From: Anthoceros angustus
Lineage: Eukaryota > Plantae > Anthocerotophyta
Direction: 5' to 3'
NCBI GenBank assembly: GCA_010909165.1
Contig: VJWM01000116.1
Span: 888,585 to 952,584, forward strand
Length of the DNA stretch: 64,000 bases
The notes beneath the pieces were generated by a model. The model had not been told where the DNA came from. It searched no databases and worked only from the letters and a program-made list of their open reading frames with translations. A program made the position numbers and the translations under genes. This document shows positions 1 to 64,000 of the stretch, one piece after another; the stretch's first letter is position 1; the number at the start of each line of letters is the position of its first letter.

Positions 1-230
1 CTCGGCACCACTCCCCTCTTCCTCCTTGGGCGGTTGTAGGCCGCCGGGACCTCAAGGTCCATCGCCTTGGGTCCTCTCGGAGGTTCTTGGACCGCACCTC
101 CTTGTTGACCGCCTTGAGGGGCTCGGCACCCTCCCCTCTTCCTCCTTGGGCGGTTGTAGGCCGCCGGGACCTCAAGGTCCATCGCCTTGGTCCTCGGAGG
201 TTCTTGGACCGCACCTCCTTGTTGACCGCC
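1..230. repeat. ~121-bp direct tandem duplication (2 copies) in a GC-rich, probably TE-derived segment
   Basis: ctcggcacc...cttgttgaccgcc occurs at 1-113 and again at 122-230 with small indels. Confidence 0.85.
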
Positions 231-1001
231 CGGCATCTTGGGCAAACTCCGGACGGTGTTGTCAAAGGTCAGACCATTTGGAACACATCCAAATGCCACT
301 CCTGCACCAATTCTCCTTCCACGGGCGAGCCCAAAGTCCGGATAGCGCGGGTCACAATGTTGCGCTCCACAAGGTTCCATGGCTCCCAAACTTCGCGGGC
401 TTTTGGGTGCCATCGCCTTCTTCTCCCTTGGTTCTTTGCGCTTGCTGGCAGCGCGTTGAGCCTCTTCGCGCGTTCGCTTCCGACCTCAGCGGTGAGCGCG
501 CGAGCGTCAGTGTCCACGAGATACCGCGAGCGGTTGCGGGCGCGAGATCGCGAATTGTCTCGAGGCGGCGCGGTGACCTTCTTCGCGACCACGCCGGAGT
601 AACGGCGGGCGGGCGCCTCTTCCCCGTGGCCGAAGTGCATGGCCTGCGCTTCTGCTGCCAGCGTACTCGGCCCACTTGCGCGCCGCGGCGTGAATACTGC
701 TATAACGGCCTCAGCAGGTTACGGTCACGACCCTGCATGCCGTCCTCCACTCGATTAGTCACGTGGCGTCGCCCGTCCGTCTCCAACTTCTAAGTTACCT
801 TCCGTGCTTATCACCTGGTCACAGGTGGGTCGGTCTTACCCCGCGCCATCGTAGGTCTAATCGTTCCTCACTCGGTCGGGGGTATACTCGGTCGTCCGAG
901 TGCTAAGGGCTTATTTCCTCCTTTTCGCCTCATTTATCCTTCGCTCCACAAAAACAAAATCCTACCTAATTTCTAACCCCCCAGGGAAGTCCGTAGTCCA
1001 C

Positions 1002-1199
1002 AGCCACCTAGGTGGCACTAGTTAAGCCACCTAGGTGGCACTAGTTAAGCCACCTAGGTGGCACTAGTTAAGCCACCTAGGTGGCACTAGTTAAGCCACC
1101 TAGGTGGCACTAGTTAAGCCACCTAGGTGGCACTAGTTAAGCCACCTAGGTGGCACTAGTTAAGCCACCTAGGTGGCATTAGTTAAGCCCCCTAGGTGG
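1002..1199. repeat. 23-bp tandem array (8 full copies + 1 partial) built on the 14-bp palindrome GCCACCTAGGTGGC
   Basis: Unit agccacctaggtggcactagtta repeats at a 23-bp period from 1002. The last copies are degenerate (attagtt, agcccccta). Confidence 0.95.
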
Positions 1200-1244
1200 T
1201 TTCTATTTTAATGCAAGTGGCTTACTATTTTTCTCCCCTTAGGT

Positions 1245-1780
1245 AAGGGAAGGAAAATAGTAACCAGCAAGTGGGTATTTAAAATTAAGAGAAAGAGAGA
1301 TGGCTTTATTGAGCGATATAAGGCATGTCTAGTGGTAAGAGGGTTTACCCAAATTTCGGGTTTAGATTATTTACCTTATGCCACATATGCACCTGTAGCC
1401 AAGTTTGCTTCTCTTAATATGATCTTTGCCCTCACCACACAACATGATCTTGAACTCCATATGATGGATGTTAAGTGAGCTTACTTATATGGCCGTCTTG
1501 AAGAAGAAATCTACATGAGACAACCAGAGGGATATGAGGTAAAGGGCAAGGAGGACTGGGTATGCAAACTCATCAAATGGATTTATGGCCTGAAACAGTT
1601 AGGCAAACGATGGAATGTCACAGTACATGTCAAGCTAGTTAAGCGAGGCTTTAGGCAAAGCAAGGCTGATGCTAGCATGTTCATATTATTATCAGGGAAT
1701 GATATTCTCTACCTGTTACTTTATGTTGATGATGTATTCATGGCTTCATCCTCATCTTCTCTCCTCGCCGAAATTAAGGT
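1245..1780 (+). pseudogene. Ty1/copia reverse transcriptase (RVT_2) fragment, degenerate
   Basis: Translates KGRKIVTSKWVFKIK..RYKACLVVRGFTQ..TYAPVAK..MMDVK*AYLYG.LEEEIYMRQPEG..VCKLIKWIYGLKQ..LLLYVDD. It has the YVDD catalytic motif, an in-frame stop, and is truncated. Confidence 0.93.
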
Positions 1781-2212
1781 TGATACAATTGGTATCTAGA
1801 TAGTGCACTACAAGAAAATGAGGGTTTTTACAACGGGTATTACAATGCGGCGGCGTAAAACTGCGCAACAATGCCGTTGTAAATCGAGAGCTTCATGACG
1901 TTGTAAAATTGCTGACATAGCTAGTTTCAGTGCCATATCATTAAAGTGGTGATGTGGTGCCACATCACTGCCACGTCACCAAGTGATGACATGGCACGTG
2001 GAGCAACCTCACACATATGTTATCACCAGGACTCTTTTGAGTTATATTCCCCAACAATACAGGTCAGACTCTTTACCTCCACCAAGTCCTTCATGTTCTT
2101 GCAATGTGCAAAAATTTAGTATTAGGTGCAAGTCTCTGTAGAGAACACACTATGCAGGTGATCCTAAATGCAGATAGCTATCTCATTTCTTACACAAGTA
2201 ATAAAAAATTAG

Positions 2213-3104
2213 TCATTTGCACATGCATTTTAGATTGGAAGGCTGTGCTGAAGCCAAACGAACAGTGAGAGTTGAGGGGGTTGCCGAAGATTGTTTCTTA
2301 GCAACGTATGCTCCAGATGGGGCCTCTTTCCTAGGCTCGCCATTCTTCTTTTTTCTGCAATCCTTCTCCATATGATTTGGTATCCTGCACCTATTGCAAA
2401 TAATTCCACTCTTCTTGTTACCTCTTCCAGATGTATAAGAAGATAAAGTTTCTCCAATGAGAGTAGGATCAGTAGGATTGGCGAAATGTGTGGGAACTGG
2501 TCCTTTGCCACGACCTCGGCCTCGCCCTCTGGCGTCTCTGCCTCGTCTTGTATACATCACCTGCTGTCCACTTGATTGGGAATCTTGCTGTCTGCTTGAC
2601 TCCTCTTGAAGGAGTGCTCCTATCAACTTGGTTAGATTGATGTCCAAATCTAATTGGTCGTCGTCTTCGCTCATTTTCTTTTGAGTACTTGAAGCATAAT
2701 AAAGTTGCTGCCAAATGCAAGGCCTCCTTGGAGCAAATGCTCCATATAAGTGATCTAGAATAGAAAATGCATAGTATGAATGATGCTTTAGAAGGTGGCA
2801 AGAAATATGCTTGAGAATCTAAAACCAAAGCTCTGATACCATGATGGGAATCACGCACACACTCGTACAAAGCTTGTTTGTAGTATTGCTTGAATAATAG
2901 AAAGTACAAGAGAGTGTTATATAGTGGAGGTAGTCGATAGTTACGACTATAAGTTGTTGTAACTACCATACGTGGTTGTAACTAATATAACAACTAACCA
3001 CCAAAATAACTACCTTAGGAAACTATGTAGTACCCTAGGCATATAATAATTATTAAGTAAAGGTGCCCTAATGAATAGTGCTCTAAACCTAGTATATTTT
3101 ATCA
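2213..3104 (-). mobile_element. 5' piece of an LTR retrotransposon (LTR + Met-tRNA PBS + truncated gag)
   Basis: PBS TGGTATCAGAGC on the minus strand at 2830-2841 directly abuts a TGAT..ATCA bounded segment (2842-3104, putative LTR). ORF 2213-2674 has a CX2CX4HX4C zinc knuckle (CNRCRIPNHMEKDC) after an RGRG-rich tract. Confidence 0.75.
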
Positions 3105-4574
3105 ATCCTCCATAAACGAGTTGTGGATGATGGCTTCCTTATAAACCATAGGCTGTCACGTTGCTTGACACATGATTGGCTAGAGAATCTCTTGTGACCA
3201 CAACAAAAGTGGAGGATATGACTGGGATGATGCAAGCCGATGCTGGTGGAGACTGTCTTGCGGGTGGGAATCTGTCCTTTGTTGGCATATTTTTCTCCTG
3301 AGGGTGGTCCACAGTTCCATGTTATCATGGTTTGCTATTGACAATTCTCTTGCCATTACCACAATGTTTTGCAGCTGATTTCACTTTCAAAATACAGGAA
3401 TGAGTGGAGGAACTGTACTTGGACGGCATGATACTACTGTTGCCTGCCATCCTGCTGGCGGGCATCTGCAGTATTGATGTTGATAATTCTATACCCTAAT
3501 GCATGTTCTGGTGTTGTCCATTTTTACCTTTTGCTAGCATGTGTTTGTGCTTATCTAGCTTTTAATGCAAGAGGAACTCTTCAAGGGACTGCACTTGGAC
3601 CACATGACACTGCAGATGGATCCTGTCCTGTTGGTGGGCATCTGCTGAACTTTTGCATGTCAAATTTTTCTATGTTCAAAGTATGTTGAGTTGTTTATCA
3701 ATTCTATTGCATTTGATAGCATGATTTGTTGATGATCCGGGCTGATCCTGAAACAGGTACAAGTGGCGGTGCATTTTCTTGAACTGTATAGATAAACTCA
3801 GAAGTGGTAAGCCGCATACTGCAAACATGGTAACCCACCCAGCCCAGTTTGTATGATAATGTACCTTCTTGTTTTGCTTGTTTTCCTGAGATTGTCAACT
3901 ACTCATGTTGTCCATTTTGTGCAGAACATTTCGGGGAAGCGCACAGCCGATGATCTTGGCCTGGAGTGATAAACTGGTGCGGTTTTGCAGCATGGGGTAC
4001 TGAACGTAGTATGCTGAATCCGGAGTGAAACATGCTGTCAGCTTAGTGCCATAGCTAGTTCCCTAGATTTCATAGCATATGCATCTGTAAAGCGTGAACC
4101 TATATCTCTGCTTTAGATCTGAGAAGCTCATTGCCCGCTGTAATTTTCCCTCCCCTGAACCAATATTAATAAAATTCAATAATTTATGAATTTTCGGTAT
4201 TTATCTAGAATATTACTATTTATATTAATTTTAAAAATTAAACTACCAGCTTACGTTACAATGTAACTAGCAGCAACGCGGGGCACGTCCAATGCTACCT
4301 GGTTAAGTCATTCTGGTTAGGTGACCCCAATTAATATACTTTGGTTACCCTAACTTTGGTTTATTAATTGTAGTACAATACGCTGGTTACGTAACCTTGG
4401 GTTACAAGAACCCATGGTTACCTTAACCAGGGTAAACCTCGTATTAAAACCCAATGTTAAATCCGTTGCATTGCACGTATTTGTACCCGTTGTAAGGCGC
4501 GTTGTTGCATATTTTGTAAATCACATATTAAAATATATGTGATAAACTCTGTAGTAACCTAAAACCTAAACCCT

Positions 4575-4680
4575 GACATGCTGATATGGCATGCACAATG
4601 ACATGGTAGGATGACGTGGCATGCATAGTGACATGGTATGATGACGTGGCACGCACAGTGACATGGCATGTTAGCATGTT
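4575..4680. repeat. ~30-bp subterminal tandem repeats of the CACTA element
   Basis: tggcatgcacaatgacatggtaggatgacg and variants, about 3 copies. Confidence 0.7.
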
Positions 4681-7022
4681 CCAAACCTATCACTGAACCT
4701 CATTTACAACAGGCATTTCCCTTTACAACCATAGATGGCAAAAGTGGCACAAGTATTTACCTATTTACAATGTTATTGGGGACGAATTCAGTACAATGCT
4801 TGGATTTACAATATGTTATTAAATAACGGTGTAAATGGCATTTTAATTCCCATTGTAAAAGCACCTATATTCTTGTAGTGCACGTGGGTGGCCCACAATA
4901 TGCGCAGAATGTGGCACCGAAGATGCCACCACTGGGTGTCATGAAACTGCTGTCCGGGGTGGCAAATTGAAGGCTACATGTCCATTTTGTGTGTGGGTTG
5001 CAGCATTGTTGAGTGCACTAGGGTTGCATTCCTCCAAGCATTGCAGCCATGGGGAATTGAAACGTATAGGACATTGATGTCGGTGGTGCAGGAACTGCAT
5101 ATCGCGAGGGACAATATGTATGTAAAGAGCTTGGAGGACATGGACTTCCTTCCGGAATGAAAGGGCCTCCGATCCTCATTCCCAAGTCCCTCATGAAAGC
5201 ATGTTCTTAAACACAGGTGAAAGTGTTTCATCAGACTGAAATGTATCAGCTGCACATTGCACTGAAGGCATTACCCGAATACCTCCAGTAGTGGACGGAG
5301 GCTAAGGCCACATTGTGGGCGTGGACAACGATCACCCTGCTCCGGGCTGCAGTGCACCAAGTGTGAGGAACTTGCGGACCAACTTTGAGGCTCTTCTGGG
5401 ATTGATCGGGGTGTAGGATGTAGAGAAATCTTTTGTGCTCTCCCACCACGAGGTGGGAACGCAGATCGTGTGGAATTTTCATTTGCATGGAATTAAGGCT
5501 GTCAAGACTTAACATGCATGGGTAGCTTCTTCACCGTTGTATTGTAGAATGTTATGTCATCGCATAGTCTTCCTGTACGTAAACATTCATGTAGAAGTAA
5601 TGTTAGTTGAGCTTGATCAGGTGAGAGTGTGATGCACCTTGAGAAATCTACTACCGGATTTGAATGGCTTTTCAACTAGCACTCATGTTTAATCCAATCG
5701 GAGAAGCGGGGAGAGGGAGAGACCTTTGCATGGTTTGCACCCTCAAGCATCATCTTGGTTGGCCAGCTTATTGGAATGCACACCAGATGCACGGTGGAGG
5801 AAACACACTCTTGAATATGTAATCCTAAACCCAAGCCATCGATTTGGACAACCGATGGCGGGCCGTTGCATCTGGCAACGAACGGGAGCGAACATCCGGG
5901 GCCTTTGCGTGGGGGCGAGACATGTCCAGCAAACATGTGCTTGTGTGTTCCAGGCGAACAAAAACATGCGTATGCGTGCAAGAAAAACCCTAAACGGCAA
6001 GAAAACACCTAGATGACAAAATCCGAACATCATAGCCCAAGTTGTGAGACAAAAAATTTTCTGCCGCATACGATGATGTGGCCCATATAAGAGGAAGGAA
6101 TCTCGAAGATGCCGAGGCATCTGAGTGTAAATACTGACGAAAAAAAAGTTCTCACACACAAGTCGCCCCATGACGACTTCGGTATTCCATACATCAGGTC
6201 TAATTTCTCGAGAGACTAATTTCTCGTAAATTGTTGGTTTATTATTATAAAATTATTATACAACGAGAATACGATCTTGCAGATGCGTCAGGTGTACAGC
6301 ATTACCTACATTCAAAATACTTTTGGGATGGCCTCCCTATATAAAGACTGAGATTCTGACCAACAGGATATTTTCCGAGTGGCCTATTTAGAACCATGGA
6401 ATCGTCCATCATTTGGTAAGAATACTGCAGATCGCGAATTATGTCTTACTTCAGGGCAACTTCAGACACCAAAAAAATTAGCCTGATAGACATAGCCCAC
6501 AGAAGCACCAGCAAGAGCTACCTACGTCTAGCCATGCGATTGCTAGAGGGATTTCCCTCCGTAGAAACCCACAGCCCCTAGCCCCCCGCTCCCCCCTTTC
6601 CCTCGCGTCCCCTCCTTCCCCCCTTGTGCTCTTCGGCTCACGTCGGCTGAAGACAAACAATGTGATAGAACAATGAGATAGTGTCCTGTTCAACTGGAAA
6701 ACCCCACAATCAGCATTATTCAAGAACTAATCCTAAAGCTAATCCCCTCCCCGCGTCTGTTCCTGCATGGATAGTCCTCAAGGACGAGGACCGGAGCAGC
6801 GATGGCCAAGCACTAGTCCACCGAAGCTTCAGAAGTCTCAAAATTCATCATAAGCTGTAAAAGTGTGCTCACCACGCAAGCACTGGAACGGCTCTCAGGC
6901 TATGTACAGCTTCCGGAAGTTTCTGCCCACATTACGGACTGGTGTGGGTGCTGACTCAGAGAAATTGAATCAACCGAACGCCAACAAATATTGAGTGGTC
7001 ACAATCGTAGCGGAGGCAACAG

Positions 7023-10000
7023 TTAAGAAACCCCATCAACAGCATTCTCCCAGTCATCCTGAACGTCTTCCCCAGTAGCCTGAATGACGGCCGAGGCACT
7101 ACCTGTGGCATGAGCAGTGGACTTATGGATCTGCAATGAACTTAAACCTGCACTGCTTGCAGAACTGCTTCCTGCACTTGAATCATGCAATCCTCCACCT
7201 TGCTCCAGAGCACCCCATGGATTTTTCAAGGACACAGGTTGGACCGGTTTCGGTTGCCATGCACCCTTGAATTCCTCTTTAGAATTGTCCTCGCCCCACG
7301 CATCTTCAACCCAGGATTCCTTAGAACTTTTCTTCCTTGAAAGTGTTCGAAAACCTGTCACTTGTGGCTGAGGTGTTACCAATGCACTTGAGCTTGGGCC
7401 CCATGGATTCAGACGACTAGCAAGAGTTGAAGATCCACCCTGTGACATCACTACAGCTCCTCGATAAGATGAGGCATGCTCCACACGCCGCAAGGCTGTT
7501 GCTGCCCTTAGTGGGTCTCCAAAAATAGCCAAAGCGTTCCTATCATTCAACCAAACCAACTCACACTCCCCTCCAAACCTGAGGACGAGTGTGCTGACAT
7601 CATCTGCTTCTCGGGGAAGATCAAAGAGACAGACCACCAAACTTGGCTCCATATCAATACTGGGGTTGAAAGGGGCCGCTGATGCCTGGCCAACAAGAGG
7701 CAGAGGTGCTTTTGTAAGCAAGCCTCGTGCAGGTGACTTGGACTTCGGTGTCACATGGACAACCACAAACCTGCGTGGATCTCGTCCAACACCGGTAACA
7801 GTAATTCCCCACCTCTCCCCTAGCTGATGAATAACTTCCCTCCTTTCTCTAGGAAGAGCACAGAATACATGTAATTTGACAACGCCTGCTCCATTCCTGG
7901 GTCCAAGCACTAAGTACTTCAGCCTATCCTCTACAGCCCCTACCCACTGTGGCTCCCTTCGAATTAACTCTGCCAATAATTCAGGGCCCACCAAGCCACC
8001 TTCGGCTCCAGAGACTGGCTCGCCAGGGGTGACCGCCCCAAATGCATCAGCAAGAATACGCCTCTTCTCAAGTTTTGAACACTTGTCATCGCAGACCAGC
8101 TTCCTCTGCCCCATTGGAACATGAGTAGTCCCTTCAATTGCTTGCAACGCAAGTGGTGGCAAAAGCACTGCATCCATAACACCTCCCTTACTTGCCTCTG
8201 CATCACAAGGGACTTCAGCTGTCAATCTTCCACAGGAGCATGTTATAGTCACCATCACTCTGCAACGACCCTCAGGACATGATGCTGAGGGATGGCAAGG
8301 AGCGACACAAGTGTGGGGGCAATCACGACGTGGAGCTCCACAAGGTTGCCCACAGGAAGCCCTGGATTTTCTTTCAGCAACCCCTGAGCTGTTTCCACTA
8401 TCAGCAACACTTGAGCTGTTCCCAATCTCCAACCCAGTCTCATGCATGTCACATGGGGGTGCATGGCAACTGCGGGCACATGCATGTAGGCCACACTGTC
8501 TTGTCCTGCCACAGAGCTTGTTGCATTTGATGTCTCGAGAGCCACATGGAACTGCCCTCAATCTCACATGATTACCAACACACACCTTAGCCACAGGAAG
8601 TGAGCATGGTGGGCAATCTCCAAAGTGACACAGGTGACTGGGCTCGTGACCACAGGCCTGAGGAATGGAGCAAGGTCGCTGACACGAAGGAACCGGTGTG
8701 CCACAGGGTACCGGAGGTGGCACCGAGGCTGCACCACAAGCACAGGACAACTCTGTAAAAGAAGACTCCAAACATGGTGGGCAATGTCCAGCATGGCAAA
8801 GCTCCTGACAATCATGCCGCTTACAACGCAATTTTTTCCCACACTTCAGTATACAGAGGTGAGGGTTATGATTGCCATCTGATAAATCTTTGCAGCACCT
8901 GTTATTGCATCTGTGTCTTCCACAGTTCTTCAACGATCCGCATGTCTTCTCACAGAGGAAGTCCCTATCAGACAGTATCTGTTCACCAACCTCCCCATCC
9001 TTGCCTCCTCCTCTGTTCATCACGTTCGTGACGTAGCAAGGCACAGTTCTTGTTGAAGAGCCACACCGACATTTCTGCTCAGAGGGAACCATACACATAG
9101 AACAAGGGCCTGTATGACAAGCACTTTCACACATGTGCTTCTTACATGGTAAAAGCTTCCCACATTTCTGCCCACAGGTTGGCACTGGATCCAAACAGCT
9201 TCTCCTTACGTGGCCCAGACCGAGTAAAAACTGCACGGATTCCTTACCACAAGGGCATGTCACTACTTTGGAAGGAGAAAGTTCACATCCTTCACAGCTT
9301 CCTTCATGACATGTCTGCATGCACCTGTGATTACCGCATACCAGCATACCTCCACAAATGGACCCACAAGAGAACAGACCCTTTTCCCAAGTTAAGTCAC
9401 CATAACGTTCTAATTGTCCACACGTTGTCAGTTCCTCCTTCGCGCCACAAAAACACCTGGCAGTGAAATCAACCTGGCACACATCGCATAGTCCTTCGTG
9501 ACAAACTTTGGCACATGAATGTCGTCCACATAGGAGGGTACGCCCACATGTCTGTCCACAGCAATCTGGACTCTTCTGCTGGTCAGAACAGCGCCGTGTA
9601 AGTGTCACCTTTCCACAGGGACATGGATGAGGTGGAAGAAGTGTCATGCACGGAGGACAGGGTCCCGGATGACACTGCATGGTGCAGTGGTGCTGGCACT
9701 TCTTTCCTTTGTCCAGTGCCTTCTTGCATGTTTGTCCACAAGAATGGGGTGTCAAATAAAAATCCACGGGAGGATCCACTAAATTACCACAGAAACACTG
9801 ATACCTAATCTCCTTGGCACTGGTTAGCTGGACAGTTTGGCAACCCGGGCACCTCCAATTCCCTTCGAAGGCATTTCCTTGACCCGACACAGACAAGTCA
9901 GCTGAAGAGGGAGCTCTGGCCCACTTCTTTATGCAGGCAAGGTGGAAAATTGCATAACAACTTGCACATGACCACACTGCAGCCTTACGGCCCACCATAT

Positions 10001-11171
10001 CGTAGCATATCATACATTCTTGTTCCCCGTTTGCCAGCTTATCCTGAAGCTCTTGAACCAGATGAGGGACAGGCGGCTTGGCCTCCCTCCAATATCCTAC
10101 AGAGGGACCTTCCAGACTGTTCTCTGACGCGGTTGCACCCGTGAGTGGTTTAAAGGTTCCCTGATATGCAACAGGCTGGGTGGAGACGTAAGGCGCAACG
10201 GGTCTCCAGCTAGTGGCTCCTCCACGCCCATTCCCAGTCCCAGGTTGGAAGTGATTATTACCAGCTCCTGTGCTCACGGACAGACCATGAAGAGCTTCAG
10301 TTGCTGCGTCCCTTGCAGCTACCAAAGATCCCGGGGGAATAGAGCCTTTATCTTGTTGGCCCCCGAACCCATTTTGGTGTCCCGCTCCGCCATGCAAATT
10401 TGGCATATACCGGGCTCTTCCTCCATTTCCATACCCTCTACCCCGTGGCTGCGGTCTAGTCTGGATACCTTTTTCAGCAGGCATCCCATTAGGCCTCCCC
10501 CTACCGTTACTGAATCCTTGCGCGTGTAGACCATTCTGTGTCCTGAAATCCTCGTTGTTGCCTGGCTGAGAAACATCTAATTGACCCTGACCCATCGAGA
10601 AATGATCACCCGCGGCACCATTGCCGACAGAATTTGAGTCACCTACTGAATGGAACTGCACTGAGTGCTGGTGAGAAGGCCCCGGACGATTGTAAGAAGT
10701 GCCTGAATGATTGCCTCCAGAATTTGAGTCACCTATAGACTGCAACTGCACTGAGAGCTGGTGAGAAGGCCGCGAACGATTGTGAGAAGTGCCTGAATGA
10801 TGCTGAGGAAGCCCTGGATTCTGTTGTGGATGGCTCCGAAACCCAGGAGGGGCATGCAAAGTTCTCGAAGGCGGGGCAACACTACTCTCTCCACCCCTAC
10901 CATTCCAGAACGCACCATCAGAAACATAGCCCTGATACTGTTGGCCGGAAGAGCTCCCAACCCCTCCGAGCCCATTCACGCCACGACCAGCCGCCGCCCC
11001 CTGCCGGCTCCCTGAATCCCTCCCTGAGGCCGCATCAAACCGTCCCAAACCCTGAACCCTAGCTCCTGGTGGGACGAAGCCCGGCAGCGGAGAAAACCCT
11101 GGCGGATGCTGGAGAACCGCAGCCCCAGCTCCATCCCTTCGGGATAGGGTTGCAGACCGCTCATGATCCAT
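7023..11171 (-). CDS. NFXL1: NF-X1-type zinc finger protein (RING/PHD + NF-X1 Zn fingers + R3H-like), intronless
   Basis: ECMICYDMVGRKAAVWSCASCYAIFHLACIKKWAR..WRCPGCQ (RING/PHD), many C-x-x-H-x-C-x3-CH-x-G-x-C-x-x-C NF-X1 fingers, and an R3H-like LHVFCALPRERREVIHQLGERW. Start placed at ATG MDHERS (11171). The frame stays open upstream to 11867, with another ATG near 11237. Confidence 0.92.
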   Translation of the reverse strand: MDHERSATLSRRDGAGAAVLQHPPGFSPLPGFVPPGARVQGLGRFDAASGRDSGSRQGAAAGRGVNGLGGVGSSSGQQYQGYVSDGAFWNGRGGESSVAPPSRTLHAPPGFRSHPQQNPGLPQHHSGTSHNRSRPSHQLSVQLQSIGDSNSGGNHSGTSYNRPGPSHQHSVQFHSVGDSNSVGNGAAGDHFSMGQGQLDVSQPGNNEDFRTQNGLHAQGFSNGRGRPNGMPAEKGIQTRPQPRGRGYGNGGRARYMPNLHGGAGHQNGFGGQQDKGSIPPGSLVAARDAATEALHGLSVSTGAGNNHFQPGTGNGRGGATSWRPVAPYVSTQPVAYQGTFKPLTGATASENSLEGPSVGYWREAKPPVPHLVQELQDKLANGEQECMICYDMVGRKAAVWSCASCYAIFHLACIKKWARAPSSADLSVSGQGNAFEGNWRCPGCQTVQLTSAKEIRYQCFCGNLVDPPVDFYLTPHSCGQTCKKALDKGKKCQHHCTMQCHPGPCPPCMTLLPPHPCPCGKVTLTRRCSDQQKSPDCCGQTCGRTLLCGRHSCAKVCHEGLCDVCQVDFTARCFCGAKEELTTCGQLERYGDLTWEKGLFSCGSICGGMLVCGNHRCMQTCHEGSCEGCELSPSKVVTCPCGKESVQFLLGLGHVRRSCLDPVPTCGQKCGKLLPCKKHMCESACHTGPCSMCMVPSEQKCRCGSSTRTVPCYVTNVMNRGGGKDGEVGEQILSDRDFLCEKTCGSLKNCGRHRCNNRCCKDLSDGNHNPHLCILKCGKKLRCKRHDCQELCHAGHCPPCLESSFTELSCACGAASVPPPVPCGTPVPSCQRPCSIPQACGHEPSHLCHFGDCPPCSLPVAKVCVGNHVRLRAVPCGSRDIKCNKLCGRTRQCGLHACARSCHAPPCDMHETGLEIGNSSSVADSGNSSGVAERKSRASCGQPCGAPRRDCPHTCVAPCHPSASCPEGRCRVMVTITCSCGRLTAEVPCDAEASKGGVMDAVLLPPLALQAIEGTTHVPMGQRKLVCDDKCSKLEKRRILADAFGAVTPGEPVSGAEGGLVGPELLAELIRREPQWVGAVEDRLKYLVLGPRNGAGVVKLHVFCALPRERREVIHQLGERWGITVTGVGRDPRRFVVVHVTPKSKSPARGLLTKAPLPLVGQASAAPFNPSIDMEPSLVVCLFDLPREADDVSTLVLRFGGECELVWLNDRNALAIFGDPLRAATALRRVEHASSYRGAVVMSQGGSSTLASRLNPWGPSSSALVTPQPQVTGFRTLSRKKSSKESWVEDAWGEDNSKEEFKGAWQPKPVQPVSLKNPWGALEQGGGLHDSSAGSSSASSAGLSSLQIHKSTAHATGSASAVIQATGEDVQDDWENAVDGVS

Positions 11172-12700
11172 GCCTCGGCTCTCCGCCGGCTCCCCACATG
11201 TATCTCTACTGCGCAGCACCGAAGCAATAACGCTCATGCACCGAAATTCCTCCAAACCAGACGCAGCAAAATTCCTGCGGAGGCCAACAGAACCATGCGT
11301 CAGATTTGCACCGCAACACAAGCATGCTTCCTCTACAAAACCAGTGAATGCGCCCCAGCCACCATTCACGGCCCGACCCCAGGTTCTCAGTCCAACCGAA
11401 CACACGACAAGCAGCCAGAACGCTTCAACATTCCACCCACCCGCAAAGACCAGGACACGCACCTCCGAGGCCCCGGCTGGCCCGACGCAATCCTCACCCG
11501 AGGCTGCCAACCGCGCAGCAGACGGATCCACCAGATCCGAATCTACCAGCCGCACCTTCCCGCTGAGAATGGGAACAGCTGTTATTAAAGCGAGGGGCGT
11601 CGGAAAGAATCGCCGCGGGACGATACGAGACGCTGTGAGAGACGCTCTTGGTAACGGAAGCGCATGCAGAGCGGCGATCGCGGGAGAGCAGCTGGAAAAA
11701 ATGAGAGGGCGATGGAGGATTTGGCGCCACGATTGGCGATTGGCAGATGACGCCTTTTTCACGACCCGAACGTACCCGCTCTTTCCACCAAGCGTGACCG
11801 ACAATGCCTTGACGCCCAAGATAACCAACATCCGTTCCCACCACACTGCAAATGCTGATGTGGACAAAAACTGCCCCAGCCTCCAAGGTAGGCGGACGAG
11901 AAGGTGACGTGGAAAGTTCGAGGAAGCTGCGGTTATGATCTATGTTCTGCATTATTGCGAATTTATAGCCTCGCCGGGTGAAACGCTCAACGAGGGAGTC
12001 CGGCTGCTTCCAGCAATTCACTGACAGCGGATGACAGTCTTGGTGGACCAAGACTGTCATTCTGCGCGCATGGGCAAGAGTTGCATGCAGGCCATACAAA
12101 CTTCACTCACAGGCTTCTGCAGAGAGTTCGCGTCCCCGCCCGGCATGACATGACCGCCAAGGAGTCCTTGGCGAGGGCCACCTCGGCTGTGGCGACAATC
12201 CCAAGGGCCTCGCTCCCTACGGCTCCGAGGACTCCTCGAGTGCCGTGCTGTTGACTTGATGAAAAAACTGGTTGAGATCTACCCGGCGGTGGAAAGCCTT
12301 AATCTCGCCAATGGAAGGCCGGAGACCTACTCCACCCTTACCGAGGAAGATGCTACAACAACAACAACTTTATTTATGCTAAACAAACAAACAATAAACC
12401 TTCTCTTCTCCCACCTGACACGAAATCGATGGAAGGCAACCGCGCCATATAAGAGGGAAATGCTAAATACTTAGGAGACATGGGTTATTGTCTAGACGGA
12501 CCTCTGAGGAGATCCTTCACGGGATACAGCCTATGTGTTCGTGCCCTCACATGCCCTCCTGAGAAGCTAGCCTCGTGGAGCATCCAAGAAATAGATGGCC
12601 CGACCACCTCATCTAGACTTCTTGGACAGTCCTTGGGAACTCGAGGGTACATCCTCGTCTCGATCCTTGGCATGATACTGTCTTTGTTTCCCATGCTACT

Positions 12701-15400
12701 TCATAGTGCCAAAGCAGGAGGGCAAGTACTATCAACCTCAAGCTTCCGCAACGAGCTCAGCACATCGTCCAAGGCCAAGGCCCAGTGGGTCCAGTGAGTG
12801 CCCCCCTGCAGGCAAGAATTGGGTTCGACTGCTCAGGCCATAATCGGGGGCAAATGTGACAGTAACGAGCAATGAAAACGAACCTGACAGAAGACAACAA
12901 AGGGTTCCCTCAAGGGCCCGTCGCACGACAGCTCACTGGTGCTGCCGTCCACAAATGTGCCGTCTGCGAAAACAACCTGGTTTGATTCACCATGCACCAG
13001 CATTAGAGTTAGCCCTGGCTCTCTCCAGCCTGCACATCTCGGAGCCGATGCAGCAATGTATGGCAGCCCTTATTTTCGGGCAAAGGTAAAGGTGGGGAGT
13101 TTTAGTGGGTGAGGGAGTTCTTCCCAAGTCCCACATAACCTGCGATGGTATCTAGGCACGTACTCAGATGACCTCGGGAAGAGTAAAGTCTCTTCCTGTT
13201 GGGATGATACGATGTGTAACATAGGGGAATCAGAACCCTTGCTGAAGATTTCTCCCCCGGGGTTGTTTTGATTTATTTTCAAAATACCAAATTAAAAAAA
13301 AAAAAAAAAATCTCAGAGTGTAGCTGCAGCATACCTCAGACTCGTAACCTGCAGTGGCCCCTGCCATTGGCTGGATGTAGGCACCTACAGGACAACGCTT
13401 CTGTACTGCAGCGCAGAAGGCGAGCAGACGCTGCCGGTTTCCCAGCTCCACTGCCTGCGCAGGTGCAAAGTGCAAGTGCAGGTGAGATGGGTAGGAGCTT
13501 GGTGCAGAGTTGGTCCAGGAAGGAACAACGTTGCAGAAAGCACATCTGCAAAGCTGGTACCTGGATGATATCACGACGTTTCACTCGGGGGGCAGGTTGT
13601 ACTCTGAAGCCTTCAGCTGACATCACCTCTGCCACTAGCAAGGAGCTCTGCAAGCGAGGGAGCAAGCATCCGATCTGTCACAACAGATACTACCAGTGCA
13701 GCGTGTTTTAGTTTCAGGGGAAAAAGCTGGTCACCTTGATAGCTTCTCCCACCATCTGAGGAGCAAGGAACAGGCCCTGGAACAAGAGCCGCATCACCTC
13801 GCCAGAAGTTGAGCCAGAGTCCATGCCTATGCCAGGGGCTGAGAGGCGGGCAGCTGCTCCTGCAACCTTCTCAGCCTTGCCTGCTACGTAGCCCCCTGTA
13901 GGGGCAATGGTGCCCCCTGGATTCTTGATAAGGCTGCCAGCCATCAGGTCCGCTCCCTGATATGAGGAGACCGACCATCAGCATCAGAGCATTTGAAACC
14001 AGAGCACGGGGAGAGCAAGGCAACCAGAATAGGAAGGAGGGGACAGCTTTTACCACAGCAGTTGGCTCCAAGGTCTCTATGAACTCGCCATAGCAGTTAT
14101 CGACAACAACCACACAGTTGGGATTCTGCGCCTGAAAGAAAGGAAGTGCATCCACGTCTCATGGTTCACACAACATGGACGTATCCGTATCTGATAATCA
14201 AATCAGGTAATCAGGTACGAGGCGAATCACTACGATGGATAGAGCTCCATGTAAACCTGGCTGCAGTTTCAGGGAGGATATTTAACTCGCCTTGATGATC
14301 TCAATGGCACGCTGGATCTCTGACACACTCAACGTCTGCCGCCATGAATATCCACAGGATCGCTGAATCAAGGCACACTGCGTCTCAGGCCTCACTCCAA
14401 CAGAGAGAGCCTCCCAATCCAGTCCCCCGTCTGCAGCAAGCTACACCAGTAGGAACTGTTGACACACCCTTTGCCAGGCACAGCAGATAACAACAATGAT
14501 CGGCAAACAGAGGCACATCCTACCTGGATCTCTCTGTAGGAAACCCCAAACTCTCTCAGCGACCCTTGCCCTGGTGAGCCGCGCAAGCCGATCACTTCCT
14601 CCAAAGTGTCATACGGTGCACCTGCAACTGACAGCAGCTGGAACAGACCATAAAAACCCAATCCAATCCAATCCGGCAGGCAAGCCCATTACAACAAGAG
14701 GCAAAACGCAGTGCAGCCATGTCTACCTCGCCGTCAGGTCGAAGAGCAGCAAAAAGTGCACAGGCAATCGCATGTGTCCCAGAGAAAAACTGCATTCACA
14801 CAGAAGAAAGCCACCCGTCAGCGGATACACTTCCTTCCATGATTCAAAGATGGGACGCCGCAGTACTGACCTGAGAACGGACTAGGGCAGCTTCTGCACC
14901 GACAACCTCAGCAAAAGCCCTGTCCAGAGCTTCCCGCCCTCCCGCATCGCTGTGGCCGTACCCTGTGGTGCCTGCAAAATGCTGCACCAGAGCTGGTGAT
15001 TCAGAAACGCAGCGAATCCAAAATCCAGACTCAAAGCAGCCAGAGCAGCACCCTCACATGAGACCCAACGCGCGCATTTGCATAGGCTTTGAGCACTCGG
15101 TTGATGTTCATTCCAACCATTCCGTCCACAGCTGCGAAATGCGGACCCAGCACGTTCACAGCCTCTGCCACCTGCCCACACCACATTCCCATCGTCACTC
15201 CGAATTATCCCATATTGTGCAGAAAGCGTCCGCTCCACCACCTGCCTTCCTACCTCACTGCAGAAAGGGGACGAGTCCGTGGAGTAACAGCTCCGCAGTG
15301 CTCCCGGTCTGAAACCGCCCCTCCAGCTTTTCACAGCTACCTCCTGATAGGGGAGGAGAGGCTGGAGCTGGAAAGGGAGCAAGATTGCCATCGCCGCCAT
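12701..15400 (-). CDS. PLP-dependent aluminium-resistance / methionine gamma-lyase family protein (YnbB-like), ~12 exons, N-terminal transit-peptide-like extension
   Basis: Spliced exons give HFAGTTGYGHSDAGGREALD, FFSGTHAIACALF, GAPYDTLEEVIG, IQRSCGYSWR, VVVDNCYGEF, MAGSLIKNPGGTIAPTGGYVAG, FADGTFVDGSTSELSCDGPLREP and GGTHWTHW..L*. GT-AG introns, ATG 15400, TGA 12701-12703. Confidence 0.9.
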
Positions 15401-15705
15401 TTTGGCGGTGGGAGGGGGAAATTATATGACCGTTCTCGGTCTCCTGGAGAGGACATCTCTGCCCTGTAGTAGACAGAAGGCATGGGGAGGAGAGAGCAGG
15501 AGCCACGTCACGGCGTGGCGGGAAACGCATTGCGTGGCGGGAGTTTCTCTCCCGCTCATTGGTTCTTGCCGTGCGTTGGTGTCGGGGAGGGACTGTTGGT
15601 TCGCAATCAGAGCACGATCCGGCAGCATCTTCGTTGGCCCACGACTTCCTCCGGGCCTCAAGACTCTGTGTCGGGATTCGGCTCGATGAGCTGGGCGATT
15701 GCTGG

Positions 15706-17952
15706 ATGAAGGTTCTCGCTGGCGTGTTCGGCGGAGTGTGGGAGATGGCGGCTGGGCGGAGGAGCCTGGCTGCGCTCAATGTGCGCCTGGCACCATCGCC
15801 TACCAAGCTCAAGCTGGGCTCCGGGAGCGAGGGGGGAGTCCGCAGCTCTGTGACCGCGCTCACGCCTAGCCCCCGGGAGGCCAAGGCGCCGTCATGGGAG
15901 CTCGGCGGGAGCTCGGAGATGGTGCTGCCCGCGCAGCGGTATCAATTGAGCCGCGCGGCCGGGAAGAGGCAGCAGGGGAGCAAGCGGAAGCTGGACTTCG
16001 ATGCTGTGGCGGGCGGGCTGCCGGGCATCGTGAAGCGGGAGGTGGTGGAGGAGGAGAAGGAGGAGGAGGAGCCCAAGCCGGGGCCCAGGACTAGGAGGAG
16101 GACGCTGCGGGGAGCGGGCAATGGTGGAGCAGGCGTCGGCGTCCCGGCGCCGGGGAAGGGGTCTCTGCAGCGGGTGGAGGCCGGGGGGAAAAGGAAGAGG
16201 TTCACGTCCGTGCCCAGCTCGGGGCCGGAGCCTGAGGAGGGCCGGGATGGCGCGGGGAAGGTGCGCAGGATTGGGGGGAAGAGCAGAGTCAGGATTGTGA
16301 AGGAGGAGGTTGTGGGGTCCGGGGAGGTGGAGGATGTGAAGCCGGTGCTTGTGGGTGCTGCGGGAGAGCTGGAGGATGTGAAGCCGGTGCTTGTGGGTGC
16401 TGCGAGAGAGCTGGAGGATGTGAAGCCGGTGCTTGTGGGTGCTGCGAGAGAGCCGGTGTTTGCCTCTGATGTGGGTGGTGGAGAAGTTCTGGATTCTTCC
16501 TCGTCTTCCAGGCGGGCGAGAACACGGCCTGCTGCTGCCCCTGTTGCACCCGTGGCTGGCTCAGTTGTCTTGGCAGCAGCGGCGTCGGGTGACGCATCGT
16601 GTGTGTCTGTTTACAACGGGCCGTATCCGAATTACAGCCGTCCTCTTGCGGAAGAATGCAGGGAAGTGGCTGAGCGTCTGTACAGGATTCACGGATCCCC
16701 TCCCGAGTTTGAGCGGCACCGGCGGCGGAGCCAGGTTACCCCCACAGCTGTCCGGGATGGAACAGAGCCGGAGAGCGATTGCAGAACTGACGGCAGTGAA
16801 GTGCTGGCTCTCACGTACCATTCTGTGAGTGAGTGTGAAACTGTTGCGTATTGCCTGCAAAGCTGGTGGTGATTGGTTAGTTGGATGGTTGGTTGGTCTT
16901 TCCGCTGATGGGGATGGGGCATTTCTGGCAGGATGGTCAGTCCGGGGTCCTGGATGGCAGCAGCGCGGAGGCAGCTTGCAGTGTCCTGGATGAGCGATTG
17001 CGGACGGTGGAGAAGTTGGAGTACTCTCCTGAAGACAGGCTCGCCCTCTCCTGTGTGTTGAATGACGAGGCCGTTATTGGGATTCCCAGTGTGCAGCGGT
17101 CCGTGCTGGACTCCCTGGTAGGGACAATCCTGTCTCAGAATACAACCGATGCGAACTCGTCGAAAGCTTTTCACAATCTCAAGAAAGTGTTTCCTACGTG
17201 GGAAGAGGTAAAGTTAGGATGCTCTTTTGTCAAGGTTTTCTTTTATGTGTAGTGGGGTTATTTGAGGAACGGGCACCCTGATCGACCCCCTGTCCGAACT
17301 ACATGCAGGTTCAGCGAGCAGAACCGGCTGCAGTGGCCGATGCTATCAGGTGTGCAGGTCTAGCCGCCACTAAAGGACAGCGTATCCAGACGATACTCAC
17401 CACTTTGCTGGAAGAACGTGGCAAGATATGCTTGGAGCACCTCCGTCATATGTCCGAGGGAGCAATCAAGGCAGAGCTTGGTCGGTTCAAGGGAGTAGGA
17501 CCCAAGACGGTGGCCTGTGTGTTGATGTTCCATCTTCAGCGAGATGAGTTCCCTGTTGACACACATGTAAGTCTTTTCGGTGCTCTTTGGATCATGTTGT
17601 GCCAAAGCTTTTTTTTTGCTCGGATTTAACTGGAATGTTTCTTTTGTCCGAACTGCAGGTTTTCAGGATTTCTAAGATGCTTGGCTGGGTTCCTCCAGAG
17701 GCAGACAGGGAAAGGACATACCTACATCTGAACGAGCGAATTCCCAACCATCTCAAGTTTGATCTCCATTGTATGTTTGTCACCCATGGGAGAAGCTGCC
17801 CACATTGTGCTGCTGGTGGCAGGCCGCGGAAGAAGACAGAAGGTCCCTGTCCTCTGCTGAATTGGAGTGGCATTTTTCTCTCAAGGAAGAACTCTGCCAC
17901 TTCCTCTATCGAGGACGAAAAAGCAGAAGTGAAATTGATCAAGAGCGACTGA
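15706..17952 (+). CDS. HhH-GPD superfamily DNA glycosylase (plant At3g47830-like), 4 exons, long basic/acidic N-terminus
   Basis: SVLDSLVGTILSQNTTDANSSKAF, IRCAGLAATKGQRI, LGRFKGVGPKTVACVLMFHLQRDEFPVDTHV (HhH + PVD), and LHCMFVTHGRSCPHC. The start could be ATG 15706 or 15919. Confidence 0.88.
16328..16460 (+). repeat. 42-bp coding tandem repeat (EDVKPVLVGAAxEL x3)
   Basis: tggaggatgtgaagccggtgcttgtgggtgctgcg appears three times at a 42-bp period. Confidence 0.9.
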
Positions 17953-18035
17953 CTGCTGGAGGTTCTCTAGGATGACTTGTCACCCTTGAATAACCCAGGT
18001 CTGTACAGCTTGCCTAATCGGGCAATTCCAGGGTT

Positions 18036-18372
18036 GATGCTTGGCTGGGTTCCTACATAGGCAGACAGGGAAAGGACATACCTACATCTGAACGAGCGAA
18101 TTTCCAACCATCTCAAGTTTGATCTCCATTGTATGTTTGTCACCCATGGGAGAATCTGCCCACATTGTGGGCCGCGGAAGAAGAAAGAAGGTCCCTGTCG
18201 TATGCTGAATTGGAGTGGCAGTTTTCTCTCAAGGAAGAACTCCTTCCACTTCGTCTATCGAAGACGAAAAAGCAGCAGTGAAATTGATCAAGAGCGACTG
18301 ACTGCTGGAGGTGCTCTAGGATGACTTGTCACCCTTGAAGAACCCGACTCTGTACAGCTTGCCTAATCGGGC
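18036..18372 (+). pseudogene. Tandem degenerate duplicate of the last exon + 3' region of the glycosylase gene
   Basis: Near-identical to 17676-18023, but CCA GAG has become ACA TAG (in-frame stop at 18058-18060), and there is a deletion and a frameshift. Confidence 0.88.
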
Positions 18373-18561
18373 TATTTCGGGTCTTCTATCGGTGGCAATG
18401 CCAGCTTTTTTACTAGTACTTTAGACAACACGGCAATAGAATCGGACCGGAGCATAGGTCTCTAACGCTTGATTGCAGACGAGGAGCATGTAGTCTGGCA
18501 TGTCATGTGGAGACTCATTTTTGGCTGCCAAATGGTACCAGCCGAATAATGCCATAACAGT

Positions 18562-18645
18562 AAAACAGGATCCTACATTACCAAAAACAGGATGCTACAT
18601 CACCGAAAACAGGATGCTATATCACTAAAAACAGGATGCTACATG
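18562..18645. repeat. ~21-bp tandem repeat (aaaacaggatgctacatcacc) x4
   Basis: aaacaggat core repeated four times. Confidence 0.75.
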
Positions 18646-20590
18646 ACGTTTAAGAATTTGGATAGCCAGGTTGAATTGACCAAGGATCTCTCCGCCTTTC
18701 TGGATCTGTGCATATCAATGCTTTGTATTTTAGGACAAGATCTAAAATGGTATGTCTCTCTTAGAAAACCATGGAAGTTTTCCTAGCAATAGTCTATTTA
18801 TAAAAATCATGAAAGTTTTCTCGTAATTTAGCTATCAAAATTGGAGGAATGGAGCTTAGTAGATTAAATATAAAAATTTATTTTATTATATATATCGATA
18901 ATAATTTATTTATGTCCTCTAAAGGTGGAGGAACCACCATGGGACAGAACTCGTATAATGTTTTTGGATCCTCTTTTTGTCTGAGCAAATGAACAACCCA
19001 CTCACATAGACTTGTCGAAGAAGAAAGAAGTTCTTTTCTTAAGAATTCTTGGTCAAGGAGGTTCTTTTCTTATAGCATATCCCAAATATCTTATAGATGA
19101 ATCAGCTAAAATTTTGACCACAAATGGTTAAACAAATCATATGCATATGGGTTCATGATGTGCTATCAAAAACATTTCGAATGCAACTCCGTATGTTTTC
19201 AGCTTAGATATGGTTTATCTAAAGGTTTGGATGATAGTAGAAGTAAAGACATATAGTAGATATAGTACTGATCTACAAGAAACTCTCAAAATGGTGCCTT
19301 CTAGTTGCAATTTCGAAAATGACCAAGTTTTTAAAGAAAGAGTTAATAATTTTTTTTAATATATGATAAAAGAGGTTGATTAAATTTTGGTTCACGAATC
19401 ATATTATGTATAACATTGTATACCTCCAATTCATTATAATTTATATATAAAAAATAGGTATACAACTTGTTTCTTTCTATCTAATCTAATTTGATACTTA
19501 CCTATGCAAGTTCGGCATTTAAAATGTATGAGCTGGTGTTCCTTGTTTCAAAATGATTTGTTAAGTTGTTTTTTAAAATAATTAAATTTAAATATAGAAA
19601 ATTTTATATATTATTTGGTCCCATTAAATATGCCTTATTTTTCTTTCTATAAATAAACTATATGATAATAATTCATCCAATTAGAAAAATAATTAGAACT
19701 AATTTACTGTAAAATTAGTATCTAGTGGTGAATACAATTCCTTGGTAGAAGAAAATTAAATTTATTTGCATTCTTCAGCACTCATGAAGGTAAATTCATG
19801 GCAAAGTAGGATAGGATCCAAGAACCCATTTTACTTATTAAATCTTTATAGGTATTATACACTCTTGAAGAAAGTTAAAAAATAAATTAACTCAATTACA
19901 AATATATTCTTATATATGAGCTGAATGAAGACTTCGGATGATACTTTAGTCTATCTGTATGATTGTAAGCTTTAACTTTAAATTAACTTAGTTCCCGGCT
20001 ATGTACATAGGTAGGTAGTGCAACCTCCATATGTACCTATGTACATATGTACCTAGTTAGAGACGGTATATAAGTCGGTAATTCGCTCCACACGAAGAGG
20101 CGCCTACGGACGGGGATGTAGACTATGTTCGAACAAGAGGCAAACAGGAATGATTCACCTACAGCTTTTGAATACAACAGCCTGCTCCCGCGCTTGGATG
20201 CAGATCTCATGCTTTGTCCAGGGATGTTGTCCGAAGTTGCGTGCAGAGTCATATCCACGCTGCAATTGAGCTCTGTTTAAGTCTTCTAAGGCGTTTCCAG
20301 TGCTTGGTGTCTGAGCTTCACCGAATTTTGCCTGTACTGAAATGCGCGACACAATCGTCAGGGGTAACAGTTTTGACTATGCTACAGGGACCCTCAAACC
20401 TGATACTGCAGGTTGTAGGCTTGTGGTGATAAGAACGTGCTTGTGTGCCTGAAAGGTTGCAGCAGACAGCAGTCGGCTAGGAGGTGAAGAAACTTGAGCT
20501 TTGGTCCTTACGGGCTTGTGGGAGATCTGATCTTCAGTGCGAGCTCTAGTTTCCTCCTAGCACACATGCGTGCGGCCCCGGCGGGCAGGA

Positions 20591-22930
20591 ATGGACGACT
20601 ACATGCGAGAGATGATGGATCTTAAGTCCCTGGTGACCAAGACTCTTGAAAAGAAGGGAGTCCTTGCGCGCATCAGGGTCCGCTTACTACCGGCCTTGCC
20701 TTGATGTGTATTCTCTTTCAATCGGGATGTCCCTTCGCGCATCTCCTGGGTGTCAGATGCAAGGAGCTAGGGCGTGGAGTCCTGTTTGCTGCATGAGTGT
20801 GGTTGGGATGTGTGTTGTTCATGCTGTCTTCGCAAATGCAGGCAGAATTAAGGGCAAATGTCTTTGCGGCCATTGAGGAGCAAGACAGGGCATCTGAGGG
20901 TGAAGATGCGGCATTTGCGCTGCTGGGAGGCTGCAATGAACGGGCCAAAAAGCTACACAACTCCGCGACAGGTTTTTGCGCTCCCCGTCCAAATCTGGCT
21001 TCATAACCCTATGCTCGCAGCAGGAGAGATTGGTGTAGCGTTTTGTTGCCGTATCTACTTCCTCTGAAGATGGCAGCAACATTGTAGAGGATTTTTGTAG
21101 TGGGCTATATTGTGAAGGATAAAAGCTTGTAGCGTTTCGCATTTGTGTCAACATTGTTCGTCAATTCTATACAGGCAAGCTGCTGAGTTCACTCGTTCTG
21201 GAGTATCTGGAATGGTGTGAGCTGGATCACACAGCCAAAGTATACCTACCCGAGTGCAATTTGGTATTTCCACCGTCGTATGTCCTCTCGTAGACGATTT
21301 TGTCTTTTAGCTTTCCTTTCCGATTGTATGACCCGTTTGATGTGCAGAATGTGCTTTCGTCAGTAGCTCTGCTTACAGTGCATACAGGTTCCCTGGATGT
21401 GTAACCCCAGTACCTGTGTTACCCTCAGTCCAGAGGCTTTTCAAGGTCGGAGCTTGAAGAGAAACTGGGACTGAAGCACGAGGCCGAGGCTAGCAGGGAT
21501 TCCGACTCTCGTCCTCTGCTCTTAGAAGTTTTGGAGTCGTTCTTAAAAACTGGGGTAAAAGAGCAAGCATTTCCTGAACCAATCGAAGTAGAAGATGTAG
21601 CACTACACCCGCGTTTTCCCCTGTTTCATCTCCTGCTTATTCTGGATGTGCCTTACTGACCTTTTCATTGATGTTTGAAGCACTAAGCCATAGTATCCCT
21701 AAGGCTGGCTGTGTGGCTCATTGTTTCCTCATAGCAGGTGGCAACTCCATCAAGCTCTAAAGCTGCAAACATGCTGAGGTCAGCAAATCGAGGTGCTGAA
21801 AGTACTGCTTTTAATGAGCCCACCAAGGACTCTGACAAAGCTGCTGGGAGATCATCTGCATCACTACTTGGGAACCTGCCTCCTCTACGAAGACCTGGAG
21901 GGTAAACCCAAGCCCCTTTGCTGGGCGTGCCATCGAATGTGCCAGTTTTGGTGACTTTTTCTTGCTGACCCTGCAAACTGATTGCAGTCTCACACCTATT
22001 GGAACAGCTAGGGGGAACTCTTCCTCCATTGCCAGTTCCAACTCGTCAGATTCTGGTGCTTCAGGTATTTACCCTACGTAGATACTATTCCCTTTGGATA
22101 TTATTTCCCACTTGTCTTCATTGGTCGGGGGTGGATCTACTAAAATCAAGTTCTACAACGAGGCTGTGATCGTCGTGCTGTTGTCTTGTACACCTAGTGG
22201 CTTCAAGGGATAGCCTAGCCTCTTCAGTTGGGAAAAAGGAAGACGGAGTACGCCGTGACGAGGGTCAGCGCAGTGTGCCCAAGACTGCTGAAGGGGGTCG
22301 GGTTGGGAAAGAACCTTCAACCAGCCCTCTAATCCTTAGGTACATCCTAACCCGTAGTCCACATCTTGCAGGCTAAGATGATGGCGTTTGTTCATTTGAA
22401 GTCACCTTCTCTTCGTGATTGATCTTTTGGTAAAACAGGATAATTAAATGTTTCTCTGTGTGATTGAATGATCGGCTCCAGTCAGTCAAAAATTGCAGCT
22501 TCCTTGGACACGGTAGCGATTGATGCCATTGGTCTCGGTAAGTCCCGAGAATTTCCGTCTAGTTGCATGATATTTCCGTATGAATGGCCGGTTCTTTATG
22601 TTGGCCGTGTCTGCACAGATGATGACACTGCCTCCGAAGACAATGCCAGCAGGCACAGTAACTTGAGTAACCAGCAATTATCGTCAAAACGTAGGGAGGT
22701 TTCTGGAGAGTCTGCCGAAAGTAGGAGCTTGAGCGCATCATCCTCTCTCAGGTATAGCCTTTCTGTTTTCTAGTTTGGACTGCTTCTCGACTCCCTGGTT
22801 TGGTCCCCAGGTGCCGTTAGGGAACACTGTGTTCGTGTATTGTTTGTAACACACTATTCTTGTGTACAGAAAGAAAGGTTCCTCGGCATACTTCTACAGC
22901 GATAGTGAGGATGATGTCTCTCTAGAGTAA
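20591..22930 (+). CDS. TON1: TONNEAU1 (FOP/LisH-domain cortical microtubule organiser), multi-exon
   Basis: MDDYMREMMDLKSLVTKTLEKKGVLARIR|AELRANVFAAIEEQD..LLGGCNERAKKLH|GKLLSSLVLEYLEWCELDHTAKVYLPECNL..PLLLEVLESFLK. The Ser-rich C-terminal exons ending SDSEDDVSLE* are less certain. Confidence 0.9.
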
Positions 22931-24731
22931 GTCGCTCAATATTTGGTGGTATGGAGTGCCCTTATTGAAAGTCTTGGGGTCCAGTCAAAGTCTTAGCTAG
23001 TCACTAGAATGTGCAATGTTAAAGTGCTTTGTAGCTATGCTGGGTAATGATAGAATAACAAGGTCTTGTTTAATGGGTCCACTGGAACAACCCCAGGTAG
23101 GTGTAATAAAGTAAATTTTCGGTGACTGACAGTCTGTATGTAGGGGCCTTTGTAGTAATGTGGCATAGCGATAGATTAACAAGGAGGTCTCCTTAAATGA
23201 GTTCAGTGAAACAACCCGATGCGGGTGGAGTTGTAACCTTTTCTGAGACCGTGACATTCTGCATGTGGACTCGGACCGGTTCGTATCACCTTTAACTATT
23301 CTAGGATTCACCTTGCCATTGTATGCTCCTGGACTCATGGTTTTCAAGTTCTCCAGATATTGTTGGCCGTCGAAAATAACGCATTTAATGAAATAGTCAA
23401 TTCTGTGGCCTGCATGTATGTCTTGTCTTTGATGTGAGGCCTCTTGTTGGGTACTGTCACTTTTGGATAGTGTATGAGGACCCTCAGCCAGTGAAAACTT
23501 TTGACAAAACTGCTGTCCTTGTTGGGCTGGACCAGACAAAGAACTAACCTGACCGTCTAAAATGGGATCATCTGTCTTTGGTGATGAACACTCTTGCCTT
23601 CCTAGAATGAGTGCGCATAAGCGGTTCCAAATTGGCGCACAAGTCAGTGCATCTTGTTTGGCGGTTTCAAAGTTTTGCCTTGAGGAGGTTAATGAAAGCC
23701 TGCTTACCTTGCTAATCGCAGGGGTGTAGAAGATGGATTGATTGAAGATGATGTTGATGTGCACAGAGAGAATCTCTCATCGACCAAGGTTTGCAACTTA
23801 TGTATTTGCTGCACTTCATGATTTCCTGCCTAACCAGTGTCTAAGCTCGCCCAGTGCCTAACACGAAATATGACCCCTAAACGGACACAGTAATTAGCTA
23901 TCTGGTCCAGTTCTGGTGAAAAATAGCTGGGTTGCCTGTGTGGAAGTGGAGTGTTGGGTTGCACTCATGAGGTTCGGTCTGGGCTCTTGTGTCGCAGTAC
24001 TTGATGCTAGCAAGTCTGTGGGGCATTAACGTGAACTTGGTGGTAAGGAAATTCACCTGTGTTCTGTTATGGTGCAGTAAAGCGGAGTATGGTGGGTGGA
24101 CTCATGCTTTTATTCCCGGACCCGAGCGCCAGCAAACGCCAACAGACTTGTCTCCTCGGTCACAGCTTGACGGTCCCGGGCCTTGAGAGAGAACGGGGAG
24201 GTTCTGAAGACGGTTGTACAAGATTGCTGGCAGGATTCTCTTCTCAGATAATCTGTCCCCTGCTATCTTACCTTCAGAAGGGCGATTTTGGTTCCCCGGC
24301 AGATCCAGCTGGAGATGTGACCTGCTTGTCATAGTAAGCTGGCATTGAGGACTTTCAGGCCGTGCGTCCTTTCTAAGTACTGGAGCTGCGCAGGCTGTCT
24401 CTCCTTGCTCAGTACCACTGCTGAGCTTCTGTCTGAGGTTTGGACAGTCACCATTGAAGGGAGGGGTCAATTATTAGGCAGCAACTGTACCTGCGTCCGT
24501 GTCGAACGATCTTGTGCTCATTGTTGAGGGGTGAAAGGTGAACTTCTTTCGACAATTCACTGTCGCCTCGTGTAATCTATTACTACACATTAAATCCAGT
24601 GCTGGTTTGTTTGTTTGTTTGTTTGTTTAGTTGATGTCTGTGTGGTCGTAGACTCCGAAGCTCTGCTCAGATGAAGTGTCCTGTGGAGGTCCTAGTGAAC
24701 GTTCGCGGGTCACATCTCTTTGTAGGAACAG

Positions 24732-26473
24732 ATGGCTGCAGCTCCAGCCGCTTGGGCTGTGGCGCTGCCCCGTCAAAGCCCGTCCTCACGGACCAATGTA
24801 GCAGCGTCCTCCGCTGTAGTTCCCCCATGTCGACGCTGGCTCAATGCCGGATATGGGAAGTCGCAAAAGGGGCCTTCCTGCGGCAGTGTCGGCCTTATCC
24901 AATCTGGGATCGGCAACAACAGCAGCCAACGCAGCGGCAGCGGGAGGAGCAAGGCGGGAGCTCGGTGTGCTGTCAGGAATCCGGAAACGCTCGAGGAGGC
25001 TGTCTCGCAGGTACCACCTCATCAGAGACCCACATTGCAAAAATTTGCAGGCGCTGATGGAAGGGCTTCACCATCTCGTCTGTTGTCGTCACAGTAGGCA
25101 ACAGGTGCTGTGCAAAGGGCACTGGCTGATGGCAAGAAACGGCAGCAGCTCCAGCTCCTGCTTCCTGTCGACCAGCGCCAATTCAATTATCTGGATACCG
25201 AGCCACGGTAGGAGGAATCGAGGTTGAATGCCTGCTCCGTATAGCAATGTGTTAACGAATGTGCTCACTGTTCGCGTCATGCGCGCTTTCAGGGACTACC
25301 CCTGTAGCATCAGAAACGAGTTTATTGCCTGTAACAAAATGGTCACGGCTATCCTCAAGGAGCTGGCAGGCCTGCCGGCAGACCAGAATGTGGAGATTCT
25401 GTCCAGGGAGATTGGAGAAAATGAAAATGAACAGGACCCTGTGGGGCTGTTGTATCCCAGTGATAAAAGCATCTCTGCCGTCATCTTCCCCATTGCCGAG
25501 ATCCTGAAGAAGGTAGGTAACTGTAGCAAGCGAGTTAGCATTTTGCAGAGTGAGTTGTGATTTTCTGTGTGGTTACCACGGCCGTGCTTGATCTCTGATT
25601 TTTGCAGATCAAGTCCCTGGCAAGCAGTGACGAGAATAGGCCTCTGCTTATCGTTAACCCTCAATGGCGTACATCCGGCCAAGTGGTCTCAGACTTTGGA
25701 TTTGGTCCATGGCGCAGGTACCTAGACCTTCTCTTACTCATGTGTGGACTTAGTGTCATTCTCACCAACTCGATGCCTTCCTTTCCTTTGCCGGTTTAGT
25801 GGTCATACTCATTGTGCTGGCAGACAGGCGGAAGAGTTTGTGGACACCTTTGCGGTCACATATTCCCTGTTGGAACTTCGCATCGGGGAGGCCTCAAATG
25901 TCATATCAGGCGGCGGTGGTGTGGTTCGCCTTCTGAAGTGCTATCCCGACAACTGGAAGGTTTGTTCCCAAAGTGTTTGTACTCCAGCTCAAGAACGGAG
26001 TACAGGCGACTTTAACAATTCCGCTCTCCCACTGGAATGCTAGGTTTTCCTCATGGCTTGGGATGGAACGAGTGAACTGATCGGAGAGATGGCAACGAGG
26101 CCTTCTTACAAGGAGCTTGAGCCACTTGTGGCAGAGGTGTGTGCTGCACTCTTGCTCCCTCGCATGCTTCTGCTCCTGGTTTGCATCACCTGCACTTTCA
26201 CACCGTAAGCCGACGTTTGTGGTGTTTTTGATGGAGCTGTAGGCGAGGAAAAGAATACCGTGGCAAGCCCCGCCACGAATGCTCGGTGGCTCCGAGCCAG
26301 CTCCTCCACCACTCCCCAAGTCCTTGGCTGGCTTTCTGTCCGACGAGCAGATCGAAGAAATGGATGTTACTGCAGTGCGCCGTGCCCTTATGGCTCTGGA
26401 CCTTCCCAGCTCAGGAAGGATCGCTGTCATCAAGGAAAGACTGAAAGAAGCCCAGAAGGGAGCGAGTCGGTAG
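24732..26473 (+). CDS. DUF1995-domain putative plastid protein with C-terminal SAP-like helix-extension-helix, ~7 exons
   Basis: Transit-like N-terminus, then PETLEEAVSQ|ATGAVQRALADGKKRQQLQLLLP, RPLLIVNPQW..SDFGFGPWR, VRLLKCYPDNWKV, RPSYKELE. C-terminus MDVTAVRRALMALDLPSSGRIAVIKERL matches the SAP consensus spacing. Confidence 0.78.
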
Positions 26474-26684
26474 CCATTTCAGAGGAGAAGTGAAGGCTAA
26501 TTGTCATCGTTGCTTGGTTTCCAAGATTTACAGTTTCCGAGTATCCTCATACTTACTATGCTCCTATTGGTGTGGTAAGGGTACATATATGTAGTAGCTG
26601 TGGTTGCCAGCAGACAGCGCAAGTGACTGCATTGGATCTCTGTTATGTCATGCAGTAGATTCTCGCCCTTACGCTCACCATCGC

Positions 26685-29093
26685 TCATGTGGTAGCAACC
26701 AAGGTTACGCTCCTTTCCGTTTGCACTTTGTACTTGTACCTGCTCGAGACCACCACGAAGGCAAGGAGGTTGATACAAGAAAGAACACCCAGCATCCAGT
26801 AGTAGTAGTCCAAATGTCCTGAATTGATGTCATTTGTGAGCCAGGGTTCCTTTCCATGGCCTCCTGCATCGTGACAGGCAGCGAAGGTGAGTTCCCTTAT
26901 GTTTCATTCATGGCAGGAAGGAAACGATGTACCAGCTGACATCTGTAGAAAGAGAAGGTTGGTGAGATTGTTACCGGTGTACTTTTTCACGATGTTGATC
27001 AACAGCGTGGAAGCGAAGTTGCCTGCAGCCATAGCCAGGGCAAGAAGAGCGCCTCCCACGCCGCGCATGCCGTCGGGGGCCTGGTCGTAGAAGAATTCGA
27101 TCTGCCCGATGCCGGAAAAGACCTCCGAGATGCCCAGCAAGGAGAACTGGAATGTGAGCCACAGGACACTGAAAGGCAGCGGGGCCTGAAGGCGCGTCAG
27201 CTCTGGATGACGGAGCGCAATCGCCCGCCGCTTGTGCTCGACAAAGCCTGAAGCCAGGAGGCACAGAATGAGGACGAAGTATCCGATGCCGATTCTCTGC
27301 AGCACTGTGGTGCCCCGCTGGCGCCCGGTCCATTTCCTCATCAGCGGGACGTAAATCCAGTCGTAGGCCGGGATGACGAGCATGACGACGATCATGGAGG
27401 TGGCCGGGGCTGAGCCGGTGGGGATGGTGAAATGCGGGCCCAGGTTCCTGTCCATGGTGCCCGCTTGCTGCACCGAGAAGCTTACGATCTGGACCAGCAC
27501 CAGCGGCTGCAGGATGGATGTGAACCAGATGGGCACGAAGTTTAAGATTGCCTTCAGCTCCTCCACCTGCGTCACCGTGCACAGATGCCATGGCGACACC
27601 GGCACCCCTTCTGCTACCAAATGCTTCTCCTCTTCCGTCTCCACAGCTGCCTTGTCCAGGAACCTGCCAGCAGTTTCACAACCGTGACTTTAGGAGGAGA
27701 AGAAATATATCCACCACAAATCTTGCAGGCCTCGGCAACTGCAAACATTTGGTGGGTCGTGGCAGAATCTTGATCTCACCTGTACTCGCTTGTGTGCTGG
27801 AGCTTCCCGCTCCCGAGAATGGCAGACTCCCTGTCATAGACCTCGTGCAAAAGCGAATCTTCCAGAGGAAGCGGCAACGAGCGCTTGCGGAAAGCAGCAG
27901 AAATCACCTGCAAGCAGGCAGTAAAATATTGCTGCCTTGAGGATCTTAATCCTGGTGGTCGGAGGATTTGAAGGAACAATTCCGAAGCTGATAACGCACC
28001 TGAAACACTCTCGTGAGCGGGCTACCGCTGGGCATTTTGTGGCGGTAAGTCGGCGTTCCGATGAAGAAGATCATGCTGGAGATGAACATGGCGATGGCCA
28101 GCATCCCGATCCCCCATCCCCAGTTGAGATTAGAGACGTAAACCACTATGGTGACTGCGAACAGAACACCGCCGGTGAAGAAGAAGTAGAACATGTTGAA
28201 GAAGGTGCTCATCTGCTTCTCCTCCTTGGGATCGTACACGTCGAACTGATCCGCCCCAAATGGGGCCACCAGCGGCCTCAGGCCCCCGGAGCCCAGAGCG
28301 ATGACGTAGAGCGCCAGATAGAGGAAGCTCATCTGGGTCTTCCCGGGCGGAGGGCACACTCCCCTGATCACCTCCAAAATGTTGCATTGCACCGCGGGAT
28401 GGAGAGACGGCACCACGGCTTGGATTGTGAGCAGAATCAGGCCCTGCACAAGCAACCCACACCACAACATGTCACAAACGTGTGGTACACACACAGCCCT
28501 CCATGGACGGGAGCTTGCAAGCAGCCGCATTGAAAGGTTCAGTGCCACGTACCAGCATGTAGATCATGGTGGCGACACAGATAGTCCAGTATCGCCCCCA
28601 GTAGGCGTCGGCCATGAACCCCCCGAGGAGGGGGGTGATGTTGGAGGTGCCAGCCCAGTTGGAGAGGATAGTGGCGGACGATGTGAAAGATTGGTGCATC
28701 ACGAACACCAAATACGTCACGAAGTTGGCTGCCAATCCAAAGTACACCATCTTCTCCGCCATCTCGTTCCCTGCCCATACCCGTCCATAGCTCCCGATCA
28801 ACATTCCCACCCACCATCACGATGTCGACACTACTGTTCTCTGGACCACAAATCACCCACAATCTCAACAAATGCTTGAAGATGGGCTGCATACCGAAGA
28901 TGAAAGGCGCAGCCCGCCATCCCCCGGTTCTGGACTTGTCGATTATCGGGCGGCCCTTGAGGTCGACGGACTGAAACCCAATCTTCCACTTGTCCACTTC
29001 GAGGTCGACGTCTTGCGATACCGCCAAGGGCTTCCCGGGCGCCCCTCTCACGGTGGAAGGCGCCCGCGCCGCATCCTGGAACTGGGCGCTCAT
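26685..29093 (-). CDS. NRT1/PTR (NPF, POT) family transporter, ~6 exons
   Basis: RTGGWRAAPFIFG|NEMAEKMVYFG, LLGGFMADAYWGRY, LYVIALGSGGLRP..FGADQFD, PSGSPLTRV, LCTVTQVEELK, GQIEFFYDQAPDGMR, and a last exon WLTNDINSGHLDYYYWML..ATT*. Confidence 0.93.
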
Positions 29094-32000
29094 GTTGCTG
29101 AATGCCGAGGCCTGGCCTGCAGGCCTGCACTTCAAACATGCATCCACGGACAGGGAGCGCGTAAGGCTGGAGCCTGGAGCCTGCTCACCCCGGAACCGCA
29201 ACGCGTACCTCACGCATTGCATGCATTGCGCTGCCCAGGGGGCCGAGAACAGGATGCAAAAACAGAGGTCAACACGGTTCCTTTCTGTTGGCTGACCAGC
29301 CTGGACGCAGGCTCACCTCAGTCACTTACGATCGCACGTGATTTTCCAGCTCTCCAACGTCCTGCCCTCCTGCTTGTACGCCCGCTCTCGATTTTGAACC
29401 TACCAGCACTTTCTCCTAGCGAGTAGCAGTGCAGGCTCCGCAAATACGGTTTTTGCCGCTGGAGGCCGGAACAGGAGCAGGCTGTGCCAGGAACCCACAA
29501 CTCCAGAACTCCACGACTCCAGAACGCCAGGAGTTACTATCGCAACTCCAGAACTGGGAGTCGGACGCTGGCAGGCCTGTCGTCCCTCTCTTTTTAAAAG
29601 CAGCCCAGGTTTTCCAGAAGCTCAGCCACCCGAGCTCCCTGATTCCAAGGTGCCTTCAGGCTTTGGCTGTTGCCTCGGAATCGAGTGGCGGGCGGATTGT
29701 CATCTTGCTCGCAAGATTTGGGTTCCGGAAACTTCGAACCGCCGAACCGGACACACACTTCACACAGCTGGAGGAGAGAGCTTGTGTGCCGGCTGTGATG
29801 GAACATGTGGCACTCCCGGCGCGGCCGGCTGATTTCCTTATATTCTATGACAAAAACATGACGGGCTCTCAACAGTGAGTACCGTACACTGTGAGGCTCC
29901 AGCGGCCGCGCCTCGCCATGGCATCGATCGAGTGACGGGTTGTCCATGATTTTGTCGGAGTCATGAGGGCCTCACTCGTGTCACGGACACACAGCCCACG
30001 CCATTGCGGCGACCTCGGACGACGAGGCGGCTGCTCTTGGGGAAAAGGGATCTTCTGGAGGGCATGTGTTCCCGGGCCGAGGCCCCCGTTGTTTGTTTTG
30101 GGCAAACGTGGAGTTGTAGCACGAACCAAGGTTTTGAGGACACAGATCTTAGCTCCGTACTCCTCTCACAATGCGGGCCAGTGGCGGAGTGCATCAAGCT
30201 TTCCATCGTTTTACAATGTCACCATGGCAGTCAGTTCGAGTGCATAAATGGTCCGCCATGCCGCAAAAGAAAATATTCCAACTGCCAGGTGTTGGTCAGG
30301 AAACGTCATCCTGTGCGGATGTCCCGAGAGCAGCTTCCATCATGGATCACGGAGGACACCTGAGTACCATTGGCTGCACCCAAGCAAGCTATGCGCAACT
30401 GCTTTTGTAACGCAAGTGTTGAAACTAGGTTCCTATGGGCTCTCAAAAGAGCGGGTATTGTCCTTTCTTTCGTGTGGGAATCGTTCTTTCTTTCGTGTGC
30501 AATAGGTGGGAATCGTTCTTTCTTTTGCGTGCAATAGCGGGAACAGTTTTACATTTTTACACCTCTCTTGCTATAAGATCATTTGAAATTATTTATTTGA
30601 TAAATCATTTTATTTTATTTTAATTAAAATAATAGAAAATGTGGTTCAAAGTAGCAAGACCCTTAAGGATGTCTATAAATCATGAGCATCTTTTATGGAC
30701 TACAAAGTTGTACATCCACGAGTATCTCACACCACGTCAATAGAGTGTAATAAGAAGGAGAAGGTATCTACTTTTGAGGTTGTATTTAGTGGCTTTCTTC
30801 CGCAAAAGGATAACCTATACTTCTAGCATGCATTTTAGTTCAGGAACCTCTTTCATAGATTCTCCAAGGTGTAAATTGAGCTGAGCACTACATGGCTAGT
30901 CACAGACTTAGTGTAGGTACTCGTTACACCCTATCATTAGTAGGGACAAGTAAGTCGATTCAAGTTTCTCGTTTCCTGAGTTTCAAATTGCCCTCACATG
31001 GAGCGACCTTCAGGGAAGAACTATGTGCTGTTAGAACGAGCTTTCTTATCAATAGGCCATATCACAAATATCAATTGAGTGAGACACGTTGGTCAAACAA
31101 AGACTTTAAAGTGGTAAGCTAAGTTTATGTGACATTAGAGGAACTTTGGATGTCAACAACACAAATAAGTGACTATATCACATCACTTATTTATTTTTGA
31201 AAAAAATAGGTATTCTGAGGAAAGACATTTGTCACATATATTTTTTTCATAATAAGGACCATAGTTGAAGAAAAGGCATTTCTAATGCACTAAAAATCAA
31301 GACCATCAGATTAGTATCCACATCGTAATAGCTTCCATTTCTTGAGGGGTTTGTGAGTTTTTAAAAGCATTCTTTTGTGTATTGACAGGATATATTGGTC
31401 AAAAGCTTTGAATTATATTGTATAATATAAAGGAAAATTTCTTTCTTAAAAGGTAACTTAACATAAATTACTGTCATAAAAAAATTGTGCACTATGTTGA
31501 GGAACATGGGTTAAAACACTCGATTTGAGTGGGTTACGCTTTGTGGGGTTTAGTGCAAGTGGACCAGGAGGCACATTGTGGAGATTTTGTGCAAAAGCTA
31601 CCTTGCAGGAATTCAATATGCTTACCACTTGTTGTAGTGTATTGTTTGTAATGCGTGCAGCTTTGAAGAGGCAAGTGGACAGAGTTTAAGTCCAACAAGT
31701 TAAGGAGGAAATGCACAAACGCTTCAGCAGGTTGGAAGAAAAAGTCTTTGATTTGGCAAAGGAGGCTTATGCAAAGAATTTTCATTTATTTTCGACATTG
31801 AAGCTGTGAAGGAGGGCTACAAGTTTAAGTTTCCCGATTCAAAGGATATGGTGCAGGATCTGGTGGATTAATGCTAAGATGCGAAATGGTTAGATGGGGC
31901 AGCATTGTACTAGGCGTAAATTTGCGTTATAGTCTAATTGGTGCTAGACAATCTAGGTCAAATAAGGAAGTTATGCAATGACTTGTCTACAATAGTGATC

Positions 32001-32793
32001 CAGTAAACGACTTCCAAAATAAGACGTTGACTGCTAATGTCCTATCTAGTCCTTGATGGATTCTCGTTCGACTACATCTGGTAGTCCTGTGTTACAAACA
32101 ATACACTACGTCGGCTACATGGAAATCATCTTTTTTCCTTAAACATAAGTTCAAAACTTTTTTGAGAGTTCATATATACGCAAATCAAATTAGATGAAAT
32201 TCCACACACACAAAGCTGCTGAAAAACAACCATAGACACAAAGCTATTGACAATACAACCTTTTCTAGAACCCTTCAATTTGGCTTATGTTCACATGTCA
32301 ATAATTTATGTTAGATGTGAGACATTAACAAAGCCCGGCAGTACGTACGATCCCGACCATAGGTAGGATCTTTCAGATACCCATCTTCAACATGGTAGTT
32401 GAAGGAGAATGTCAGAATTATTGGAGTATACTATTCCAACTCAAAGTGCGTTCATATGTATACTGTTCGGGTGTAGATGAGATCACTCACTTTGTTTATT
32501 ACATAATGATCACTCATTTTTTGTAATTTATAAATTCTGATATTCAAAAAAATAAGTATTATAGGTGATATCTTCATATTATGGAGATAATTCCCCAAAA
32601 CAAACTCCAATGCTCACTTTTTTCACATTCCTCTTCATACACGGCTCAACTTTCCTGATGTGATCTCATTGAAATTTGAAGAACCTTTTTCTTTAAGTCT
32701 GGGTTGCCATATTTTTTTCAAAGGAAAAGTTGCTAATTGTCAATTTTTCAATGGCTTTATGTATTCTACAAGGAACTGCTGTAGCTTCATCTT

Positions 32794-32962
32794 CTTCTCT
32801 AGCTTTGCTTTGATCTGTAATTGCTTGTGTCACTATGAGTGCAATATAACGCAAAGTAAGATCTATTTTTTTATCTTTTATTTTACTTCTCTAGCTTTGT
32901 TTCGATCTGTAATTGCTTGTCACTGTGAGTGCAATATAATGTAAAGTAATATCTACTTTTTG
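32794..32962. repeat. ~90-bp direct tandem duplication
   Basis: cttctctagctttg..tctgtaattgcttg..gagtgcaatataa..aaagtaa.atcta appears twice. Confidence 0.75.
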
Positions 32963-33053
32963 TCTTTTATTTCAATAATAAAATATTTATAAGTAAGTTC
33001 TCAAGACTTTGGCGTCAAATCAACTAGGGCCCCATTTCCGGTTGGGTATCGAT

Positions 33054-33209
33054 GTGCACTCGGATAGGCCTTCATTTCTGGGGTCGACTTTGTGTAGATG
33101 CACTAAGCTATGGGACGAAAACAGGCTCAAAGTGCACTCTGATAGGCCTACATTTCTGGGGTCGACTATGTGTAGATGCACTAAGCTATGCGACGAAAAT
33201 AGGCTCAAA
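33054..33209. repeat. 78-bp direct tandem duplication
   Basis: gtgcactc.gataggcct.catttctggggtcgact.tgtgtagatgcactaagctatg.gacgaaaa.aggctcaaa at 33054 and 33132. Confidence 0.88.
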
Positions 33210-33986
33210 GAGGACTGGATGTAAAACGTGAAAAGAAGTGAACCACCCATCAATGTGGAAAATTGATGCATATAATTTGAACTATTAGACCTTGACACGT
33301 AAAGAATCCAAATCACAGTGGGCTCATCTTGTCACAACAAAGGTGACGGGAAACGGAGTGGAGAAAATGAAATTGGGGCTCAACATCCTCAGATAAATGT
33401 TGGAATTCTTCCATGGCACATAAATGTTGGAATTCTTCCATGGCACCAACACCTGAAGAGGCAAGATCACCCAACGTGCTTGGAATATCATGCAAGACAA
33501 AGGAAGACGTTCCACTTAAGCAGAAGCAGAATTCCTACATCGGACACAAAAATAAAGCCACGTGAAAACCAAAGGTAAGAGGAGTCCATAGATGGTATAC
33601 GCGTGAACTACATAATGGACAGCAAAAGCGTTAGGACTTATACTCCCACATGGCTCAACCGCTCAATCGATCTATGGGTCGAAACTGCACTCCAAAGGCT
33701 TACCCATCTACGATCTCCAGAATACCGACAAACCTGTTGAACATGCAAGTATATTGTGGCTGAAACTCTATTCAAATTATTTACAGGGCCATACATCTAC
33801 CTCGCTAAAGGCGAGCCGTGAGACTCGCTATGGGCGGGCTGTGAGACTCGCTATAGGCGAGCTGTGAGAACGTAGTATCTTCATCAAATTTTCCGGTAAG
33901 TTCTCGTTGGGAGAACGAGCCAGCAAGAGAATAGAGTGAAAACCAGAGGGCAAATATTACCACAGAACAACCTGAAATCTTGCACC

Positions 33987-35534
33987 TCAACAACCAGCAA
34001 CCCTCTCATAATCTGGTGGAAGGCTTGGACAATGCTCATTCATGTGCGAATAGAGATCCAAACTGTTGTAATATGGCAAGTCGAACCGATATTCGCCAAG
34101 CAGTTGGCAGTAAGGAAGCGGATGACCATCAAGTTCATGACACCAGCTGGGCAGGCGAGTCACGTTATCCTCATAGAATCTCAGCATGTACGCATCGCGG
34201 ATGGTGAACTCCGTGACCTGTACCTTGTCAGCAATGCTCCCAAACAGACCAGCCTCTTTATACATGGCCAGAATAAAAGCAACACAGGTGGTAGACTTGC
34301 CATCACTGTACACCCAATCATCACTCTCCGGAATGGCAAGAAGCTCGCCAAATGGTATCCCCCGCTGCTCACTCTCCCATAGCAGAGATGGAAGGTCTAG
34401 CCCGTCTGTCCCAAGCCGCTTGTTAAGAGCCTCATTCCACATATTTGCAGCATATGCGGGCTGTATGCGCGTCCACATAGTGATCACCGATGCCACTAGG
34501 TTGGCATCCAACGGTGGAGGGTAGTTATCTGTCTCTGTGTCTATCCAGCTAAATATCATGTTATGGTAGCCATAGGGTTGGCCATCCATCCTCCGGACAT
34601 ACTCCCAGGCAGCAGTTGCGTTGAACTTGGCTCTCATGTCCGGATGCAGGGGAAGAAGAGCAACATGTGCATTAGCAGTGTCCTTGACCTGCAAATCCCA
34701 CCATTCCTCCCAAGTGATGACCGCAATAACCTCCTCTCCTGCTTCATTCTCATGCCCTGATTCCCCAACCCACAACTTCCCATTTTCGTCCCGAAGACAA
34801 ACTGCTGTATGGCCTGCATAAGCCCCCGTTACCCATTTCTCCAACGTCTCAAACCCACCCCAGCGACCTCGCAACTTCGAAAGCGCCAAAAAGTCTCCCG
34901 AGTGAATGTCATCAGTGGAGAAATTCGCAGCCCAGGGCTGCGGTCGCTTCACAAACGTGGCCCCCATGTGCTTAGTCAGAAACGCAATATTTGCACTCTC
35001 TCCAAACCCAGAGTTAGAGAACAAGGGCAACACATCCCACAACGCAGCCAAGGTCCCAAACATCCCTGCCGGCATGAGGAAAACCGAAAACCCTCTCGCC
35101 TTCACGTAATCCAGCTCCCCTTCCTCCCAACTGTCGATGGTGAGAGTGTGCTGCTTGGCGGTGAAGTAGTAATCCCAAGTAACCCTGTACGGGGTGGCGA
35201 ACACATACAAGTCCAAGCATGTCCAGCTGCGGGCATCCGCAGTCTTGAGATGCAAGACACCCCCGCTGTCTTTAAACTCCAGGTAGGCCTGGTTTTTCTG
35301 GAAGCAAGCCCCCTCCCATTCCACTGTATCCACCTCCGAGGAAACCGCGCCCACAAACTGCGGCAGCAGATTCACCGCGTTGTTCAGCGTGTTCAACACT
35401 GGCCATGCAATCCCGTGAGGCAGCGCAGGCAACACATCCCCCGGCCGGATAGGCACCTTCCAGGCCTCTATTCCGCCTGCAGCACATACGAGCCACAATA
35501 AAGCTACTCCGAAAAACCCCATCGCCATGCCCAT
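33987..35534 (-). CDS. Conserved uncharacterised secreted plant protein (At1g70160/At4g27020-like), probable permuted papain-like (NlpC/P60, YiiX-type) fold; single exon
   Basis: 515-aa ORF with a signal peptide. IHSGDFLALSK..GAYAGHTAVCL..LWVGESG..PYGYHN..STTCVAFI places His before Cys, as in permuted NlpC/P60 enzymes. Confidence 0.85.
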   Translation of the reverse strand: MGMAMGFFGVALLWLVCAAGGIEAWKVPIRPGDVLPALPHGIAWPVLNTLNNAVNLLPQFVGAVSSEVDTVEWEGACFQKNQAYLEFKDSGGVLHLKTADARSWTCLDLYVFATPYRVTWDYYFTAKQHTLTIDSWEEGELDYVKARGFSVFLMPAGMFGTLAALWDVLPLFSNSGFGESANIAFLTKHMGATFVKRPQPWAANFSTDDIHSGDFLALSKLRGRWGGFETLEKWVTGAYAGHTAVCLRDENGKLWVGESGHENEAGEEVIAVITWEEWWDLQVKDTANAHVALLPLHPDMRAKFNATAAWEYVRRMDGQPYGYHNMIFSWIDTETDNYPPPLDANLVASVITMWTRIQPAYAANMWNEALNKRLGTDGLDLPSLLWESEQRGIPFGELLAIPESDDWVYSDGKSTTCVAFILAMYKEAGLFGSIADKVQVTEFTIRDAYMLRFYEDNVTRLPSWCHELDGHPLPYCQLLGEYRFDLPYYNSLDLYSHMNEHCPSLPPDYERVAGC

Positions 35535-36066
35535 CTCCGCTCAGGGCTCCCTTGTCATCAAATTTTGCGCTCCTCGCAAACTCCTCCCTGACAACCCAAT
35601 ACCCACAATAAAGCAGCTGATAAGATGCGTCCGTCACAGTGGCCCCGCCATATTCACTCCATGCTTCAGACAACAAAGCTACAACCCAAGCTCAAGCTCG
35701 CCAACACCAAACTGCTCAACGAGCACTACACTAGATACCGGAGCAACAACGCGGACAGCTCCCTGGCCACGGATGCTCCGGATCTGCTACAAGATGCCGA
35801 CCGTCTTCTTTTCTTTTGTTCTTCTGTGGAGGACACGATGCCCACCTTCTTCGTTATTTCTTTCCCTTTTCTTAAGGAGAAAAGATGACGACCTCTCGGC
35901 GATGCACACGCAAGCATACATAACACAAAATATAGGGCTTTATATACCGCGATATAGGGCTTCGATTCATTACCTATGTACAGCAGATTCAAGGTAGGGG
36001 TAGTGTAGGGCTAGGGTAGATTACACGCGACGTTGCGTGTAGTGTTGGCAAGGAAGGTTCAGTTGC

Positions 36067-36211
36067 GTGCCTTACACGTGAAGGCTGCTCACCCTTCAAG
36101 GCGGCTTTCTGGTGGTTGCTGCTGCCTCGCCACAGGTTTCTGCAGAGTGCCTTACACGTGAAGGCTGCTCACCCTTCAAGGCGGCTTTCTGGTGGTTGCT
36201 GCTGCCTCGCC
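36067..36211. repeat. Two copies (80-bp period) of the GCCTTACACGTGAAGGC palindromic repeat
   Basis: gtgccttacacgtgaaggctgctcacccttcaaggcggctttctggtggttgctgctgcctcgcca at 36067 and 36147. Confidence 0.9.
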
Positions 36212-38849
36212 ATGGCTGCTAAAGGGAAATCGAAGGTAATATACTACTTGGGTTTGTAATATAGCTTACAGTAGAAACAAGTAAACAAGTAACGCGTTTG
36301 ATCTATGTTTGCAGGCTCAGCCAAGGCAAAATATGGTGATGCTCGACTTGCGCAACCGCGCGTGGTCGAGAGGTTCAAGCTATCTTTGCGCACCTCAAGA
36401 ATGTCCCACGGGATACAAGGTTGCAAAGCCGTAGACCCATTACTCCAGAATGAGAGAGGCACTTCGAAGTGCTCACATCGAATTGTAACCAGCGAGGAAG
36501 AGGGAAGGCAAAAGGCGCCAGGACCTCAATCGACACATGGCCCAATACCACAAGTAAGTATCCGATAAGAACGTGCCTTATTGTGTATTACAAGAATCGA
36601 CATCACATTGTGTATTGTTTAGAATGTACATAGCGAGGATTCCCACGAATCCTGAGATCGCGGCAAAAAGTGAGAAGGGACACAGACACAAGAAGATGGC
36701 GGGCCGCATAATTAGTGAGATTTATGAGGGAAGCGGACCATGTGAAACAGAGTCCAAGGAAGAGGAGGAGGCCGAACGTGCTTGGGAAAGCAGATTTCAT
36801 TGGAGTGACAGCACATGTGGTCGCTTTTTGAGAGGTTTGTAGAGCCCGCTTGCTAGACGAGGTAAATGGTCTGAGATCGATGGGCTTTTCCAGCCTTGCC
36901 GTGCATTGCAACATGCATGCAGACCGGAGGCATGGATCGGGAGACGGTGATGCAGCCTCCGTGATTGGGTGGACAGGGAAGGGTGGGGAACGCCATCAAC
37001 GATTACAAGGATTACCATCCAAGAAGACATCTCTAGTGCTGCACTTTTGTGCGTGGTTTCATTCATCGGGCCAACCATGTTGCGGTGTTCAAGTTCTTAT
37101 TTTGAAGAGTTCAGAGTGTTTGGCTATTCTTTCCCTCATGGAACACTTCCGAAAGATATGAGGCAGCGATGAGGTTATGGGAGCAACACTTTTCCAAGAT
37201 TCAAGAGTTCCCGATCCTGTGTTCTGTAAGTATTTCTACACCGCTCATCATTTTCATGTCCTTTCCATGTTCCAATGCCGTGGTGGTGCAAAGGCATAGA
37301 AGACGAGGACATACAAGTGGATGCGCAAGTGAAGTTAATGGAAGAAAGGGCAGCTCGGAGAGCACATGAGGACATGGCCACCGACCATGAACAATCCAAC
37401 GTCAGAACGAAAGGATGAGGATGAAATAACGATTTCTCATCATCGAGGAGGAGGAGGAGGAGGAGGAGGAGGAGGAGGAGGAGGAGGAGGAGGAGGAGAG
37501 GAGGAGGAGGAGGAGGAGGAGGAGGAGGAGGAGGAGGAGGAGGAGGAGGGGGAGCAGGAGGAGGAGGAGGAGGATGAGGAGGAGGAGGTTGGGGAGGAAG
37601 AGGAGCCAAAGATGTACAAGGATGGCGGGTTCCAGATTTTCCCCATGTGCAAGCCATGGTCGGAAGGTAATCGTATGTTTTTTCCGTGCATGTGCTCTCG
37701 ATTATCGTGTAATGTATGTTACAGCAGGTGTTTGTTGCGATTTTACACGACAATGGTAATGCATCTTACAGAATGTGTTTGTTGTGGAACTTACGAGTAG
37801 TCGTGATGTATCTTACAGAAGAGGGGAGGAGGTGAAGGAGGAGGAGCAGGAGGGGTTCGTGAAGGGGAGAAAAGGATGAGGTTCGTGGGGAGGAAGCCGA
37901 GCCACGGAGAAACAAGGAAGGGCGGGTTCCAGATTTCCGCATGTTCAAGGCATGGTCGGAAGGTACTATAACGGATAGTTGTAATGTATGTTACATACAT
38001 ACGTTTGTTGTAGAAGTTACAGGGTTTAGCTCTCATGTATGTTACAGACATCTGTTGTTGTGGAACTTAAGACGGTACTGTAATGTTTCTTACAGAAAGA
38101 GGGGAGGACGAGGAGGGGAGGAAGGGAGGAGGTGGGGTGGAGGAAGAGGAGGAAGCAGTACAAGGAGGAGGAGGAAGGGAGGAAGGGGTTGAGGTTGGGG
38201 AGGAGGAAGAGGAGCGACAGCAGTACAAGGATGCGCGGTTCCCGCATTTCCCCATGTGGAAGCCATGGTCGCAAGGTACTGTGTTTTTCCTTGCATGTGC
38301 TCACATTATCGGTTCAGCAATGTATGTTACAGCAGTGTTTGTTGCAATTTTACATCGCATAATGCATCTTACACGATGTGTTTGTTATGGAACTTAAGAC
38401 GGTACTGTACTGTATCTTACAGAAAACAGGGGAGGAGGAGGAGGAGGAGGAGGACGAGGAGGAGGAGGGAGGCGCAGGGCACGAACTTCATGGACATGCA
38501 GGATTTTGCATGTGCCTCCCTCCGCCCCCACCCAAGGCGCTGAGAGGCCCCAACCGAGGCAGATGAGGTACAACGACCCTCCCCGCACGAATACGCTGTC
38601 CGAGGAGTCCACACGATCTCGGCGCTCCAGAGTAAGATGTCGTCCAGGGTTCCTGAATTGTGGAAGGATCTGATGTGGGATGTTTTGACCCGAATTGTTG
38701 GTTCCTCCATGGCGTAAAAGAAGGGCCACACTCGCGGCGAACCATCTCCACGAGGCTGGTTAGTGTTGCAGGACGACGTTATGTCTTCAGCGACGGCAGC
38801 CCCGGTGGAGCCAACCCCCAAGAAGAAGAGGCGGAGGCGGAGATTTTAA
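36212..38849 (+). pseudogene. Element gene A, copy 1: spliced gene for a Glu-rich protein with repeated exons and C-terminal NLS; frameshifted as assembled
   Basis: cgccATGG start followed by a GTAATA..TTGCAG intron. Poly-GAG tracts, an exon-terminal motif (YKD.RFP.FPM.KPWS) x3, and an end PVEPTPKKKRRRRRF* (TAA 38847-38849). Structure is conserved in copy 2. Confidence 0.6.
37446..37590 (+). repeat. (GAG/GGA)n microsatellite, poly-Glu coding
   Basis: About 45 GAG units with few interruptions. The copy-2 counterpart at ~54263-54322 is shorter. Confidence 0.95.
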
Positions 38850-41032
38850 TGTGCTTTACATGAATCAAATGTAAGGTAGTGTACACTTTACCACCGGGGG
38901 AGGGTGTTTGCAGTCGGATGACTGTAATAAGATTTACGTAAAACGCCGTCAGGTACGTTACATGAATGCATGGTAAGGTACTTCACAGTCGTTTAGGGGT
39001 CTTTACATGACTAACACCTTCGGGGGTCTCTAAATTCTTTCAGGCAGGGGCGCGGGCGCCGGAACGGCGGGTCGGGCGAGTGAGTCACTGTGACCATGTG
39101 GGGAGAGGGTGCTTGCATGGGTGACTATGTCGCTTTAACCCTAAAGACCGTGGAGGTACGCTATGTAATGCGCAGTAAGGTCCTACAGAACGGGTCATGA
39201 CTTACACCCTCGGGTTTCTCCAAATTCAACAGGCGGGCGCGGAGGCTGGCGCGGGCGCAGGTCGAGGCCGAGGTCGACGCTGGCCGCCGAGGGCGAGGTC
39301 GAGGCGGGCGAGGTGCGGGCGGGCGAGGTGCGGGCGGCACCGCTTCTGGACCGCGGGGAAGGGTGCTTGCATGACCGTAACGTGCTTTAACACTTCATAA
39401 GGCGCTACACAATTACCGTAAGGGTTGTAACATGATTACGCTGTAAGGTTCTTTACAGTCGTCACGTGGTCATGACTTACAACTTCGGGCGTCTCTAAAT
39501 TCAAACTCGCAAACGCCGGGAGTGGTGGTTGTTCCTTGAGGGCAGGACGTCATGGAGTACCTTCGTGGAATCCCCATATCGGGTGTGAAGTGGTTCTCGA
39601 CATACAACCAGGCAGCAGAAGCGCAAAACCAAAACCCCTTCCATGCTGGGGAGTTGTTCGCCCACGATCTGGTGTTCATGGGCCGGAATTCGAAAGAGGT
39701 TGTGGCAAAACGTTTGTACTTGCTTCCCTCCGCTATTTGGGACATTATGTGGAAGGCGAGGAGTAGTGGAGCTATCCGCTTTTTATGATATTGTCCACTC
39801 GAACAAGCCGCCTGGTTTGGGGACGCCGATTTGAAGCCCCACAAGCGCCACCGACAAGTGCGGGCCAAGTTAAAGGATATATCTGCAGAGTGGATATAGC
39901 GATGACATGGTAGGGAGATTTTTCAAATCCATGATCTCGTTGGAAAGGAGTTCACACACCGCTTGTTCGGTTGTTGTGGTGGGAGGTATCGTTTTGTAAT
40001 GTACATTACAATGTTGATATGTAATGTACACTTGAACTTTAATCTTAAGGCCATGACGACTTTCATCCGTAATATACCTTACACGTTGTTCATTCTCAAT
40101 CCCCGCAGATACTCGCCACATTGGCGCATTAGCCTCATCGGGTTTGAGGATTTCGATGACAGGAAGGTGCTCCACTTGAACGGTTGCAGACCCACAAAAT
40201 TCTCTTGTCATTAGACTTAGGCGGAGTAATTTTTAAGGATCACGGGTGTCCTTGAGATCTTGGGCTTGGGAGTCGGATAGGTTCGCATGGCGTCGGTGTT
40301 TTCCGTGACTTCAGCCCACGACGGATGAGGCAGCGTAAAGGAATGCTCGTTCGTACGATGTGTTTGGACAATTTGTTGTGTCGGCGTAATGGAGGCTTAG
40401 AGTTGAAGGGACGAGGTCTGAGCCCATTGACCTATTAATCGATACACGGAGAGAAGCAATTTTATGAAGTTTGCAGTCGCTCAAAGCGGTTGGACCGTCA
40501 ACCATGCATGCACCGTTGAGAACATGGTAATTCGTAAGGAGGTTTATATACGAACCCCTTCCGTTGCGTAACCCTTTGACGAAAATCACTGATCTAAATC
40601 ACGCAGCCATCAGCCTCCGACAATGGACCATTCTTGGCCCCCGACTAAGTCATGAACAACACAATTGAGGCATACACACGGACAATAGGTGGTGCCGGCC
40701 GGCTACCGGATGAAGCCATGAGTGGAAGAGGGACGTTTTAAATGTGCACTTCGCAAAATGGCACCGATAGACACATGGCATAATGAAGTTTATGTCGGAA
40801 TCCTAATACATTGGATCCGGTTACTCGTGCGGGCTATTCGGTCTCAACGGGCCACGAAACGCGAGAATCTAAAACTACAGCTAGGTTCGCACGCTCCGGT
40901 TCTTCTTCAAAGCTGTTCTCACCCAAAGCGTTGTCGTTGTTAACCTCCGCGCTTGGACACATCGGCGTGGGAGGTTGCCATATGGTATCCAGCGTTTGCA
41001 AGTCCCCTCCAACAATTCGTTAAGTCTTCATC

Positions 41033-42822
41033 CTCCGGCACTCAAAGAAACAACTTGGGCCTTTGAACAATCCTTTTCACTTATACAAACCTCCTTTGCC
41101 CAGGCTGCGAAGGGCGCTGCGATGGGGCTCAAGGTAAGCTCTTCTTGACTCCGGAGAACCTCGATCCGTGGATCTGTTGGGGGATGTATCCAAAGACACC
41201 GTAAGTCGCCCGATGGCGTCTGATTTCTTCCTGAGCAAGGCTGCTAATCTGGTTGTGCCACGGAGCATCGTCCACCACCCGGTCTCCTTCTTTGAGAAGG
41301 TCTTGATCAATTTCATCATCACCAAGAGGCCTTTGGTATGGGCATACCACCAACTTGTCATGGGACAAGTACACCTTCTTTACCACGGTGTCATGGCCTA
41401 TGACGGACCTCCCATTGTTAAAAGTGCCATGCATGGCATTCGGCATCATCGAGCTCGATCCTTTGAACACCCATCTTTCAAGCCCCATCCGGTCACATAC
41501 TCCTTTGTTTCAAATCCTATCATTGCTCATGTTAGTTTTATCCCACACGAAAGACACCAGCCACCCTTCTTACACCACTGCGCGATTCCCGTCTTGTGTG
41601 GGCTTCCTCCACTCCATGCATGACAATCATGCGGAAGTCTTCGCTTAGTTTTCTCATGGAAAAGCTGTACTCAACATAGTGGCATCCATCCGTTTGTCCA
41701 TAGGCCCAATATCAAAGCCTCACACATCCATGACTAACGGGGTGTACCTCCTCACCAAGGTAGCCCCGCATCTCCAAAATATCTCGCTTCTCCACTTGGT
41801 AATGAACCTCCTTCTCGATCCACGAAGTAAAATGTGCAGCCCTTCATGAAGATCAGTATACGCGCTCATTGCTCGTCTTCCAAACTCTTCCAATTATTGA
41901 TCTCGAAAATGAAATTCTTAAAGTCCTCCGGCATTCAAAGAAACAACTTGGGCCTTTGAACAATCCTTTTCACTTATACAAACCTCCTTTGCCTGCTGGG
42001 CCTGCGGGGCTCAAGGTAAGCTCTTCTTCAAAGATCCGGAGAACCTCGATCCGTGGATGCGCCTGGGGATGTATCCAAAGACACCGTAAGTCCGCGATGG
42101 CGATACGCTTCCATGCAGCAAGGTCGCTAATACTGCTGTGCCACTCCGAGCATGCGCCCACCACCTCCTTCTTTGAGAAGGTCTTGATCAATTTCATCAT
42201 CACCAAGAGGCCTTTGGTATGGGCATACCACCAACTTGTCATGGGACAAGTACACCGCTTCTTTACCAGTGTCATGGCCTATGACGGACCTCCCATTGTT
42301 AAAAGTGCCATGCATGGTATTCGCATCATCGGAGCTCGATCCTTTGAACACCCATCTTTCAAGCCCCATCCGATGTCACATACTCCATCGCTTCAACCGC
42401 CCCTATCATTGCTCATGTTAGTTTTATCCCACACGAAAGACACCAGCCACCCTTCTTACACCACCGCAAGATCGATTCTGCATCGTGGGCTTCTCCACTC
42501 CATGCATGACAATCATGCGGAAGTCTTCGCTTGTAGTTTTCATGAAAACTGCTGAAAATCAGACTCAACATAGTGGCATCCATCCGCTTGTCCATAGGCC
42601 CAATATCAAAGCCTCCGGGCACATCCATGACTAATGGTGTACCTCCTCACCAAGGTAGCCCCGCATCTCCAAAATATCTCGCTTCCACTTGGTAATGAAC
42701 CTCCTTCACCACAGAACAGAAAATGTGCAGCCCTTCATGAAGATCTCAGATTCCGCCATAGCTCGCTTTTCCAAACTCTTCCAATTATTGATCTCAAAAT
42801 GAAATTTTAAAGTCCTCCGCAT
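41033..42822. repeat. ~893-bp tandem duplication inside the Sola-like element
   Basis: cctccggca.tcaaagaaacaacttggg at ~41032 and ~41925. tcttccaattattgatctc..aaagtcctcc at ~41887 and ~42777. Confidence 0.85.
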
Positions 42823-44569
42823 TTTCCGTAAGTTGTCTATATCCTTCAATTCTTTGCAGGCAAAAACGAGTAAGTGCATATCTGACGTGTCTGAAACATT
42901 ATGCACCGTAGATCTCAAGGGGGAGGCCGCCGGCGCCTCTGGCCTCAGTTCTATGGATCTGAGATGGCGGCCGGGCTGCCAGCAACTCCATCACATGTGG
43001 AAGTGGCCTCGCCAGCCGCCTGCAAGAACGTTAGGGTTTGTAACGACATGACGAGAGAATTAGAAAACGATGGGTAGTATGGCACACCTTCCCATGAATG
43101 CCGTCTGAACCGAGCTATCATTTGTCGATCATGCAAAGGATATTCCTAACCTCTTGAATGATGAGCAGCCCAAGTGTTTTACCATAGCCACTTGTATAAC
43201 ATGAAACTTCTTCCGTAAGGTAATCTCCTCATCCATACCTTTTAGGTCGACACCCGCCAACACCTTCTCTTACCGATGAGTATCCACGACCGACTCTCCA
43301 CCGAATCTTGAACGATTTCCACGGCTTTGCTAGCATATCCTTCACGAACAAAGGTCAACAACCGAGCCTCTTGTACCTTCCGCTTGCCTTTGCCCTTCTT
43401 ACTTGTTCAGAACATGTTTTTTCCGCAAATTCTCCACCTCCCATTTTGAAAATATTCGATCCACGTTGTCCCAAACCTTCCTCCCGCTGCAAATGCATAA
43501 GATGTGGGTCCGATTGTCCACCTTATTCGCTTGTAAACATCGCCTTCCCGACCTCCGCTGCCCTCAATCAAGCCCAATACACGGTGATAGGTTGAATTTC
43601 CAATTCATGGTCATCCTGACATCATCTCGCCTCGGCAATAAGTTCGCCCTCAAGTACCGACCGCCAATGAAGGACATCTTCTTCCTTTTGTCCGACATCT
43701 TCTTCCTTTTGTCCGACTCGCTGCTGCTATGTCGTCAAGACGGCAGCCCATGGGTCGCTGATAAGAGTGAAGTGATATGTGTCACCGATCATCGAAACCT
43801 ACAGAACCGATGTGCCGCAAATTGGACGAAAGAAAGATTTCGTGAGCAACAGTATAGATTCATAAGAACGTGCACAAGAAAGCAGAGACATTCCTTCGCC
43901 TCAGTCCATCGCGATGTGGACCAATGATAAAGGAAAAGTTGTCACCATGTTATGGGGGAGTGTTCCGACATGTTGTCTCAAGGCTGGCTTTATTGTGGGA
44001 CACATCCCAGATGAGTTGAAGGCTAGAGTTCTTGAACTCACCGTGGATGGTTTCGTAACAAACCCCATACAGCCTGCATGCGCTTAGGGCCATAGCTTGA
44101 TGGACGATTTTTATGTACATGGTCGAGAGGCTCCCAAATGTGAGGTTTTCAATCTTCCCGACACGCATACAAAATTAGAAATATGGTTGCTATACAAACT
44201 AGAAAGGTCACATATGTCACCTACGCGGTTCTAAAGTTAAAGCTAACAGAGTGAAGATCCCAAAGTCAAACCGGCTTCTCGACATGCTCGCTTAGTGGAT
44301 TGAAGACAACCATACCAACTCACTGTATATCGATCAAGGTACCGTGCACTCTTGTTCCTCTCGCATGCCCTTTCTAACCTTTTTGCGTGAACCACCTGCA
44401 GCTTGTCGTGGCCAGACCGGTCCTAGGTGCTTGCTGCATCGCTTTTGGAGGTTTGGGCGCTCTTTACCGGATGGAGGTTTGGTTATAGTCGGCCCCTTAT
44501 ATCACAAGAGAGTGCAGGCGCCCTCTGCTTTCACAAGAGGCAGTCATCATGGGGATGGTTAGTTGCTGC

Positions 44570-45720
44570 TTTTGCATATCCAAACATGTTAGTGGATATG
44601 GGAACTTTTGAGAAAAAGGTGGGGTTTCTTCTGGACATACTCATGATCAAATTGACCAAATGTTTTCATGTTTTTCAAAGAGCTTGAAACATGTGGAAGC
44701 TCATACTCTCGCATTGGCGGCAATTTTGAAAGAGGCGTACACTCCAACACCGAGGTGAAGGTATTAACGGAGGTTCCACTTCCGCTCCTATGTTTGGCCG
44801 TTACGACAAGGGGATGGACGCCAAGCACGGAGTCGGCGTAAATTGAACAACCCGTCATTCCAAAGATCAGCTCAAAATTACAAGAGAAGAAAACGACTGT
44901 GGCCGGTGATACTATTAGAAGCAAACAATATTCGACATCGCCACAATGGGAAACTAAGCCGGTTTGAGTTTTTGAAGTTTGTCCCATCCACGACGTAACC
45001 GCCAAGACGGCCGACATCCCTTCGTGCCCGTGATAAGAAAGGCACATCGTGGTTATCCCCAACCGAGGTGTGGCTCACTTGAAGGAGGGCCTCCGCTTAG
45101 ACCATATGTCACCGCAGAGGAATATAAATGGTGGGAAGAATTTTGGGTGGACCAAGAGGAGATCGTTATTGTGGAGAATAATATAGGGCTCGCACTCCAA
45201 GACGCATGGAAGTGGTTTTCGCGGATGAAGTTGAAGAAAAAATGAGGTTCTTCACGTGCTCGAGGCGCTATAGAGGAGGCTTTACTCGTGGACCTTCCCC
45301 AACGGAATATGTACCTTGGTGCATATCAAACCGTTGTTAGACAAGAACAAGAAACTGCGGTTGAATGGTGACATTTGAAATAAGGAAAGACATGTTCATT
45401 GCCCGCACCACCGGCTGATCGAACAGCGCCGGATTGGCGGTGGTCATTGATGTTCACTTAGATGCACCGATCCTCACTTTGTCGCTCATTGGTACATGAC
45501 GAGCACATGCGTATGAAGGAAGGTATGTTGAAGAATTTATAATCCGACATGAAGGGACCCAGTGACGAAATCGTGGAAAAAGGAGGAAAGCTAATTTGCA
45601 CAAAACGCATAAAAGGTTTTTGTGAACAAAACGTGATCATATATTATGGTTTCAACTTGAATGCTCGCAAACATTTATATTGTGGACAAGAAGGCGATCG
45701 ACTAAAATTAAATGAATTGC
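44570..45720 (+). pseudogene. C-terminal part of a Sola1-like DDD transposase
   Basis: FAYPNMLVDMGTFEKKVGFL/SGHTHDQIDQMFSCFSKSLK (GHTH..IDQ.FS at 44633-44668), then ILKEAY..EVKVLTEV, SKQYSTSPQW, EEYKWWEEFW. The first two catalytic Asp motifs were not found. Confidence 0.7.
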
Positions 45721-48227
45721 GTTTCACAAACCACCAGCCAAAGTGGCCCGTAAGATAGTGAAGATAGTGGTGGTGATGCGAGCCTCATGATGATGACGGC
45801 AATTCGTAAGACGATCGAGTTCATGAACATCCGTGCCAAGATGTTTTGTCTTATGTGGACACGTTTTTCTTCCTTCCTCTCAATAAGTTTCAATAGATTC
45901 TCCAAATTCATTGTCCGTGGAAGGCTATTTTTCCCACGCACTTAACCGTAAAACCGTTGTCTTCCGCCAAGTTCGTCATTATTATGCGATACAAGACCAG
46001 CGTGGAAACCACCTAAGCATAGCGACAAATCCATACGACGAGACATCGATGAAGATGGTGTTCATGTGCAAGACGCATTGCGACGAAGCGTTAACCAAAC
46101 CGAGCGTTGTTTGTATGTCCATAGGCTCCCTCACCGACTGCCCTCGATATGACTTTGCATGTTACGGTTCACCCCAAGTGGGGAACACTATTTCTCTTCC
46201 GGTACAATGGGGCCACAATTACACACGGTCAAAGGGTGTCCATGGACGAGGAGTGAAGAGGGCGCCGGTCGGCCACAGAAACATATTAGATTGTGTTTTC
46301 CAAAACAGGGCCGACATTGACCCTCGACCATTGTACTAACGGCACGAGAGTTGTACTTAATGGAAAAGGACCCGCGACCATGTTTTTAGAGTGTTGGTTT
46401 TGCTCATCGGTCTTCATCATCACCGCACAAATCGTCCCATCCGGGTCCGAAATGGAGCCAAATGGATGTATGAGGGGTTATCAAAACCCTTTGCCTCCTA
46501 CATCGATACACGAAATTTGTGTGCACGGAGATGAACACCCTATTTTGAGGCATTTTGGACCACACGATTCAAAACCCTAAATGGAGACCCATTGGAAACC
46601 CTCATTGCCGAATAAAAGGCGAAAACCCCATGGTGCATATTAACCTCCTGTAATTACCATGTTTGAGGTGGGTCTCGATGGATGCTCGCGGATCGCGACA
46701 TCTGCAGCATGGCATCACGGCCGGCGATGTCTCCGCCGACCGGGTGTGTCCCAAACCGCGTATGCGCCCGAGAGGTGGGATGCCGCCCTTGTCGAATGCA
46801 AGAATTATTGGTTAAAGGCATGTCCGGTTTGGCAACAAAAGATGTAGTACATGTCATGTTGGGGCGACATAAATGCCACCCTACTGTGCCGTGTCGATGA
46901 TCTATGTCAATGTGCCCGCAGATATCCGACATTATGAGGGCATGATAGCGAAGTAAGACATGTGATGTGAAGTAAGGCATATTATAGTGTTGGTTTGTAA
47001 TGTACCTAATCGCGGTTGTGAGAACTATTGTCACCGCAGTGCAGTATCCTGCCACTGGATTCTATGGCAAGCCCGATATGTTGAGACCATATCGTAGAGG
47101 CGTGGGAGGCTGGTTATGGCATCGGGCCGTGGGGCACGATATGGCTCGCTGAGAATTTCGTGATTATCGCCCAAGACATCCCACGCCAACACAGTTGGGC
47201 CAACCCTCTCGCCAGAGGTTGAGGAGGTGGAACATATACATCCGCCCAAGTTAGTGGGTCGAGGACATGCCCCATCAACAACGCTTATGCGACTTAGAGA
47301 ATGGAACACATGTTTTCCATCCTTCATGTGGCGACTCGATGCCAAGGCAATCCTATCGAACTCCATGCGGACATATGTACTGCAATACGACTGTGGGTGT
47401 TTGGTGCTTTAAAAGCAAATCATGGCGTGGGAGATGTTGAGACGGTTCCTGGATCGGACCGGTGAAAACTCCGAGCTCGGAAGGACTAGGCAAAGGCTTT
47501 GTAATTGGGAAAGACACAACGATATCGATTTCGAGGAATCGATCAAGTTCATCACCCTTGACGCAGTGACTCAATGTTGGTACGCTCCGCAGAAGCTATA
47601 TCACATTCAACTCGACGCCCGCTTAACAAACATTGATGTACTGCGGTTGCCCCCGAGCCACGGAAGACTAAGCGGGCGCTTCAATGGGTGAAGTACACGT
47701 ATCGCGTAAAACCCGCGACGAGGGTGATTCTCATCACGCACCGTGTTCTTTTGGTCATAACTACACCTATTGAATAAATTGTTGCATCCCCATGATCCCG
47801 AGAGGGGTCCCGCCTGCTTTATCAAGACCGCTTAGGTGACGGGAGATGGTATATGTACGGTTTGCTCAATTGCTAAAGAATGTCGGAGGAGTTCATCCGT
47901 AATGTGGATTACGCCATTGTGGATGAGGCGGCGTCAGGCGGAAGCATTCGTGGGTGCCACGATGGACTCTTGTGGCCTAGCAAATAGGGTGGAGGACATA
48001 CCGACGGCTCGGCCGTAATCGCAAAGAAGGTTGTCATCATGGAATGGGACATGGATCGACCAAATGGGTTGGTTCACATCGCTGCGTGATGGTGTAGACC
48101 CATCGGATGGGATAAGGTGGCGCGCATCGTTGGAACATAGGCGTTCATGCAACCCATGTTGCTCACATACGCCTATTATGTGTTATTTTTCCGGTATGTG
48201 ACATATTACCGAATGGCGTCTGATGGG

Positions 48228-48358
48228 AGGAGTGTGCTTCAGAGTGAGTGTGCTTACAAGATGAGTGTGCTTACGCGATGAGTGTGCTTACGATGAGTGT
48301 CCTTACATCCGTGACAGGTGAGTGTCCTTACATCCTACAGAGTGAGTGTCCTTACACT
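48228..48358 (+). repeat. Intronic minisatellite (GAGTGT(G/C)CTTACA)n in gene B, copy 1
   Basis: About 7 degenerate copies between a GTATGT donor (~48194) and a CGCAG acceptor (~48378). Confidence 0.8.
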
Positions 48359-50869
48359 GCTTTCCTCTACCTTCGCAGCTCATCACATATGTTAACCGCG
48401 TTTCAACGGCAAGTGCATGTATCCACCGATCGTCGTCAGCCCGCCGAGAATTGTCACCAACTCATGGTTGGTGTGAAGAGCCACATGGAAGCGCATCCTG
48501 GTCTAGGATGAAATCCGAAAGCAACAGGAAGGTGCGTGAAGGATATGGTCCGCGTCGCAGCGACATGGCAAGTAGACTGATGAAGACTTCAACAGGTCTG
48601 CGCCGATTGTGATATTCATTTGGCGAGCCACGTGATTCAATGCGTATCTCGTAGACACCCACTCAAAGCGCTGGCGATGGATGTTTTCCCACTTCTCCAA
48701 CATTCGACGATTGGCGCGAGGTGCAACACATGTTGCGCCGTGAAGTTCATGGATGACCGCCCATGGTAAGAAATTCAAAGTTGAGCCACATCACTCCATC
48801 TCGAAAGAGCGTAAGCGCTCACGGCTTCGCTCGACGCCATTTGTGCTACATGGGGCCGACAGACGCGCACTCGCTATGAACGAGACCGGCAAGTGCATCC
48901 CCATTATCGCCTTGTACCGACGCATCGATATATGTATCTTGTGAATACGGCTCACACTTATGTGGAAGGTGGCTTACATTTTGTAAGGGGGTGTGTTACG
49001 CTTCTTCTTGTGGTGTGTCTTACGCTATGTACCGTAAGGTGTCTTACACCGCAGATGTGTATGCAGGAGTTATAATCGTCGGATGCAAATACAATGTGGA
49101 GGTGGCGACAACCATGTCGGCACACAAGGAGGCTTTGGTGGTAAGAGTGCATCGATGAGAAATGAAGTGGTTTTGGATGCCGATCCGCATAACCAAGAAC
49201 GCGTTCGTTGAGTCCAATGACATATCAGGGCGATAGGTGGGACCCTCCTAATTGGCTGGAGGGAGGATTGGCAAATTCTTTCAGAGGAGTGCCGAGAAAG
49301 GTATGTGTTGTTTTCCATTTTCATTGTTTTGACTTCATGTATTGCCGATTGCTATTGTATATACGATGTCTTCTTGTTTTGATATCATGGCCACAAAAAT
49401 ATCGGGGAACTGCGCATTGGGTGATGCACACGACCACCCATCCTGAGGCGGTTCCATATGGAGTCGCAAAATATGGCGCATGGCGCCGAGGACTTTGGAA
49501 ACCGAGGGGTCGAGTGTTATGGGCTTGGGCGTAATACCGAACAGATTCGTTACCGATCACTGACTCCACCCTCGAAGTTGAGGGGTTCACTGCTTGTAAA
49601 GCGGTGGATTTCAAGCAGCCCGGCCTTGAGCCGCCTTCACATGGACTACGTCATTGCTGGGATGTTTCCAACAATGCATATTGTACCTGTGCATGGGTGA
49701 ATAGGCGGAGTTGATGGACAGCTCATCGAGGTATTTTGTTATCGCGATGAGGTGCCTTACGGATGTGTTCCACCGAGGTATTTTGGCATGTTATCATGAG
49801 CTGAGGCCCATACGGATGTATTTCAGCTAACATGTTTATCGTCAAGCGCCATGCAAAGGTTTACACTTCCGGATGAGGCACCTCGAGCACGCCAAGACAA
49901 CCTCGCACTGGCCGTACGATTTGAGGTTTTTCTATAGTAGGTGCAGAGGGCATCCCCTTCTTGGAACGATAGCAAGTGTCCTACGATGGACAACCGGGCT
50001 GGAATTAAGCAGCGGCGCGTTATCGACTTCGGAGATAGCTGGCGCATCCGGTTCCCGCCAGATAAGCGGAGCGTAATCCAGAGCATACCGCTCCTCCACA
50101 TTATGCAGGCGCCTTTGTTTAGAACATGGCAATAAGAGGGAAGGTGAAGCAGTCGGCAAACACAAGATTATCATTTGGAGAAACACTGTAGTCGCAGAGT
50201 CGTTGAAGCTAGCAATGCAACAAGCGCGAAAGCAAGCCACCAATCTTGGGATGTCATAGCAGAGGAACCCACCGGAGGAAATGTGTTACAATCGCTTATT
50301 CGGGATCTCGCGGACAACTGCTGGCGCACTAATCTATGTGACCGCCATGGGAGAGAGCCGAGGAGTCGTACACGAGCACACCATCGACGACGTCCGGCAA
50401 CAAACATTGCAAGCGGAAGAAGACGCCCGCGTGCAACGAATCGATTGCTTCGAACGGAGGATATCCGCGGCGATCGACTCACGCGATCATAAGACCACCA
50501 GCAGAGTTGATGAGTGCTGGATGAGAGGTGCGAAATGCATCGCGCCGCGTCGCCATTAACCACCCTACGAATGTTGCTTACCGCAACCCCGATAGCGTGC
50601 CTTCATCGCAACATCAGGAAGTTACACGAGTTCGCTAAGATAACATTCGAGCATGTCAGAACGTCTCCTCATACATGTATCGTAGATAGGAAGGGCGACA
50701 CACACAAAAAGGCTTGTTTTGGTCCGCCCGCCATCTTCTTCTATACATTCTACACATGTACACACAAGGCATGTAAGAGACAACTACGTAAGCCATCTTA
50801 CGATAACAAGTAAGGCATCTTCTTGCTCACGAGTAATGCACGTTCTGCACCCAATGTAATGTATGTTAC

Positions 50870-52330
50870 TACCCTAGCGAGGAAGTGAGTGGTGTCTGCG
50901 ACGCAAACCACTCGACAAATCCCCACGGCCCAGTACCCACCGAGAGACCACCCCAACCGCCTAGAGCGGGCATTGTCATGGTTGAGGTGCTGCGCCCACC
51001 ACGTAAGGTGGCGCGCAAGGCATGTTCTGCGCTACGCGAGGTGCCGGGCACGACGCGCAGTGTTGGCAATGATCGCTATGCGGTAGGGTTGGCATTGGGT
51101 TCGAACGGGTTCTGGGGAGTAGTAACATGGATTACATGCCGCATAACGCGCGTCGTACATGTCATGTAGTAACATGCCTTATGCGTGGGCACCTTACCGA
51201 GCTCCGCTTTCCCAACGTCCCGACCTCGGATCGCGGCCAGCACACCACCGTGCCCCGCGCCGCTTCTACTGCGTGAGGGGTCCCCGCCGCAACCGACCGG
51301 TGGGCAATGGCGAAGGTCCTCGGCCCCCACCGGTGTTATATAGAGTATCCAGATGGGACCATAGCAACGGTGAGGAAGTGAGTGGTTTGCCCGCAAACCA
51401 CTCGACCAATCCCCAGGCCCCACACCAGGGGACCACCCCAACCGCGAGCCCCTAGGACATGGTAGCATTGTCATGGTTGGAGGTGCGGTGCCCACTACGA
51501 CGTGAAGGTGCCTTATGCGCAAGGCATGATCGCGACGAGGAGGTGCCTTACGACGCGGCGGCGTAGTGTTGGCATCGGGTTGATGGCCTCATGCTGGAGC
51601 CTTGTTTACATACATTGGATTACGACGACGCGGTAGGGTTGGCATTGGATGCGATATGGCAAAGTGGGAGTAGTAACATGGATTACACGCGCAGTAACAT
51701 GCGTTACATGTCATGTAGTAACATACGCCTTATGCGTGGGCTTTTACGAGTTCCGCTTTCCCAACGCTTCCCGACCGGATCGCCAGAGCACACCACCGTG
51801 CTCCCCGCTGGCGCCTTCAACTCCTCGTGCGAGGTCACCGCCGCAACCGACCGGGTCGGCGGGTCCCTCGTGGCCCCACCCGTGTTATATAGAGTATCGG
51901 TGATGGGACCATAGCGACCAGTGAGAAGTGAGTGGCTTGCCCGACGCGAAACCACTCGACAATCTCTCACACCGCAGGCCCACACCACGGGGGACTACCC
52001 CAACCGCGGGAGCCCCTAGGACGTGGCATTGGTTGGGCGGCTGGAGTGCCCACTATGACGTAAGGTGCCTTTGGCGCGCAAGGCATGTTACCGCTGATGC
52101 GAGGTGCCTGCTGCATTTAATGCTATGCGGTAGTGTTGGCAATGGCGACGCGCGTAGGGTTGGTTACATTGGGTTTAACGCGGTAGCATAGGGGAGTAGT
52201 AACATGGATTACATGCCGCGCGAAGAACGCGGCGCTATACATGTCATGTAGTAACATGCCTTATGCGTGCTGGCATTGGGTGAACGCGGCTTACGCTTAT
52301 CAAAGTAACATGGATTACATTATGCAAGAA
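50870..52330. repeat. ~500-550-bp tandem repeats (about 3 copies) at the distal end of the unit
   Basis: gtgagtgg..cgcaaaccactcgac.aatc at ~50885, ~51378 and ~51928. gggagtagtaacatggattaca..gtcatgtagtaacat at ~51115, ~51666 and ~52192. Confidence 0.8.
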
Positions 52331-52446
52331 CGCGTGACATGTACCCAAGCAACATGCCGTGAGGGTGTTATTCGTAACGTGGCATACATGGTGTCTGTAA
52401 TATGCCTGTGGTAATCCAAAGGCGATCCAAATGGGAGAAGAAAGCC

Positions 52447-52475
52447 GATTTGAAATTCGAATTCAATTTCAAATC
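52447..52475. other. AT-rich hairpin (11-bp perfect arms) at the unit junction; candidate replication origin
   Basis: GATTTGAAATT-cgaattc-AATTTCAAATC. The hairpin is seen directly; the origin function is inference. Confidence 0.55.
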
Positions 52476-52562
52476 AGCACTGGGGGCTGTGAGGGGTTTG
52501 AGGGCGCTTTGGTGTGAAGGCGTTGCGTGTGAGGGACGCTCGTGTTATGTCGCAGGCTATGC

Positions 52563-53032
52563 GGTGCCCGCTTACACGTGAAGACCGCTCACACTTCAAG
52601 GCGGTTTCGGTTGCCGCCGCCGCCACAAAGCCGCGAGTGCATTACACGTGAAGGCTGCTCACCCTTCAGCGGCTCGGTTGCCGCCGCCACAAAGTTTCGC
52701 AGGTGCCTTACACGCGAAGGCCGCTCACCTTCAAGGCGGCTTTTGCCGCCGCCGCCACGCTGGCAGAGTGCCTTACACGTGAAGGCCGCTCACCCTTCAA
52801 GGCGGCCGTGGTTGCCGCCGCCCGCCTACAGCGCAGTGCCTTACACGTGAAGGCCGCTCACCCCAAGGCGGCCGTGGCTTGCCGCCGCCACGGTGTTTCG
52901 CAGAAAGTGCCTTACACGTGAAGGCTGCTCACCCTTCGCGCCGTGGTTGCCGCCGCCGCCACGTTTCGCAGAGTGCCTTACACGTGAAGGCTGCTCACCC
53001 TTCAAGGCGGCTCGGTGGTTGCCGCCGCCGCC
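52563..53032. repeat. Seven ~66-71-bp tandem repeats centred on GCCTTACACGTGAAGGC
   Basis: CACGTG (one CACGCG) cores at 52575, 52645, 52711, 52776, 52844, 52915 and 52981. Confidence 0.92.
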
Positions 53033-55618
53033 ATGGTCGCCCGGAAGGGAAATCAAGGTAATATACTACTTGGGTTTGTAATATAGCTATGAGAAACAAG
53101 TAAACAAGTAACGCTGCTTGATCTATGTTTGCGTGCTCACCAAGGCAAGATATGTAGATGTTCGACTTGCTAACCGCCGCGTGGTCGAGAGGTTCAAGCT
53201 ATCTTTGCGCACTCAAGAATGTCCCACGGGATACAAGGTTGCAAAGCCGACCGGACATTACCTGTGAGAGAGGCACTTCGAAGTGCTCACATCAATTGTA
53301 ACCAGAGCGACTTAAGAGGAAGGCAAAAGGCGCCTGGACCTCAATCGACATGGCCCAATACCAAGGCAAGTATCCGTGCGTGAACGTGCCTTATTGTGTA
53401 TTACAAGAATCGACATCACATTGTGTATTGTAGAATGTACATAGCGAGGATTCCACGAATCGCGTCCGGCAACAAGTGAGAAAAGGCGGAAGGGGGCTGC
53501 GTGACACAAGAAGATGGCGGGCCGTATAATTAGTGAGATTTATGAGGGAAGCGGACGTGAAACAGAGTCCGGAAGATGAGGAGGCCGAACGTGGGAAGTG
53601 AGAAAGCAAAGATTTTCCGTTGGAGTGACAAATGCACATGTGGTCGCTTTTGAGAGGTTTGTAGAGCCCGCCTGTTAGACGAGGTAAATGGCCGGTACAA
53701 GATCGATGGCTTTTCCAGCCTTTGTGCATTGCAAACAAGATAATGCATCTGCATCTATGGAGGCAGAGACGGTGATGCACCGCCTGATTGGGTGGACAGG
53801 GGAAGGGTGGGGAACGCCATCAACGATTACAAGGATTACCATCCCAAGAAGACATTCTAGTGCTGCACTTTTGTGGTTGGGTTTCATTCATCGGGCCAAC
53901 CATGTTGCGTGTTCAAGTTCTTATTTTGAAGAGTTCGAGTGTTTATTCTATTCCTCATGGAACACTTCGAAAGATATGAGCGATGAGGTTATGGGAGCAA
54001 CACTTTTCCAAGATTCAAGAGTTCCCGGTCCCCAAAATTTCCCTGGTAAGTATTTCTTCACCGTCACCATCATTTTCATGTCCTTTCCATGTTCCAATGC
54101 CGTGGTGCAAAGGTATAGAAGACGAGGACATACAAGTGGATGCGCAAGTGAAGTTAATGGAAGAAAGGGCAGCTCGAGAGCACATGAGGACATGGCCACC
54201 GACCATGAACAATCCAACGTCGCGAACGAAGCAGGATGAGGACGAAATAACTGATTCTCATCCGAGGAGGAGGAGGAGGAGGAGGAGGAGGAGGAGGAGG
54301 AGGAGGAGGAGGAGGAGGAGGATGAGGAGGGGAGGAGGTTGGGGAGGAGGAAGAGGAGCGCCAGATGTACAAGGATGGGCGGTTCCAGCATTTTCCCCCA
54401 TGTGCAAGCCATGGTCGGAAGGTAATCGTAGTTTTTCCGGCATGTGCTCTCGATTATCGTGTGTAACAGAATGTAATGCCATGTTAGCAAAGGTGTTTGT
54501 TGCGATTTTACATCGATGGTAAATGCATCTTATGCAATGTGTTTGTTGTGGAACTTACTTACTAGTAATGTGATGTATCTTAAGAGAAGAGGGGAGGAGG
54601 TGAAGGAGGGGAGCAGGAGGGGTTCGTGAAGGGGGGGAGAAAGAGGATGAGGTTCGTGGGGAGGAAGCGAGCCACAGCGGAGAAACAAGGAAGAGGCGGG
54701 TTCCAAGATTTTCCGCATGTTCAAGGCATGGTCGGAAGGTACTATAACGGATAGTTGTAATGTATGTTGAGACATCGCGTTTGTTGTAGAAGTTACAGGT
54801 TTAGCTCTCATGTATGGAGACATCTGCTTTGTTGTGGAACTTAAGACGGTGCACTGTAATGTTTCTTAAGAAGAGGGGAGGACGAGGAGGGGAGGAAGGG
54901 AGGAGGTGGGGTGGAGGAAGAGGAGGAACAAAGCAGGTACAAGGAGGAGGAGGAAGCGGGGAGGAAGGGGTTGAGGTTGGGGAGGAGGAAGAGGAGCCAG
55001 TACAAGGATGCGCTGGTTCCCGATTTCCCCCATGGAAGCCATGGTCGCAAGGTACTGTTTTTTCCTTGCATGCTCACATTATCGAAATGTACATGTTACA
55101 AAGAAAGGTGTTTGTTGCAATTTACATCGCAGCCGTAATGCATCTTACGATGTGTTTGTTATGGAACCACGACGGGTACTGCATCAGATCTTACAAAAAG
55201 GGAGGAGGAGGAGGAGGAGGAGGACGAGTGGGGAGGGGAGGCAGGAAGAACTTCATGGACATGCAGATTTTTGCATGTGCCTCCTCTCCGCTGCCCCCAC
55301 CCGAAGGCGCCTGAGGAGGCCCCTCAACCGAGGCAGATGAGGTACGACCCCTCCCCGCACGAAGACGATTGGCCCGAGGAGTCCACACGATCTCGGCGCC
55401 AGTAAGATGTCGCCCGTGGTTCCTCGAATTGTGGAAGGATCTGATGTGGGATGTTTTGACCCGTAATTGTTGGTTCCTCCATGGCAAAGAAGGGCCACCG
55501 CTGGCGAACCATCTCCACGAGGCTGGTTAGTGCTGCAGGATTGACGCGTGTCTTCAGCGACGCAGCCCCTGGTGGAGCCAACCCCAAGAAGAAGAGGCGG
55601 AGGCGGAGGCGATTTTAA
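53033..55618 (+). pseudogene. Element gene A, copy 2 (acidic, repeated exons, C-terminal PKKKRRRRRRF*)
   Basis: gccgccATGG at 53033, the same intron positions as copy 1, and TAA at 55616-55618. Frameshifted as assembled. Confidence 0.6.
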
Positions 55619-56314
55619 TGTGCTTTACATGAATCAAATGGGCGGTGTACACTTTACCACCGAGGGTGTTTGCATGGATGATAATAAGTTTTACGAAACG
55701 CTAGGTAATGCGTTACATGAATGCGTGGTAAGGTACTTCTACTGCTTAGGGTCTTTACATGACTAACACCTTCGGGGTCTCTAAATTCTTCTGGCAGGGC
55801 GCAGGGTCGGGCGGGTGTAGTCACCGTGGACCATGGGGGAGAGGGGTGCGGCAATGGGTGACTATGTCGCTTTAACCCTAAAGATCGTGAGGTTCTACGT
55901 AATGCGAGAAGGTCCTTTACAACAGTCATGACTTACACCTTTCTCCAACTAACAGTATGGCGCGCGAAAGGCCGGGCGAGGTCGAGGTCGAGGTCGAGGT
56001 GGCCGCCGAGGCGTAGGCCGAGGCGTGGCAGGCGAGGTCGAGGGCGAGGCGAGGGCGAGGTGGAGCGGCGCGGGTGAGGGCGAGGGCGGTGCGGCGCGGC
56101 AGCCGCCACGGACCACGGGGAAGGGGTGCTTGCATGACCGTAACGTGCTTTTAACACTTCACGTGTAAGGTACGTTACACCGATACCGTAAGGGTTGTAA
56201 CATGATTACTGTTGTAAGGTTCTTTACGCCACGCGTGGTCATGACTTACAACCGGCGCCTCTAAATTCAAACCGCAGGGCCGGAGTGGTGGTTGTTCCTT
56301 GAGGCGTGGAGGTC

Positions 56315-59300
56315 ATGGAGTACCGTGGAATCCCCATGTCGGGTGTGAAGTGGTTCTCGACATACAACCGTGCAGAAAAACCAAAACCCCTTCCATGCTG
56401 GAGTTGTTCACGATCCGGTGTTCATGGGCCGGAATTGAAGAGGTTGTGGCAAAACGTTTGTACTTGCTTCCCCTGCTGCTATTTGGGACATTATGTGGAA
56501 GGCGAGGAGTAGTGGAGCTATCTGCTCTTTTTATGATATTGTCCACGCGAACAAGCCAGTTCCAGGGTTTGGGGACGTCGATTTGAAGCCCCACAAGGCG
56601 CTCACCGACGAAGTGCGGGCCAAGTTAAAGGATATATTCGTACAGTGGATATAGCGATGACATGGTAGGGGAGATTTTTCAAATCCATGACAGCCTCGTT
56701 GGAAAGGAGTTCTGCTTTGTTCGGGTTGTTGTGGTGGTGGGAGGTACGTTTTGTAATGTACATTACAATGTTGATATGTAATGTACACTTGAACTTTAAT
56801 CTCTAAGGGCCATGACGACTTTCATCCGTAATATACCCACGTTGTTCATTCTCAATCCCGCAGATACCGCCACTGCGGCGTACTAGCCTCATCGGGTTTG
56901 AGGATTTCGGTGAGAAGGTGCTCCTCTTGAACGCTGCACACAAAATTCTCTTGTCATTTCGTCTTAGAGAGTAATTTTAAGGATCACGTGGTGTCCTTGA
57001 GATCTTGGGCCAGAGCTGGATAGGTTCGCATGGCACGTGGTGTGTCAGGACTTCACTCCACGACGGATGAGGCAGCGAAAGGAATGCTCGCTCGATGATG
57101 TTTTGGACAATTTGTGTTGTCGGGCGAATGGAGGCTTAGAGTTGAAGGACGAGGTCCGAGCCCATTGACGACATAATCGATACACGGAGAAGCAGGAAGC
57201 TTGCGCTGTCAGCGGTTGGACCGTCGAACCATGCACACCGTTGAGGTGGGTCTCGTATGGATGTCGCGGATCGCAGACATCAAGCAAAGCATGGCATCAC
57301 GGTTTCGCGCGATGTCTCGCCGGACCGGTGTCCCAAACCAAAGTGCAGCCGGAGAGGTGGGATGCCGCCTTGCCGAATGCAAGAATTATTGGTTAAAGGC
57401 ATGTCTGGTTTGGCAACAAAAGATGTGTACCGTATATGTCGGTTGGGTACGATGGGGGCTGCTACCCGGCCGTGGTGCCGCGTCGATGATCTATGTCAAT
57501 GTGCCCGCTGATATCCGACACCGTTATGGGCATGTATGCCGAAGTAAGACATGTAAACTGTAAGGCATATTATAGTGTTGGTTTGTAATGTACCTAATCG
57601 GTTGTGAGAACTATTGTCACCGCAGTGCAGGTATCCACGGACTTCTATGCGGGTTCAAGCTCGATATGTTGAGACCATATCGTAGAGGCGGGAGCGCTAT
57701 GGCATCGGGCCGCGGGGCAGCGAACGATATGGCTCGCCGGAGAATTTCGCGGGATTATCGCCCAAGACATCCCACGCCAACACAGAGCTGGCCAACCCTC
57801 TCGCCGCCGCTGTAGGTTGGAGGGTGGAACATACACATCCGCCCGTTAGTGTGGGTCGAGGACATGCCCCATCAACAACGGCTATGCGACTTAGAGAATG
57901 GAACACATGTTTTCATTGGGGTCCTTCATGTGGCGACTCGATGTCAAGGCAATCCTATCCAACTCCATGCGACATGTACGACCACGACCGCATGACGGTG
58001 GGTGTTTGGTGCTTTGGGTGCAAATCATGGCGTGGGAGATGTTGAGACGGCCCGTGGATCGGACTGGTGAAAACTCCGAGCCCTGGAAAGGACTAGGCTT
58101 TGAAGTCAATTGGGAAAGATACAACGATATCGATTTCGAGGAATCGATCGAAGTTCATCGCCCTGACGCAGTGACTCCAACAAGTTGGTACCGTCTGAAG
58201 CTATATCATATTCAATCGACGCCCGCTTAACAAACATTGATGTATTGCAGCCCGAGCTACGGAAGACTAAGCGCGCTCAATGGGTGAAGTACACGTACCG
58301 TAAACCCGCGACGAGGTGATTCTCATCACGCACCGTGTTCTTTTGGGCTGCGAACTACACCTACGCTTGAATAAATTGTTGCATCCCCATGATCCTGAGA
58401 GGGGTCCTGCCCGTTTCTATCAAGACCTGCTAGGTGACGTGGGTGATGGTATATGTACGGTTTGCCTCAATTCGTTGGGGAAGAATGTGTCGGAGGAGTT
58501 CATCCAGAATGTGGATTACGTCATTGTGGATGAGGCAAAGGCTGTGCGGAAGCATTCGGTGGGTGCCACGATGGACTCTGGTGGCCTAGCAAATAGGGTG
58601 GAGGACATACTGACGAGGCTCGTCAGAACTGCAAAGAAGGTTGTCATCATGGAATGGGACATGGATCGACGAACAGTGGGTTGGTTCACATCGCGTGATG
58701 GTGTAGACCCATCGGACAGGGATAAGGTGTATGCGTACTGTTGGAACGTAGGCGTTCCGCGACAACCCATGTTGATCACACACAGCTATTATGTGTTATT
58801 TCCGTATGTGACCGAATGAGCGTGCGACGGAGAGTGTGCTTCAGAGTGAGTGTGCTTACAAGATGAGTGTGCTTACAAAGATGAGTGTGCTTAAGAGTGA
58901 GTGTCCTTACATCGCAGAGTGAGTGTCCTTACATCAGACAGAGTGAGTGTCTCACATCCGCATGCAGTGAGTGTCCTTACATCCGCATGCAGTGAGTGTC
59001 CTTACACTCCGCTTCTCTACCTTTCGCAGCTCATCACATATGTTAACTGGGTTTACACAACGGCAAGTGCATGTATCCACCGACGTCTCAGGCTCCGCCG
59101 AGAATTGTCACCAACTCATGGTTGGTGTGAAGAGCCACATGGAAGCGCATCCTACATGGTCTAGGGATGAAATCCGAGCAACGCAGGGAAGGGTGAAGGG
59201 GATATGGTCTGATGTCGCAAAGGACAAGTGGCAAGTAGACCTGATGAAGACTTCAACAGTGGTCTCATACCGATTGTGATATTCTATTTGGCAGCCCCTG

Positions 59301-61500
59301 ATTCAATGCGTATCTCCGTAGACACCCACTTCAAAGCGGCGATGGATGTTTTCTCACTTCTCCAACACGACATGGCGAGGTGCAACACATGTTGCGCCTC
59401 AGGAAGTTCGAATTAATGGATGACCTGCCCATGGGTAAGAAATTCAGGTTGAGCCACATCACTCCATCTAGAGCATTTCGTAAGCGCCTCACGGCTTCGG
59501 CCCTGGACGCCATTTGTGCTACATGGGGCCGCACAATAGACGCGCACTCGCTTGCGGAACGAGACCGGCAAGTGCATCCCCATTATCAGCTTCAGGTAAA
59601 CATTTCGCCTGACTTACTGATATATGTATACTGTAATACGGCTCACACTTTCTATGTGGAAGGTGGCTTACATTTGTATGGGGTGTGTTACGCTTCTTGT
59701 GGTGTGTCTTACGCTATGTACCTGTAAGGTGTCTTACACCGCAGATGTGTATGCAGGAGTTGGCACTGTCGGATGCCAAATACAATGTGGAGGTGGCGCG
59801 CGACAACCATGTCGGTGCACACAAGGAGGCTTTGGCGGTAGCAAGAGTGTGCATCGACAGTAGAAATGAAGTGGTTTTGGATGCCGATCTGCATAACCAA
59901 GAACGTTACGTTGTGTCCAATGACATAACAGACGATAGGTGGGACCCTCCTAATTGTAGCGGGAGGGAGGATTGGCAAATTCTTTCTGTAGAGGAGTGCC
60001 GAGAAAGGTATGTGTTGTTTTCCATTTTCAGTTGTTTTTGACTTCATGTATTGCCGATTGCATTGATATTCGACAAGATGTCTTCTTGTTTCAGTGATTG
60101 CGATAGCCACAAAATATCGGGGAACTGGCAGATTGGGTGATACACGATCACCCATCCCGAGACCGGCTCCATATGGAGTCGCAAAATATATGCGCAGGCC
60201 GAGGACTTTGGAAATCCCGAGGGCCAAGGAGTGTTCCGTACTGCTTTTGGGCGTAATCAATGTGATTCTCGATCACCGCAGCGACTCCACCGGGTTGAGG
60301 GTTCACCGCTTGTAAAGCGGTGGATTTCTGCCGGCCTTGAGCGCCTTTCATGGACTACGTGTCGCCGATGTTTTCCAACAATGCATATTGTACCTGTGCA
60401 TGGGTGAATAGGCAGGAGTTGATGGACAGCCTCATCACGAGGTATTTTGTCATGTTATCTGATGTTGAGGTGCCTTTACGATGTGTTCCATCGAGGTATT
60501 TTGGCATGTTATCATAAAGGAGGTGCTTCGGATGTATTTCAAATATGTTTATCGTCACACATGCAAAAGTGTTACACGGATGAGGTGCACCTCAGAGCAC
60601 GCGACAACCTCGCACTGGCCGGGGGCCGCATTTGGAGGTTTTTCTATAGTAGGTGCGTAAGAGGGCATCCCCTTCTTGGAATGGGATAGCAAGTGTCCTA
60701 CGGCGGACAATAGGCGGGAATTAAGCGAGCAGCGTTATCGACCTCGGAGATAGTCATGATCCGGCTCCCGCCGAGAGAAGCCGTAACATCCGAGCATACC
60801 ACCGCCCACATTATGCAGTGCGCCTTTGTTTAGACATGGCAATAAGAGGGAAGGTGAACAAGCCGCGGCAAACACAAGATCATTTGGAGAAACTGTGGTC
60901 GCAGAGCTGTTGAAGCTAGCAATGCAACAAGCGCCGAAAGCAAGCCACCAATCTTGGGATGTCATAGCAGAGGAACCCACCGAGTTGGGAAATGTGTTAC
61001 AATCGCTATTCAGATCTCGCGGACAACGCTGACTAATCTATGGCGCACCGGGCCGATGGGGAGCTGAGCGAGTCGTACACGAGCACGTACCATCGACGAC
61101 GTCCGGCAACAAACATTGCAAGGAAGGGAAGACGCGTGGGCAACGAATCGCCACGCAACGCGGACAGAGGAATCATGACGACTACGCGATCCTTAAGACC
61201 ACGCGAGTTGATGAGTGGATGAGAGGTCTAAACATCGGTGCCGTGTCGCCATTAACCACCTTACGAATGTTGCTACCGCAACCCCTTTAACGCGTGCTTA
61301 TCGCAACATCGTGGAAGTTACCCGAGTTCGCTAAGATAATATCTCGAGGCTGCTGCCGTAACGGGTCTCCCCCATACATGTACGATAGAAAGGGCCACAC
61401 ACATGTGCAGTTGTTTTTGGTCCGCCCGCCATCTTCTTCTCAGACATTCTACACATGTACACACAAGGCACAAGAGACAACTACGTAAGCCATCTTACGT
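56315..61500 (+). pseudogene. Element gene B, copy 2: uninterrupted PrimPol-UL9-like helicase fusion gene, spliced; frameshifted as assembled (possibly sequence error)
   Basis: FYDIVHANKP..FGDVDL and KFSCHFVL. ORF 58316-58819 reads ILITHRVLL..CTVCLNSL..VDYVIVDEAKAV..ATMD..LVRTAKKVVIMEWDMD. Then DCDI..SP..ISVDTHF..QHMLRLR, resembling UL9 motifs V/VI. End is approximate. Confidence 0.78.
58830..59008 (+). repeat. Intronic minisatellite (GAGTGT(G/C)CTTACA)n in gene B, copy 2
   Basis: About 9 degenerate copies, longer than in copy 1. Confidence 0.8.
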
Positions 61501-62098
61501 ATACACCGAAGGCGCCTTCTTGCTCACGAAAAGGGCGGCAGCACATCGCACCCAATGCGCCGTTACCACCCCAGCGGCGAAGTGAGTAGTCGCCGTCGGA
61601 CGCAAACCACTGACAAATCCCCACAAACAAAGCCCACACCACGGAGGGGACCACCTCAACCGCCGGGGAGCCCCTAGGACGGCATTGCTCGCGGCTGGAG
61701 GTGCGCTGCGCCCACTACCACCGTGGCAGTTCAGCCTTATCATCTTTGCGGCACCTCAGAATATCCACGGGGATACGATGCAAAGGTGCCCGATTACTCC
61801 GAGACTGACTGCGTGTAGTGCACTTCACAGAAGTGCAGGAGCGGCTTCTTAGAAGGGGTTGGCATTAAGGTTCAACCCGATAGCGTGGAGTTCTGATGGG
61901 AGTAAGTAACATGGATTACAAGGCATGAGACCAGCGAATCGGCACAGCATGGCATGTACCACATCTAGTAACATGCGTAAGTGCGCGTGCCTTAGCTGTA
62001 TTACGACTCTGCTTTCCATCACATTGTGTATATGTTTAGTCCGACTTCCGAGGATCATGACGAGGCACACCACCGTGATCCAATTTCTTGTGTGCAGC

Positions 62099-63640
62099 GT
62101 GAAGGTACTCACCCTTCAAAGCGGCTTTAAGGGTAGTTCTTCTGGTTGTACCTTAAAGCAAGAAGATGGCGGGCGGAAATCGAAGGTAATATACTACTTG
62201 GGTTTGTAATATAGCTTAGTCCAAGAGAAACAATGTAAACAAATACTTAACGCGGCATTTCCGATCTATGGAGTTTGCGAGGCTCGACCAAGAGCAAAAT
62301 AGCCTCTGTGATGCTCTGCGGCGGTGGTCAACTTCGGTGACCGTTGCATTAGTCGAGAAGGTTCAATTGCTATCCTTACGGTGAGCAACCTCAAGACATT
62401 TGGATTCTGAGGCGACAAGGGTTACAAAGCATTGGAGACCCAGATAACTTGGTAGGAATGAGAGTAGCACTTCTGGAAGTGCTACTGTGATGGCATGCGT
62501 TACATGTCGTATGGCGGCAGCGTTGGAAGGCATAGAAGGCGCCAACGTTCCGACCTCAATCGACCTGGCCCAATACCACAAGTGATATCACGTGCGATGT
62601 GATGCCTTATTCGTGGCGTGCCCTTACGATGCGTGAGGGTCTGCTCGCCCACGTATTGTTTAGAATGTACATAAGCGAAGGGGTTACGAATCACATTGAA
62701 CAGTCGAGCTATCGGCATTGGCGGAGAAAAGGCGGAGAGGAAATCGGCTATGTGCACCAAGAAGATGGCGGGCAGGACAATTGTGAGAAGTGAGTGGCTA
62801 TGCGGACGCAAACCACGACGTAAATCCCCATGAAGCAGTGCCACACTGCAGAGTGACCACTAGCAGCGTGCTTGGGCGAGAGAAGTAGCATTGGTTGGGC
62901 GGTGCTTGCGAAGTTAGGTACCCATGAACGCCAGCATGTGTAGCGTAAAGATTTATCGCAGCATCATAAGGCATATTCTTTGACAGGCGGTGGTGCTAAC
63001 CTGAGACGGCGTGTAGTGTTGCGATAGTAGTTGTTGGCGTGCCTTACGGGAAACCTTGTTTACTTGGCGTGCGTTACATTGACGACATTGGCATTAGGGT
63101 TGGCATTGATGGCATAACTCTAGTTACATAGTGAGTAGTAACATGGATTACATGCTTGCCTGATAGCGTCGTTACATGTCGTTACATGTCATGTAGTAAC
63201 ATGCCTTATGTCGTGGGCTGCTACTTACGAACTCAGGTTTCTAGCGGTCGACCTCGGATCTCATGAGCACTGCCAAAGAGCACCACCATGCCTTCTACAC
63301 ATGGGGCCCTCCCTTCAGCTACTGCATGCAGGTGGTCACTGAAGCGAACCCTCGGGGTGGTGGTCTGAAGGGTCCTCGGGTGGCATCACTCAGTGTTAGT
63401 ATAGAGTGTCGGTGATGGGACCATAGCGGCAAGTGAGAAGTGAGGGAGTAGGTGGCTTGCGGACTTAAAACCACTCGACATAATCCCTCAAGGCAAATCA
63501 CAGTGCCCACTGCACAGAGACCACCCCCCCGTAGAGAGCCCCCTCAGGGGCGTAGCATTATTGTCGTAGTTGGAGGTCTTGGGTGCCCACTATGACGTAA
63601 AATTGCCTTATCGGCGCGCAAGGCGACGGTGGGGTGCCCC
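62099..63640 (+). mobile_element. Garbled start of a third unit interleaved with 520-bp-repeat sequence
   Basis: gtgaagg..ctcacccttcaa (~62100), ggaaatcgaaggtaatatactacttgggtttgtaatatagc (~62175), tgtttagaatgtacata (~62657), mixed with gtaacatggattaca repeats. Confidence 0.55.
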
Positions 63641-64000
63641 TTCACAGGCGGCGCGTGTGAGGTGCATGGGTTGGTTCACGTGCGCTGACGATGAAATGGT
63701 CGACATCCAAGAAGGTAATGATCATTTACGCTGCCAAATCCATTTTCCGGTTGATGAATCCATGGCTAAAATGACTTTCCGAAAGCAATAGTAAAGACCC
63801 AACAAACCTTAAATGGCGATCAAACAACAATGTTCCCACCCATGGGGATCCGGGATATGATGACAGTCAAGTTCAAATCCTCTCATTGAGATACGAAAGA
63901 TAGTTGAGAAAGGTAATACATTTCAATTATCGAATTGAATCTCCGTGAACATTTCTAACTCGATATCTTGTTACAAGATTAACGAGCACACTATGTTCAC

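Follow-up and report, generated by a model that had tools for sequence, protein, structure and literature searches.

A head-to-tail array of a two-gene cassette with a UL9-type helicase gene in the nuclear genome of the land plant Anthoceros angustus

The window analysed here, a 64,000-bp stretch of Anthoceros angustus contig VJWM01000116.1, contains a head-to-tail array of a two-gene cassette whose second gene (gene B) has as its product a UL9/origin-binding-protein (OBP)-type superfamily 2 (SF2) helicase; both helicase copies are broken, as assembled. We read the array, with confidence evenly balanced, as the decayed chromosomal relic of a small virus- or plasmid-like replicon in a land-plant nuclear genome. 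In the literature searched, UL9-type origin-binding helicases appear in eukaryotic nuclear DNA only as isolated brown-alga genes, and land-plant giant-virus footprints only with D5-type helicases. Finding a tandem UL9-type cassette with predicted introns in a land plant extends the known range of DNA replicons that entered plant germ lines, and the array directs attention to a little-described family of small elements carrying hardly anything beyond a large initiator.

Self-blastn of the window confirmed a direct repeat of ~9-10 kb, with head-to-tail units in the same orientation at 36.0-52.6 kb (unit 1) and 52.6-62.1 kb (unit 2) that are 82-87% identical. The original prediction had placed a direct-orientation unit at ~36.0, ~52.6 and ~62.1 kb; two of these are full copies and the third is only a stub, in which a head portion (62098-62815) with 63-66% identity to the unit head is directly followed by 540-bp-type repeats (62783-63673). 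On the right the array runs on past the end of the 64-kb window. Each full unit runs from short head repeats through the region of an acidic gene (gene A) and that of the helicase gene to ~540-bp repeats. Unit 1 appears longer because a 6.1-kb terminal-inverted-repeat (TIR) transposon is inserted within it; after subtraction of this 6142-bp element the units measure ~10.4 kb and ~9.5 kb, respectively, and not the ~10.7 kb first proposed. Tail repeats were also proposed and are present, with a period of ~540 bp in place of 520 bp. The features and the matches between units are as follows.

36022-36212, plus strand: head of unit 1, a short palindromic lead-in and then two direct repeats
36212-40300, plus strand: gene A copy 1, ATG in a GCCATGG context and then AAG/GTAATA; 3' limit approximate
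46663-50930, with the first ~90 bp at 40430-40520, plus strand: gene B copy 1, a heavily broken UL9-like helicase gene
40521-46662, no strand assigned: nested TIR element in unit 1, 6142 bp, foreign to the unit
50880-52570, plus strand: inter-unit spacer, ~2.6 copies of a ~540-bp repeat
52571-53033, plus strand: head of unit 2, ~7 copies of a 66-bp repeat, terminating in GCCGCCGCCATGG
53033-57000, plus strand: gene A copy 2, ATG and donor as in copy 1; 3' limit approximate
57177-58300, plus strand: gene B copy 2, upstream part with zinc knuckle and degenerate P-loop
58304-58803, plus strand: gene B copy 2, helicase exon, an open 171-codon frame (ORF 58304-58816)
58804-59029, plus strand: gene B copy 2, predicted intron, GTATGT to a pyrimidine tract and CAG
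59030-61624, plus strand: gene B copy 2, remainder, frames broken or split by further predicted introns
62098-63673, plus strand: unit 3 stub, unit head joined to 540-bp-type repeats
36067-37539 and 52907-54358, direct: unit 1/unit 2 match, 86.4% (self-blastn)
37516-39336 and 54264-56057, direct: unit 1/unit 2 match, 84.9% (self-blastn)
39231-40520 and 55997-57245, direct: unit 1/unit 2 match, 84.7% (self-blastn)
46663-50926 and 57241-61624, direct: unit 1/unit 2 match, 82.3% (self-blastn)

The unit heads, described beforehand as a palindromic repeat array, are arrays of 66-80-bp direct repeats, two in unit 1 and ~7 in unit 2, and their palindromes are 6 bp only (e.g. CACGTG). The two unit 1 repeats lie at 80-bp spacing, with 66 bp identical and a CACGTG in each, and the unit 2 copies show 76-81% matches and 8-11% indels. 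An inverted-repeat scan (>=14 nt) found one inverted repeat, at 52444-52478, with an AT-rich 29-bp palindromic site at 52447-52475; each ~540-bp spacer repeat carries a TATATAG-like box and ACATG-rich short palindromes. The nested element has TIRs of roughly 27 bp (ACATGGTAATT...GGAGGTT.ATAT), is flanked by a 5-bp target duplication (TTGAG), and holds an internal ~890-bp tandem duplication (41031-42823). The host genes of the window keep long reading frames intact. Upstream of the array are NFXL1 and POT genes, and its left edge adjoins a plant gene of 517 aa, likewise intact, whose end is at 35540. Intact host genes on the left and the nested TIR element both count for a chromosomal setting.

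Gene A was expected to be acidic and to carry a nuclear localization signal. The acidic tract is there, with (GAG)n of 54 units at 37445-37605 in copy 1 and 32 units at 54264-54358 in copy 2, and the translation shows a K/R run, near 55.59 kb in copy 2, which also has an RG-rich tract near 56.0 kb. Copy 1 contains internal ~300-bp repeats. Neither copy matched a protein family in a Pfam search of the window ORFs, and no counterpart of gene A was found in the metagenomic relatives of gene B.

The UL9-like helicase proposed for gene B is borne out by an exhaustive search, a family profile and a fold search, which are concordant; Pfam alone stays below threshold, PF02399 (Herpes_ori_bp) matching at E 9.1e-4 with 17.9 bits vs a gathering cut-off of 20 and over profile positions 127-196 only. 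Exhaustive phmmer with the helicase ORF returned 13 matches at E<=1e-3 (best 7.4e-7), with identity to any relative of at most 37% over ~100 residues; PF02399 is found in 12 of the 13 at E<=1e-3 and in 11 above the cut-off. The best three Atlas clusters (scores 0.94-0.96) bear the same domain. An HMM built from the 13 relatives, run against 2455 window ORFs, hit the helicase ORF at E 3.1e-30; the family profile matched the solved HSV-1 UL9 (E 2.5e-21) and human PrimPol (E 2.3e-6). The helicase exon carries motifs Ia (VILITHR), II (VIVDEA) and III (VVIMEWD) of the first RecA-like domain, with D76 and E77 invariant across 16 sequences, and its AlphaFold model has a pLDDT of 84.8. In the fold search, origin-binding proteins of herpesviruses and OBP/primase-helicases of giant viruses were the best viral matches (30 at E<=1e-3). 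The second RecA-like domain is marginal: a frameshift-tolerant profile scored 23.4 bits where the controls peaked at 20.9, the HSPs that run collinear with the L004 protein are weak, and motif V/VI-like strings near 59310-59400 are reachable only across frame breaks. Acquired spliceosomal introns had also been proposed, and at least one canonical GT..AG intron is plausible, that at 58804-59029; as read from the sequence it would keep the frame into 59030, and it has 16-25-bp tandem repeats inside.

An archaeo-eukaryotic primase (AEP) domain, likewise proposed for gene B, went undetected in searches of low sensitivity. No window ORF had a Pfam AEP match, an AEP profile (built on few sequences) scored 22.2-22.9 bits against the window DNA, within controls (mean ~17.5, maximum 24.7), hhalign found no AEP in the window, and the Atlas gave no lead to one. 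The nearest relatives of gene B carry an N-terminal PrimPol-like primase and are AEP-plus-UL9-like initiators. A zinc knuckle lies near 47255-47437 in copy 1 and, as CFGC, at ~57990-58015 in copy 2; the GVWCFGC knuckle is collinear with the CFGC of the relatives (hhalign over 9 columns, E 6e-4, probability 28%), and HMM values were E 0.8 and 6.3. The undetected primase half of the supposed initiator counts against a relic of a replicon.

As had been stated, transposase, integrase and capsid genes were not found, and neither was a polymerase; the search covered 187 ORFs of >=70 aa, 96 on the plus and 91 on the minus strand, and their fragmentation limits its sensitivity. A known transposon class (Helitron, Polinton/Maverick, LTR or DIRS element) without its recombinase is an extremely improbable source of the array. 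Helitrons are able to form tandem arrays and the unit does carry a helicase, but this is SF2 UL9-like and not Pif1-like, the window ORFs hold no HUH Rep, pPolB, integrase, RT, tyrosine recombinase or capsid family, and the left edge has short head repeats only, without a full terminal repeat. Helitron was rejected with no HUH Rep or Pif1-like SF1 helicase on either strand, and Polinton/Maverick or polinton-like virus with no protein-primed polymerase, integrase, packaging ATPase or capsid in the 187 ORFs.

The many giant-virus OBP/primase-helicases among the fold matches, and the giant-virus footprints that have been described from a moss and a lycophyte (PMC4083422), would suit an endogenous giant-virus (Nucleocytoviricota) insertion of which the window holds a fragment, with the remaining genes outside it. 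This origin is nonetheless highly improbable: no Nucleocytoviricota core gene turned up besides the helicase in 28 kb on both strands, the left flank is host DNA, and what repeats is a cassette of two genes, with predicted introns. The closest relatives, moreover, sit on contigs of 1.9-11 kb and not on large viral ones, and a scan of viral contigs gave no relative. The giant-virus-like regions that Maumus et al. (2014; PMC4083422) described in Physcomitrella and Selaginella resemble the array in that both are fossil genes of viral replication, broken up by transposons, in land plants of early-diverging lineages; in that paper's account the regions hold up to 20 intron-less ORFs, including a DNA polymerase and a D5-type (SF3) helicase-primase, and nothing of either kind was found in the array ORFs.

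In both gene B copies the P-loop (near 47650 in copy 1 and ~58250 in copy 2) reads ..RKT, with both glycines missing and one residue short, and G[STC]GKT is present in 11/11 relatives covering the site; the shared state could be the native form of the source element and not a lesion. Copy 1 has seven frame breaks within one exon (47907-48210) and a helicase profile score of 29.6 bits vs 107.9 bits for copy 2, which has at least one break, a single base in a G run near 58318, between the P-loop and motif Ia. Gene B shows no sign of selection after the copies split: dN/dS between them is the same (0.51) in the true frame as in one of the two wrong frames, the other giving 0.71, and tblastx between units finds all three frames conserved about equally. 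The damage is lopsided, with seven breaks in the helicase exon of copy 1 and none in that of copy 2, and is reversed in the head repeats, those of unit 1 being perfect and those of unit 2 ragged. Such lopsidedness is unexpected for neutral decay of equal age, so part of the apparent decay may be consensus error. Differences between the units are also bursty (44 perfect runs of >=30 vs 1.1 expected) and rich in indels (308 indel events vs 964 substitutions), and it is a serious caveat that assembly error may account for some of the damage. The CpG observed/expected ratio is 0.86-1.05 in the array vs 0.62-0.67 in the host flanks; this lack of depletion is unexpected for an old silenced plant repeat and counts against a relic.

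The bursty, indel-rich differences, the patchy and reciprocal damage and the CpG ratio would all fit a live or recently live nuclear replicon, in which the units would be truly near-identical and their frames open, the breaks assembly error in a repeat beyond the reach of polishing, and the head-to-tail concatemers amplified by the element's own initiator; so would the open 171-codon exon of copy 2, near which the sole break is a single base in a G run, and relatives that are stand-alone small elements. We consider this unlikely. The non-canonical P-loop is common to both copies, and random error would not yield it twice; the indels are broad in size (1-5 bp) and without homopolymer bias (50/118), unlike typical residual long-read error; no primase was detected in the window; and host genes in the same window keep long intact frames. 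It is just as unlikely that the array represents a young or active ~10-kb two-gene element of an undescribed class of eukaryotic nuclear replicon, its small indels being assembly noise. Such a class would have a primase-zinc-ribbon-UL9-helicase initiator, spliceosomal introns and a repeat-built origin/promoter spacer, and would enter chromosomes as head-to-tail arrays, with 6-10-kb repeat-flanked metagenomic elements as its free relatives. Were the copies intact, the element would be a candidate plant nuclear replicon, of interest to mobile-element biology and perhaps usable as a vector backbone. Nothing shows the present-day self-replication or episome of the original prediction. In the assembled sequence the copies are broken and the P-loop glycines absent, unit 1 is split by a transposon and the third unit is a stub.

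For the relic that we favour, the ancestor would be a small replicon whose large initiator (primase, zinc ribbon and helicase) would open and prime an origin in the repeat-rich spacer, with the acidic, K/R-rich gene A protein as a putative nuclear accessory factor. After integration the cassette would have lost its helicase function, and it would then have been copied in place by unequal recombination between its spacer repeats, which would account for the internally deleted third unit. The head-to-tail order may instead be a footprint of integration, left by an inserted concatemer formed during replication or by a circular episome that recombined repeatedly with its own integrated copy (Campbell-type), with no later chromosomal duplication. 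Plant-integrated small replicons are known as tandem arrays (PMC5014472, in its account of them), the unequal damage would suit copies of differing ages, and the spacer is repeat-rich and palindrome-bearing. The shared degenerate P-loop, which implies a source already without a normal ATP site, and the deleted, far more diverged third unit stand against it, leaving it somewhat unlikely.

Ectocarpus OBP genes and yam geminiviral arrays are, as far as the published accounts cited here go, precedents for a decayed chromosomal replicon. The Ectocarpus nuclear genome has isolated AEP-plus-UL9 OBP genes, one a pseudogene and one a complete ORF (Delaroque and Boland, 2008; PMC2373305), and the account of these loci describes them, like the array gene, without neighbouring viral genes. 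They are single-copy genes of a brown alga with best matches to mimivirus R1/R8, whereas the array is in a land plant, is tandem, has its own repeat-rich spacer and second gene, and has its closest relatives on small metagenomic contigs. In yam, endogenous geminiviral EGV1 units form tandem arrays (PMC5014472) and, like the array, place a replication-initiator gene and an origin-bearing spacer (putative in the array) head to tail in a plant chromosome; EGV1 derives from an ssDNA virus with a HUH Rep and 2.6-kb units, and the array has ~10-kb units and a dsDNA-virus-type SF2 helicase.

The AEP-plus-UL9-like module, which had been attributed to large DNA viruses, is documented there, in mimivirus R8, ASFV pF1055L, OsHV-1, some mriyaviruses and SmDNAV among the published descriptions consulted. 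Gene B shares its helicase family with these initiators, including herpesvirus UL9 with its inactivated primase part, and the closest relatives of gene B also have a PrimPol-like N-terminus, together with a CFGC zinc knuckle. Unlike the viral initiators, the array gene is plant-chromosomal, lies in a tandem two-gene cassette with predicted introns, and has an undetectable primase, a degenerate P-loop and broken frames.

The best sequence relatives are metagenomic (L002 and L003; proteins P0002-P0017; E 7e-7 to 8e-4), small elements whose contigs, 4-10 kb long, are taken up mostly by a large initiator gene. In L002 an array of 15-bp palindromic repeats immediately precedes this gene, which is intact and encodes 1433 aa, and in L003 the gene is flanked by perfect 2147-nt inverted repeats, so that both, like gene B, have repeats adjoining the gene; these small repeat-bearing contigs count for a replicon ancestry. 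The relatives are AT-rich (37-41% GC), and the 1433-aa frame of L002 is uninterrupted, unlike the array copies. One cluster of metagenomic relatives is labelled as a bacterial MAG.

The stretch comes from a land-plant nuclear genome, and the part to the left of the repeat array carries host genes. The features used below are as follows:

Left of the array: intact NF-X1-type zinc-finger gene, 1637 aa
Left of the array: exon of a POT/PTR2 transporter
33990-35540, left of the array: intact ORF, 517 aa
40521-46662: nested element, 6142 bp, interrupting copy 1 of the unit

The 517-aa ORF is 69-73% identical to named liverwort, moss, lycophyte, conifer, and fern proteins. The host part also holds a ~360-bp duplication (90.8% identity) at 17676-18382 and an array of 23-bp period (97-99% identity) at 1002-1199. 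No Rfam family and no tRNA was found in the window, so an rDNA-type unit (or other RNA genes) was ruled out as the identity of the repeat.

Self-blastn revealed two collinear direct copies, 36067-40520 plus 46663-50926 (unit 1) and 52907-61624 (unit 2), which match in four segments at 82.3-86.4% identity. The repeat array of the original prediction was thus largely right: two direct copies stand, and the third is a stub (unit 3), in which 62098-62815 resembles the unit head at 63-66% and is followed directly by spacer-type repeats. Without the nested element, units 1 and 2 are ~10.4 kb and ~9.5 kb, respectively, in place of the ~10.7 kb proposed. At the head of each unit stand direct repeats of 66-80 bp, numbering two in unit 1 and ~7 in unit 2. 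They contain CACGTG and a 6-bp stem and are not the palindromic array expected; they end at an ATG whose context is GCCGCCATGG-like, and a GTAATA donor then follows. The unit ends with ~2.6 copies of a ~540-bp repeat bearing a TATATAG-like box. A search of the spacer for long palindromes returned a single inverted repeat of 14 nt, at 52444-52478. Short G-rich motifs lie directly before the head repeats, GTAGGG/CTAGGG at the left array edge (35990-36030) and TGAGGG before those of unit 2 (52480-52540); they loosely resemble telomere repeats, which could be chance.

The 6.1 kb element within unit 1 is a nested transposon and lies outside the unit proper. It ends in imperfect terminal inverted repeats of ~27 bp (ACATGGTAATT...) and is flanked by a 5-bp target duplication, TTGAG, present once in copy 2. 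Inside it is a tandem duplication of ~890 bp (41031-42823), and no recognisable gene and no Pfam family was found in it on either strand.

Of the two genes of the unit, the acidic, K/R-rich gene A matched no family on either strand. The predicted product of gene B is a UL9-like helicase, as originally assigned. Among 96 plus-strand ORFs of at least 70 aa, the sole informative Pfam match was Herpes_ori_bp on the ORF at 58304-58816 (E 9.1e-4; 17.9 bits, under the cut-off of 20); smaller ORFs and whole frames translated with X at stops added no Pfam information. In the protein Atlas this ORF adjoins three PF02399-bearing clusters (0.94-0.96), and 13 proteins passed E<=1e-3 in an exhaustive phmmer search of 1.84 billion representatives; the strongest hit had E 7.4e-7 and 37% identity, and no protein reached 1e-10. 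PF02399 is found at E<=1e-3 in 12 of these 13 relatives and exceeds its cut-off in 11. An HMM built from the 13 recovered the ORF at E 3.1e-30 among 2455 window ORFs, and a profile of the ORF with 15 relatives reached E 2.5e-21 against the HSV-1 origin-binding protein of known structure. A word-indexed protein search with the 171-aa ORF (longer and near lengths) gave no match, a viral-contig scan for relatives found none, and a PDB sequence search with three ORFs gave nothing relevant.

AlphaFold reached a pLDDT of 84.8 with the alignment of the ORF and 15 relatives (36, unusable, from the single sequence). In viral models, 30 fold matches reached E<=1e-3, the best being herpesvirus origin-binding proteins and giant-virus OBP/primase-helicases; in the PDB the matches were generic SF2 helicases, with the HSV-1 OBP at rank 23. 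This fold result is not independent evidence, because the model leans on an alignment of the UL9-like family.

By tblastn all 13 relatives match the helicase exon only (E 1e-8 to 3e-12), with no match in the window to their primase or C-terminal parts. Frameshift-tolerant profile-to-DNA comparison gave the first helicase domain 107.9 bits in copy 2 and 29.6 bits in copy 1, where the reverse strands gave 13.7-14.8. For the second helicase domain the same method gave a marginal score (23.4 bits vs a control maximum of 20.9), and weak collinear HSPs to the protein of one metagenomic locus, L004, lend this domain some support. A splice-aware longest-ORF dynamic programme produced a chain that was over-fitted and was set aside.

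In the relatives the order from N- to C-terminus is AEP motifs (..FDIE.., ..KFSLHVV.., D..IY..N.LLRAPG..K), a CFGC zinc knuckle, and the P-loop, and the N-terminal columns of the ORF-plus-15 profile match human PrimPol at E 2.3e-6. The AEP primase claimed for gene B of the plant unit is unproven. Pfam found no AEP family in the window, in smaller ORFs or in whole frames with X at stops, and in the frameshift-tolerant comparison profile positions 1-345 scored 22.2 and 22.9 bits against window DNA, values that fall within the control range (maximum 24.7 for 24 other window segments; mean 17.4 and maximum 24.2 for 30 triplet shuffles). Neither hhalign of two upstream ORFs nor an Atlas query found a primase. 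The zinc knuckle GVWCFGC alone aligns collinearly with the relatives (9 columns, E 6e-4, probability 28%).

Gene B is predicted to contain introns. Downstream of the helicase exon lie GTATGT, ~226 bases, a pyrimidine tract, and CAG, and removal of 58804-59029 preserves the frame into a stretch aligning with the start of the second helicase domain; GTA-type donors also follow other ORF ends. This predicted intron contains a 16-25-bp minisatellite (GAGTGTGCTTACA-like) in both copies (58832-59012 and 48230-48356). Similar CTTAC-rich motifs reappear in the next predicted intron.

Both copies appear damaged. The P-loop reads G[STC]GKT in all 11 relatives that cover the site and ..RKT in both window copies, one residue short and with neither glycine. 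Across 47907-48210 the profile can be followed in copy 1 only with seven frame shifts; copy 2 requires none across 58457-58799, and its frame is broken by one base between the P-loop and motif Ia. The sequence as assembled, with breaks in both copies and a P-loop lacking its glycines, gives no support to the self-replicating plant element of the original prediction. Over ~8 kb aligned, 964 substitutions separate the units, of which 540 are transitions and 424 transversions, together with 308 indel events, mostly of 1-5 bp, with no homopolymer bias (50 of 118 one-base indels adjoin the same base). Identity is even along the unit and the three reading frames are conserved equally. Helicase-exon dN/dS is 0.51 in the true frame, and the two wrong frames give 0.51 and 0.71; the data thus show no trace of purifying selection after the copies diverged.

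The differences are strongly clustered, with 44 perfect runs of at least 30 columns (1.1 expected) and 17 of at least 40 (0.09 expected); over 36300-61300 they form bursts of 2-8 columns between perfect runs of up to 61 bases, which could be an artefact of patchy polishing. Damage is also reciprocal: unit 1 has a ragged helicase exon and perfect head repeats, unit 2 a clean exon and ragged head repeats. CpG o/e is 0.86-1.05 in the array and nested element (36001-62100) vs 0.62-0.67 in the host-gene part (1-35540), and CpG transitions account for 108 of 963 substitutions between units. This combination does not fit simple decay well. Patchy consensus error in a repeat would yield just such clustered, reciprocal, CpG-undepleted damage; error would not, however, yield the P-loop state shared by both copies, the nested transposon, or the stub. 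On balance we consider a live element unlikely, and give about even odds to a small replicon that has decayed in the chromosome.

The AEP-plus-UL9 architecture is known from mimivirus R8, ASFV pF1055L, OsHV-1, some mriyaviruses, and SmDNAV (two preprints). Isolated OBP genes are described in the Ectocarpus genome (PMC2373305), giant-virus-like regions with a D5-type helicase-primase in a moss and a lycophyte (PMC4083422), and tandem endogenous geminiviral units in yam (PMC5014472). The literature searched yielded no earlier report of a land-plant cassette of the UL9 type.

Replicon ancestry of the plant cassette is supported mainly by metagenomic loci that look like small stand-alone replicons built on one primase-helicase gene. 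The 13 relatives sit on contigs of 1.9-11 kb, one cluster bearing a bacterial MAG label, and no counterpart of gene A was found beside them. A locus scan of metagenomes, made with a 6-sequence alignment because that of the 13 was too diverse, gave eight loci, and two of these, L002 and L003, are AT-rich and replicon-like. L002 (6047 bp) has ~18 copies of a 15-bp palindromic repeat, TAAATCGCGATTTA(C/G), within its first 290 bases, and an intact 1433-aa primase-helicase gene (742-5043) lies directly downstream of them; the array looks like iterons or an origin. In L003 (9932 bp), perfect inverted repeats of 2147 nt (564-2710 and 7786-9932) enclose a 5-kb core in which the primase-helicase gene is the only gene, its frames split at ~6000 and ~6280. 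One arm reaches the end of the contig, suggesting that L003 is a small linear element bounded by long terminal inverted repeats.

Follow-up and report, generated by a model that had tools for sequence, protein, structure and literature searches.

A UL9-like helicase fused to a primase has been tabulated for asfarviruses and mimiviruses by Koonin et al. 2006 (PMC1594570), and the same fusion is listed for mimivirus R8, ASFV pF1055L, OsHV-1, and some Yaraviridae in a preprint on mriyaviruses (10.1101/2024.02.29.582850). The fusion is thus already on record, and the novelty that was implied by a previous, sequence-only reading of the locus analyzed here could not be upheld. The gene at this locus is a new, dead member of a gene type already known from giant viruses. 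It is situated in a window of 64,000 nucleotides, which is the whole stretch of Anthoceros angustus DNA that was analyzed. The flagged stretch (56315-61500) is, in our judgment, likely to be one of two tandem, frameshifted pseudogene copies of a large gene, which comprised a PrimPol-like primase (AEP), a conserved C..C site, and a UL9-like SF2 helicase and once replicated its own element, likely a small virus- or plasmid-like replicon.

Comparison of the window with itself using blastn revealed two repeat copies on the plus strand, and the sequence-only reading was therefore correct in referring to both copies. Copy 1 extends from 36067 to 50926 and copy 2 from 52907 to 61624, and in each of them the primase-helicase pseudogene is preceded by 3.3 kb of unassigned sequence. 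The segments 36067-40520 and 46663-50926 of copy 1 pair with 52907-61624 at an identity of 82-86%, and gaps make up 131 of the 1,335 columns in one aligned piece. Copy 1 is split by an insertion of 6,142 nt (40521-46662, no strand assigned), which is flanked by a 5-bp target-site duplication, TTGAG, at 40516-40520 and 46663-46667. The imperfect terminal inverted repeats of the insertion start with ACATGGTAATT, no Pfam domains were found in its ORFs, and copy 2 is uninterrupted at the matching site. The insertion is likely a non-autonomous DNA transposon. An array of about seven units of a 66-nt repeat containing CACGTG is located on the plus strand at the 5'-edge of copy 2 (52571-53033), and two units are present in copy 1 at 36067-36212. 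The 23-mer core of this repeat has nine matches, all on the plus strand and all within these two sites, whereas none was expected.

A screen of 1.84 billion proteins with HMMER at a threshold of E <= 0.001 gave 13 matches, the best with an E-value of 7.4e-7. Those relatives that are intact consist of single ORFs of 1,100-1,900 aa, e.g., L003 with 1,433 aa and P0003 with 1,521 aa. Eleven of the 13 reached the cut-off of the Pfam family Herpes_ori_bp, while P0010 scored 19.4 bits and P0009 gave no hit. Six long relatives have one common N-terminal layout with the motifs DxE, sxH, and DTPxDE..Y. The profile of the 13 sequences matched HSV-1 UL9 with an E-value of 2.2e-12, the next helicase, PRP16, with 0.0043, and human PrimPol with 3.7e-4.

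Alignment of this profile with the window, with tolerance for frameshifts, gave 163 bits for the region 55900-61900, compared with 35 bits for the reverse complement and 40 bits for the reversed sequence. In copy 2, the part with family homology comprises 56315-59838 on the plus strand, beginning at an ATG, and covers profile positions 102-974. In copy 1, it is divided into a 5'-part with the AEP remnant (39552-40520, plus strand; 30.1 bits versus 19.6±3.3 for shuffled sequences) and a 3'-part with the remaining AEP, the C..C site, and the helicase (46663-49400, plus strand, the 3'-limit being approximate). The regions 46600-47800 and 47600-51200 scored 37.1 versus 19.8±2.7 and 69.3 versus 27.8±4.4, respectively, and in all three alignments of copy 1 none of 60 shuffles scored as high.

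The sequence-only reading had proposed a series of motifs. A total of 19 patterns, i.e., these strings and a few added sub-strings, were searched in the three plus frames, and 15 of them occur between 36 and 62 kb, in the stated order and nowhere else on the plus strand of the window. Common to both copies are KWFSTYN, KRLYLL, FYDIVH.NKP, FGD[AV]DL, KFSCH, LITHR, GATM, VVIMEWDMD, and QHMLR, while LFAHDL and IFKDH are confined to copy 1 and KFSCHFVL, VCLNSL, YVIVDE, and ISVDTHF to copy 2. GKT also matched, but this string is too short to be specific. The order and the common strand of the motifs were thus confirmed; however, PID..YT, AP..GKT, and SP....ISVD.HF are absent as continuous strings in the plus frames and therefore exist solely after frame repair.

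The helicase core remnant of copy 2 (58249-59403, plus strand) contains SPSYG/KT, LITHR, VCLNSL, YVIVDE, GATM, VVIMEWDMD, ISVDTHF, and QHMLR in this order, and it aligned with 86 bits under strict penalties. The SF2 motifs I, Ia, II (DExx), and III are represented at 58249-58573 by the ordered series SPSYG/KT, LITHR, VCLNSL, YVIVDEA, and GATM, with a degenerate Walker A, SPSYG/KT, the two parts of which lie in different frames. Among 2,788 window fragments searched with the family profile, the 171-codon ORF 58304-58816 reached an E-value of 6.8e-18. Its match to Pfam PF02399 Herpes_ori_bp had 17.9 bits (E 9e-4), which is under the gathering cut-off of 20 bits.

The primase half has left ordered remnants as well. 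For AEP motif I, FGDVDL is found at 56568-56585 on the plus strand (FGDADL at 39816-39833 in copy 1) and aligns to hFDIEIK of the family; the profile segment holding this motif, with its acidic DxD/DxE pair, aligns with residues 77-130 of human PrimPol. For motif II (sxH), both copies contain KFSCH, at 56943-56957 (plus strand) and at 40197-40211, in copy 1 with GCRPT just before it, and the copy 1 fragment DRKVLHLNGCRPTKFSCH (GCRPTKFSCH) aligns to vrvlsGCRrdkFsLH of the family. For motif III (catalytic Asp; DTPxDE..Y..H..R in the family), NVPADIRHRYGHVCR near 57500-57543 is a candidate by eye, which was placed by neither hmmsearch nor the frameshift-tolerant alignment. Between primase and helicase, CFGC at 58010-58021 (plus strand) aligns with the C..C of the family, the two cysteines of which, C531 and C534, do not vary in alignment A3, and we infer that this site was zinc-ribbon-like.

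When the upstream 2.4 kb of copy 2 were aligned with profile positions 1-560 using a custom alignment script, on which this figure depends as it does on the 13-sequence profile, the score was 53.3 bits versus 21.2±2.4 for shuffled sequences, and none of 60 shuffles equaled it. Because the relatives had been chosen by the helicase alone, this match is independent evidence for the primase half. In plain hmmsearch, the N-terminal fragments alone were weak, with E-values of 0.27 and 8.4. About 580 aa precede Walker A in the N-terminal half, which is long, as in the relatives on small contigs. The remnants of primase and helicase lie on one strand, primase first, with a spacing that matches the single ORFs of the relatives, and both halves are homologous to one family with a PrimPol-like AEP and a UL9-like SF2 helicase. 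These results support the primase-helicase architecture that had been proposed, and in the ancestor the two halves presumably formed one ORF.

Neither copy encodes a functional protein today. Both are full of stop codons and frameshifts, the motifs are spread over different reading frames, and the longest open plus frames have 171 codons in copy 2 and 114 codons in the gene part of copy 1. In the gene part, only 33 of the 159 indel events that separate the copies have a length divisible by three, and in ORF 58304-58816 the substitutions between the copies are distributed evenly over codon positions 1, 2, and 3 (21, 18, and 22). Thus, neither an open frame after splicing nor purifying selection was found for either copy, and both are neutrally decaying pseudogenes and a dead relic. 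An assembly error is unlikely as a cause of the broken frames because the window also contains intact host genes, namely an NFXL1 ORF of 1,638 aa and an ORF of 517 aa that is 83% identical to its best homologue.

Five introns had been proposed for the gene, and five candidates with good GT-AG consensus were delimited on the plus strand of copy 2, four of which are T-rich (slashes mark splice sites). Candidate i (56744-56807, 64 nt, GAG/GTACGT...CTCTAAG/; 39986-40049 in copy 1) has an AT content of 72%. The 64-nt version breaks the frame in copy 2, and an alternative version of 120 nt, extending to 56863, would delete a helix conserved in the family. Removal of candidate ii (57544-57630, 87 nt, GAA/GTAAGA...GTGCAG/) results in 183 open codons; its T content is 32% versus 22-27% in the flanks, and copy 1 keeps both splice sites. 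Candidate iii (58804-59029, 226 nt, TCC/GTATGT...TTTCGCAG/) holds minisatellites of 16 to 25 nt, and its removal joins the ORF starting at 58304 in phase to the ORF ending at 59276, such that 249 codons are open and no profile positions are skipped. Candidate iv (59596-59744, 149 nt, CAG/GTAAAC...CACCGCAG/; T 36%) joins the ORF starting at 59302 in phase to that ending at 60038, yielding 196 open codons. Candidate v (60008-60094, 87 nt, AAG/GTATGT...TGTTTCAG/; T 48%) is followed by just 15 open codons, and its acceptor is lost in copy 1. In-phase GT-AG joins arise easily by chance, as 13 such pairs link two ORFs of the PTR2 gene of the host. Judged by consensus, T-richness, and in-phase joins, four of the introns proposed are plausible candidates; the first one, as delimited, loses the frame in copy 2. 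Probable introns would not be typical of a virus that had integrated recently, which counts against an origin from a mobile replicon.

The sequence-only reading had gone further and assumed a live, intron-containing gene whose single polypeptide of 1,400-1,500 aa could bind the origin, unwind it, and prime. The right order of the motifs and the lengthening of open stretches to 183, 249, and 196 codons by the candidate introns would fit this view. However, the frames still break between the open stretches when all candidate introns are removed, and the indel lengths, the even distribution of substitutions, and the 6.1-kb transposon in copy 1 likewise contradict a coding capacity at present. In addition, the family signal ends at about 59840 in copy 2, and the frameshift-tolerant alignment contains none beyond this position. 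The region 59400-61900 scored 20.1 against profile positions 890-1366, versus 18.7±2.8 for shuffled sequences, and 16 of 60 shuffles equaled it. Because nothing past about 59840 matches the family, the proposed gene end at 61500 and the capacity for origin binding are unsupported; within the window, homology to a C-terminal DNA-binding domain of the UL9 type was not detectable. A live gene is thus extremely improbable.

The folds of the two halves were analyzed with the intact relative L003. The AF2 model of its first 560 aa (pLDDT 76.7) had human PrimPol as the best PDB match (Foldseek E 7e-11, target-normalised TM 0.60-0.66), followed by herpes UL52 and poxvirus D5/E5 primase domains. The AEP fold was therefore found in an intact relative, and the broken window copy is linked to this family by the 53.3 bits. 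For the model of the other 873 aa (pLDDT 74.5), the top four matches were HSV-1 OBP with E-values of 7e-14 to 2e-11, and the next helicase had 2.3e-8. In VIA-align, the Z-score of UL9 was 20.6, tied with DEAD-box helicases (about 21), and UL9 alone reached past residue 462; the model was paired with UL9 up to residues 699-728 (728 with UL9 residue 818) at an rmsd of 11-13 Å. For the family, UL9 thus ranks above other SF2 helicases by profile and Foldseek.

Could the copies be fragments of an integrated giant-virus (Nucleocytoviricota) genome, comparable to the NCLDV-like islands of Physcomitrella? In BFVD, the N-terminal model matched giant-virus proteins with the annotation SF2 helicase or replication origin-binding protein, among them those of Terrestrivirus, Catovirus, Bodo saltans virus, Marseillevirus, and ASFV (F1055L), with E-values of 1e-10 to 3e-5, and remains of NCLDVs have been described in land plants that diverged early (PMC4083422). 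However, the 120 ORFs of at least 85 aa in the 28-kb region 35.6-64 kb contained no other recognisable domain and no other viral gene. Furthermore, the P. patens islands are described as comprising 2-16 gene families and a D5 (SF3) primase-helicase, which is not the type found in the window (PMC4083422), the long N-terminal half resembles that of the small-contig relatives, and the gene probably had introns. We consider this origin unlikely.

A plant gene that had once been cellular (domesticated), underwent tandem duplication, and subsequently decayed, without any mobile-element biology, would explain the probable spliceosomal introns and the location of the tandem pair next to ordinary host genes. 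The pair might simply reflect a segmental duplication in the host. No inverted repeats of at least 30 nt bound the repeat unit of the window, which is in accord with a cellular gene and counts against a mobile replicon, as does the distance of 3.3 kb between the 66-nt repeats and the gene. The relatives, in contrast, argue against a cellular lineage. The 13 matches listed from the 1.84 billion proteins each share no more than 37% identity with the window, and the clusters of 10 relatives that were looked up contain metagenome or run assemblies and one NCBI record labelled as a bacterial MAG, with none of the 10 plant-named. All relatives are on contigs of 4.6-12 kb, those of the closest ones found being metagenome contigs, with the gene as one large ORF per contig (L001-L004, P0003, P0004, P0012, and others). 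L001 has a perfect inverted repeat of 2,147 nt that reaches the contig end, and palindromic repeat arrays are located at one end of L003 and of L004. A purely cellular origin is therefore very unlikely.

In a tree of the helicase, the window fragment is on a very long branch (1.86) and groups with P0008, P0006, and P0013 (support 97/93). The N-termini of P0008 and P0013 fail to match the long-form profile and, by eye, carry a short, bacterial-looking primase. This placement conflicts with the evidence from the N-terminal half and possibly results from long-branch attraction.

Under the favored explanation, a self-replicating element, the gene would have come from a mobile replicon and not from a cellular lineage, and the ancestral gene would have been one open, probably spliced frame of about 1,200-1,500 aa. 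The live protein would have started the replication of its own DNA element. Its helicase half would have opened an origin, possibly the 66-nt repeat array at the 5'-edge of each unit, where the first primers would have been synthesized by the primase half. A more far-reaching proposal, which we regard as rather doubtful, is that both copies are the fossil remains of eukaryotic mobile elements that replicate themselves and form a class not yet described. These would be small linear replicons with one giant PrimPol plus UL9-like initiator gene and repeat-array origins, with the metagenome contigs of 6-10 kb bounded by inverted repeats as free-living cousins; one would have entered a land-plant nuclear genome, gained spliceosomal introns, and multiplied in tandem.

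Compared with known systems, the family of the window shares its architecture with proteins of giant viruses and malacoherpesviruses, namely R8, pF1055L, the putative primase of OsHV-1, and proteins of some Yaraviridae, which, according to the published domain order, also have the AEP N-terminal and the UL9-like SF2 helicase C-terminal (10.1101/2024.02.29.582850; PMC1594570). In contrast to the R8/F1055L type, the window copies are dead, plant nuclear, and probably intron-bearing, and their N-terminal half is longer (about 580 aa before Walker A). For the helicase half of the family, HSV-1 UL9 ranked first among PDB entries both by sequence profile and by fold; however, it is without a primase domain, and the sequence match spans UL9 residues 73-176 only. 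For the N-terminal half, of which the window keeps remnants of motifs I and II, human PrimPol ranked first in the PDB, but this cellular enzyme stands alone, carries a zinc finger at its C-terminus, and lacks a helicase, and the identity is only about 15%. The same domain combination is reported for bacterial and phage fusions of an AEP with a UL9-like helicase (All3500-family primases, pVOG 9714; phage T5 D2; PMC5862659), whereas the N-terminal remnants of the window match the long, eukaryote-like form and not the short one. The family encoded by the small linear replicons from marine and other metagenomes (L001-L004 and others) aligns to the window over both halves. These replicons are intact, have no introns, and are delimited by inverted repeats with palindromic arrays at the ends, whereas direct 66-nt repeats adjoin the unit in the window on a single side.

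A HMMER pass over 1.84 billion proteins yielded 13 relatives of the helicase piece in the window (best E = 7.4e-7, 30-37% identity), and 11 of them passed the Herpes_ori_bp cut-off. Six long relatives of 1,095-1,885 aa have a conserved N-terminal half in common and are laid out alike, with hFDIEIK, KFSLHVV and DTPxDE..Y..H..R motifs, then a C..C pair, and then the helicase motifs. Searched against the PDB sequence set, the 13-protein profile matched HSV-1 UL9 (E = 2.2e-12) and, less strongly, human PrimPol (E = 3.7e-4). One relative, a 1,433-aa ORF from the metagenome contig L003, was folded in two parts. For the first 560 aa (pLDDT 76.7), human PrimPol was the top match (Foldseek E = 7e-11, target-normalised TM 0.60-0.66), followed by the primase domains of herpesvirus UL52 and poxvirus D5/E5. 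In a viral structure library, the same model matched giant-virus proteins named 'SF2 helicase' and 'replication origin-binding'; ASFV F1055L, one protein each of Marseillevirus and Bodo saltans virus, and the OsHV-1 putative primase were among its matches. For the remaining 873 aa (pLDDT 74.5), the four best matches were HSV-1 OBP (E = 7e-14 to 2e-11), with the next helicase at 2e-8. VIA-align placed UL9 level with DEAD-box helicases by Z-score (about 21), and beyond the helicase core UL9 alone aligned, to model residue 728, with an rmsd of 11-13 Å. The PrimPol/AEP and UL9-type SF2 folds proposed in the sequence-only reading were recovered by these profile and structure searches, as checked on the intact relatives. 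In two relatives, P0008 and P0013, the N-terminus is shorter and of another kind; it contains DIDGG or DFDDG together with SH-type motifs and by eye resembles an AEP primase of bacteria or phages. Compared with the long form, this short N-terminus means that a single search retrieved primase and UL9-like helicase fusions of two N-terminal types.

In the window itself, the helicase ORF at 58304-58816 matched the 13-sequence family profile with E = 6.8e-18 among 2,788 window fragments. The N-terminal fragments were collinear with the profile, and in a plain hmmsearch they reached E = 0.27 for the motif I region and 8.4 for the motif II region. Because frameshifts split the signal, a frameshift-tolerant profile-to-DNA alignment was written for the window. 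For copy 2, the second of the two repeat units, it gave 163 bits, with profile positions 102-974 on DNA 56451-59838; the reverse complement scored 35 and the reversed sequence 40. The score of each part was then set against 60 dinucleotide shuffles. Profile positions 1-560 scored 53.3 bits on copy 2 (55900-58300; shuffles 21.2 ± 2.4) and 30.1 bits on copy 1 (39100-40600; 19.6 ± 3.3). Also in copy 1, positions 1-640 scored 37.1 bits on 46600-47800 (19.8 ± 2.7) and positions 560-1366 scored 69.3 bits on 47600-51200 (27.8 ± 4.4). None of these four scores was reached by any of the 60 shuffles, and the inferred architecture of a primase fused to a helicase is real in that both halves match the family profile. 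The N-terminal match supports the fused layout independently, because the relatives had been found with the helicase piece alone. Under strict penalties, the copy 2 helicase was the sole survivor (86 bits); copy 1 fell to the noise level of 30 bits and its alignment strayed into the insertion, because this copy is too decayed for that setting. The 3' end gave a different result. Profile positions 890-1366 scored 20.1 bits on copy 2 59400-61900, no better than the shuffles (18.7 ± 2.8, reached by 16/60). The proposed gene end at 61500 was thus not borne out, and neither was the proposed origin binding, as this region was without signal for a UL9-type DNA-binding domain.

The motifs on which the fusion had been proposed were largely present. 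Fifteen of the 19 searched patterns were found on the + strand in the order claimed and were absent elsewhere on the + strand of the window, whereas PID..YT, AP..GKT and SP....ISVD.HF appear solely after the frame repair applied in that reading; a GKT string does occur in the window, but it is unspecific. The motifs are spread over different frames, and the longest open stretches are 171 codons in copy 2 (58304-58816) and 114 codons in the gene part of copy 1. The string YNDIDFEE (~58110) was considered as an out-of-order motif III and rejected, as it fits the stretch that follows the C..C site in the family. Against Pfam Herpes_ori_bp, the 171-aa ORF scored 17.9 bits (E = 9e-4), under the cut-off of 20. 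Among PHROGs, its only matches were phrog_4913 'replication' (E = 2.9e-6) and a single unnamed family. With the window ORF as sole query, phmmer against the PDB gave no match at E <= 10. A word-indexed protein search for longer proteins gave no match with the 171-aa ORF and only 3 proteins with the alignment A1, and IMG/VR scans with either query found no relatives.

Judging from its gene content, the window is eukaryotic DNA with ordinary plant genes. The - strand carries an NFXL1-type gene with a single open frame of 1,638 aa (7023-11939), a POT/PTR2 transporter (26904-28563) and a 517-aa ORF (33987-35540), whose best named homologues, from liverworts, moss, lycophyte and gymnosperms, are 69-73% identical, with another match at 83%. 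These matches suggest an early-diverging land plant. With host ORFs intact so close by, assembly error is an unlikely source of the broken frames. From 36 kb through the window end the sequence is repeat-rich. Self-comparison delimited copy 1 of the repeat unit (36067-40520 plus 46663-50926) and copy 2 (52907-61624), which are 82-86% identical with gaps in about one tenth of the aligned columns; the stretch 56315-61500 corresponds to the gene part of copy 2. The 3.3-kb upstream part of each unit, which has no coding assignment, contains a (GAG)n run, of 54 units at 37445-37605 and of 32 units at 54264-54358; if translated, the run would give poly-Glu or poly-Gly from the + strand and poly-Leu, poly-Ser or poly-Pro from the - strand. 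The regions after the copies (50926-52571 and 61624-64000) have only short pieces in common, e.g. 51925-52049/61579-61704 and 51861-51932/63370-63444, and the former has an internal repeat of its own (51080-51528 vs 51630-52087, 79% identical).

Comparison of the copies spoke against a live fusion gene. In the gene part, only 33 of 159 indel events had a length divisible by three; codon positions 1/2/3 of the best ORF carried 21/18/22 substitutions; and copy 1 is split. By this pattern, the copies are neutrally decaying pseudogenes, dead and without present function. Frame breaks in the N-terminal part are private to single copies, copy 1 being open at 39540-39785 and copy 2 at 56439-56651, which overlap in sequence, so that the gene was probably still open in this stretch when the copies diverged. 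The split in copy 1 comes from an insertion of 6,142 nt (40521-46662), which has a 5-bp duplication of the target (TTGAG) and terminal inverted repeats that are imperfect and start ACATGGTAATT. Within the insertion, about 900 nt are duplicated in tandem (41031-41935 vs 41924-42823, 87% identical). Its ORFs gave no Pfam match, and it resembles a non-autonomous DNA transposon.

Five AT- or T-rich segments are located at the positions where introns had been proposed. In copy 2, these candidates are i, GAG/GTACGT...; ii, GAA/GTAAGA...GTGCAG/ (57544-57630); iii, TCC/GTATGT...TTTCGCAG/ (58804-59029); iv, CAG/GTAAAC...CACCGCAG/ (59596-59744); and v, AAG/GTATGT...TGTTTCAG/ (60008-60094). Removal of ii, iii and iv, all with GT-AG ends, joined the flanking ORFs in phase to 183, 249 and 196 open codons, whereas i, at 64 nt, breaks the frame. 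Thymine made up 32-48% of four of the five candidates, compared with 22-27% between them, and the splice sites were mostly kept in copy 1. No profile positions were skipped across iii in the strict run or across the gap holding iv in the lenient run. Gap boundaries chosen by the dynamic programming were rejected as an intron test: they did not coincide with GT-AG sites, because exon ends hold little profile information. The host PTR2 gene proved uninformative as a reference, since 13 equally valid in-phase GT-AG pairs join two of its ORFs; such joins arise easily by chance. Taken together, the candidate introns are no more than plausible. In both copies, candidate iii contains minisatellites (58832-59012 and 48230-48356) whose periods are 16-17 and 25 nt (GAGTGTGCTTACA-type units) and which therefore arose before the copies diverged. 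In the split ORF of the relative on contig L001, nothing intron-like was seen by eye.

With regard to the type of element, 120 ORFs of at least 85 aa in 35.6-64 kb contained nothing recognisable besides the helicase ORF and one spurious sub-threshold match. No inverted repeats of at least 30 nt were found in 35.5-64 kb, so no such repeat bounds the unit. The 5' edge of each unit is marked on the + strand by a 66-nt direct repeat with CACGTG, in about 7 units for copy 2 (52571-53033) and 2 units for copy 1 (36067-36212), that is absent elsewhere in the window and could be either a plain satellite or an array of origin-like iterons. All contigs with relatives are short (4.6-12 kb). In L001 (9,932 nt), a perfect inverted repeat of 2,147 nt runs up to the contig end, and so does a 123-nt inverted repeat in L004; one end of L003 and of L004 carries arrays of short palindromes (units such as TAAATCGCGATTTA). 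With a single giant initiator gene each, the relatives' contigs resemble small linear replicons, and L001, L003 and L004 may be complete or near-complete, with the giant primase-helicase gene and a few small ORFs without known family; an Atlas search with a neighbour ORF of L003 gave no usable match. The helicase-core tree placed the fragment from the window on a very long branch, grouped (97/93) with three search matches; in two of these, P0008 and P0013, the N-terminus does not match the long-form profile. This position is probably due to long-branch attraction of a decayed sequence, but it makes any exact affiliation tentative.

If this reading is true, a DNA element once present in an early-diverging land plant relied on a replication initiator that is a viral hallmark, namely a primase fused with a UL9-like helicase, and the probable introns suggest long residence in a nucleus, or adaptation to one. 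The more useful lead may be the closest intact relatives outside the window, with their very small contigs, long terminal inverted repeats and palindromic end arrays; should these contigs prove to be whole genomes, they would count as some of the simplest primase-helicase replicons and be tractable for studying how the fusion finds and primes an origin. A literature search, with most subscription journals outside its coverage, returned no report of single-gene linear primase-helicase replicons, or of a primase and UL9-like helicase fusion in a plant genome. The pseudogene pair belongs to a type of viral or mobile replication initiator that was known before, and is not a live, novel fusion gene. 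Koonin et al. 2006 (PMC1594570) list UL9-like helicases fused to primases for asfarviruses and mimiviruses, the same fusion is named for mimivirus R8, ASFV pF1055L, OsHV-1 and some Yaraviridae (mriyavirus preprint, 10.1101/2024.02.29.582850), and Kazlauskas et al. 2018 (PMC5862659) describe bacterial and phage versions. In Physcomitrella, the NCLDV-like islands carry the D5 type instead (PMC4083422). On the present reading, the relic in the window, a primase joined to a UL9-like helicase, would thus lengthen the still short record of fossil DNA-virus-like sequences in land plants by one entry.
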